Assembly: GCA_031409655.1 (NCBI GenBank)
Contig: JANNXQ010000196.1
Location: 1 to 43,646 of the forward strand
DNA: 43,646 nucleotides
Source of the DNA: Chthoniobacteraceae bacterium
Lineage (GTDB): Bacteria > Verrucomicrobiota > Verrucomicrobiia > Chthoniobacterales > Chthoniobacteraceae
Reading direction: 5' to 3'
Part shown: piece after piece, positions 1-43,646 of the stretch
How positions within the stretch are numbered: the first letter of the stretch is position 1
Layout of the letters: every line of letters begins with the position of its first letter
The notes under the pieces: generated by a model
Database searches by the model: none
Seen by the model: only the letters and a program-made list of their open reading frames with translations
Told to the model about the DNA's origin: nothing
Translations under genes and position numbers: made by a program

Positions 1-504
1 CAGTCGCGCGACGCCCGCCCCTGCGAGATCGCGCGCGTCATCGGCGAAGTCACGCAAACCGTGCGACCGTGTCCGCGCTGCGGTTTCTTCACCACCGAGA
101 CAATCAGCGAACTCTGCGCCGATCCCGCGCGCGACGCCACGCAGCTCTGCGTCGTCGAGCAGCCCACGGAAATCCTCCCGCTCGAACGCACCGGCGCGTT
201 TCGCGGACGCTACCACACCCTCGGCGGCCGCATCTCGCCCCTCGACCACATCGGCCCCGACGACCTCCGCATCGACGCGCTCCTCGAGCGCATCAAAACC
301 GAAACACCCAGCGAGATCATCCTCGCCCTCGGCGCGGACGTGGAGGGCGAAGCCACCGCCAACTACCTCGCCGGACTGCTCCGCGAGAGTGCCGTGCAAA
401 TCACCCGCCTCGCGCAAGGCATGCCCGCCGGAGGTGGTCTCGAAAGCGCGGACGAACTCACGCTCAGCCGCGCGATGACGGGACGGACGCGCGTCGTGCG
501 CTAG
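1..504 (+). CDS. recR: Recombination mediator RecR (5' end lies upstream of the window)
   Basis: Frame is open from base 1 (QSRDARPCEIARVIGEVTQTVRPCPRCGFF). Shows the zinc-finger region, LCVVE, YHTLGGRISPLDHIGPDDL, Toprim EIILAL...EGEATANY and ITRLAQGMPAGGGLESADELTL. Confidence 0.95.
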   Translation, partial: QSRDARPCEIARVIGEVTQTVRPCPRCGFFTTETISELCADPARDATQLCVVEQPTEILPLERTGAFRGRYHTLGGRISPLDHIGPDDLRIDALLERIKTETPSEIILALGADVEGEATANYLAGLLRESAVQITRLAQGMPAGGGLESADELTLSRAMTGRTRVVR

Positions 505-514
505 CCGTCGGCGC

Positions 515-670
515 GCCAGCTTTGGACTGCGGTGACTGGTCACCGCTTTGTGGCGGTGCGGACTTGTCCGCGCGGTGGGGCGGCGCGGGGCGGCACGGGA
601 TCCTCCGGCCGCGGGAAGCGAGCTTCCGCCTCCGCAAAGCGGTGACCAGTCACCGCAGTCCAAAGCTGGC
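515..670. repeat. REP/REPIN-like inverted-repeat element
   Basis: Perfect 36-bp inverted repeat GCCAGCTTTGGACTGCGGTGACTGGTCACCGCTTTG (515-550) and its reverse complement (635-670). Each arm is internally palindromic (GCGGTGAC-TG-GTCACCGC), with small hairpins in the spacer. Confidence 0.8.
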
Positions 671-843
671 ACCACTCCGCGGATTTGCCTCGTCCTTCAG
701 GGAGCGGTCCATATTCTTCACAAAAACAAGCAAGAGAACACCCGCTCCCATCCTCGCGGGGCCTTGCGTCACCTCAGCCGCCGAACGCGGCGCGCCACTC
801 TCGACATCGTCTGTTCGTTCCACCCATCCGCTCCATTCACCCT

Positions 844-3800
844 ATGAATACCACCACCCATCTCCACCGCTGGCTGCTCGTCCTGGGCTGCCTCGCCGTA
901 TTCGCCCTCCCACTTCCGGCAGCTCAGCTCGCCATCTGGGATTTCAATTCCGGGCTTGGCGGGATCGGCTCCGGCACGCAGCTCAATGCCACGACCGAGA
1001 CCGTGGCGGGCACGCCGTTTCTCCAGATGTTCCATCAGACCATCGACGCGAATGGCAAAGGCGGCATCAGCTACACGGACAGCCTCGGCGGCTTTCACTC
1101 GTCGCCGGTGAATAACGACGCCATCGCCTGGGATGACATTCGCGGGAGCGGCGCGGATGGGGAATTGCGCTGCACCATCGACACGACCGGGTTCCAGGAT
1201 CTCAGCTTCCGCTTCCACTACCGCTACCAAAACAACACCGACCTCAGCACCGACCTCATGGTCTTCGAGTACAGCCCGGATGGCGGCGCGAACTTCACCA
1301 AGGTCGCGAGCTTCGGAATCGTCGATGACAATACCTTCCGCACCTACTCGATCGATCTGAGTGCGATCCCGAGCATCAAGAACAATCCGAACGTGATCTT
1401 CCGTCTCCGCGGCGATCCGGCGGCGGCGGCGGCGGATGAGGTGAATGACGAAATCCGCTTCGACAACTTCGAGATCACCGGCACGGCGGTCGCGGCCAAT
1501 CCAAATGCGCCGTCCATCGACGTGGATCGCGCGGCCACCACGGCGCGGCTTTCACTGCCGTCGAATCCGGTCGGCTACGTCGCGGCGACGATCGGCGATC
1601 CGACCGATCCCGCGCCGACGAGCGGCATCCGCTTCGCGGTCTCCGATCCGCAGGCGGACGCGCTCACCCTCACGGCGAGCAGCGACAATCAAAGCGTCGT
1701 GCAGGATGGGAATCTCTTCATCAATGCGTCGCTCGTGCCGCCGCGGTTGCGAATCGTGCCGTCGGCGGTGGGGCGCGCGATCATCACCGTCACGGTCAGC
1801 GATCCGGGGGGAAATGCGGACCGCTACTTCATCGAGTATGCGGCTTCCGCGGCGTCGGCCACGACGAGCGCGAGCCGCTTCCATACGCATCGCGCGGATG
1901 CTTCGACCGGGGAGGACGAGGGCGCGGATCACATGTTCGTGGCGGACGATGAGGATCAGACGATCCGGCTCTATCCGCGCGCGCAATCCGGCTTCCGGGT
2001 GAGCGAGTTCGACTTCAATGCGGCGCTCGGTTTCGCGAGCGGGACGGAGGCGGACCTCGAAGCCTCGGCGCGCTCCGGGAGCACGATCTACTGGATGGGC
2101 TCGCACGGGAATGAAAGCGACGGGACCTTGGCTCCGAATCGCGCTCTCGTCTTCGCCACCACGGTCACCGGCGCCGGAGCTGCGGCCAATCTTTCCTACG
2201 TGGGAAAATACACGGCGCTGCGCAATGAGTTGATCGCGTGGGACACGGCCAATGGCAACGTGCTCGGGCTCGCGGCCAGCGCCATCGTTTCGCCCGAGCA
2301 GGTGGATGGATTCAATATCGAGGGGCTCGCGATGATGCCCTCGACCAGCGTCGGAGCGTTCGTGGGCTTCCGCGCGCCGCTCACTCCGGCTTCCGGACGC
2401 ACGCGGGCGCTCGTCGTGCCGGTCACAAATTTCAGCACGCTCGCGGCGGGTGGCGCGGGGCCGGCGACCTTTGGCACGGCCATCGCGCTCGATCTCGGCG
2501 GACGCGGCATCCGCAGCATCACGCGCAATGGCAACAATCAGTATCTCATCCTCGCGGGACCGCCCGCCTCGAGCGGCACCTTCGCGCTCTACGCGTGGGA
2601 CGGCCTCGCCGCCAACGCACCCGTGCTGCTCGACTCCGACCTCCACACGCGCGCGGCGAATGCGGGTGCGAGCCCCGAGGGCATCGTGGGTCTCGCCGCG
2701 TCCATCGGCGGCCCGAGCCTCGTGCAAATCCTGATGGATGGCGGCGACACCGTGCTCTACGGCGACGGCCTCGCAGCGAAAACGCTGCCGGCAAACCTCC
2801 ACAAAAAATTCCGCAGCGACGTGGTGAATCTGCCCGGCATTTTCGTGGTCACGAACACGAACGACTCGGGCGCCGGTTCGCTGCGCGCGCTGATCGGCCT
2901 CGCGCTCCCCGGCGACACCATCACCTTTGCCCCGGCCTCAGTGAATGGCGGCACGATCACCCTCGGCAGCCAGTTGCTCGTGGATAAGAATCTCGTCATC
3001 GACGCCACGATGCTCCCCGCCGGCATCACCGTGAACGGCGGCAACGCGACCCATCGCAGCTTCACCGTGAATGCCGGGCGCACCGTGGCGATGCACGGCC
3101 TCACGCTCACGGGCGGACGCACGACCGCCACGGCCGGCGCAGGCGACGGCGGCGCGATCCTGAACCACGGCACGCTGACGCTGACCCGCAGCACATTCTT
3201 CAACAACACCTCCACTCAGGACAGCGGCGGCGCGCTGCAAAACAACGGTTCGCTCACGCTCACGCACTGCACCCTCGCCAGCAACACCGCGCCCCTCGGC
3301 GGCAAAGCCGGCGGCGCCATCCGCAACAACGGCACGCTGGCCCTGACGCACTGCACGATCGTCGGCAACACCTCGGTCTTCGGCGGCGGCATTTACAACG
3401 ACCCCGCGCGCACGGTGACCATCACCAACAGCATCGTCGCCGGGAACACCGGCAACGACATCCGCAACTTTGCCACCGTCACCGGCGAGGGGGTGAACAT
3501 CGTCCCATCGCTCGTGAATTCCGGCGGCGGCGCCTCGACCGGCTTCTTCCTCACCGCCGCGCCGCAGCTCTCCGCGCTCGGCAGCTACGGCGGACCCACG
3601 CCGACGATGCCGCCACTCGCCGGCAGCCCGGCCATCGATGCCGCGGCCTTTGTCGGCGGACTGCCCATCGACCAGCGCGGCGCCCCGCGCTCGGGCGGCG
3701 GCTCGGATGACATCGGCGCCGTGGAACTCGGGAAGATGATCGTGACCACCGCCGCGGATGAAAACAACGGCCTCGGCGTGAACGGCATCTCCTTGCGCGA

Positions 3801-5064
3801 AGCCATCGCGGACAACACGCCCTTTGCCTCCGAACTCATCCGCTTCGCCCCCGCGCTCAGCGGCCAGACCATCACGCTCGCGCCCTTTTCACCCTTCGCT
3901 CTCGGGAAAACGCGCACCCTCGTCGATGGCGCGACCCTCCGCGGCGGCATCACCGTGAGCGGCAACGACGCGACCGCGCACTTCTACGTGAACCCGAGCC
4001 AGACCCTCGCGCTGCACGGCCTCACGCTCACGCGCGGGCTGGGTGCGATCAATGGCGGCGCGATCGAAAACGAAGGCCAGGTGATCCTCACGCGCTGCAC
4101 GCTCACGAGTAACTCCGCGGGCATCGGCGGCGCGCTCGCGGTGATCCCGCCCGGCACTGCGTCGCTCACGCACTGTACGCTCTTTGGCAACACCGCCACG
4201 ATGCTCGGCGGCGGCGCAATCTCGGCCATCACCGGCACGACCGTGACGCTCACCCACTGCACCCTCTCGGGAAACGCTGCGGGCGCGAACAACGGCGGCG
4301 GCATCCTCGTGGGCACGGGCGCGACCGTCACGCTCGCCAATACCATCGTCGCGGGAAACACCGCGGCCTCCGGCGGTGACCTTCGGAACGACGGCGCCGT
4401 CGTCCGCGTCGGCGCGAGCATCGTCCGCCTCTTCGCCGGCACGCCCGCCACCGGTGCCGGCATCTTCAGCGCCGCCGACCCGCTCCTCGCCCCACTCAAC
4501 TTTTTCGGCGGCCCCACGCGCACGATGGCCCTGCTCGCCGCCAGCCCCGCGCGCAACACCGCCCCCGTACTCGCCCCGCCTATCACCGCCGACCAGCGCG
4601 GCTTCCCCCTCGTCGGCGCGCCCGACATCGGCGCGTATGAAGCCGGCACGCTCAATCATTACAACGCCTGGGCCATCGAAACCCTGCCCACTGGCGCAGA
4701 CTACAGCTTCACCGCCGACCACGACAACGACGGGAACCGGAACGGCCTCGAATACGCCACCCGCACCAACCCGCTCGCCGCGAACCCCAGCCCCTTCGGC
4801 CCGCCCCTGCCCCAGCCCGGCCCCGAGATGCTCTTCGACATCCCCTTCCGCCCCGATGCCACCGACTTGCGCTACATCGTCCAGCGCAGCCCTGACCTCG
4901 TGACTTGGACAGAAATCTACCGCTACGACACCATCACCGGCTTCACCACGCTGCTCGGCAACGTCGATGACAGCCGGAACTCCGGCACGCAAATCATCAC
5001 CCTCTGGGATCCCGACTTCCTCACGCCGCGGTGCTTCTGGCGGCTCCTCGTCGAGAAGCCGTAG
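844..5064 (+). CDS. Large secreted multidomain protein: beta-sandwich/Ig-like, DUF3616-like propeller, two choice-of-anchor-Q/PMP-like beta-helix modules, verrucomicrobial-type C-terminal domain (1406 aa)
   Basis: ATG at 844 begins a signal peptide (MNTTTHLHRWLLVLGCLAVFALPLPA). DUF3616-like motifs FVADDE, DLEASAR..IYWMGSHG, GFNIEGLA, LDLGGRGIRSI. Also VVTNTNDSGAGSLR, GGAI.N repeats and two DQRG...DIGA.E closures. Confidence 0.8.
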   Translation: MNTTTHLHRWLLVLGCLAVFALPLPAAQLAIWDFNSGLGGIGSGTQLNATTETVAGTPFLQMFHQTIDANGKGGISYTDSLGGFHSSPVNNDAIAWDDIRGSGADGELRCTIDTTGFQDLSFRFHYRYQNNTDLSTDLMVFEYSPDGGANFTKVASFGIVDDNTFRTYSIDLSAIPSIKNNPNVIFRLRGDPAAAAADEVNDEIRFDNFEITGTAVAANPNAPSIDVDRAATTARLSLPSNPVGYVAATIGDPTDPAPTSGIRFAVSDPQADALTLTASSDNQSVVQDGNLFINASLVPPRLRIVPSAVGRAIITVTVSDPGGNADRYFIEYAASAASATTSASRFHTHRADASTGEDEGADHMFVADDEDQTIRLYPRAQSGFRVSEFDFNAALGFASGTEADLEASARSGSTIYWMGSHGNESDGTLAPNRALVFATTVTGAGAAANLSYVGKYTALRNELIAWDTANGNVLGLAASAIVSPEQVDGFNIEGLAMMPSTSVGAFVGFRAPLTPASGRTRALVVPVTNFSTLAAGGAGPATFGTAIALDLGGRGIRSITRNGNNQYLILAGPPASSGTFALYAWDGLAANAPVLLDSDLHTRAANAGASPEGIVGLAASIGGPSLVQILMDGGDTVLYGDGLAAKTLPANLHKKFRSDVVNLPGIFVVTNTNDSGAGSLRALIGLALPGDTITFAPASVNGGTITLGSQLLVDKNLVIDATMLPAGITVNGGNATHRSFTVNAGRTVAMHGLTLTGGRTTATAGAGDGGAILNHGTLTLTRSTFFNNTSTQDSGGALQNNGSLTLTHCTLASNTAPLGGKAGGAIRNNGTLALTHCTIVGNTSVFGGGIYNDPARTVTITNSIVAGNTGNDIRNFATVTGEGVNIVPSLVNSGGGASTGFFLTAAPQLSALGSYGGPTPTMPPLAGSPAIDAAAFVGGLPIDQRGAPRSGGGSDDIGAVELGKMIVTTAADENNGLGVNGISLREAIADNTPFASELIRFAPALSGQTITLAPFSPFALGKTRTLVDGATLRGGITVSGNDATAHFYVNPSQTLALHGLTLTRGLGAINGGAIENEGQVILTRCTLTSNSAGIGGALAVIPPGTASLTHCTLFGNTATMLGGGAISAITGTTVTLTHCTLSGNAAGANNGGGILVGTGATVTLANTIVAGNTAASGGDLRNDGAVVRVGASIVRLFAGTPATGAGIFSAADPLLAPLNFFGGPTRTMALLAASPARNTAPVLAPPITADQRGFPLVGAPDIGAYEAGTLNHYNAWAIETLPTGADYSFTADHDNDGNRNGLEYATRTNPLAANPSPFGPPLPQPGPEMLFDIPFRPDATDLRYIVQRSPDLVTWTEIYRYDTITGFTTLLGNVDDSRNSGTQIITLWDPDFLTPRCFWRLLVEKP

Positions 5065-5195
5065 CCTGGAGGGACATGCTCCGTCATGTCCCTGATCGAA
5101 TGAGCGGAGGCTGCGCGGAGTTTTCGGGCGCACGGATGCTCTGCACCGCCTCCGCCCACGGAAGTTTGGGACATGACGGAGCATGTCCCTCCAGG
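5065..5195. repeat. REP/REPIN-like inverted-repeat element (second family)
   Basis: Perfect 28-bp inverted repeat CCTGGAGGGACATGCTCCGTCATGTCCC (5065-5092; 5168-5195). Arms are internally palindromic (GGGACATG...CATGTCCC), with an imperfect inner stem GCGGAGGC...GCCTCCGC. Starts immediately after the stop codon. Confidence 0.8.
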
Positions 5196-5246
5196 TTGCG
5201 GCGGCGATGCATCGCCTTGCGCGGGTCGGGCGTTTAGAGAGGAACC

Positions 5247-6659
5247 ATGTCCATTGCGATTCATTGGTTTCGCCGCGATCTGCGCATCGCGGATAACACG
5301 GCGCTGAATGCGGCGGCGGCGTGGCACGCGCAAGTCGTGCCGGTATTCATCCTCAGCGAGTGGAAAGGCGAGCACCACTGGTGCGGGGCGGCGCGGCAGG
5401 AATTCCTGTGCGGCTCGCTGAGGTCGCTGGCGAAGAATCTGGAGGCGAAGGGCGGGCGGCTGATCGTGCGGCAAGGCTCGGCAGAAAAGGTGCTGGAGAC
5501 GCTGGTGCGCGAGACGGGCGCGGAGGCGATTTACTTTGCGCGCGATCCCGATCCGTACGGGCGCGCGATGGAGAAGCAGGTGACGGCCATGGCGGAGCGG
5601 CTCGGGGTGACGGTGCATCCGCACAAGGATCACGCGCTGCATGAGCGTGGCGAAGTGCTCACGGGCGGTGGCACGGCTTTCCGCGTTTTCACGCCGTATT
5701 CGAAGGCTTGGCTGAAGCTCGACAAGATTCCGCCCGGTCGCACGCTGGCGAAGTTTTCCACTCCGCCGAAGATCGCGAGCTTGGCGCTTCCGACGCTCGC
5801 GACGTGGGGACTCACGGCGGAGGCGGAGATCGTCGAGCCGGGGGAAGCGGCGGCGCGCCAGCGGCTCGGGCGCTTTCTCGATGGCGCGGCCTTCGACTAC
5901 GGCACGCGGCGCGATCTGCCGGCGGCGGAGAATACTTCGCGGCTCTCGCAGGACCTGCGCTGGGGTCTGCTCTCGATCCGCGAAATCTACGCGCGTTGCC
6001 TGGAAGTCTCGGAGCGGGCCACGGCGGCGCAGCGCAAGAGCATCGGCATCTGGGTGAATGAACTCATCTGGCGGGAGTTCTATTTCCAAGTGATCTGGAA
6101 CGTGCCCGAGGTGCTCGACTACGAATTCCAGCCGGAGTATCGCGCTTTGAAATGGCGCGATCACTGGCGGCCCGAGGAGCGCGCGGGTGGCGCGGAATTT
6201 CGGCGCTGGTGCGCGGGGCAGACGGGTTTCCCGATCGTCGATGCCGGGATGCGCCAACTCGCCGCGAGCGGCTTCATGCACAATCGCGTGCGGATGATCG
6301 TGGCGATGTTTCTCACGAAGGATCTGCACGTCTGGTGGATGCACGGCGAGAGCCACTTCATGCGCCGGCTCGTCGATGGCGAGATCGCGAGCAACAACGG
6401 CGGCTGGCAATGGAGCGCGAGCACCGGCACGGATGCCGCACCCTATTTCCGCATCCAGAATCCGTGGTCACAGGCGAAACGCTTCGATCCCGATGGCGAC
6501 TACATCCGGCGATGGGTGCCCGAACTGCGCGACGTGCCCGGCCCGCGCCTCTGCGAGCCGCCGGCGCCGGGCCTGCCGCTCGCGAAAGGCTACCCGCTCC
6601 CGATGGTCGATCACTCGACCGAGCGCGATGCGGCGCTGGCGATGTTTCGCACGGAGTAG
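5247..6659 (+). CDS. phrB: Deoxyribodipyrimidine photolyase (CPD photolyase/cryptochrome family)
   Basis: WFRRDLRIADN, FRVFTPY, TSRLS, ELIWREF, GQTGFPIVDAGMRQL, GFMHNRVRMIVAMFLTKDL, NNGGWQW, PYFRIQNP, FDPDGDYIRRWVPEL. GAGG SD upstream. Confidence 0.95.
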   Translation: MSIAIHWFRRDLRIADNTALNAAAAWHAQVVPVFILSEWKGEHHWCGAARQEFLCGSLRSLAKNLEAKGGRLIVRQGSAEKVLETLVRETGAEAIYFARDPDPYGRAMEKQVTAMAERLGVTVHPHKDHALHERGEVLTGGGTAFRVFTPYSKAWLKLDKIPPGRTLAKFSTPPKIASLALPTLATWGLTAEAEIVEPGEAAARQRLGRFLDGAAFDYGTRRDLPAAENTSRLSQDLRWGLLSIREIYARCLEVSERATAAQRKSIGIWVNELIWREFYFQVIWNVPEVLDYEFQPEYRALKWRDHWRPEERAGGAEFRRWCAGQTGFPIVDAGMRQLAASGFMHNRVRMIVAMFLTKDLHVWWMHGESHFMRRLVDGEIASNNGGWQWSASTGTDAAPYFRIQNPWSQAKRFDPDGDYIRRWVPELRDVPGPRLCEPPAPGLPLAKGYPLPMVDHSTERDAALAMFRTE

Positions 6660-6712
6660 GCCCGCGGTCCGGGATGGACGAATTTCCCGACTGAGATGAT
6701 GATCGCAGACCG

Positions 6713-7111
6713 ATGTCCTCGTTCCGTCTTTTTTGCACCCTCTGGCTGCTCGTTTTCGCCCTGGCCGGATGTGTCGATCGCCGCGCGAGGGCGGAGAAAA
6801 CAATTCGGGAAGTGGGCGTCGAACAACTGCGAAAAGACGCGGCAGTGCTCTACAAGGAACTCTTCGCCAGCCGTCCGAACGACTTTCAAGTGGTCCGCCG
6901 TTCCGCGTGGCCCAAAACTTTTCAGCGCCTCAAACCGCTGCGCGTAGGCAGCTATCAGGACGGATTTAGTATCGCCCTCTCGGCCGAAGCGGGCGGCGAG
7001 GAGGGGCTCTACATTGTGCCGCAGCACATGGATCGGTTGCCAAACGTGGCCCAAGCAGCCCGCTACGAAGAGATTGCAGACGGAGTGTTCTGGTATGCCT
7101 TTGGGAAATAA
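6713..7111 (+). CDS. Hypothetical lipoprotein (132 aa)
   Basis: Hydrophobic signal ending in lipobox LAGC; protein-like composition; C-terminal IADGVFWY. Confidence 0.7.
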   Translation: MSSFRLFCTLWLLVFALAGCVDRRARAEKTIREVGVEQLRKDAAVLYKELFASRPNDFQVVRRSAWPKTFQRLKPLRVGSYQDGFSIALSAEAGGEEGLYIVPQHMDRLPNVAQAARYEEIADGVFWYAFGK

Positions 7112-7348
7112 ATCTCTCCGTCCGCCCTCTTACTGTGGGTGATGTTTTTGCCCTCAGGGGTGCGACCAAAGCCTCCTGCCAATCGCGTAAATTTCCCGTG
7201 ACGAAAATGTTGGACATTACTCAGGACAAACTCCAATTCATCCGAACTGTATTGCCGCCCCTAGAACCCCCTGTGATCCGATTGCTTTCCGGCTCGTCAA
7301 GCCCCGCCCCCAGAAATGGCAAACCGGGGCCTCGGAAACGCATAAGCG

Positions 7349-7402
7349 ATAAAATATTAATAAATCCGTTGCGACGGAGTCATTGCTTGATAAAATAATC
7401 AA
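7349..7402 (+). promoter_or_regulatory. Putative sigma70 promoter for the giant-protein operon, with overlapping palindromes
   Basis: AT-rich UP-like tract (7349-7365), TTGCGA (7369-7374), 16-nt spacer, extended -10 TG-A-TAAAAT (7388-7396). Palindromes TCCGT-N4-ACGGA over -35 and TTGAT-N6-ATCAA over -10. Confidence 0.5.
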
Positions 7403-7439
7403 CCAAGACAAGGAAACTGCACTCACTCGTCCCCTTTTC

Positions 7440-10400
7440 ATGAAGTCCCTACCCAAAACTGGTTTCATCGAGCCCCTCGAAGCTCGCATCGCTCCCGCAG
7501 TCATTCGGATCGGGGCGACGGGAATCTTTGAAGACCCGTCCGACACCGAATATCGCGAAGCCGGTGGTCCCCGTCCTTCGCCCTTTGATGCGCTGGGATT
7601 CACGGATACTTCCGCGTCGAGCGATCTGGTCTCACTGGCGGTCGATAGCGCGCTGAGCGACAACACCTTTTTCTTGCGCCTCCAGGCTGGCGATACGGTC
7701 TTTCGGTTGACCGAGTCGAGCAACTACAAGGAATTCATCACGGTGAAGACCGGACAGGTGATCGCTTTCTTCACGGACAGCAATGGCGACAATGAATTCA
7801 ACGATGGCGAGCTGACCGGTCTTTCCTTGGGGGCGAATGCCGCGGTCGATGTCAATGGCAGCGTCAATGGCGACATCGTCACGAACCTCGATGAACGCGG
7901 GACCAAGGATCGGGCGGACGACACCGTGAATTTGACGGGTTTGGTGTCGCCGAAGCAGGGGATCAGAAGTGTGGGCGTCCTCGGCGGATCTGTGTTTGGG
8001 AGTGTCCTCAGTGGCGGCCCGATCCTGAGCCTCACGGTAAAGACGAATGTGGAAAATGTCCTCGCCGGTGCGGCCGCGGACGGGGTGAGTTTTGATTTCT
8101 TCAAGTCGGCTGGAGGCGAGGGGCAGGTGTCATTCACTGCCGCTCCCGGGGAGATCGGCGCTTCGATCTCCAATGTCGTCGTCGGTTCGATCACCGGAAG
8201 ACTTGCCGCCGGTGGGGCAGGGGCGAGCGCCAAAGGTGGCTCTCTCACCAATATTCAGGTGACGGGTGACGCGGACGGATTCGAGCTTCTGGCGGGAGCG
8301 GGTGGCGCGGGTGATGCGCCGAGCAAGAAGCTCAATGGCGGCCTCGGTGGCAGTGTCACGAATGTGTTCGTCAGCGGCTTTGTCGATAACTCGCCGAACA
8401 ACGCCGTGGTCGTGCGCGCAGGCGATGGCGGTGATGCGGAGCCCACCGGCCGGGGCGGCGCGGGTGGTCTGCTGAAAAATATCAACGTCGGCTTTGGCCT
8501 CGTCGGCAAGACGCCCGTGCAGTCCACCCCCATCCTCGGTGACAACGTCACGCTCGCCGCGGGCGATGGCGGTGATGGCAAGACGGGCGGCATTGGCGGG
8601 GCCGCTTCCCTGATCGAGGTGCGGGTTCAGACTTCGGACGTGCAGGGCAACGAGATCGACCTCCAGGCTGGCAATGGGGGTAATAGTATTTCGCCTGGGG
8701 GCATTGCTGGGGCGGGCGGATCGTTGCGGGACATCGAATTGAACAACGTGATTTCGACGCCAAATGGCGACATTTTCGTCCAGGCAGGCAATGGCGGCGG
8801 TGGCGGTGCTTCGAGCAGAGGGGCGGCGGGCGGCTCCGTGTTGAACGTGTCGCTGCTCGGGTTTGATTTGCAGGTCCTGGCGGGTGATGGCTCGGACGGG
8901 ACGATCGGGGGCAATGCCGGTTCGGTGACGAATGTGACCGCCGTGCGCGACAATCTGGTCGTGCCGCGCAATGTGCTCATCAATGCCGGGCACGGAGGCG
9001 TCGGCTTTCAAACGAATGGTGGCCTCGGCGGCACCGTCCACAGCGTCACCGTCGAAGACGGCAACTTTCAGTCCTTCCTCATCAATGCCGGCCTCGCGGG
9101 TGATGGTGGAGACGGCATCGGCGGCAAGGGCGGTAAGGGCGGCGGAGTATCCGCGGTCAACGTCTCCGACCGGGACACCAATTTTGGGGTGACCTCGACC
9201 CTGGAGGGCGAGGTCGTCCTGCGGTCGGGGCGCGGGGGCGACGGTGCCAAAGGTGGCGGCGTCGGTGGCTTGATGGACAAAGTCGTCGTCACTGGCGATA
9301 ACTTGAACATGACGGCGATCGGCGGGAGTGGGGGCGACGCGCTGACGCTGGGCGCCGGTGCCGCGGGCGGTGCGCTGAGCGGCGTCCAACTCGAATCCTT
9401 TGGTTTGGTCAGCGGCAAGCCCATCACCGGAAAGCTCGAGGCGGGTGACGGCGGCGACGGCTTTGGCCGCGGTGCCGCCGGTGGCGCGGGCGGGGACGTG
9501 CGCGCTTCCAGCAGCCTCAAATTGAGTGGTGATCCCTCGGTCCAGCTCGCCAATTTCGTGGGCAATGGCCAGATCCTCGCGGGCGATGGCGGCGAGGGCC
9601 AGAACACCGTCGGTGCCGTCAAAGGTGGCGCTGCGGGCAAGGGTGGATCAATCATAGCGAGCGGACTTTTTGCCGAGCAGGGCGCTGGCGAAATGATCGC
9701 CGGCAACGCGGGCGTGAACGGTGCGCGGGCAGGCGCTGGCGGGAGCATTGTCAGCTTAAACAAGTCGGCAACCGGCGATCAAATTGGGTTGCGGGCATCG
9801 ACTTCGATCAAGGCTCTCGCCGGCAATGGGTCCCACGGGGGGCAGGGCGGCGACGTCATCGGGCTGTCCTACGGCAGCACCGCGCTGCTGCTGAATCCCA
9901 CCCCTTCCGGGACGATTCTGATCCAGGCCGGCAATGGCTCGGCCGACGGTTCGGCGGCCGGACGGGGCGGAAATATCAACGCCGTCAATGGTTCCCTCTC
10001 TTCTGGGGTGGGCATGACCACGCAATTCATCGCCGGCGCCGGTGGTGGCAGTGCGACGGCGACCAAAGCCGGTGCTGGGGGCACGATCAAGGACATCACC
10101 ATCTCCCGAGGCGGCGCAGTCGGTGCGGTCTTTACGCTTGCGGCTGGCGATGCCGGCCAGGCGCCGCTGGCGGGGACTGGGGCGGCGGGCGGGAATGTGA
10201 CCAATGTCGGTGTCACGGACATCTCCGCGGAGACGATCTTCCGAAGCGTCGCGGCGGGCGATGGCGGCGACGGCACGAAGAAGGCGGGTCCCGGCGGGAG
10301 CATTTCCGGCGTGGACGTGCAGCAGCACGACATCGGGGTGCGGACGGGCGAAAAATTTGGCTATGCGACGATGGGCGGATTGTTTGCGGGCGTCGCTGGT

Positions 10401-13400
10401 GCGGGGGCCAAGAGCGCCCTGAATGGCAGTGTCACCAAAGTGACGGCGAACTCGATATCCTCCATCGTGGCTGGGCGCGTCGGAGCACCGCACCTCGCGG
10501 AGACCGTCAGCGACATTTTCGTGGCCGGCACCAATAAGACCCTGCTCCTCGTCTCCAACCAGGCGCTGGTACCGAATGGTGAGTTCAAACTGCGCTTTGG
10601 CCCGGACGAGACCCTGACCCTGCCGGGTGGAGCGACGCCCGCCGCGGTCCAGCAAGCGCTCAATCTTCTCCCCAGCATCGCCGTCCTCGGTGGGGTGACG
10701 GTGGGCTCGGATGGTAATTTTGGCTACGCGGTCGATTTTACGAATCCCGGGAATCGCGCGGAAATCTCCGGCCTTGAGGTGATCGACGGTCTGGTCGAGG
10801 AAAAGATCAAGGGGGCCGTTGGCAACCCCAGTGTCACGTCAAGCATCGACGGCGGATCGGCGCTGCCGGTTGCGGAAGTGCGCTCCGGCCAGGCCAACCT
10901 TGTCGTCGTGGAGACGAATTCGGGCAACGTCGTCTTTGGGACTTCGGAGCAGGTCAGCGGGACCCCCACGAATGCGGAAGTACAGTTGCTCAACCTCGAG
11001 GCGCTCACGCCTTTCCCCACCGGTCAGTTCACCCTTTCGTTTGGGAATTTGGTCACACCGCTCCTGCCCGCCACCGCCGATGCGGCGGCGATTCAGACGG
11101 CGCTCAATACCCTCGCGACGATTCAAAATAGCGGCAGTGTCCTCGTCGCGCTTGCGCCGAACGAGACCGCGCGCTTCACGATTTCCTTCAATCTGGCCGG
11201 GGCCCGCGAAACCATCATCGGCACGCGGTTGTTGCCCGAGATTCAGCGCCTGGACCTCGGTGAAGTGCCCAATTTCTCCAATGCTTCCTTCACCCTGAGG
11301 TTCGGCGGTCAGACCACCGTCCCGCTGCCGGATGATGCGACCGCCGCGGATATCCAGGCGGCCCTGAATGCCCTCTTTCCCATCCAAGCGCTCGTCCCAG
11401 GAAGTAATGGCGGGGTGCAAGTCACTGACCTCGCGGGTGATCAGTTTGACATCAAGTTTGTCAACAAAACCACGGGGATCGGGATCAACGGGGAGCAAAC
11501 CGCGATCACCGGAATCGGCCTCCTGCCAGAAGTCCAGCGGGTGAGCCTCGGAACCCTGCCGGCGGTCCCCGGTGCCACCTTCACCCTGGCCGTCGGAAAT
11601 GAGCGCACGACCGCCATTCCGGCGAATGCGGGGGCCAGTCAGATCCAGGCGGCGCTGAATGCCCTGCCGTCGATCCTCGCCGCTGGTGGCGTGGACGTCG
11701 CGCTCGGTGCGAATGGAGCGGTGAACATCACCTACCGGGTGGCCGGCGACCAACTGGCGCTGACGAGCGACGCGCTGCAAAAAGCGCAGCAACTGATCGA
11801 CCTCAACAGCCTCAGTGGGCTCTCGAACGCGGAGCTCGCCCTCACCTTGAAGAACGCCCTCGAGGTCCTCGAGGCGACGAAGGGGACCGCGCTCAATCTC
11901 GCGATCACCGAGATCCAGCCCGGGCAGTTTAATTTCAGCAGCTCCACGGTGACGAACGGCACCCCGACCACGCAGGAAATCCAGCGGATCAACACCGCGG
12001 CGATTGTCGGAAATGGGGCGCAGTTCACCCTGACCTTCGGCGGGCAGACGACGGCACCGATCCTGGTGGCGACGATCAACGCGCTTACGGTCCAGGCCCG
12101 ACTGAACGCGCTCCCGGTCATTGCTTCCCTCGGAAGTGTGGTCGTCACTGGGGCCACGCCGAATTTCGACATCGCCTTCAGCACCACCGGCGACGTGCCG
12201 TCGATCACCGGCACCGCCGCAGTGCCCGAGGCTCAGCGATTGAACCTCGGCCCGCTTTTTGCCGACCCGACCGGCGAGTTCAGCCTCACCTTCAATGGCG
12301 AGACCACGCTGCCCTTGCCCGTCAACACCGCCGCTGCCCAGGTCCAGGCTGCGCTCAATTTACTCAGCTCGATTCAGGCCGAGGTCACGGGCACGCCGGG
12401 CACCGGGATTTTCGACATCAGATTCGCGAACACCGGGACGCCCGCCAACCAACCCGCGATTATCGCGCTCGGTGGCGGCCTCTCGAGTCACGAGCGTCAG
12501 GCGCTCAACCTCGGCTCGCTCACGGCCTACACCAGCGGCTTCTTCCAGCTCACCTTTGAGGGCGAAACCACGGCACCACTACCGGTGACGGCGACGGCCG
12601 CTCAAATCACCGCGGAGCTCAACAACCTGCCGGCGATCCAGGAGACCCGCGCCGGTCGGACCGGGCTGGTCAGCGTGGCCGCTTCAGGGGCCGGTCGGTT
12701 CGACATCGTTTTCAATTCCTTTGGCGATCAGACGCCGGTGACCGCCCTCGGCGCCGTGGCGGTGGACCGCTATCCAGTGGCCGTTTCCCAAGTCCAGGCT
12801 GGCGTCCAATTACCCGTGCTCGTGAGCGAGACCCGGAGCGGGGATGCCTCTGGCGCGGATGTGGCGGAACTGGTCCGCGGCGGGGTCGGAGTGAGCGAAG
12901 TGCAGCGGGTGGATCTCTCCGCGCTGGCCGGCGCGACGGTGGGGAACTTCACCCTGGCCTTCGGGGTTCTGACCACGCTGCCGATCGCCGTGGATGCCAC
13001 TGCGCTCGAAGTCCAGAACGCGCTCAATTCCCTCCCGACGGTGCAGTTGGCGGGCGGAGTGACGGTGGTGGCTGGCCCAGGCAAGAGCTTCGATGTGACC
13101 TTTGGCCAACAGGCTGATCAAGCGTCCCTGGTCGGGCTGACCCGCGTGGCGGAGACGCAGTTGGTGGATCTGGGCGCCCTGACCGGGGTCGCGGGCGGGG
13201 AGTTTATCCTGAACTTTGGGAACTACTCGACCGCTCCGATCAGCGTCGCGGCGACGGCGGCCCAGGTGGAAGCGGCCCTCGAGGCGATCCCCACTGTGCA
13301 GGCCAGCGGCGGCGTCACCGTCGCGGCGGCTGGTGCCGGCAAATTCTCCGTCACCTTCCAGCAACTCTCGAATATCGCTCCGCTGAGTGGCTTCGGCGGC

Positions 13401-16058
13401 GGAACCACCGGGCACGAGGTGCAGCAGATCGCGCTCGGCAGCCTGGCCGGGGTGACGGGTGGAAAATTCACCCTCACTTTCAATGGTGAGACCACCGCTC
13501 AGCTTCCGGTGACGGCCACGGCCGCGGAAGTCCAGGCAGCGCTCAATGCGCTCGATTCGGTGAAGGATTCCCGCACGGACCGCACCGGCGCAGTGGTCGT
13601 CGCCCTGACTTCGGCCCCGGCCGCTCCGCCGGTCTTCTCAGTTTCCTTCAATATCTTCGGTGATCAGCCAGCCCTTGGTGGAAAGAGTCTGGCCACAGGA
13701 GACCGCACCTTTGCGGCCACGGAATTGCGCGCCGGCACCTCCGGCACTGCCGTCCCGGTGGTGGAGTTGATCGCGGGCACGGGCTTGGTGAAAGAGGTTC
13801 AAACGATCGATCTCGCGGCGGTGCGCGCGAGCACGAGTGAGTTCCAGTTGCGTTTCGACAATAATCCGACCGATGCGACTCCAGCCCGGACCACGGCGTT
13901 GCTCCCGGCGAATGCCACGCCTGCGGACATCCAGGCGGCGCTCAATGCAATCGCTTCGATCACGACCGCGGGTTCCGTGTCCGTGGCCGCTGGCGTGGGC
14001 GACAAGGTGGATGTGAGCTTCTTGTCCTTCGGAAATCAGCAGCCCATCTCCGGATTTGGCGGCGTCCATGAACAGCAGACAGTCGGCCTCGGCAGCCTCG
14101 CCACAGAGGCCAATGCGCTCTATCGCCTGGCCTTTAATGGCGAGTCCACCCGCGCCCTGCCGGTCACCGCGACGGCGGCGGATCTCGATGCGGCGCTCGA
14201 TGCCCTTGCCGCGATCAAGGCGCTCCGGCCCGACAATACCGGTTCGGTGAGCGTCGTGCAGACGCTTCCGGGAGTGTTCCAGGTGGATTTCAACGACCTC
14301 GGAAATCAGTCCGCGTTCGGCGGGGTCGGAGCCGTCTCCATCCAGCCAACGCTCGATGTCCGGGAAATCGTCGGCGGTGGCAATTTTGGCCTCGTCGTCA
14401 GCGAGACTCTGGCGGGGCAGGCGGCGGCCGTTCCGACCGCGATTCTCAGCCCGGGCACCGTCTCCAGTCGCGAGGTTCAGAACGTGGACATTTCCAATGT
14501 CATTGGCCTCTCGAGCGGCATCTTCCGGGTGGCGTTTGGGGCCAATCAAACGGCCTTTCTTTCCCGCCTCACGACGGCGGCGGATCTTTCCTCTGCCCTC
14601 AACGGTCTGCTCTCGGTCCAAAATGCCGGCGGAGTCACCGTCCAGAATGGGGCAAGCAACACCTTCGAGATCACCTTCGTCAGCAATGGCGATCAGGCCG
14701 ACCTCTTCAGCGCCTCGGGTGGAGTGCTCGAGATCCAGCATCTCGACACGGGCCTCCTTCAACTCCCCGGCAACTCGCAATTCGTCCTGCAATTCGGAGC
14801 TAATTCGACCGCGCCGCTGCCGGAGACGGCCTCGCTCGCCACGGTCTCCAACGCCTTAAACCTTCTGACCAGCGTCCAGAATGCCGGAGGAGTGATCGTG
14901 ACCCAGGGTTCCGGTGGCTTCGATGTGAAATTCAACGTCCCCGCAAATCAAGCGGCGATCATCGGTGCGGTGAGCCTGTTTGAACAGCAGTCGCTCGACC
15001 TCCAGAAATTGTCGGCCAACCTCGATGGTCAGTTTCAACTCGAGTTTGGCGGCGAAAAGACGGTCCTCTTGAAGTCCGGGTCGGCCCCGATCCAGGTCGA
15101 GCAGGCGCTCAATAATCTCGCGACCATCAAGGCCCTCGCTCCCGGGAATACGGGGAGCGTCAGTGTGGCCGGAGTGGCTCCGGGTTTGATGAACGTGAAC
15201 TTCAATGTCGCGGGCGATCAGCCTTTGATCTCGGGAACCACCAATGCCGTCGGCGTCTCCGCCAGACTGTCAAACCCGCCGACTCCCGCGGAACTGGAGG
15301 CGGCCTTGGACAGCCTGTCCTTCTTCGATGTCAGCGTGGTCAATGGCTCCCTGCCCGGGACCGTCCTCGTGAACTACTCGCAACTCGGCGACCAACCGCC
15401 GATCATCGCGACCAGTTTCATCCACGAGGAACAGCGGGTGGACATCTACTCAATCGGGACCTTCACCCTGCGCTTTGGCAATGACGAGACTGCGCCGCTC
15501 GCGCCGGACGCTACTGGCGCGCAGATCCGTTCCGCGCTCAATACGCTGCCGTCCATCATCGCCGCCGGCGGGGTCAGCGAGGTGAGCCTCGGCGAAAACA
15601 GCAGCTTCACCGTGGTCTTTGCGGGCGAAAGTGACGTCAACTTCCTCACGGCGACGCAGACGCTCGCACCCATCCCGGTGACCACCACCACCAATGGCAC
15701 CCTCACCGTGCGGGAGAAGCAGAATATCTCCTTTACGGAAAAGGGCGCCTTTGTGGGCGAAGTGACCAACGCATTCGTTGGCTTCAAGGCCGCGAACTTT
15801 GTCGGGGCGATCTACGATTACAACGAGATCGATTCGAATGTCTTCCACTTCATCGAGCAAAACGGCCTCTACACCGAGGGCAATGGCGTCCCCGGCTTTA
15901 ACGCCACGCCGCCTGGCGATATCGCCTTATTCAATGAAGGCGACATGCCGATCGACGGCATCATCATGGCCCGCATCCTGGACCAGAGGACCATCAATTT
16001 CACCCCCGAGGCGAAGTTCACCGCCACCGGCTTCTTCGATTTCAATAACAAGATCTAA
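7440..16058 (+). CDS. Giant surface/extracellular protein A (2872 aa): LEPR-XLL-like N-terminal motif, Gly-rich scaffold, 17 nested EVQ/FTLTFG repeat domains
   Basis: ATG at 7440 gives MKSLPKTGF-IEPLEARIAPA. Many AGxGGxG...GGxGG units, then ~85-aa repeats EVQxxxL...GxFTLTFGGxTTxPLP...ATAAxVQAALNAL...GGVxV...FxVxF...GDQ. Confidence 0.85.
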   Translation: MKSLPKTGFIEPLEARIAPAVIRIGATGIFEDPSDTEYREAGGPRPSPFDALGFTDTSASSDLVSLAVDSALSDNTFFLRLQAGDTVFRLTESSNYKEFITVKTGQVIAFFTDSNGDNEFNDGELTGLSLGANAAVDVNGSVNGDIVTNLDERGTKDRADDTVNLTGLVSPKQGIRSVGVLGGSVFGSVLSGGPILSLTVKTNVENVLAGAAADGVSFDFFKSAGGEGQVSFTAAPGEIGASISNVVVGSITGRLAAGGAGASAKGGSLTNIQVTGDADGFELLAGAGGAGDAPSKKLNGGLGGSVTNVFVSGFVDNSPNNAVVVRAGDGGDAEPTGRGGAGGLLKNINVGFGLVGKTPVQSTPILGDNVTLAAGDGGDGKTGGIGGAASLIEVRVQTSDVQGNEIDLQAGNGGNSISPGGIAGAGGSLRDIELNNVISTPNGDIFVQAGNGGGGGASSRGAAGGSVLNVSLLGFDLQVLAGDGSDGTIGGNAGSVTNVTAVRDNLVVPRNVLINAGHGGVGFQTNGGLGGTVHSVTVEDGNFQSFLINAGLAGDGGDGIGGKGGKGGGVSAVNVSDRDTNFGVTSTLEGEVVLRSGRGGDGAKGGGVGGLMDKVVVTGDNLNMTAIGGSGGDALTLGAGAAGGALSGVQLESFGLVSGKPITGKLEAGDGGDGFGRGAAGGAGGDVRASSSLKLSGDPSVQLANFVGNGQILAGDGGEGQNTVGAVKGGAAGKGGSIIASGLFAEQGAGEMIAGNAGVNGARAGAGGSIVSLNKSATGDQIGLRASTSIKALAGNGSHGGQGGDVIGLSYGSTALLLNPTPSGTILIQAGNGSADGSAAGRGGNINAVNGSLSSGVGMTTQFIAGAGGGSATATKAGAGGTIKDITISRGGAVGAVFTLAAGDAGQAPLAGTGAAGGNVTNVGVTDISAETIFRSVAAGDGGDGTKKAGPGGSISGVDVQQHDIGVRTGEKFGYATMGGLFAGVAGAGAKSALNGSVTKVTANSISSIVAGRVGAPHLAETVSDIFVAGTNKTLLLVSNQALVPNGEFKLRFGPDETLTLPGGATPAAVQQALNLLPSIAVLGGVTVGSDGNFGYAVDFTNPGNRAEISGLEVIDGLVEEKIKGAVGNPSVTSSIDGGSALPVAEVRSGQANLVVVETNSGNVVFGTSEQVSGTPTNAEVQLLNLEALTPFPTGQFTLSFGNLVTPLLPATADAAAIQTALNTLATIQNSGSVLVALAPNETARFTISFNLAGARETIIGTRLLPEIQRLDLGEVPNFSNASFTLRFGGQTTVPLPDDATAADIQAALNALFPIQALVPGSNGGVQVTDLAGDQFDIKFVNKTTGIGINGEQTAITGIGLLPEVQRVSLGTLPAVPGATFTLAVGNERTTAIPANAGASQIQAALNALPSILAAGGVDVALGANGAVNITYRVAGDQLALTSDALQKAQQLIDLNSLSGLSNAELALTLKNALEVLEATKGTALNLAITEIQPGQFNFSSSTVTNGTPTTQEIQRINTAAIVGNGAQFTLTFGGQTTAPILVATINALTVQARLNALPVIASLGSVVVTGATPNFDIAFSTTGDVPSITGTAAVPEAQRLNLGPLFADPTGEFSLTFNGETTLPLPVNTAAAQVQAALNLLSSIQAEVTGTPGTGIFDIRFANTGTPANQPAIIALGGGLSSHERQALNLGSLTAYTSGFFQLTFEGETTAPLPVTATAAQITAELNNLPAIQETRAGRTGLVSVAASGAGRFDIVFNSFGDQTPVTALGAVAVDRYPVAVSQVQAGVQLPVLVSETRSGDASGADVAELVRGGVGVSEVQRVDLSALAGATVGNFTLAFGVLTTLPIAVDATALEVQNALNSLPTVQLAGGVTVVAGPGKSFDVTFGQQADQASLVGLTRVAETQLVDLGALTGVAGGEFILNFGNYSTAPISVAATAAQVEAALEAIPTVQASGGVTVAAAGAGKFSVTFQQLSNIAPLSGFGGGTTGHEVQQIALGSLAGVTGGKFTLTFNGETTAQLPVTATAAEVQAALNALDSVKDSRTDRTGAVVVALTSAPAAPPVFSVSFNIFGDQPALGGKSLATGDRTFAATELRAGTSGTAVPVVELIAGTGLVKEVQTIDLAAVRASTSEFQLRFDNNPTDATPARTTALLPANATPADIQAALNAIASITTAGSVSVAAGVGDKVDVSFLSFGNQQPISGFGGVHEQQTVGLGSLATEANALYRLAFNGESTRALPVTATAADLDAALDALAAIKALRPDNTGSVSVVQTLPGVFQVDFNDLGNQSAFGGVGAVSIQPTLDVREIVGGGNFGLVVSETLAGQAAAVPTAILSPGTVSSREVQNVDISNVIGLSSGIFRVAFGANQTAFLSRLTTAADLSSALNGLLSVQNAGGVTVQNGASNTFEITFVSNGDQADLFSASGGVLEIQHLDTGLLQLPGNSQFVLQFGANSTAPLPETASLATVSNALNLLTSVQNAGGVIVTQGSGGFDVKFNVPANQAAIIGAVSLFEQQSLDLQKLSANLDGQFQLEFGGEKTVLLKSGSAPIQVEQALNNLATIKALAPGNTGSVSVAGVAPGLMNVNFNVAGDQPLISGTTNAVGVSARLSNPPTPAELEAALDSLSFFDVSVVNGSLPGTVLVNYSQLGDQPPIIATSFIHEEQRVDIYSIGTFTLRFGNDETAPLAPDATGAQIRSALNTLPSIIAAGGVSEVSLGENSSFTVVFAGESDVNFLTATQTLAPIPVTTTTNGTLTVREKQNISFTEKGAFVGEVTNAFVGFKAANFVGAIYDYNEIDSNVFHFIEQNGLYTEGNGVPGFNATPPGDIALFNEGDMPIDGIIMARILDQRTINFTPEAKFTATGFFDFNNKI
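10572..15734 (+). repeat. Intragenic block of 17 degenerate ~85-aa repeat domains plus 17 ~12-13-aa VxExxxG linker units
   Basis: Counted from the translation: 15 intact domains, one split domain and one circularly permuted domain. Linker blocks of 5, 3, 3, 2, 3 and 1. Confidence 0.8.
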
Positions 16059-16084
16059 CCCCCTTTCCCCAACCGCCCACCGCC

Positions 16085-19000
16085 ATGATTGACCACCCTC
16101 TTTCCCGCCCCGGCATCGAACCCCTCGAAGCGCGCATCGCCCCAGCCGCGCTCCTGCCGACGATCAGACAGGCGGAACTCGCCTATGACGCCAATCCGAA
16201 TGGCGATCGACACTTCGTCAAAGCCCAGCATGGCGAACCGATCCTGTTAAGTGCGGGTCAGGTCCTTTCGACCGGTCTGGCTGCGCGCGACGGCACCTAT
16301 CTGCTCTTCGTCGAAAAAGGCGAGGCGCTGGTCTTCCTGACCGATCTTAACAATAACAACGAAGTCGATTTCAACGAGATCACTGGGATCGCGGCGGGCG
16401 AGGGGCTGCGCTTCACCAGCTTTGTCGATATTCACGGGGACATTGTCACAAACTACGACGCCGATAAAACGCTGAGCGATTCCAGCATCAGCTCGATCGG
16501 TGAGGAGTTCACCAAAGGCGACGGTCTTCTGCTGAACAATTCGCGCATCGAGGCGATCACCCTTCGCTCGCTGACGATCAATGATCTCACCGACCAGAAT
16601 GCGGACGGTTTCGTGGATGCGACCGATGTCGGCTTGCGCCTGGCGCTCTCCAGTTACTCCATCCACGGTCAGGTGCTCGCGGGAAGAGGGTTTGGAGTGG
16701 TCGGTGATGTCACCAGCGGTCTGCTCGTGGATGTCGCCGGCAATGCCGATCAACTGACCAAATTCAACGGCCAGGGTCTTACGTATTACATCCCGTCGAA
16801 GCCCACCATCGGCGCCATCCGCACCGGCACCGCTGCCTCCGGTGAGTATTTCAGCTTCGGCATTTCCCGGGCGGACAATATCCAGGGCAACCTCAGTAAC
16901 TTCGCCGTGACCAAGAGCGCCCCGGGCGGGGATATTTATAACATTCGCTCGGCCGCGAAGGGCGCCTTTAACGTCTCGGGCTTTTATGCCGGGAACGGCG
17001 GGATCGGCGCTCGCGGTGGTAATATCGACACGGTCACCTTGAGCAATGACGACGCTTCTGGTTATCAGATCATTGCGGGCAATGGCGGGTCTGGGGCCAC
17101 GGGCGGGCAGGGGGGATCAATCCTGGGGTTCACGGATCTGGGCTCGAGCACTGGACAGGTGCTGCTCGATGTCGGCGATGGTGGGTCCGGCACCACGGGG
17201 AGTGGTGGAAATGGGGGGACGCTCGGCCTTGGCACGATCACCACGACGATTCCGGGCGTGCCCTCGGTCACACCGCTCACGAATATCAATGTCAATGCCG
17301 GCTTCACCATTGCTCTCGGCGATGGGGGTTCGGGTTTCACCTCCGGCGGCAATGGCGCCAGCTTGACCAAGGCGGTGCTGTCAACGCCGGAAGGTTCGGT
17401 GGAGTTTGGTCGCGCCGTGGTCTCCACCACCCGTGACCCGCTGCACAATCCGGTGGATGGAAAGATCATCCGCGATCCGAATTTTCCCGGCATCATCGGG
17501 CGGACACTCCCGGTGGATTTCGATCAGGACGGCTTTACCGATGTCGTCTTCACCACGAGCAGCCCAGAGCAGTTAGTCGTGCAATTTGGCGATGGGCTCG
17601 GTGGCTTCCGGCTCAATCCGCTGACCAATCGTCCAGACCGAATCTATCTGGACGGCCCGATCGGGGCGGAAGCGCTGGCGGTTGGTGATTTCAATGGCGA
17701 CGGCCACCATGATATCGCGGTCGGTTCATCGGAAGTGGGTAACTACGCCGGCATCACGGTCTTCCTCGCCAAGTGGGAAGACGCCAATGCGAACGGGTTG
17801 ACCGACGCGGAGGACGTGAACAAAAATAGAAAGGACGACTTTCAGGGCTTCTATACCGGACGCACCAGCGTGCTTCCCTCGTTGTCCAGCGGCGACGCCG
17901 CGGGTTCGCCGATTCTCGACACCTCCTACCGCTACACCCGCTCCGCGAATGCGATCAACGATCTCGTCGTCGGTGACTTCGATGGGGACGGCTTTACCGA
18001 GATCGCGGTGGTGGCGACCCATATCACGATCGGGGCCGGTCTGACGGGGCGTCAGAATCAGGTCGTGATGGTGCTGACGGCGGATCAGGAGTTGGGGGCG
18101 GATGGCAAGGTCCGCCAGACCGGGCAATTCTATGCCGATGTTGGCACCCGCGGCACTTCAGTGCCGAATGTCGGCGCCAATCCCTTTGTGCCATTTGTCG
18201 CTCTCGGGGGCTCGAACGACGCCCGGATCGAGGCGACCGCACTGACGAGCGCGCCGTCGGCCTTTTCCTCGGTCGGAAATGTGGTGACCTACGATGTGAT
18301 TGTCGGCACGACCGTCCTGGGGACGAATTCCGTCAACAACAGCACCAACACCCAAATCACCGGTGGGATGCTCATCATGGATTTCTCGTTCAAGAGCCCC
18401 TACGGGCCAACGCTGAGCGGGGTGTCATTTGGAAGTGTCGATACCAACCGGGAGTTAACGAAGCAGGCTGGGACGCCTGCCTTCGTAAAGGATTTTACGA
18501 TCGTCGATTTCAATCAGGACGGAAACGCCGACTTCGTTGCCATTACGGAGGCACCAGCCGGATTTCTGCTGGCCGCTCAGGGCGATGGGCTCGGGAACGC
18601 GATCGTGGTCACGAAGAATCCTTTTACCTCTGACAACGCCGGCTTTTTCCTCGGCCCGCAGGGGTACGGCATCGGGACGGACCAAGTGTCTCTCCGCCCC
18701 ACGGAACTGCTCGGCTACGGGACCCTCTTTCCCATCCCGGGCCTGCCCTTGCCACCCGGACAACCGCCAAATCCGCCGCTTGACTATGTGGTCGATGCTT
18801 TTGACACCACCGATCCCGGCAAGATGGATGACGTGGCGGTGCTCAACTACTCCATCGGACGCACTTCTCCAGGGCCAGGGGCCAATTATACGATCAACGA
18901 GTTCTCGATCTGGGATTTCACCCTCGCAAGTGCCGGTCGTCTGGTCGTTGACAATCCCGGCGTGGATTTCAGCTTTGATCTGGCCTTTGGCACCGTCAGG

Positions 19001-21211
19001 CCCTCCGGCGCCGATCTGGAAGTCGTGGCCTTCGACACCTTTGTGCCGGTGACCGCGGCACCCGACGGGATCGCCGACCTGAGTTTCATCAACTACGCCA
19101 CCGCGAACCCGACGAAAAATCCTCTCGCGCGGCACGTCCTCGAAAGCTGGGGCTATGATCGTCTGTCATTTGGCTCGAATCTGACCTTCACGCCACTGGC
19201 CGAGCATTTCATCGACATCACGGCCGGGAATGGGGGCAATGGCGTCATCGGTCGTGGCGGTGCCGGTGGATTTCTCGGCGGCGGGCTCACCCAGTTAAAT
19301 CTCGTCAATGCCCAGGGGATTCCGAGCCCGACGCTGTTTGGCGCGTTTGATATCACGCTGCCCATCAATGTCGCCTTCGATGGCAAGGTGCGGTTGACGG
19401 GCGGAAACGGCGGCAATGGCTTCACCAGTGGCGGGGTGGGCGGCGGCGTGCTCGGGGCCAATGTGCATTTCGCGCCCGGGACAGGGGTCTTCCATACCGA
19501 CACGACGCTGCTGGGTGGCAATGGTGGCTTCGGCATCTCCGGGAGTGGCGGCGCGGGTGGGAGCCTCGTGGCGAATAGCCTTGAGGCTGGCGTGCTGCTT
19601 ACGGCGGGCGACGGTGGGCGGGGCAAGATCGGCGGCGACGGCGGGTCGATCATCGGCCATGGACTCCAGAATTTTCCGGATAATCGCGAACCCTTCCAGA
19701 TTTTGTTCGCGGGGAACGGCGCCAATGGGGTGACGAAGGGGGGCAATGGCGGAAACATCAGTAACTACCACGGCCAATTTAACCTCTCATTTTCGGGTAA
19801 TTCGGCCGGGGTGATCAATTACGTGGCCGGCGATGGCGGCACGGCCGTGTCGGGCCCCGGGGGCAATGGCGGCGACGTGAAGAATGCCAGCCCCTTCATC
19901 TTCGGCGATGGTACGAATCGCATGAGCGGCGACGTTTACTTGCGCGGTGGAGAGGGTGGAGACGGAATGTCGGGCGGACGCGGCGGCGACGTTACGGGCT
20001 TCGCCAATAAGGCTTCCGAGCAGGACTCTCCGGCCGTGCTGAGTTTCCTCGCCGGCTCCGGAGGCGATGCCACGAGGGGACGTGGCGGTCGTGGGGGAAA
20101 TATCTCCGAGATCAGTTCTTCATCGAAAGGCGCGCCGAGCTTCGGCACCGCACCTCTCGAGGACGGCGTCCCGGCGCCATTCTCGACGCGCGCGACCGTT
20201 TTCGGCTTCAATCGGGTCCTGGCGGGCGACGGCGGATCGAGTTCGGGCGGGATCGGCGGTGACGGGGGCGCCATCGCAAATATATTCAGCGGGAACTCGG
20301 GCACGGCTTTTGCCATCATTGCCGGGTCCGGGGCCGCGGGCCTGAGCGTCGGTGGCAACGGCGGATCCGTGACTAACGCCCGGGTGGACGTCGGGGGAGG
20401 GGCACTCGGCAAGGCCCTGGTGATCGCCGGTGCCGGGGGTGATGCGGGCGCTTTCGTTGCCAATCCGAATGACCCCGCTCCCAACCAGGCGGAAAAGGCT
20501 TTCGGAGGGAAGGTCGGCAAGGGTGGCGACGGCGGGAGCATCCGCAATTACACCCAACTCGGAGGCATTGGCGCCCGGGCCGATCTCATCGCTGGAAACG
20601 GCGGCGATACCGTTTTCTATGGCCGCATCGGCGATCAGGTGACTTCCGTCGGCAAGGGTGGATCGATCTCGAATATCTTCGTGGACGGAAATCTCGGAAA
20701 CGTTTCTCCGAATGTTCCGATCAAATCCTACAACGACCTCAGGGCCGGCCAGAGTATTGCTGATTTTGTTGCCGCCAATCTCCGCGATCGTTTTGCCGGG
20801 GGCGACATCGGCGACGATGTCGGCAACGTCGGGGTGATCGTGGGTGCAGCCGGACGGCTCAAGTCGGTCTTCGCCGGGTTCGATAGCCAGAACCAACCCA
20901 TCTATCAATCGTTCCCTGCCTTCAAGGGGATCAACGGGAGTCTGACCGAGGTGAGCGCCCGGAGCATCATGTCGGCCGTGGCCGGAAGCGTCGAACGGAT
21001 CGCGGCAATCGCTTTGGCGCGAAATGTCACCGTCAACGCGTCGGGTGAGATCGGCACGGACAAGACGGGACTCCCTGACTTTCTCGACAAGTTCGGGAAC
21101 GCCGTTTCCGAGCCGGTCACCGATGGGGCGCTGGTTGATGGCGCCATGGTGCTCGCCAAGGCCGCGGTCACCAGCAGCACCGCGGGGAATATATTTGTGA
21201 TCCCGTCTTGA
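16085..21211 (+). CDS. Giant surface/extracellular protein B (1708 aa): LEPR-XLL-like motif, Gly-rich scaffold, FG-GAP/VCBS-like propeller insert
   Basis: MIDHPLSRPG-IEPLEARIAPA; N-domain homologous to protein A; AGxGGxG units. FG-GAP-like VDFDQDGFTDVV, GDFNGDGHHDIAVG, GDFDGDGFTEIAVV, VDFNQDGNADFVAI. Confidence 0.85.
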   Translation: MIDHPLSRPGIEPLEARIAPAALLPTIRQAELAYDANPNGDRHFVKAQHGEPILLSAGQVLSTGLAARDGTYLLFVEKGEALVFLTDLNNNNEVDFNEITGIAAGEGLRFTSFVDIHGDIVTNYDADKTLSDSSISSIGEEFTKGDGLLLNNSRIEAITLRSLTINDLTDQNADGFVDATDVGLRLALSSYSIHGQVLAGRGFGVVGDVTSGLLVDVAGNADQLTKFNGQGLTYYIPSKPTIGAIRTGTAASGEYFSFGISRADNIQGNLSNFAVTKSAPGGDIYNIRSAAKGAFNVSGFYAGNGGIGARGGNIDTVTLSNDDASGYQIIAGNGGSGATGGQGGSILGFTDLGSSTGQVLLDVGDGGSGTTGSGGNGGTLGLGTITTTIPGVPSVTPLTNINVNAGFTIALGDGGSGFTSGGNGASLTKAVLSTPEGSVEFGRAVVSTTRDPLHNPVDGKIIRDPNFPGIIGRTLPVDFDQDGFTDVVFTTSSPEQLVVQFGDGLGGFRLNPLTNRPDRIYLDGPIGAEALAVGDFNGDGHHDIAVGSSEVGNYAGITVFLAKWEDANANGLTDAEDVNKNRKDDFQGFYTGRTSVLPSLSSGDAAGSPILDTSYRYTRSANAINDLVVGDFDGDGFTEIAVVATHITIGAGLTGRQNQVVMVLTADQELGADGKVRQTGQFYADVGTRGTSVPNVGANPFVPFVALGGSNDARIEATALTSAPSAFSSVGNVVTYDVIVGTTVLGTNSVNNSTNTQITGGMLIMDFSFKSPYGPTLSGVSFGSVDTNRELTKQAGTPAFVKDFTIVDFNQDGNADFVAITEAPAGFLLAAQGDGLGNAIVVTKNPFTSDNAGFFLGPQGYGIGTDQVSLRPTELLGYGTLFPIPGLPLPPGQPPNPPLDYVVDAFDTTDPGKMDDVAVLNYSIGRTSPGPGANYTINEFSIWDFTLASAGRLVVDNPGVDFSFDLAFGTVRPSGADLEVVAFDTFVPVTAAPDGIADLSFINYATANPTKNPLARHVLESWGYDRLSFGSNLTFTPLAEHFIDITAGNGGNGVIGRGGAGGFLGGGLTQLNLVNAQGIPSPTLFGAFDITLPINVAFDGKVRLTGGNGGNGFTSGGVGGGVLGANVHFAPGTGVFHTDTTLLGGNGGFGISGSGGAGGSLVANSLEAGVLLTAGDGGRGKIGGDGGSIIGHGLQNFPDNREPFQILFAGNGANGVTKGGNGGNISNYHGQFNLSFSGNSAGVINYVAGDGGTAVSGPGGNGGDVKNASPFIFGDGTNRMSGDVYLRGGEGGDGMSGGRGGDVTGFANKASEQDSPAVLSFLAGSGGDATRGRGGRGGNISEISSSSKGAPSFGTAPLEDGVPAPFSTRATVFGFNRVLAGDGGSSSGGIGGDGGAIANIFSGNSGTAFAIIAGSGAAGLSVGGNGGSVTNARVDVGGGALGKALVIAGAGGDAGAFVANPNDPAPNQAEKAFGGKVGKGGDGGSIRNYTQLGGIGARADLIAGNGGDTVFYGRIGDQVTSVGKGGSISNIFVDGNLGNVSPNVPIKSYNDLRAGQSIADFVAANLRDRFAGGDIGDDVGNVGVIVGAAGRLKSVFAGFDSQNQPIYQSFPAFKGINGSLTEVSARSIMSAVAGSVERIAAIALARNVTVNASGEIGTDKTGLPDFLDKFGNAVSEPVTDGALVDGAMVLAKAAVTSSTAGNIFVIPS

Positions 21212-21261
21212 TCCGAAGCGTGATCCGCGCTCCTCGTCTCTTCTTAACCCACCCTTACTCC

Positions 21262-24200
21262 ATGCGTCCACGTTCCCTCTCCCACGCAGTCTTCTCCGCG
21301 CTCGCGATCACGCTCTTTGCTGCGGCTGGCTTTGCTCCGCAGGCGGTCCGCGCGCAGGCTCGGTTGCAGTTCATCGATGCCGGGGGGCTTCGCGATTTCG
21401 TGCCGTCGGAGGATGAGGTCTATCTCCGGTGGTCGGCTGGGGCGCCTGCCGGGGTCCGGGGAGCGGTCGAAAGTCGGATCGCCGGTGCGACCGTCCTCGA
21501 TAGTGTCGGGCCGCATGCGGTGGTAAAGCTCAGTCAGCGGCTCGATGTGGCCCGGTTGCGTGCGGGCACCGATGAGTTTCGCGGAGCCTTTCCAGGGGTG
21601 GAAGTGCTGCCGGTGCTTTATGTCGCCGGCGAGACGCAGGGCAAGGCGAGTCGCCGGGTTCTGACGCGGCAACTGCTCGTGGGCATCGCGGCGGGGCAGA
21701 CGCCCGCCCAGGTGGGCGCGCTGGTGGGCGCGGTCGCGGCCCGGGAATCTGCGGAACCCGGGGTGGCGATCCTGGATCTGGCCAACGCCTTCCGAATGAT
21801 CGAGGCGCTCGCCGTGCTCCAGAAAGCCGGGATCCCGGCGAATCCTCTTCTCGGTCATTCGTGGGATACGTTCGCTTTGCCCAAGGATTTCTTTTTCAAT
21901 GCGCAGTGGCACCTCCTCAATACTGGCCAGGACGGCAGTCTCTTTGGCATCGACGCCAATGTCCTCGATGCCTGGCCGCTTACTCTCGGTGCGGGCGTGA
22001 CCATCAGTATCGTTGATTCGTGTCTTCAGACCGGGCATCCCGATTTGGTGCAGAACACGCCGTCGGTCAATTCGGGGCTGCATTTCGATTTTCTCGACGA
22101 AGACACCGATCCCAATCCCCACTTCGGTGACAACCATGGCACCTCCGTTGCCGGCGTGGCTGCCGCCAGGCAGAACAACGGGTCGATCGATCCGCAGACT
22201 GGTCTCATGCTCGGGGTCTCGGGCTCCGCTCCGGATGCGCGGCTCATCGGCTTGCGTTTGATCAATGAGAGTGGCTTCGTGCCAGTAACGGATCTCGAGG
22301 AGGCCACGGCCTTGTTTTGGAAGGTGGGCATCGATCAAGTGCCGATCATCGATATCTCGAATAATAGCTGGGGTCCCGGACCCTTCATCGGCCCGGATAT
22401 CCTGACCCGCACGGCGCTGCGCGACGCCACCCTCCTCGGGCGAAACCGGAAGGGGCAGATCACCCTCTTTGCCGCTGGCAATGGGCAACTGCGGGGCCGG
22501 GAGGCAAACCTGAACGGCTACTGCAATTCGCGTTACGTCATCGCCGTCGGCGCGATCGACAATTTGGGGAAGAAATCCTCCTACAGTGAGCTCGGCGCGA
22601 ATGTCCTTATTTCCGCGCCTTCCAGTGGCGGCACGCTCGGCATCGTGACCACGGATGATCAGGATGTGGCAGGGTACAATCCGCCGAGATCGGTCATTCA
22701 GGAACTGCCGAACACCGACTACACGAACCAGTTTGGCGGCACCTCCTCGGCGACGCCGCTCGTCGCTGGCGTTACCGGACTGCTGCTTGCGGCCAACCCC
22801 AGTCTTGGCTGGCGCGACGTCAAAGAAATCCTCGCCTCGACCGCCCGCCAGGTGGATGTCGCCGATCCGGGTTGGGACTTGAATCCAGCGCTCGCCGGGG
22901 TTCAGGACAACGCGGCGGGTTTCCACTTCAACCCCAAGTTTGGCGGCGGCATGGTGGACGCTTCCGCGGCCGTGATTCGGGGACTCGAATGGACCAACCT
23001 GGCCGAGGAAGTGCAGCAGGAGGTCAAGTTTCCGGCCCCGCAGCTCCCGCGTACCATTCCGGATTTTGTTTTTACGGCCAACCCCCCGACCAGCGCGCGG
23101 CTGGACTTCGCCTTCGCCGGACCGAATTTCCCGAATCTGCGGGTCGAAGTGCTCGAAGTCACGGTGGACATCACACACGCGCGCCGCAGCGATCTCGAGA
23201 TCTCGCTGGTCTCTCCGGGCGGCACCACGAGCATTCTGGTCGCCGGTGGCACCCCGCTCGGGGACAACAAGGATTTCAAGTATTCCGTTTTCGACGGCAA
23301 AGGAGGCGTGGTGAAGCAGGCGATCGGCTGGACCTTTACCTCGGTACAACATTGGGGCGAAAATAGCGCGGGAACCTGGCAGCTCTTTGTCAAGGACAAG
23401 GCCACGACTTTCACGGGGAAGGTGAACTCGGCCAGCGTCCGTCTCTATGGCACCCCGAGTACGGTGCAGCGGTTTAAATTTGAGGCGCCCCGTTATTCGG
23501 TCATCGAGCCCGACAACGCCCCCGGTGCGGCCCTCCGGGATTTGAAAGTGAAAGTCCTTCGGCTGGGTTCTTCAGTGGGCACCGCCGCCGTCTCATTTTC
23601 GACCAGCCCACGGGGCACCGCCACGGCCGCGGTTGAAGGCGTTGCAGATCCCGATTACCTCCCGATCGCTGGAACTCTGCTTTTCGGGAATGGGGAGACT
23701 TTTAAGGAGATCACCGTGTCCGTGCTCAATGACGATGATCCGGAGAGCACCGAACCGATCTATTTGCTCCTCAAAAATCCCGTGGGGGCGAGTTTCGGCG
23801 GCGTCAATCTCACGACGATCGAACTGATCGACAACGACGAAAATCGGGTGACCGTGATTGCCAGTGATTCCGCAGCGGCGGAACCCAGCCTGGGCCTTCC
23901 GGAAGATCTGGGAGTCTTCACCATTTCGCGGACCGTGCCCTCGGCGCAACCGCTCGTCGTGCGCTTCAGTATTGCGGGCACCGCGACCCCGGGCCTGAAC
24001 CCGGGCGATGATTACGTGCCGGTTGAATTGACCGCCACCATCCCGGCCAACGAAACTTCGACCACCGTCACCATCGAGGCGCGGGACGATGAAACGATCG
24101 AGGGTTCGGAAACGGTGATTCTGTCCCTCACGACCGACTCCAACTACCAACTTGGAGTGCCCGCCAGCGCACAGGTCCGGATCATCGATAATGATCGCCC

Positions 24201-26223
24201 GAGTGTCCAGACGACGGCCATCGAGAATGGAGTGCTCCGTGAAAATGATCAGGCGCGCATCGGCACGGTGCGCATCTCGCGCACCGACGACACGACCCTT
24301 CCGCTGGTTGTGAATCTGGCCTACGGGGGTAACCAGGTGAACGGCGGCCAATACGTGGACGCCGATGCCCCGGCCCTGCAGCCAAACAAGGCCCTTCCGG
24401 ATACTTTGGTCATTCCCTCCGGACAATCATTCGTCGATTTGCATATCAAGACGGTGAATGACGCGGTCTATCAAGCATCCAAAGCGATCGTCATCAGTCT
24501 CGATCAGAGTCTCGATTATAACTTCACTTTTGGCTTCCTCAGTTCGGCCAACGTCACGGTCATCGAAGACGACGCCTTGCCGGATACGCGGATTCCCTCG
24601 GTCAAGGTGAGTCTGCCAAAAGCAAACACGCGGTTCGTGGCACCCTCGACCGTCACGGTCAGTGGCACGGCGGCCGACAATACCAAGGTGCAGGCCGTGG
24701 AATACCGCGTGAACAGCGATACCTGGAAAATCGTCCCTGGTGTGACCGCCGGAGCCAGCGTGACCTGGTCGTTAAACTTGAATGTCCCGACGCATCCGAC
24801 CGCCCCGGAAGTTACCTATGGTGCAAACGTGGTCGAACTAAGGAGCGTTGACGAGGATGGCAATCGTTCGGTGACTGGAGTGGCGTCTTTCAAGTACGTC
24901 CTAGAGCGAGCCATTCAAGTGTCGGTGCTCGGTCAGGGCGGAGTGACCAATGGATTCCTCGGCACGACAACCCGCGAAGTCGGAACGGCGTATGAAATCA
25001 CGGCTCAACCCCTTGCCGGGCAGGTCTTCCTGCGCTGGACCGGTCTCGTCGGGGGATTCCCAAATCCGAGCGACCGGAAAATTCGCTTTAAGCCGGAAGA
25101 AATCATCGGGGCGGCCTTGCAGGCGGAGTTTATCCCGACGCCATTCGTTCCGGCAATTATCGGCAACTATTCTGGCTTGGCCCGGAGAGTGCCATTCACC
25201 TTCGACTCCTCTGCGTATCTGACCGTGAATGTGACGCCGACGGGAGTCTTCACTGGCAAACTCTCGATCAAAGGTGTGACCTACTCATTGAAAGGCGAAT
25301 TTAACGGCGCGGGTGTTTATGTCGGAAGTGTGCCGCGCAAAGGCGATCTTCCCATCACGCTCAATTTGAGCATCGACCTTGCGCCAGCCGGCACTCAGCG
25401 GATCACTGGCACCGTCGTTTTGCCGACCGGTACGCTCAACGCTCTATTGGATCGCGCTCCCTTCAGCAAGACGGTGCCGCCGCCGGCCAGTGTCTCCGGG
25501 AAGCAGTTCACCATGCTCCTGCCTGCGAACACCCAATCGACCAATGGAGACTTCGAGCCCGACGGCGATGGCTACGGCACCGTAAGTATCGATACGGCCG
25601 GTCAGGTAAAAGTGATCGGAACGCTGCCGGATGGGACGAAGTTCACTTCCACCCAGTCTTTAACCAAGAACCTCACCTGGCCGCTCTTTGTCGAGCTTTA
25701 CAGCCGGAAGGGGATCGTGATCGGGACCATCACTCATGATGCCTTGCAGCCGGCCTCGGATTTCCGTGGAAGTTACAGTTGGTTCAAGCCGGCAAAAAGC
25801 TCGGACAAGTACTTCCCACTCGGGTTCATCATCGAACAAAACGACCTTCTCGGGTCTGCCTACTCCTTCACCAGTGGACGGGCCCTTGCTGGGTTTGCCA
25901 ACACCCCGGACAATGCCGCCATCACGTTGGATTTTGGCAATCTGGCGAACATCATTCTAAAAGTTGCGACCTTCAATGAAAGTAACCTGATCACAGTCAA
26001 TGAAGCCGCAAGTGCTTCGAAAGGTGAAGGACTCACGATGAAGGTCAGTACCCGCGACGGCACCTTTACGGGCAGCTTTACCCATCCGCTCGGCGGAAAA
26101 AAGGTGTCGATTCAGGGGGTTCTTTTCCAGAAGCAACAAACGGCCATGGGCGGATTTTTGGGGATTTCCATCCCGGGAGTGCCGTTGCAAACGGGACGGG
26201 TGCTTCTGGAAAGCGCGCCGTAG
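21262..26223 (+). CDS. Secreted S8 subtilase of kexin/proprotein-convertase type with P domain, Calx-beta and Ig-like domains and a C-terminal beta-rich domain (1653 aa)
   Basis: Signal peptide from ATG 21262; QWHL.NTGQ. Catalytic Asp (IVDS), His (NHGTSVAG), oxyanion Asn (FAAGNG) and Ser (FGGTSSATP). LGWRDVKEIL, FNPKFGGGMVDA. P domain HARRSDLEISLVSP...WGENSAGTWQL. Calx-beta GTLLFGNGETFKEITVSVLNDD. Confidence 0.92.
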   Translation: MRPRSLSHAVFSALAITLFAAAGFAPQAVRAQARLQFIDAGGLRDFVPSEDEVYLRWSAGAPAGVRGAVESRIAGATVLDSVGPHAVVKLSQRLDVARLRAGTDEFRGAFPGVEVLPVLYVAGETQGKASRRVLTRQLLVGIAAGQTPAQVGALVGAVAARESAEPGVAILDLANAFRMIEALAVLQKAGIPANPLLGHSWDTFALPKDFFFNAQWHLLNTGQDGSLFGIDANVLDAWPLTLGAGVTISIVDSCLQTGHPDLVQNTPSVNSGLHFDFLDEDTDPNPHFGDNHGTSVAGVAAARQNNGSIDPQTGLMLGVSGSAPDARLIGLRLINESGFVPVTDLEEATALFWKVGIDQVPIIDISNNSWGPGPFIGPDILTRTALRDATLLGRNRKGQITLFAAGNGQLRGREANLNGYCNSRYVIAVGAIDNLGKKSSYSELGANVLISAPSSGGTLGIVTTDDQDVAGYNPPRSVIQELPNTDYTNQFGGTSSATPLVAGVTGLLLAANPSLGWRDVKEILASTARQVDVADPGWDLNPALAGVQDNAAGFHFNPKFGGGMVDASAAVIRGLEWTNLAEEVQQEVKFPAPQLPRTIPDFVFTANPPTSARLDFAFAGPNFPNLRVEVLEVTVDITHARRSDLEISLVSPGGTTSILVAGGTPLGDNKDFKYSVFDGKGGVVKQAIGWTFTSVQHWGENSAGTWQLFVKDKATTFTGKVNSASVRLYGTPSTVQRFKFEAPRYSVIEPDNAPGAALRDLKVKVLRLGSSVGTAAVSFSTSPRGTATAAVEGVADPDYLPIAGTLLFGNGETFKEITVSVLNDDDPESTEPIYLLLKNPVGASFGGVNLTTIELIDNDENRVTVIASDSAAAEPSLGLPEDLGVFTISRTVPSAQPLVVRFSIAGTATPGLNPGDDYVPVELTATIPANETSTTVTIEARDDETIEGSETVILSLTTDSNYQLGVPASAQVRIIDNDRPSVQTTAIENGVLRENDQARIGTVRISRTDDTTLPLVVNLAYGGNQVNGGQYVDADAPALQPNKALPDTLVIPSGQSFVDLHIKTVNDAVYQASKAIVISLDQSLDYNFTFGFLSSANVTVIEDDALPDTRIPSVKVSLPKANTRFVAPSTVTVSGTAADNTKVQAVEYRVNSDTWKIVPGVTAGASVTWSLNLNVPTHPTAPEVTYGANVVELRSVDEDGNRSVTGVASFKYVLERAIQVSVLGQGGVTNGFLGTTTREVGTAYEITAQPLAGQVFLRWTGLVGGFPNPSDRKIRFKPEEIIGAALQAEFIPTPFVPAIIGNYSGLARRVPFTFDSSAYLTVNVTPTGVFTGKLSIKGVTYSLKGEFNGAGVYVGSVPRKGDLPITLNLSIDLAPAGTQRITGTVVLPTGTLNALLDRAPFSKTVPPPASVSGKQFTMLLPANTQSTNGDFEPDGDGYGTVSIDTAGQVKVIGTLPDGTKFTSTQSLTKNLTWPLFVELYSRKGIVIGTITHDALQPASDFRGSYSWFKPAKSSDKYFPLGFIIEQNDLLGSAYSFTSGRALAGFANTPDNAAITLDFGNLANIILKVATFNESNLITVNEAASASKGEGLTMKVSTRDGTFTGSFTHPLGGKKVSIQGVLFQKQQTAMGGFLGISIPGVPLQTGRVLLESAP

Positions 26224-26248
26224 AGTGAGGTTGTCGAGACTCTGAACC

Positions 26249-26287
26249 CGGCGCGGCCTAGGAGACCCCGTAGGGTCGCGCCGTTTT
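26249..26287 (+). terminator. Possible intrinsic terminator after the protease gene
   Basis: CGGCGCGGCCT...GGGTCGCGCCG stem (with G-U pairs, large loop) followed by only four T. Confidence 0.3.
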
Positions 26288-26341
26288 CGTCTCTCCAGAG
26301 CCGTTGCGGTGTCGTGTCGCCGTTCACGGGCGGTCCCGACC

Positions 26342-26369
26342 TTGACTTCGCACCCTCGTTCCCTAACCT
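26342..26369 (+). promoter_or_regulatory. Putative sigma70 promoter for tkt-cys genes
   Basis: TTGACT-16nt-TAACCT, ending 26 nt before the tkt ATG. Confidence 0.4.
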
Positions 26370-26395
26370 CGCACCCCGCTCGTTTCTCACTGCCT

Positions 26396-28384
26396 ATGAA
26401 TCTCAATACCGACGCCCTTTCCCGTGCTGCCAATGAAGCCCGCGGGCTTGCCATGGAGGCGGTTCACGCCTGTTCCTCCGGTCATCTCGGTCTGCCGCTC
26501 GGGTGTGCGGAGATCGGCGCGGTGCTTTTTGGGCATGCGCTCCAATATCAACCGGCTGATCCGCATTGGTTGAACCGGGACCGATTCATCCTGAGCGCCG
26601 GTCACGGCTCGATGTTTTTGTATTCGTGGCTGCACCTGAGTGGCTATGCGGTCGATCTTGAGCAGGTGAAGAAATTCCGCGTGCTCGGGAGCATCACCCC
26701 GGGCCACCCCGAATTTCACGAGACTCCAGGTGTGGAGGCCACCACCGGGCCATTGGGGCAGGGGGTTGCGAATGCGGTCGGCTACGCCGTGTCGCAGAAG
26801 ATGGCGGCGGCGAAATTCAACACCGCTGCGCACACGATCATCGACAATCACATCGTGGCGCTGTCCGGGGACGGCTGCATGCAGGAGGGCGTGGCCATGG
26901 AGGCGGTCGCCTTTGCCGGTCACTTCAAACTCGATAACCTGATCCTCATTTACGATTCCAATGACGTGACCCTCGATGCGATGGCGAATGCCACGCAGAG
27001 TGAAGACGCGGCGAAGCGTTTCGAGGCGATTGAGTGGGGCGTGCAGACGATCGACGGCCACGACATGGGGGCCTTCGTCGCGGCTTTCGAGAAAGCGAAG
27101 GCAGCCACGGGCCAACCGCAGATCATCATCGCGAAAACAGTGATCGGGAAAGGCATCGCCGAAGTGGCGGGCACCGCAAAGGCCCATGGAGAAGGTGGTG
27201 CCAAGTTTGTCGATGCGGCGCGCAAGGCGCTTGGCTTGCCCGATGGCGAGCACTTCTTCGTGAGCGCCGAGACTCGCGCCTATTTCACCGCGCACGCGCA
27301 ACAACTCGCGGCAAAGTATGCTGCTTGGAAGCAGACCTACGCGGCCTGGAGTGCTGCGAATGTCGGCCTCGCCGCGGAATTGAACGGCGACCTTGAGAAG
27401 ACCGTGCCCGCTGATTTGCTCGCGAAGATTCCGCAATTTCCCGCGGACGCGAAGATCGCGACCCGCAAGGCCGGGGCCGATGTGCTGCAACCCGTGGCGG
27501 AAGCCGTTCCGTCGCTCGTCTCTGGCAGCGCCGATCTGCACGGTTCGACGCTCAATTACATCGCGTCTTCAAAAGACTTCGGTCCGCAGAACTGGGGCGG
27601 TCGCAATATCCGCTTCGGCATCCGCGAACACGGCATGTGCGGCATCATGAACGGCATCGCCTACGACGGCATCTTCCGCGCGAGCGGGGCGACGTTCCTC
27701 GTTTTCGCGGACTACTGCCGCGGCAGCATCCGCCTCGCGGCGCTGAGCAACCTGCCGGTGCTCTACATCTTCACCCATGACTCTGTGGGCGTCGGCGAAG
27801 ATGGACCCACGCACCAACCCGTGGAAACGGTCAGCGGCCTGCGCGTGATTCCGAATCTCGACGTGATCCGGCCGGCTGATCCCGAGGAAACCGCCGGCGC
27901 ATTTGCCGCCGCGCTGCATCGCGTCAATGGCCCCACACTTCTCTCCCTCACTCGTCAGGTCGTCCCGAATCTTTCCGAAATCCCGGTGCAGACGCGGCGA
28001 GAAGGCGTGGCCAAAGGTGGCTACATCGCCGTTCGCGAAACCGGTGCGCTTCAGACGATCCTGCTCGGCGCCGGCAGCGAATTGCAGCACGCCATCGCCG
28101 CGGCGAAACAACTCGGTGCTGGCGTCCGCGTCGTGAGCATCCCGAGCTTCCATCGCTTCGACAAACAGCCGCAGGCTTACCGGGACGAGGTCCTGCCACC
28201 GGCAGTCCGTCGGCGGGTCGCCATCGAAGCGGGAGTGACCGATCTTTGGTGGAAGTATGTCGGTTTGGACGGTCGCGTCATCGGCATCGATCGCTTCGGG
28301 CTCAGTGCCCCTGGAGGCAAAGTCATGGAAGTCCTGGGCATCACTCCACAAGCCGTTGTCGCTGCGGTGCAGGCATTGGGCTGA
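26396..28384 (+). CDS. tkt: Transketolase
   Basis: [40 protein letters not shown], ThDP motif [39 protein letters not shown]. Confidence 0.97.
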
Positions 28385-28421
28385 GGAGGAAGGCGCTGCG
28401 TCGCCGCCCGCAAATTATTCC

Positions 28422-29159
28422 GTGTCTCTCGCCGCCCAAGAAATTCAGCCCGACGAAGTCCGTGCCCTCGCAGAGCAGTTCGAAGCATTCTCGCTGACGG
28501 AGACCCTTCGCTGGACTTGGGAGCGCTTCGGTGTCCGCGCCGCCATCGGCACGAGTTTTCAAGGTGCCGGTCTGGTCATGATTCACCACGCTCTCCAGGC
28601 GGGCCTGCCGTTTCCGATCTTTACACTCGATACGCAGCTCCTCTTTCCGGAAACCTACGAACTCAAGCAGCGCCTCGAGGATTTCTTCGGTGTCAAAATT
28701 GAAGGCCTCCTGCCAGACGAAACGCCCGAGCAACAAGCCGTGAGCCTCGGTTCGGAGCTGTGGAAAACGAAACCGGACACGTGCTGCACGTTGCGGAAAG
28801 TGGTTCCGCTCCAGCGAAAACTTGAGACGCTTGCCGTGTGGATGACCGGGGTGCGCCGCCAGCAGAGCGACACGCGCGAGACCACGCGCATCCTCGAGTT
28901 GTACCACTTCGACGTGCTGCGCGATCAATACATCCTCAAGCTCAACCCGATGGCTTCGTGGGCACGCGATGCGGTCTGGGCTTACCTCAAGACGCACAAG
29001 ATCCCGTACAATCCGTTGCACGATCGCGGCTATCGTTCGATCGGCTGCTGGCCCTGCACCCAGCCAACGGACGCGGGAGAGAATGAACGCGCGGGTCGCT
29101 GGACAGGCTTTGATAAGGCCGAGTGCGGCATCCACACCTTTCTCGGGGACAGTATATGA
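28422..29159 (+). CDS. cysH: APS/PAPS reductase (4Fe-4S APS-reductase type); GTG start inferred
   Basis: TSFQ, LDT.LLFPETY, CCTLRKVVPL, TGVRRQQS, YNPLHDRGYRSIGCWPCT, RAGRW, ECGIH. Confidence 0.93.
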   Translation: MSLAAQEIQPDEVRALAEQFEAFSLTETLRWTWERFGVRAAIGTSFQGAGLVMIHHALQAGLPFPIFTLDTQLLFPETYELKQRLEDFFGVKIEGLLPDETPEQQAVSLGSELWKTKPDTCCTLRKVVPLQRKLETLAVWMTGVRRQQSDTRETTRILELYHFDVLRDQYILKLNPMASWARDAVWAYLKTHKIPYNPLHDRGYRSIGCWPCTQPTDAGENERAGRWTGFDKAECGIHTFLGDSI

Positions 29160-29265
29160 TTTTCCGGAAAGTAAGTGCGGCGGACGCGAAAGGTTCGCCG
29201 TCCCCAGCCAATCCTCTCGACTTGCAGCGCGTTCCGGTTTCGGCTTTCTCCTCCCCGGTTTTCCC

Positions 29266-30210
29266 ATGATGGACCACTCCTCACATCCAGCCTACCGCGA
29301 CCTCTATCCCGCGCCGCCCGCCAGCGAGCCGCCGGCTTTTTTCCCGGAGAAAATGTCGCGCGACGACAATGCCCACCTCGACGTGCTCGAAGCGCAGAGC
29401 ATTTTTCTCATCCGCGAGGCCTACCACCATTTCAAAAACATCTGCATGCCGTGGAGCATGGGAAAGGACTCCAACGTCCTGATCTGGCTCTCGAAAAAGG
29501 CGTTCTGCGGGCACATCCCTTATCCGCTGCTCCACATCGACACGACCTTCGAGTTTCCCGAGATGATCGAGTATCGCGACTGGGCGGTGCAGCATCATGG
29601 GCTTAATCTCATCGTGAAGATCAATGAGGACGCCCGCTCCGGGCGGGGGGCTTACCGAGAGCGCGGACCCATCGGCTACGACACTGCGGACCCGGTGACC
29701 GTCACGCACGAACTCAAGACCGCCGCGCTGCAGCAGGTGATGGCCGAGCACAAGTGGGACGCGCTGATCACCGGCATCCGTCGAGACGAAGATCCGACGC
29801 GCGCCAAGGAGCGCTACTTTTCGCCGCGCACGAAGGACTTCGAATGGGATTACAAAGACCAGCCGCCGGAGTTTTGGAATCAATTCACGACGAGCTGCGC
29901 CCCTGGCGAACACGTCCGGGTGCAGGCGCTGCTCGACTGGACCGAGCGCGACATCTGGCTCTATATCCAGCGCGAAGGCATCCCGATCCCGAAGATGTAC
30001 TTCGCCCGCACTGGCGCGGACCAGAAGCGCTACCGCTTCCGCTCGCTCGGCTGCTGGCCGATCTCCAAGCCGGTCGAAAGCGAAGCGGATACGATCGACA
30101 AGATCATCGACGAACTCCTGACGACGAAGACCAGCGAGCGCGCCGGCCGCGCGCAAGATCACCACGAGCGAAATGCGATGCAGAAGCTCCGGGCGAAAGG
30201 ATTCATGTGA
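29266..30210 (+). CDS. cysD: Sulfate adenylyltransferase subunit 2 (alternative start at 29353)
   Basis: LEAQSIFLIREA, PP-loop SMGKDS, LLHIDT, ELKT..L, GIRRDED..RAKERYFSPR, QPPEFW, LLDWTE.DIW.YI, FRSLGC, SERAGRAQD. Confidence 0.95.
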   Translation: MMDHSSHPAYRDLYPAPPASEPPAFFPEKMSRDDNAHLDVLEAQSIFLIREAYHHFKNICMPWSMGKDSNVLIWLSKKAFCGHIPYPLLHIDTTFEFPEMIEYRDWAVQHHGLNLIVKINEDARSGRGAYRERGPIGYDTADPVTVTHELKTAALQQVMAEHKWDALITGIRRDEDPTRAKERYFSPRTKDFEWDYKDQPPEFWNQFTTSCAPGEHVRVQALLDWTERDIWLYIQREGIPIPKMYFARTGADQKRYRFRSLGCWPISKPVESEADTIDKIIDELLTTKTSERAGRAQDHHERNAMQKLRAKGFM

Positions 30211-30226
30211 TCGACGGCAGCAACTT

Positions 30227-30235
30227 TGCTAGGCT
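30227..30235 (+). promoter_or_regulatory. Possible extended -10 element for leaderless hicB transcription
   Basis: TG-C-TAGGCT ends 6 nt before the hicB ATG; no SD present. Confidence 0.3.
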
Positions 30236-30241
30236 CCAAAA

Positions 30242-30448
30242 ATGAAATTCTCAGTAACCATCGAGCGCGACGAAGACGGAATGTTTTGCGTTTCATGCCC
30301 TTCAATTCCCGGTTGCCATTCGCAGGGAGCGAACCGCGAAGAAGCACTGACGAACATCAAGGACGCAATCGCCGCGTGTCTCGAAGTGCGCTCCGAACGC
30401 GGAATGCCACTGACCGTTGAGACAACGCAAGTGGAGGTCGTCGCTTAA
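30242..30448 (+). CDS. hicB: HicB-family antitoxin (short form, no DNA-binding domain)
   Basis: IERDEDG.F.V.CPSIPGCHSQG.NREEAL.NIKDAI...L partial RNase H fold signature; 68 aa. Confidence 0.9.
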   Translation: MKFSVTIERDEDGMFCVSCPSIPGCHSQGANREEALTNIKDAIAACLEVRSERGMPLTVETTQVEVVA

Positions 30449-30449
30449 A

Positions 30450-30674
30450 GTGCCCGCCGTTCCGGTTGTCAGTGGAAGTGAAGCCGTGCGAGCGTTCCAG
30501 CAACTTGGCTGGGAATTCGATCGGCAGCGAGGGAGTCACATGGTGCTCGTGAAGACTGGCGGCGCCGTTTCACTTTCCGTTCCAGCTCACCGCGAAGTTG
30601 CCAAAGGCACTCTGCGCAGCCTGATCCGTGACGCTGGCATTACCGTCGAGCAGCTCATCGCTGCGCTGCGCTGA
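30450..30674 (+). CDS. hicA: HicA-family mRNA interferase toxin
   Basis: GTG 1 nt after the hicB stop. SG.EAVRAF..LGW...[25 protein letters not shown]; catalytic His of GSH intact; 74 aa. Confidence 0.9.
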
Positions 30675-30690
30675 GTCCTCAATGCCCTGT

Positions 30691-32589
30691 ATGAAAAACA
30701 CTTCCCCTTCCGTCGAGACAGCCCGCCTCCGTGTGGTCTTCGTCGGCCACGTCGATCACGGCAAGAGCACCCTCATCGGCCGCATTTTCTACGACACGAA
30801 GTCGCTGCCTGACGGCAAAGTGGAGCAGATGCAGGCGGCTGCGAAAGAGGAGGGGATGGAGTTTGAATACTCCTTCCTGCTCGATTCGCTGCTCGAAGAG
30901 CAGGAGCAGAATATCACGATCGATACGACGCAGATTCAGTTCAAGACGGACAAACGGCCCTACGTCATCATCGACGCGCCGGGGCACAAGGAGTTCCTGA
31001 AGAACATGATCACCGGCGCAGCCAGCGCGGATGCGGCGGTGCTGCTGATCGCGGCGAATGAAGGCGTGCGCGAACAATCGCGGCGGCACGGCTATCTGCT
31101 CTCACTGCTCGGGATCAAGCAGGTGGTCGTCGCGGTGAACAAGATGGACCTCGTCGATTTCAGCGAGCAGGTCTTCAACGACGTCGTCACGGAGTACAAA
31201 AAATTCCTCACGCAGATCGGTCTCGAGGCGCGGCTCTTCGTGCCGATCTCGGCGCGCGGTGGATTCAATGTGGTGACCAAAGCCCCGCAGGAGATGCCTT
31301 GGTATCAGGGGCCGACGATCACGGACATGCTCGACAACTTCGAGCCTCCGAAGCCCGTGTATGATCTCCCGCTGCGCTTTCCAGTGCAGGATGTGTATCG
31401 CTTTGACGAGCGCCGGATCATCGCCGGACGCATCGAGACCGGCACCCTGCGCGTCGGCGATACGCTCGTCTTTTCTCCGAATAACAAGACCAGCGTGGTC
31501 GCGAGCATCGAGACTTGGAACGCGCCGAAAAAGGATGTCGCTCTCGCGGGCGAAAGCATCGGCATCACCCTCACCGAGCAGATTTTTGTGGAGCGCGGCC
31601 ACGTCGCTTCGCACGAGCAGGACGCTCCGATCGAGTCAAACCGCTTCAAGGCCCGCCTCTTCTGGATGGGCAAACGCAACCTCACGGTCGGCGAACGCAC
31701 CAAACTCAAACTCGCCACCCAGGAACTCGACGCCGAGATCGTGAGTATTGAGAAGATCATCGACGCTTCGACACTCGAAAACGTCGCTGCCGGACGCGAC
31801 TACATCGCCCGCAACGACGTCGCGGAGATCACGCTCCAAACGCGCGGCGCACTGGTCATGGATAATGCGGACCGCAATCCGCTGCTGGGGCGCTTCGTTC
31901 TCGTCGATCAACGCCAGGTCGCCGGCGGCGGTATCGTCTTCGGGGGCGTCTATACCGATCGCGCGAAGGTAAAATCGCAGAACATCTATTGGAGCGAAGG
32001 CGACGTCACCGCGCTGCGCCGGGCGGCCCGCCACGGCCACAAGGGCGCCGTGATCTGGCTCACTGGCTTGAGCGGCTCGGGCAAAAGCACCATCGCTCGC
32101 GCCATCGAACGCGAACTTTTCAACCTCGGCATGCACACCCATGTGCTCGACGGCGACAACATCCGCCACGGTCTCAACTCCAACCTCGGCTTCAGCCCCG
32201 AGGATCGGGTGGAGAACATCCGCCGCGTCGCCGAAGTCGCCCGACTCATGGCGGACGCCGGGCTCATCTCCATCACGGCCTTCATCAGTCCGTATCTTGC
32301 TGATCGCCGTCGCGCCCGCGAGATCGCCCTCGAAGGCGGCGTGGACTTCATCGAAGTCTTCGTCGATGCCCCGCTCGCGACCTGCGAGCAGCGGGACACC
32401 AAGGGCCTCTACAAAAAGGCGCGCGCCGGCGAGATCAAGGACTTCACCGGAATCAGTGCGCCTTACGAAGCACCGGAGAATGCCGAGATCACCATCCATA
32501 CGGATCGCGAATCGCGCGAAGAGAGCGCGGCGAAGGTCATCGAGCACGTCCGCGCTCGCCTGCGCTTCGAGCCCGACGTGGTGATCTGA
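30691..32589 (+). CDS. cysNC: Bifunctional sulfate adenylyltransferase subunit 1 / adenylylsulfate kinase
   Basis: GTPase motifs [22 protein letters not shown], followed by EF-Tu-like domains. APS kinase [42 protein letters not shown]....FTGI..PYE. Confidence 0.95.
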
Positions 32590-32601
32590 GCTTGGGAGCG
32601 C

Positions 32602-33321
32602 TCAAAGCGGTAGCGGCAGCAGCTTGCCGGCGACGATCGCGATGGCTTGGTGGAAACACGTGGCTCGCGCGAAGGGCGACATGAATTCGGCGTCGATGAT
32701 GTTCGTGCCGGCGGCCCAAGTGCTGAACGCGGGAAGCACCAGCGCGTTTTCGGCGACGAGAAAGCAGGGGCAGCGCGCGCTGGTCGCCACGCCGGCGGAG
32801 AGCGTCAGCGAGGGATGCTCGTGGCCGAAGATCACGCGGCCGCTTTTTTCGCGGAGAGCGGTCAGGCGAGTGGGCGCATCCTTTCCGATGTGGCCATGGA
32901 GCAGCAGGTGCGGGCCGACCTCGAGTTCGTGCTCGACCGTCATTTCGAGTCCCGCTTCCGCGAGCAGTTTCGGGAGCCACTGGTCGTGATTCCCGGCGAG
33001 CAAACACAAGGAGGTGCGCGTGCCGACTTCCGCCACGAGCCGGCGAAGTTCCTCTCGCACTGGCGCCGGCGCGGAGAATCCGTGAACGACATCACCGAGC
33101 ACGACGAGTTGCCGTGGGCGGTAGTCGCCCACGAGTTCAGTGAGCCGGCGGATCGTGCCGTCATCCACCGCGATCGGCATCAGGTTTCCCGCAGCCCGAT
33201 GCGACCACGGGTAGCCGAGGTGCAGATCGGCGACGGCGAGGAGACTCTCCCCCGGCAGCCAGACGGCACGGCGCGCGTCTAGCCAGAGGCCCGGGGCGAG
33301 TTCAAGCCGACGGTGTGGCAT
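32602..33321 (-). CDS. Metallophosphoesterase/endonuclease of the Lhr-associated (PdeM/MPE) family
   Basis: ADLHLG, LGDVVH, GNHD, LHGH, GHEHP, CPCFL, LVLPAFS. Start overlaps the end of the Lhr gene. Confidence 0.88.
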   Translation of the reverse strand: MPHRRLELAPGLWLDARRAVWLPGESLLAVADLHLGYPWSHRAAGNLMPIAVDDGTIRRLTELVGDYRPRQLVVLGDVVHGFSAPAPVREELRRLVAEVGTRTSLCLLAGNHDQWLPKLLAEAGLEMTVEHELEVGPHLLLHGHIGKDAPTRLTALREKSGRVIFGHEHPSLTLSAGVATSARCPCFLVAENALVLPAFSTWAAGTNIIDAEFMSPFARATCFHQAIAIVAGKLLPLPL

Positions 33322-35932
33322 GCTCGATCTTGCTCCACCAGTGGTTGAAGAGACGCTCCTGCACCTCAAAGGGATCTTCGGCCAGCAGCGCCTCCTTGAT
33401 CTTCGTCGCATACATCGCAAAGGAGAGCGGCGGGATGGTCGTCACGGGGCGCAGCCGCACGGGGCGGGAGCGTTGAGCATCGAGGAAGGCGAGGGCGCCA
33501 TCGACGTCGAGGAAGGAGTGCAAAGTATCGCGGCGGGCTTCCCGCAGGAGGACGTGCGCGGGCTCGTGCTGGCGCAGGACGTTGAAGATGACCTCGGAGG
33601 ACCACGCGAGTTTGCGCATCGGTTTTTGCTGATCGAAGAAATTGCGATACACCATGAGGCCGGTCTGCGCGGCATTCCGGAAGTGGTACTTCAGCATCTC
33701 GGATTGCTCGAGGGATTCGTCCAGCTCCGCGGCAAAGCGCTCCGGGTGGAGCAGGCTCCGGAGTTCGTCTTCGGTAAAACGCTGCCGCGCCTCGACCGTG
33801 AGGACAAAGCCATAGTCGTGCGGCGTGGCGATGGCATTGCCACTGCGGATGCGACTCAGTCGCGCGGTGATGACGCGGGACAGTGCATCATTCGCCGCGC
33901 GACCGATGAGCGAGTGGAAGAAGTAGTGAATCGAAGGTGGCGGGCCTTTCGGCTCGCGCTGCTCCATGAATTCCTCAACGAGCAGGAAAGCGCTCGTGGG
34001 AATCTCGGAAAGCTCCGCCTGCGCGACGTGGATGCGCGCGATGATCTCCGCGTTCGCCTTTCCGCAATCGAGCCGACGCGCGATCCACGGCGCGAGCGGT
34101 AGTAGCGCAGGCTTCCAGCCTGTCGGAGTGCCGCAGGCATCCTTGCCTGTCGTGGGGTGCAGGCTGGAAGCGTGCGGCACTCCCACAGGCAGGGATGCCT
34201 GCGCTACTACGAGCTCGCTGCGGAAGGCGACAATCTCCTGACACACGCGATTCGAGAGCGGAAATTTCGAGGCATTCCAGCGCGGCACCGTCGGTAGCGC
34301 ACCGGGCGCGGCGGTCACCCAGGCGTCCATCTGCGACACCTTGTCGAGCCGCACGGGACGGCCTGCGAGGACAAAGACATCGCCGATTTTGATCTGGCGG
34401 ATGAAGGATTCCTCGACGCTGCCGAGCACGCGATTGCTGGCGCGCACCCGCACCTGGCCGACATTCGGGATCGTTCCGATGTTTTGCAGGAAGTCGCGCT
34501 GCACCCGGCCCGACCGCGTCTGGAAGCCCTCGTCGTCGAGTTCGATCTTGCCGAAGACTTCGCTGTAGCGCTGGCGGAGCGAGGCGCCGCCGCCGGCGAG
34601 GTAGTCGAGCACGTCGTGAAAATCCTGCTCTTCCAAATGGCGGAAGGGGTACGCGCAGCGCACCAAGGCGAGCGCTTCGGCACGCGTCCATCGCCGGGTG
34701 CAACCCATGGAGACGAGCTGCTGCGCGAGCACGTCGAGGGGCGCGTGGGGAATGCGCACATCGTCGAAATGCCGCTTGCGGGCGAGGAGCACGGTGGCGC
34801 AGGACTCGACGAGATCGCTCACATTTGTGGCCATGAGCACGCCGCGGCTGACGGCGTGGATGTTGTGTCCGGCACGGCCGGCGCGCTGGAGGGCTTTGCT
34901 CACGCCCTTCGGGGTGGACATCATCACCACGAGTTCCACCGAGCCGATGTCGATGCCGAGTTCGAGGCTCGTCGAGCAGACCACGGCGCGGAGTTCGCCG
35001 CGTTTCAGGCGGTCCTCCACTTCGCGGCGCACGTCGCGCTCGAGCGAAGCGTGATGGCATTCGATGCGGTCGGCGAGATCGGGGAGGCTTTCGCGCAACC
35101 AGAAGGTCGTGCCTTCCGCGCCGGATCGTGTGTTGCAGAAGACCAGTGTCGTCTGGTGTTTACGGATGAGGGTGCCGAGTTCGCGCACGAGTCGCTGTCC
35201 GGTGTAGCCGGCGGCGGGATAGGGATTTTTCCGCAGCGGCGTGTGGATGCGCAACTCGATGCGTTTCTTCGCGGTGGAGTCGATGATCGCGCATGGTCTC
35301 CCGGTGCCCACGAGATACTGCGCGACCTCGGGGAGCGGGGCGACCGTAGCCGAGAGGCCGATGCGTTGCAGCCCCGAGCCGAGCTGGCCGAGGCGCTCCA
35401 CGCTCACCGTAAGATGCGCGCCGCGTTTGTTGTCCGCGAGGGCGTGGATTTCATCGATGATCAGCCAGCGCACCGTCGCGAGACGCGGCCGCCATTTCTC
35501 CTGACTGAGCAGCACGCACAGACTCTCTGGCGTGGTGAGGAGAATATGCGGCGGCTTCGTGAATTGCCGGGCGCGCTGGTGCGGCGTGCTGTCGCCGCTG
35601 CGGAGTTCCACGCGGATCGGCGATTTCTCACCGAAGATTTCGCGCAGGGGTTCGTGAAGATTTTTCTCCAGGTCGTAACCGAGTGCCCGCAGCGGCGAGA
35701 CGTAGAGGCAGTAGATGGTTTCGAGGAGCTTGCCGTCGGCCTGACGGCGCGCGAGATCGTCGAGCACCGCGAGGAAGGCGGCGAAGGTTTTGCCGGTGCC
35801 AGTGGGTGAGGCGATGAGCACATTTTCTCCGCGCCGGATGCGCGGCCACGCGGCGCGCTGTGCGGGAGTTGCCCGCCCGTACTTCGCCGCGAACCAATCG
35901 AGGACGAGGGATCGTTTGCGGGTGGCGGGCAT
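33302..35932 (-). CDS. lhr: Lhr-core DEAH-box ATP-dependent helicase (contains an in-frame palindromic insert)
   Basis: TPAQ, SPTGTGKT, YVSPLRAL, TTPESL, IIDEIH, GLSAT, HHASL, CSTSLELGIDIG, LQRAGRAGH, PLDVLAQQL, NIGTIP, PRW. Confidence 0.92.
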   Translation of the reverse strand: MPATRKRSLVLDWFAAKYGRATPAQRAAWPRIRRGENVLIASPTGTGKTFAAFLAVLDDLARRQADGKLLETIYCLYVSPLRALGYDLEKNLHEPLREIFGEKSPIRVELRSGDSTPHQRARQFTKPPHILLTTPESLCVLLSQEKWRPRLATVRWLIIDEIHALADNKRGAHLTVSVERLGQLGSGLQRIGLSATVAPLPEVAQYLVGTGRPCAIIDSTAKKRIELRIHTPLRKNPYPAAGYTGQRLVRELGTLIRKHQTTLVFCNTRSGAEGTTFWLRESLPDLADRIECHHASLERDVRREVEDRLKRGELRAVVCSTSLELGIDIGSVELVVMMSTPKGVSKALQRAGRAGHNIHAVSRGVLMATNVSDLVESCATVLLARKRHFDDVRIPHAPLDVLAQQLVSMGCTRRWTRAEALALVRCAYPFRHLEEQDFHDVLDYLAGGGASLRQRYSEVFGKIELDDEGFQTRSGRVQRDFLQNIGTIPNVGQVRVRASNRVLGSVEESFIRQIKIGDVFVLAGRPVRLDKVSQMDAWVTAAPGALPTVPRWNASKFPLSNRVCQEIVAFRSELVVAQASLPVGVPHASSLHPTTGKDACGTPTGWKPALLPLAPWIARRLDCGKANAEIIARIHVAQAELSEIPTSAFLLVEEFMEQREPKGPPPSIHYFFHSLIGRAANDALSRVITARLSRIRSGNAIATPHDYGFVLTVEARQRFTEDELRSLLHPERFAAELDESLEQSEMLKYHFRNAAQTGLMVYRNFFDQQKPMRKLAWSSEVIFNVLRQHEPAHVLLREARRDTLHSFLDVDGALAFLDAQRSRPVRLRPVTTIPPLSFAMYATKIKEALLAEDPFEVQERLFNHWWSKIEHATPSA
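34099..34210. repeat. GTAG-type REP doublet/REPIN inside the lhr coding sequence
   Basis: Four related units (GTAGCGCAGGCTTCCAGCCTGT, GTGCCGCAGGCATCCTTGCCTGT and two inverted copies) forming one long imperfect hairpin. Outer 14 bp GTAGTAGCGCAGGC pair perfectly. Confidence 0.85.
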
Positions 35933-35981
35933 CGCGTGGTAATTCGTCGCGCGCTCTACAGAGTCAACCGCTTTGCTCTCC

Positions 35982-37403
35982 ATGAAACTATTCGCGCTCG
36001 TCTTGCTGATGCTCCCGGCTTCCGTGCTCGACGCGCAAGGACCCCCGATGCCGCCGCGCGAGTTCCGCGCGGCCTGGATCGCCACGGTTCACAATATCGA
36101 TTGGCCATCGAAGGCCGGACTCTCAGCGGCGAGTCAGCGGGCCGAACTTTCGGCGATCATGAAGAACGCGGCGGCGCTGAAGCTGAATGCCGTGATCTTT
36201 CAGGTGCGCCCGCAGTGCGATGCTTTCTACCAATCCGTGGAGCCGTGGTCGCGTTTCCTCTCGGGCTCGATGGGCGAAAATCCTGGCTACGATCCGCTGG
36301 AGTTTGCCATCCGCGAAGCCCACGTGAATGGCCTCGAACTCCATGCCTGGTTCAATCCCTTCCGCGCGGCGTCGAGTCGGGACACCCCGACGACCAGTCG
36401 CCACGTCACGCGGCTGCATCCCGAGTGGGTGCGCAGCTACGGCGCACAACTTTGGCTCGATCCGGGTGAGCCTGAGGCGCGGGCGTATTCGATGCGGATC
36501 ATCATGGACGTGCTGCGGCGCTACGACGTCGATGGCATCCACATCGACGACTATTTCTATCCCTATCCCATCACATCCAGCGGCGTGACGGTGCCCTTCC
36601 CGGACGACGCGACCTATCGGCAGCACGGGCGCGGGCTGGATCGTGCGGACTGGCGGCGCTCGTGCATTGATGGCTTCGTCGAGCAACTCTACCGGAACAT
36701 CAAGACGGAGAAGCGCGGGGTGAAACTCGGGATCAGTCCCTTCGGCGTCTGGCGTCCGGGCGTGCCGGCGACGATTGTCGCCCAGCTCGATAGCTACGAT
36801 CACCTTTACGCCGATGCGCGCCGGTGGCTGCGCGAGGGCTGGTGCGACTACCTGGCCCCGCAGCTTTATTGGCCGATCGAGCCCGCAAAGCAGAGCTTCC
36901 CAGTGCTCCTGAATTGGTGGCGCAGTGAGAACCGCGCGGAACGGCACATTTGGCCCGGACTCGCCATCGACCGCATCGGCAAAGATCGCGGTGCGGCGGA
37001 AATCGGAAATCAAATCACGCTCACCCGACGGAGTGATTCCGGACCGGGCCAGATCCACTGGAGCGGAAAAAATCTGCTCGGCAATCGCGGGGGCGTGGCG
37101 GATCTGCTGCGCCGCACTTTTTATCAGGAGACGGCCTTGGTCCCGGCGAGTCGATGGCTCGGTTCGATCCCTCCCGAGCGCCCGGCCCTGGAGAAATCGG
37201 GATCCAATCTGGAATGGCGGACTCCTGGCGAAGGCGCCCCGAGGTGGTGGCTGGTGCAGATGCGGAGCGGAGGAAAATGGAGCACGCGCGTGTATCCGGG
37301 CTCGCTGCAGGAGCTGCCGCTGCCCACGGGCGACACCTTTGTGGTGCGAGCCGTGGATCGTGCGGGCAATCTCAGCGAGCCGGCAATCCGAACTCTGCCG
37401 TAG
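35982..37403 (+). CDS. Glycosyl hydrolase-like 10 (GHL10, YddW/DigH family), secreted
   Basis: Signal peptide; REFRAAWIATV.NIDWPS, FQVRP..DA.Y.S..PWS, YDPL...I.EAH..GLELHAWFNPFR, WLDPG.P, RYDVDGIHIDDYFYPYP, GISPFGVW, DYLAPQLYW. Confidence 0.9.
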   Translation: MKLFALVLLMLPASVLDAQGPPMPPREFRAAWIATVHNIDWPSKAGLSAASQRAELSAIMKNAAALKLNAVIFQVRPQCDAFYQSVEPWSRFLSGSMGENPGYDPLEFAIREAHVNGLELHAWFNPFRAASSRDTPTTSRHVTRLHPEWVRSYGAQLWLDPGEPEARAYSMRIIMDVLRRYDVDGIHIDDYFYPYPITSSGVTVPFPDDATYRQHGRGLDRADWRRSCIDGFVEQLYRNIKTEKRGVKLGISPFGVWRPGVPATIVAQLDSYDHLYADARRWLREGWCDYLAPQLYWPIEPAKQSFPVLLNWWRSENRAERHIWPGLAIDRIGKDRGAAEIGNQITLTRRSDSGPGQIHWSGKNLLGNRGGVADLLRRTFYQETALVPASRWLGSIPPERPALEKSGSNLEWRTPGEGAPRWWLVQMRSGGKWSTRVYPGSLQELPLPTGDTFVVRAVDRAGNLSEPAIRTLP

Positions 37404-37456
37404 AAGGAGAAAAATCCCGCTTGAGCCGGAGCGCGGACACTCCACGTTTCACCGCC

Positions 37457-38179
37457 ATGGCCGAACTCCATCTCCACCTCCCTGCGGAGACGGAGCCTTG
37501 CGCCTACCTGCCAGGGCTCGTCGCGGAGACGGAGTATCGCTTCATGACGGAGGTGACGCCGGTGGAGATGGAGCATCTCCTGGAACGCGGCTGGCGACGT
37601 TTTGGGGCGGCATATTTCCGTCCGGTTTGTACGAAGTGCCTGGAGTGCGTGTCGCTGCGCATCCCCGTCGCGACTTTCGCACCGAATAAAAGTCAGCGCC
37701 GCGCCTGGAAGAAATGTGCCGACTTGCGCGTGGCCACCCGAGCGCCGGTGGCCGATGCCGAGCGGCTCGCCCTCTACCGGGCCTGGCACGCGATGCGGGA
37801 GCAGACCCGCGGCTGGCAGACCAATGATCTCGACCTGGAGCAATATCACCGCGCGTATTGCATCCCGCACGGCTGCGCCCGGGAGCTGGACTACTACCTG
37901 GGCTCACGGCTCGTGGCCGTGGGTCTGGTGGATGAGACGCCGAATGCCGTGAGCTCCGTCTATTTCTACTACCATCCCGAGGTCGCGCATCTCTCGCTGG
38001 GCGTGGCGAGCGTGCTCTTCGAAGTGGAGTGGGCGCGCCAGCGCGGACTCGAGCACGTCTATCTCGGCTATCGGATCGCGGGCTGTCCTTCCACGGCCTA
38101 CAAGTCGCAATTCGGCCCCCACGAACTGCTCAAAGAGCGTCCCGGGATCGGGCAGTCGGCACTATGGCTGGAAGGGTAG
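37457..38179 (+). CDS. bpt: Aspartate/glutamate leucyltransferase (Bpt / ATE-like aminoacyl transferase)
   Basis: PCAYLPG, LL.RGWRRFG..YFRP.C..C..CVSLRI, F.P.KSQRR, LVAVGLVD, SSVYFYY.P, SLG, YLGY.I.GC....YK..F.P.E.L. Confidence 0.88.
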   Translation: MAELHLHLPAETEPCAYLPGLVAETEYRFMTEVTPVEMEHLLERGWRRFGAAYFRPVCTKCLECVSLRIPVATFAPNKSQRRAWKKCADLRVATRAPVADAERLALYRAWHAMREQTRGWQTNDLDLEQYHRAYCIPHGCARELDYYLGSRLVAVGLVDETPNAVSSVYFYYHPEVAHLSLGVASVLFEVEWARQRGLEHVYLGYRIAGCPSTAYKSQFGPHELLKERPGIGQSALWLEG

Positions 38180-38198
38180 GGGACCAGACGCTGGCCGG

Positions 38199-39860
38199 CT
38201 ACGAGTGCGTGCCGGTCGCCATGTTCCCGACGCACTGGAGGAGATAGGGCAGGAGCTGCTTTTTGCGGGAGACGACGCCGGCGAGTTCCCAGATGTGATT
38301 CGCGCGCTGCGGATAGTGGATGGTGGCCAGGAAATTTTCGTGGCCGCGCACGAGGAGGAGGCTCGTCTGGTCATTGATGTCGGTGACGAGCAACGAGGCG
38401 AACAGGAGACCTTCGCGGCGGCGGTGTTCTTCGAGCGCCGTGAGGAGCGCGTCTTTTTTCTCCTCGAAATGCGCGAAGGTGAGTTCTTCCACCTGCGCCA
38501 CGGTGAAGCTGTGGCCGTCTTCTTCGTAGGGCTTCGAGTCGGCGGTGATGGCCTGCTCGGGGGTCATCGTCAGGAGTGGAGAGCCGACGCTGAAGATTTC
38601 CTTGGCGAGTTCATCGGGATCGACGCCGGCGATATTGGCGAGACGATTAAGCGCGTCGCAGTCGATGGTCGTGGTCGTCGGTGAGGTCAGATTGAGCGTG
38701 TCCGAGATCAGGCCGGACATGAGCAGACCGGCGACAGGCTTCGGGATCGGGATGCCGAGCTGGCGGTAGCAGAGCGAGACGATGGTGCTCGTGGAGCCCA
38801 CGGGATTATTCCAGAGCAGGATGGGCTCGGAACTGGAGAAGCCCCCGAGTTTGTGATGATCGAGGATCTCGATGATCGGCACGCGATCCGCGCCGCGTAC
38901 GGCCTGGGCGAGTTCGTTGTGATCCACGAGGATGAGCTGGCGCGGGATCTTTTTCAGGAAGTCGGACTTCGAGAGGATGCCGATGAGATGGCCGGTATCA
39001 TCGAGCACCGGGAAGACCATGCCCGCGCTGTCGGCCGCACGGCGGCGGGCTTCATCGAGCAGCGTCTCGGCCTGGAAACTCTGGTAGTCCGTCTCGAGCA
39101 TCTGGGAGACGCGCACCGCCCCACGGGCGAGGAGCACGCTCGTCGCCGTATCGTGCGGCGAGCGGATCATCGTGACCTTCGCAGCGCGCGCGGCGGCGCG
39201 GATTTCCTCGTCGATGGGAAATCCGCCCGTGACGATGACGGCATGCACGCGGGCCTCGATCGCGAGCATCTGGATGTGCGGGCGGTCGCCGACGAGGACG
39301 ACAACATTCCGCCCGGCATACTGCTTGATGCGCGGGTTGAAAGAATCCTGAGCCATCGCGCCGACGAGGAGGAGCATCTCCACCGGCTCGGAGGAGGGAG
39401 CGCCGGAAACCAGCGAGCCGCCGAAGGTGGTGACGACATCCGCGAGCGACGCCCGGATGATCCGCGAGGTGGCCGCTTCCTCGCGTGGGGGGAAGAGGTA
39501 GTGGCCGATCTTGAACGCATTAAGCAGTCCGAGGCAGCGGTTGTTTTCATCCACCACGGGGAGGCCGCGCAGTTGCTTCCGATCGATCAACTGCAGCGCA
39601 TCATAAACGGGCGAATCCTCGCGCACACTGAGCACCTGCGGCTCCATGACATCCGAGACGCGCGGCGAGAGATCGGTGATGAGTTCGGGTGGTTCGACAC
39701 CGAACTTTTTGAGGACGAAATCGATCCGGGCATTGGTCGCCCCGGCGCGCGCGGCGATCGCCTCCGAGTCGCCGGTGAGGCGCTTGAGTTCGGCGTAGCC
39801 GAGGGCGGAGCAAATGGAATCCATGTCCGGATTCCGGTGGCCGATAACGATAGTCTGCAT
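38199..39860 (-). CDS. ppaC: Mn-dependent (family II) inorganic pyrophosphatase with CBS-DRTGG-CBS insert
   Basis: IGHRNPDMDSICSA, CBS LPVVD, DRTGG-like VGDR, ILVDHNE..Q, EILDHH, PVGSTSTIV, GLISDTL...SPTTT, DSK, GVVSRKKQLLP. Confidence 0.93.
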   Translation of the reverse strand: MQTIVIGHRNPDMDSICSALGYAELKRLTGDSEAIAARAGATNARIDFVLKKFGVEPPELITDLSPRVSDVMEPQVLSVREDSPVYDALQLIDRKQLRGLPVVDENNRCLGLLNAFKIGHYLFPPREEAATSRIIRASLADVVTTFGGSLVSGAPSSEPVEMLLLVGAMAQDSFNPRIKQYAGRNVVVLVGDRPHIQMLAIEARVHAVIVTGGFPIDEEIRAAARAAKVTMIRSPHDTATSVLLARGAVRVSQMLETDYQSFQAETLLDEARRRAADSAGMVFPVLDDTGHLIGILSKSDFLKKIPRQLILVDHNELAQAVRGADRVPIIEILDHHKLGGFSSSEPILLWNNPVGSTSTIVSLCYRQLGIPIPKPVAGLLMSGLISDTLNLTSPTTTTIDCDALNRLANIAGVDPDELAKEIFSVGSPLLTMTPEQAITADSKPYEEDGHSFTVAQVEELTFAHFEEKKDALLTALEEHRRREGLLFASLLVTDINDQTSLLLVRGHENFLATIHYPQRANHIWELAGVVSRKKQLLPYLLQCVGNMATGTHS

Positions 39861-39925
39861 CGGGCGGAAGATGGGCGGCGAGTCGGTGGACGGCAAGCGT
39901 GCCGCGGCGCCAGACGCGTGAAAAA

Positions 39926-40570
39926 TCAATCGGCGTCCCGCAACTGAACCCGGTGCCGCAGCGCCGCCATTTTCTGCCGATCCAGAACGCTAGCGGGATC
40001 GAACGGCGTGCCGTGGCGGAGCTGGAAAAGGTCATCCAGACGCGCCCTGCTGGCCCGTGGCGCAGGCTCGAGTGCGACGGGGCGAAGCGCCTCAGAGGGA
40101 CCGTTGCGAAAGCCCGTGCGCCGCTCGGGCGCGGCTACGGTCTTGCCATCGTGACTGCCCGGAAAGTCGCGCAGCTTGATGACCGACGCCCGCGTGCGGC
40201 AGACGAAGTTGAGTTGCTTTTCCACGGTGCCATTCGGCAACCAAACGGGGCGGCTGAGCCGGTCGTCGGTGATCCACCACGGCGTGGAGGACTTGGAATT
40301 GTCGCGATAGATGACGACCGTGCGCTCGCCGATAGCTTCCTCGCGCAGGAGGGTCGTGTATTGGAACTGGTAAGTGACCACGCGGTGCTCGACGCCTTTC
40401 GCTGTGAGCACCCGGTGCAGGTGCGCGGCGTAAGCCATCGACGGGTCTGCGGCGCCGGCAAGATTCGGCCGATTCCGGATCACCGTGTCCCAGACGTCGG
40501 ATTTTTTGAACACGCTGCAACTCGTGAGGGCAAGACACGCGATGAGGAGAGGAAGGGCAATTCTGGGCAT
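39926..40570 (-). CDS. Hypothetical lipoprotein (214 aa)
   Basis: MPRIALPLLIACLALTSC lipoprotein signal; globular-looking body. Confidence 0.7.
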   Translation of the reverse strand: MPRIALPLLIACLALTSCSVFKKSDVWDTVIRNRPNLAGAADPSMAYAAHLHRVLTAKGVEHRVVTYQFQYTTLLREEAIGERTVVIYRDNSKSSTPWWITDDRLSRPVWLPNGTVEKQLNFVCRTRASVIKLRDFPGSHDGKTVAAPERRTGFRNGPSEALRPVALEPAPRASRARLDDLFQLRHGTPFDPASVLDRQKMAALRHRVQLRDAD

Positions 40571-40683
40571 GAACTCCGGGCCAAAGGTGACGCCTTGTAA
40601 ACAGCTCGCGGGAACGCAGCAAGGCGCAAACTTCACCGACCCGGCAGTCTTTTTCCTCAGCGTCGCTTCTGTTTGATTGCTGA

Positions 40684-40712
40684 TTGAAACCCTGGCTGAC
40701 GCTCCCTACGAT
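40684..40712 (+). promoter_or_regulatory. Putative sigma70 promoter of the binding-protein gene
   Basis: TTGAAA-17nt-TACGAT, ending 9 nt before ATG 40722. Confidence 0.5.
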
Positions 40713-40721
40713 CCGCAGGAA

Positions 40722-41855
40722 ATGAACAAAGCACTTTCGCTCAGTCTCGCCCTCGTGATGCTAGCCTCGTCTGGTTGCAAAAAAGCGGGCGGTGGCGATG
40801 CCGCGGAGATCGTCATCGGGGAATTTGCCTCGCTCACCGGAGGCACCGCGAGCTTCGGGCAAAGCTCTCACAAGGGAACGCAGATGGCCGTGGACGAACT
40901 CAACGCGGCAGGCGGATTGCTCGGGAAAAAGCTAAAGCTCGTCTGCGAAGATGACCAATCCAAGGCGGGCGAGCCCGCAACCGTCGTCCGCAAGTTGATC
41001 TCGCGCGACAAGGTGGTGGCCATCCTGGGTGAAGTGGCGTCATCGCGTTCGCTGGAGGCTGCGCCGATCGCCCAGGCGGCGAAGATCCCGATGATCTCGC
41101 CCGCGTCCACCAATCCGAAAGTCACGGAAGCGGGCGATTACATTTTTCGCATCTGCTTTATCGATCCTTTTCAAGGCACCGTCCTGTCAAAGTTTGCTCT
41201 CTCCAAGGGCTGGAAAAAAGCGGCGATCCTCACCGACGTGAAGCAGGACTACAGCGTGGGTCTGTCGCAGTTTTTCAAAGAGCACTTCACGAAGAATGGC
41301 GGCACCGTCGTCAGCGAGCAGAGCTACAGCTCGGGCGACAAGGACTTCAAGGCGCAGCTCACGTCGATCAAAGGTGCGGCTCCGGAAGTGATCGTGGCTT
41401 CGGGTTATTACACCGAGTCCGGTCTCATCGCGCTCCAGGCGCGCGAACTCGGGCTCAATGTCCCGCTGCTCGGCGGCGATGGCTGGGACTCGCCGTCGCT
41501 CACTGAGGTAGGTGGCAGGGCCATGGAAGGAAACTATTTCTCGAACCATTTCTCCGATGAAGACAAGTCGCCGCTCATCCAGGATTTTCTCAAGCGCTTT
41601 AAGGCAAAGTATAATGAGCCTGCCGACGCCATGGCCGCGCTCGGCTACGATAGCGCGATGATCCTCGCCGATGCCATCAAGCGCGCCGGCACTACGGATG
41701 GGGAGAAGCTGCGCGACGCCATCGCGGCGACCAAAGACTTTCCCGGGGTGACGGGAAAGATCACCATCGACGACAAGCGGAACGCGAACAAGCCAGCGGT
41801 CATGCTGGTGATCAAGGACGGCAAGTTCCGCTACGTGGAAACGGTGCAGCCGTAG
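40722..41855 (+). CDS. Branched-chain amino acid ABC transporter substrate-binding lipoprotein (LivJ/LivK family)
   Basis: Lipobox-like ASSGC; IG.FASLTG..A.FGQ, AVDELNAAGG.LGK, EDDQSK, ISPASTNP, FRICFIDPFQG, DFKAQLT, ALGYD, FPGVTGKIT.D. Confidence 0.92.
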   Translation: MNKALSLSLALVMLASSGCKKAGGGDAAEIVIGEFASLTGGTASFGQSSHKGTQMAVDELNAAGGLLGKKLKLVCEDDQSKAGEPATVVRKLISRDKVVAILGEVASSRSLEAAPIAQAAKIPMISPASTNPKVTEAGDYIFRICFIDPFQGTVLSKFALSKGWKKAAILTDVKQDYSVGLSQFFKEHFTKNGGTVVSEQSYSSGDKDFKAQLTSIKGAAPEVIVASGYYTESGLIALQARELGLNVPLLGGDGWDSPSLTEVGGRAMEGNYFSNHFSDEDKSPLIQDFLKRFKAKYNEPADAMAALGYDSAMILADAIKRAGTTDGEKLRDAIAATKDFPGVTGKITIDDKRNANKPAVMLVIKDGKFRYVETVQP

Positions 41856-42091
41856 GCTCGAAGATGTTACCTTCGGGACGGGGAAGGGGAGCTTCGCCAA
41901 GATTATCGACCCTCAGCCCGTCCGGGATGCCTTTGGGATCGCCCTTTTGCCTGAAAGGTGAACCCACCGACTTTCTAGGCTCCGCTCGCCGCCGCCTGCG
42001 ATGCAAAAGACTCCAGAAGCGGCGTTCCGCGTTCTTCGGAATTGCATTGGTGCCCGGAAGAGCGCCTTCTTGCGCTTCATTCCTCCAAAGC

Positions 42092-43060
42092 ATGTGTAAA
42101 TCCCTCCTCTCCGCACTCTGCCTCGCCACCTTCCTCTGTTCCTCCGAAGCCGCCGAATACAAGGCAGTGCCAAATTGGTACAAGCTCGCTCCTGGTCGCC
42201 CGCAGATGGGGAACATGCATGGCGACGTGGCGGTGAGTTCCAAAGGCGAAGTTTACGTCAGCGTCATGGACCAGAAAGCGGCGCTGCAAGTGTATGCCCC
42301 GGATGGCACATTTCTGCGCCTCGTCGCGAATGCGCCTGCCGATTTTCATGGCTTCGTGATCCATCAGGAGACGGACGGTGAGTTTATCTATGGGCCACGT
42401 CTTGGCGCCGGGAACATTCTGAAACTTACCCTCGACGGTCAGGAAGTACTGAACATTCCATCGTCCGCGATCCCCGATGAATTCAAGAGCAAGGGAAAGG
42501 ATGGGAAGCCGACGGTCCGACTGACCGCGATGGATGTTGCACCAAACGGCGATCTCTACGTCACCGATGGATATTCAAGCGATTACGTGCATCGCTTTGA
42601 TCGCACCGGGAAATACCTCAAATCCTTTGGTGGCAAAAAGGAGCCCTACGGCTTTAAGACGCTGCACAAGATCGCCATCGATACGCGCTTCGATCCACCA
42701 AGGATTATTGGCTGCGACCGGGCCAATGGACGCGTCGTACATCTGTCGCTCGATGGTGATCTTCTGGGCGTGATCGTGACGGACTTGCTCCTTCCGGCGG
42801 CCGTGGCCGTGCATGGGGATCTCGCAGTGATCGGTGAGATCAAAGGACGCATCACGGTGCTCGATAAAACGGGGAAGATCGTCGCCCAAATCGGAGCCAA
42901 CGCGGTGGCCGATGAAGCCGGCACCAACAAGACCGAGCCCGATAGATGGCGGCCCGGAATCGTCACCGCGCCGCACGGCGTCGCTTGCAATGACCGCGGC
43001 GATGTCTTCGTCGCGGAGTACAACATCTACGGTCGCGTCCACCGCTTTACCCGTGAGTAA
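42092..43060 (+). CDS. Secreted NHL-repeat six-bladed beta-propeller (peptidylglycine alpha-amidating lyase-like)
   Basis: Signal peptide from ATG 42092; HGDVAVSSKGEVYV, TAMDVAPNGDLYVTDGYSS, F.TLH.IAID, CDRANGR, APHGVACNDRGDVFVAE. Confidence 0.82.
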   Translation: MCKSLLSALCLATFLCSSEAAEYKAVPNWYKLAPGRPQMGNMHGDVAVSSKGEVYVSVMDQKAALQVYAPDGTFLRLVANAPADFHGFVIHQETDGEFIYGPRLGAGNILKLTLDGQEVLNIPSSAIPDEFKSKGKDGKPTVRLTAMDVAPNGDLYVTDGYSSDYVHRFDRTGKYLKSFGGKKEPYGFKTLHKIAIDTRFDPPRIIGCDRANGRVVHLSLDGDLLGVIVTDLLLPAAVAVHGDLAVIGEIKGRITVLDKTGKIVAQIGANAVADEAGTNKTEPDRWRPGIVTAPHGVACNDRGDVFVAEYNIYGRVHRFTRE

Positions 43061-43201
43061 AGGCAGTCGGGTTCGCGGCTTGCCACCGAACCACTAGACC
43101 TTGCCGATATCCGCCCGCCCGCGCCTCCGCGGAGCAAGAGGGCGGCGATGGCAGAACCCGCGCCGAAGCCAGGCCCCACGCTCCATTACATATGACATAT
43201 A

Positions 43202-43646
43202 TTGTCGCATGTTACTGGCAAAAGCCTTGCCCCTGCTGAGTTGCGGGAAGTTGGTGAGCGCGTCGGGCAGCTTGAGATTCCGTGGTTCTGGGTCGAGAAG
43301 GCCATTCTTCACAGGCTGGAAAAGATGCGGGATGAAATTATTAGCGTCCAGATGCGGGAGGACTTTCACCCGTCATGGCTGGTCGTTTGGGATTCGGTGA
43401 ACGATGCGCTTGCTGATTTGCTCGAATTGAAGCGGCTTGCTGCGGATGTCGTTGCGGATCGAACCAAGCCGGAAGAAACCCCGCTCAGGAAGCCCAAGGC
43501 GGCGCATCGGCTCCAACATCCTGCGACGGATCGGAAAACCCCGACACGGGGCGCGGAAGATCACGGTGCGGCCATTGCGGAGTTTGCTCGTGGCATCCTG
43601 CGCCTTCTCGGCGAGGAGTCGGCTCCGCCTCCGACCGCGAAGCCAG
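43202..43646 (+). CDS. Hypothetical protein, runs off the 3' end of the window
   Basis: Stop-free frame from TTG 43202 to the window end (LSHVTGKSLAPAELREVGERVGQLEIPWFWVEKAILHRLEKMRDE...). Not in the supplied ORF track because it lacks a stop. Start uncertain. Confidence 0.4.
   Translation, partial: MSHVTGKSLAPAELREVGERVGQLEIPWFWVEKAILHRLEKMRDEIISVQMREDFHPSWLVVWDSVNDALADLLELKRLAADVVADRTKPEETPLRKPKAAHRLQHPATDRKTPTRGAEDHGAAIAEFARGILRLLGEESAPPPTAKP

Follow-up and report, generated by a model that had tools for sequence, protein, structure and literature searches.

A conserved pair of leader-tagged, predicted glycine-hairpin solenoid proteins and a candidate HlyD-TolC exporter in Chthoniobacteraceae

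During analysis of a 43,646-nt stretch of Chthoniobacteraceae DNA (the window), we identified three same-strand open reading frames (ORFs), A, B and C, separated by spacers of 26 nt (A/B) and 50 nt (B/C). A and B are paralogous, tagged, adhesin-like proteins without a signal peptide and form one conserved unit, with A located immediately 5' of B at 33 of the 34 loci that could be evaluated in a 104-genome family set. With moderate confidence, we propose that they are a paired adhesin or surface scaffold of predicted glycine-hairpin beta-solenoids exported by an ABC-less machine consisting of GAF-HlyD, HlyD, RRE-M50-HlyD and TolC. C, which the preliminary description regarded as the dedicated convertase of A and B, is probably not an enzyme devoted to their processing.

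Locus and predicted fold of A and B

The features of the locus are as follows.

7369..7396, + strand: sigma-70-like promoter candidate, 44 nt upstream of A (9/12 match, extended -10)
7440..16058, + strand: gene A, leader-tagged beta-solenoid scaffold with repeat insert (2872 aa; no Pfam match)
7440..7499, + strand: A leader, ending in IEPLEARIAPA (residues 1-16 disordered in the model; predicted cut after Pro19)
7500..8159, + strand: A N-domain, homologous to the B N-domain, with a DxNxDN acidic loop
8160..10544, + strand: A glycine-rich solenoid and first half of the C-cap (pLDDT 92, pTM 0.89)
10545..15764, + strand: A insert of 16 full and 1 partial ~87-aa repeats, phage tail/sheath add-on-like
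15765..16058, + strand: A conserved C-terminal piece (joined to the cap in orthologues without the insert)
16085..21211, + strand: gene B, leader-tagged solenoid with inserted propeller (1708 aa)
16085..16147, + strand: B leader, ending in IEPLEARIAPA (residues 1-22 disordered in the model)
17393..19174, + strand: B FG-GAP beta-propeller, residues ~437-1030, between two solenoid rungs (PF01839, PF13517)
19175..21211, + strand: B second glycine-rich solenoid part and C-cap
21262..26223, + strand: gene C, subtilase with Sec signal (1653 aa)
21988..22875, + strand: C S8 domain (D252, H292, N407, S495)
23146..23439, + strand: C P domain (PF01483, E 3.2e-18)
25135..26220, + strand: C C-terminal domain, common to 8 ORFs of the genome
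26249..26288, + strand: G+C-rich hairpin plus downstream short U run, 3' of C (candidate terminator)

A promoter scan of the region returned 5 sites compared to 3.7 +/- 2.1 in shuffles; because this is near the chance count, only the position of the candidate at 7369..7396 is suggestive, and the scan was dropped as evidence. The hairpin 3' of C is possibly a terminator (z -1.9 over an 87-nt stretch; 7 of 200 shuffles equally good) and was not among the calls of the same scan. C is probably on the same transcript as A and B in this genome (G000).

The N-domains of A and B are homologous (BLAST E 6e-7; the A N-domain profile matches B at E 3.4e-13), as originally described. The other shared elements were borne out in part: the common C-cap is detectable but weak in BLAST (38 aa, 47%, E 0.016); the glycine-rich body spans residues 241-1035 of A, the remainder of which is the repeat insert; and in B this body is present but interrupted by the propeller. 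The paralogy of A and B also stands but extends to a third, unlinked paralogue in the same genome (G000:C147, 1421 aa, E 1e-6).

AlphaFold predicts parallel beta-solenoids for residues 1-1040 of A (pLDDT 92, pTM 0.89) and 1-1190 of B (pLDDT 87, pTM 0.89), and the A solenoid contains at least 16 strand-AGxGG...GGxGG-strand units with a period of 32-47. The structural best match of the A model is the EtpA adhesin (Z 19.1, rmsd 4.5, 516 aligned), and the second match in the EtpA 8vba/CsgA 8c50 group has Z 17.7, rmsd 8.0 and 355 aligned. The S-layer protein RsaA matches poorly (Z 10.4, rmsd 17.1). Foldseek of the A model against the PDB gave nothing at E 0.001, generic beta-helices were the sole matches in a viral structure library, and the N-domains were hardly covered by the fold searches. 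The long parallel beta-solenoid predicted for A is shared with beta-helix adhesins (EtpA, HMW1, antigen 43) and curli CsgA. A and B differ from the adhesins in that they have neither a Sec signal nor a TPS or autotransporter Pfam domain, carry a glycine hairpin on nearly every rung and show 10-12% identity. They also lack the RTX-repeat Pfam domains of type I cargo, and no ABC gene was seen in the exporter loci.

The glycine segments of A have high pLDDT without helix or strand assignment, and these hairpins on the solenoid are likely candidates for polyproline II (PPII). The GxGGxG/GGxGG pairs recall glycine-rich PPII bundles, i.e., springtail antifreeze protein 7jjv, S16 gp38 and PE_PGRS (10.1101/2023.11.25.568672, PMC13243192). 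The Foldseek match of A to 7jjv is weak (prob 0.72, E 0.13). Unlike gp38, described there as one bundle with a few solenoid turns, A and B alternate hairpins with beta-solenoid rungs over ~800 residues.

Both solenoids carry inserts. The B propeller resembles 2z2n (Z 22.6, rmsd 2.8, 278 aligned), and the repeats of the A insert match the phage profiles phrog_10909 (E 1.7e-20) and phrog_2839 (E 2.4e-16). A orthologues have 0-12 repeat copies or unrelated inserts (overall range 0-17 including A), while the length of B is conserved.

Among orthologues of 33-60% identity, A and B retain their order and adjacency, whereas every other neighbour is exchanged. Of the 36 B genomes, 35 have a single copy of B, and the gene was absent from 300 genomes sampled across other families of the phylum; a B-type cap is present at a contig end in G027, a member of another family that carries an exporter homologue. 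Alternatively, A and B might be independent adhesins, an old tandem duplicate held together through shared transcription only. The frequent tandem arrays among tagged genes (C126, C230) and the solitary third paralogue would fit this idea, but we consider it unlikely given that adjacency and order persist in nearly all loci at this divergence despite the turnover of other neighbours.

Protease C

The domain content reported earlier for C was confirmed: S8, P, Calx-beta and Big_7 by Pfam, together with a hydrophobic N-terminus. C resembles kexin/furin (S8B; 1r64, 1p8j) and Aeromonas ASP (3hjr) in its S8 and P domains, triad and oxyanion Asn (E 7.5e-45), and D252/H292/S495 and N407 align with Kex2. 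In kexin and furin, S1 aspartates bind the P1 Arg (Kex2 D277/D325, furin D258/D306). C lacks both (SWGPGP vs SWGPAD and NLNGY vs NYDGY in Kex2), and the Asp following the catalytic Asp is also replaced; its paralogue C248 retains both S1 aspartates. C further differs from kexin/furin by a Calx-beta/Ig stalk and a C-terminal domain found in 7 other ORFs. Cleavage by C after the Arg of the N-terminal tag was rejected on account of the missing S1 acids, and neither A nor B contains an R-x-K/R-R site (A has KK twice and B has RK once). We take C for a diverged subtilase of the cell surface rather than a convertase.

The proposed linkage of the protease to A and B largely fails across the family. 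Among 31 evaluable loci, the gene 3' of B is a transketolase in 8, C in 4 and the exporter in 4; adjacency to B is, therefore, no commoner for the exporter than for C in this set. At E 1e-60, a kexin-like match is lacking in 12 of the 36 B genomes, and C and B are apart in 13 of the 18 genomes having both. A search for the tag in 13 loci around unlinked C orthologues found none. These results, together with the missing S1 aspartates and the lack of an R-x-K/R-R site in A and B, argue against C as a dedicated convertase for A and B across the family in general.

The A-B-C order is kept in G000, G012, G041 and G105, which represent four genera, and in G002 C is head-to-head with A. In a B tree (quick method, midpoint-rooted; G105, G104 and L085 left out), the four C-linked rows are on one branch (support 80) that includes the unlinked G019, G022, G123 and G124. 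This distribution leaves a lineage-limited role for C: it could have been recruited to the A-B operon in one sub-lineage, where it would mature or shed A and B with an S1 pocket retuned from Arg. Consistent with such a role are the short spacers, the hairpin 3' of C, and the S1 aspartates, which no linked copy has in full and which are both present in the unlinked copies of G091, G095, G098, G104, G112 and G113, as specialisation could produce. Moreover, a staphylococcal daptide leader is cut by a subtilisin-family peptidase (PMC12749797), indicating that a subtilase is able to remove a leader, in that one cluster at least. On the other hand, the unlinked copies of G001, G022, G065 and G124 also lack the S1 acids, the A-linked G002 copy has Ala in place of the catalytic Ser and is missing the pro-region, the C-linked branch is shared with unlinked members, and transketolase is the commoner neighbour of B. 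We therefore regard maturation or shedding of A and B by C as improbable, and the exporter's own RRE-M50 protease, which the preliminary description overlooked, as the better processing candidate.

The N-terminal tag and the candidate exporter

As noted before, A (residues 10-20) and B (residues 11-21) carry the identical 11-mer IEPLEARIAPA, and neither protein has a hydrophobic N-terminus: the best 11-residue hydropathy is 1.65 in A and 1.24 in B, both past the motif, compared to 2.35 in C. The exact 11-mer is present in 7 ORFs of the genome (A, B and 5 others) and the degenerate tag ExLExRIAPA in 38 genes, with 0 hits for a reversed-pattern control. The tag is, therefore, no A/B-specific mark, and we excluded it as an A/B-specific assembly motif. 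It lies 2-24 residues from the start taken in all 37 genes examined, 4 of which have no Met within 30 residues. Across 79 leaders, E11, L13, E14, R16 and P19 (A numbering) are invariant, while the residue following the Pro is A or T. Among 35 tagged proteins scanned, 17 have any Pfam match and 16 have Chlam_PMP, FG-GAP, Calx-beta or beta-helix domains. Tandem arrays of tagged genes are common (C126 with 11 matches, C230 with 6).

The tagged set, with an ExLExR core near the N-terminus and many large proteins that lack a Sec signal and have extracellular domains, resembles known families. The planctomycete motif PF07595 reads RRLxxExLExRxLLA, with LxLExLExRxxP in Tuwongella (PMC8567305), and in PF07595 and NF012209 (LEPR-XLL), as in the tag, an ExLExR core stands near the N-terminus of large surface-type proteins that have no signal peptide and number in the dozens per genome. 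The tag differs in ending in IAP-A/T, in lacking the RR start, and in its association with a named exporter and with a predicted cut; across the genome, both models score below their curated cut-offs.

A closer parallel is the daptide leader ELExMEAP, which is cut after Pro and in which L(-7) is required and M(-4) also essential (10.1101/2023.03.08.531785). LEARIAP has L(-7), an acidic E(-6), A(-2) and P(-1) in common with it, and Arg in place of M(-4). In this register, the predicted cut in LEARIAP/A falls after the Pro, at the IAP/A boundary. The likely enzyme is the exporter's RRE-M50 protease, which would both read and cut the tag. This protease appears to be homologous to the daptide RRE-site-2-protease MpaP, matches NF041824 (daptide intramembrane metalloprotease; E 6e-50, 170 bits, below the cut-off of 300), and has intact HELGH (HExxH) and NANPLMRFDG motifs. 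Its PqqD match is weak, with a best E of 0.0026 and matches in 4 of 12 orthologues, and the RRE-like domain profile had no match below E 0.3 among PDB sequences. A complex prediction of the exporter N-terminal domain with the A leader scored 0.01, neither for nor against. Unlike daptide systems, the cargo is 500-2900 aa, the protease is fused to HlyD, and tailoring enzymes are lacking; by Pfam, the window contains no RiPP tailoring genes, and A and B (2872 and 1708 aa) are not short precursors.

The exporter genes (GAF-HlyD, HlyD and RRE-M50-HlyD, here C287 type) are located elsewhere in the genome in one run, with an OEP gene nearby as a rule and TolC on a separate contig in G000. All 15 of 41 genomes with a C287-type protease (>=49% identity) carry tags (2-41 each), and tags are absent from 24 of the remaining 26. 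Among 104 genomes, which are kin and thus not independent, B and the exporter are both present in 32, B only in 4, the exporter only in 6 and neither in 62. Four of the six exporter-only genomes contain A or B fragments, while G102 and G110 have no A/B match; one of the four B-only genomes has GAF-HlyD right 3' of B, and in G046 (87% complete), G065 (96%) and G114 (96%) neither exporter gene was matched. The exporter operon is directly 3' of B in G007, G010, G015, G082, G088, G092 and L087, and M50-HlyD is directly 5' of A in L089. In the B tree, these loci are dispersed over deep branches, and in several genera A-B-GAF-HlyD-HlyD-M50-TolC is a single co-oriented run.

The same three adaptor genes plus TolC characterise the GAF-HlyD/HlyD/Peptidase_M50-HlyD/OEP module, with a secondary SecA_DEAD, of Kamneva 2015 (PMC4452313). 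The available main text of that paper names no cargo; its neighbour clusters 4/5 may list large neighbours. Unlike that module, the A-B-linked clade has no adjacent SecA_DEAD, and a second SecA is missing from several genomes. Neither an ATPase/ABC gene nor a SecA_DEAD gene was seen beside the C287-type loci, and G008, G010, G013 and G015 carry tags and the canonical SecA only. We also considered that the tag serves export or retention by another route (a SecA2-type module, Sec or vesicles), the C287 match reflecting shared ancestry. The lack of a detected exporter in three B genomes and the operon's missing motor gene point in this direction. We judge this the least probable reading given the tagged genomes without a second SecA, the repeated physical linkage of A-B to C287-type operons, and the SecA2 module of G000, which adjoins a giant gene with a different tag. 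The second SecA genes adjoin other exporter paralogues.

Another possibility is that A and B are an outer structural part of the export machine, i.e., an anchor, conduit or display platform for other tagged proteins. B is nearly one-to-one with a single-copy exporter while other tagged genes number 0 to ~40; A and B make up 2 of 4 tags in all in G007 and G008; and the co-oriented runs and the G027 cap with its exporter homologue fit as well. Nevertheless, no A/B match accompanies the exporter in G102 and G110, the related exporters C17 and C295 of G000 have no A/B-like neighbour, and the inserts resemble ligand-binding passengers, making this option doubtful. A literature search (subscription papers mostly outside its scope) yielded work on the planctomycete motif and on the Kamneva module as well as PPII reviews; none of it treats the A-B pair or a link between tag and exporter.

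Proposed mechanism and significance

In the model that we favour, the RRE domain would bind the tag and the intramembrane M50 zinc protease would cut at IAP/A, by homology to the daptide leader peptidase. The chain would then cross both membranes via the HlyD-TolC tunnel and is predicted to form a capped rod with a looped-out passenger, the fixed propeller in B and the variable phage-tail-like repeats in A. Their strict gene pairing suggests that the two proteins form a common assembly or function jointly. C would be a surface protease exported separately, by Sec; its gene would have entered the locus in one sub-lineage, and A and B would not depend on it in most of the family. A bolder version, which we put forward tentatively and hold to be less probable, is that a RiPP-like protein secretion system has A and B as its founding, near-obligate surface module. 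Here, an RRE-site-2 protease would read a daptide-type leader and cut it after IAP, an ABC-less and SecA2-less HlyD-TolC tunnel would export the kilo-residue chains, and A and B would co-assemble into a fibre or platform with swappable, looped-out passengers, its hybrid fold having a polyglycine-II hairpin on each beta-solenoid rung.

Chthoniobacteraceae are an abundant family in soil and freshwater. The ExLExR-type planctomycete export motif has reportedly been known from large surface proteins of PVC bacteria since Studholme in 2004, with no explanation of its role. By comparison with the tag-exporter-pair finding, protease C is ordinary. The daptide parallel gives a precise prediction, namely, a cut at IAP/A and dependence on L(-7), and the predicted glycine-hairpin solenoid with looped-out passengers would be an unusual scaffold. 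The A-B locus offers the M50/HlyD module, described in 2015, a conserved, single-copy pair of candidate cargo proteins that is physically linked to it in several genera.

Conservation and predicted folds of the A-B pair

The window is a complete contig, C196 of source genome G000. The features considered here are as follows.

685-5064: protein of 1459 aa, DUF3616 and choice-of-anchor Q repeats; also likely a surface protein
7440-16058, plus strand: A, 2872 aa, giant glycine-rich protein
16085-21211, plus strand: B, 1708 aa, paralogue of A
21262-26223, plus strand: C, 1653 aa, kexin-like S8 protease
25135-26220, within C: ~360-aa C-terminal domain

ORF calls bore out the three genes of the preliminary description with their gaps of 26 and 50 nt, as well as the identical N-terminal tag IEPLEARIAPA in A and B, and profile comparison confirmed that the N-domains of A and B are homologous (E 3.4e-13). 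As also described, A and B lack a hydrophobic signal, which C alone of the three has. Using Pfam and NCBIfam, we found no match for A, FG-GAP repeats in B, and S8, P, Calx-beta, and Big_7 domains in C.

Among 104 family genomes, each at least 85% complete, 36 contain B (37 loci), while B was detected in none of 300 genomes of other families. The relatives are titled Chthoniobacteraceae or Spartobacteria. A lies directly before B at 33 of 34 evaluable loci (3 of the 37 were left out because of contig ends or because the locus was not fetched) and at 26 of 27 in a second, partly overlapping set of 36 loci. In the exception in the first set, genome G044, no A feature was found within 3.2 kb of B. 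B is ~1550-1700 aa long almost everywhere. We conclude that conservation of the A-B pair is real. Upstream of A, many relatives have a divergent recO (loci L024, L025, L027, L028, L125-L127, L130, L131, L133, and L144), where the window and genome G001 have a photolyase region. Downstream of B, G019 has a Baseplate J-like gene (L022:12331-17193), possibly part of a contractile injection or prophage region.

A orthologues consist of a ~1100-aa core and an optional insert within the C-cap, which is absent in 40 of the 57 homologues with both cap halves found (57 of 120 were usable, and the search was limited to 572-1820 aa). In the window, the insert comprises 16 full and 1 partial repeats of ~87 aa, with matches to families of phage tail and sheath proteins; nine orthologues have 0-12 such repeats or unrelated inserts. 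The unrelated inserts sit either at this position in the cap or within the solenoid (L032:11672-19168, L031:13696-18999, and L030:1256-6337), which shows that A has a swappable passenger site.

AlphaFold models of A 1-1040 (pLDDT 92, pTM 0.89) and B 1-1190 (pLDDT 87, pTM 0.89) are confident, and both have disordered leaders. A 232-1030 is predicted to form a parallel beta-solenoid, for which EtpA was the best match (Z 19.1, rmsd 4.5, 516 aligned), while a curli subunit gave Z 17.7 and rmsd 8.0, both at 10-12% identity. The solenoid unit of 32-47 residues follows the order strand, AGxGG, turn, GGxGG, strand. Its glycine segments, modeled with high confidence as neither helix nor strand, are putative PPII hairpins; a PPII-bundle antifreeze protein matched A weakly in Foldseek (E 0.13). 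B 437-1030 is predicted to form a beta-propeller between two rungs (Z 22.6, rmsd 2.8). A third, unlinked paralogue of 1421 aa in the source genome (L097:1166-5428, contig C147) combines the tag with a glycine solenoid and an FG-GAP insert.

Protease C as a candidate partner

The preliminary description proposed that C is linked to A and B and is their dedicated convertase. The neighborhood survey did not support a conserved linkage: at 31 evaluable loci (6 cut loci were left out), the gene after B was C in only 4 (source genome G000, G012, G041, and G105), compared with transketolase in 8, the exporter described below in 4, and other genes in 15. G001, of the same genus as the source genome, has the order photolyase-A-B-transketolase with C elsewhere. 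C-type orthologues are present in 18 of the 36 B genomes, adjacent to A/B in 5; a different kexin-like paralogue is the only one in 6 more, and 12 gave no kexin-like match at E 1e-60. No tags were found near unlinked C copies in 13 fetched loci. C is thus not a general partner of A-B.

The catalytic residues of C (D252, H292, N407, and S495) are kept. In Kex2, two S1 aspartates bind P1 Arg; C has Pro and Asn at these positions, and A and B contain no R-x-K/R-R site. The two S1 acids occur together in no linked C copy but in several unlinked ones, which, together with the A-B-C order kept in four genera and the removal of the leader by a subtilase in one daptide cluster (PMC12749797), speaks for a dedicated role. 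Against it, transketolase follows B more often than C does, and in a quick B tree (41 rows, G105 missing) the four C-linked rows are confined to one branch (support 80) that they share with unlinked members. On balance, we regard C as an unlikely dedicated convertase of A and B. In G041, two A-B-type loci (contigs C14 and C9) fall on separate branches of this tree; one of them includes C, and transfer of an A-B-C block is possible. The orthologue in G002 (L033:1445-5950), head-to-head with A, lacks the pro-region and has Ala at the catalytic Ser position, and is likely a pseudo-protease.

The C-terminal domain of C ends eight ORFs of the source genome, none of them tagged, and C therefore appears to belong to a separate export class. 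This domain, which has no Pfam or PHROG match, is a candidate sorting or outer-membrane anchor domain.

The genome-wide tag and the exporter

The exact 11-mer is present in 7 ORFs of the source genome, and the pattern ExLExR[IV]APA occurs 38 times compared with 0 for the reversed control; IEPLEARIAPA-type motifs are a genome-wide tag. In 37 other tagged ORFs examined, the tag lies 2-24 residues from the taken start, and 17 of 35 scanned tagged ORFs had Pfam matches, mostly of beta-helix, FG-GAP, and Calx-beta types. The tag scores below the PF07595 and NF012209 cut-offs in this genome and resembles a Planctomycete motif thought to serve as an export signal (PMC8567305). Tagged beta-helix-type genes also form tandem arrays (L091-L093, contigs C126 and C230), many ending in a shared LxxTxDVxxREV-like strand that A lacks.

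An operon encoding GAF-HlyD, HlyD, M50-HlyD and often TolC follows B in G007, G010, G015, G082, G088, G092, and locus L087; at L089, M50-HlyD precedes A. The source genome has its copy on contig C287. An orthologue of this exporter is present in 15 of 41 genomes, all with 2-41 tags; of the 26 without it, 24 have no tags, G016 has one, and G027 has three. G027, of another family, has a 36% homologue of the exporter and a B-type C-cap at a contig end (L146:12518-12898). Because the 104 genomes are kin and not independent, the Fisher value for their counts is set aside; 32 have both B and the exporter, 4 only B, 6 only the exporter, and 62 neither. Four of the exporter-only genomes contain A or B fragments and two contain none; no exporter was detected in the B genomes G046, G065, and G114. 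The exporter is a better candidate partner of A-B than C.

Both the tag type and the exporter have been published before. The accessible text on the exporter module describes it with a secondary SecA and names no cargo (PMC4452313). Here, by contrast, no SecA or ABC gene adjoins C287-clade exporters in the loci examined, and G008, G010, G013, and G015 have only canonical SecA. The A-B pair, its fold and the tag-exporter link were not found in the literature searched, most subscription journals lying outside its coverage; further related work is available (10.64898/2026.03.19.712371, PMC10952558, 10.1101/2023.11.21.568195, PMC13243192, 10.1101/2023.11.25.568672). The source genome has a second exporter of SecA2 type (L053:171-17571, contig C17; TolC, SecA_DEAD, HlyD, M50-HlyD), faced by a giant gene of ~3370 aa with fimbrial/DUF11 repeats and a LETIEDR-type leader, and this different leader suggests that each exporter paralogue reads its own tag. 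In a third paralogue (L054:2122-8801, contig C295), the HlyD and GAF-HlyD genes flank a sigma-factor-like fusion gene.

Proposed leader cleavage and export

The exporter M50 protein has intact HExxH and NPxxxxDG-type motifs and matches the daptide intramembrane metalloprotease (E 6e-50, under the model cut-off), while a weak PqqD match was found in 4 of 12 orthologues. In daptides, an RRE-site-2 protease cuts the leader ELExMEAP after Pro, whereas RRE-dependent processing by another cluster enzyme requires L(-7) and M(-4) (10.1101/2023.03.08.531785). LEARIAP shares this register except at position -4. Across 79 leaders, E, L, E, R, and P do not vary, partly by construction because the leaders were selected by the pattern; among A orthologues identified through sequence searches, some have Thr after the Pro. 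Based on the homology to daptide proteases and the shared register, the exporter's putative RRE-M50 protease is predicted to cut the tag at IAP|A. Where the tag occurs, how the genes are ordered, and which domains they encode are direct observations, and the folds are model predictions; we infer that the exporter would bind the tag, that a motor would act in the export of A and B through the HlyD-TolC tunnel, and that A and B would assemble with each other. A and B are predicted to be displayed as a paired adhesin or scaffold.
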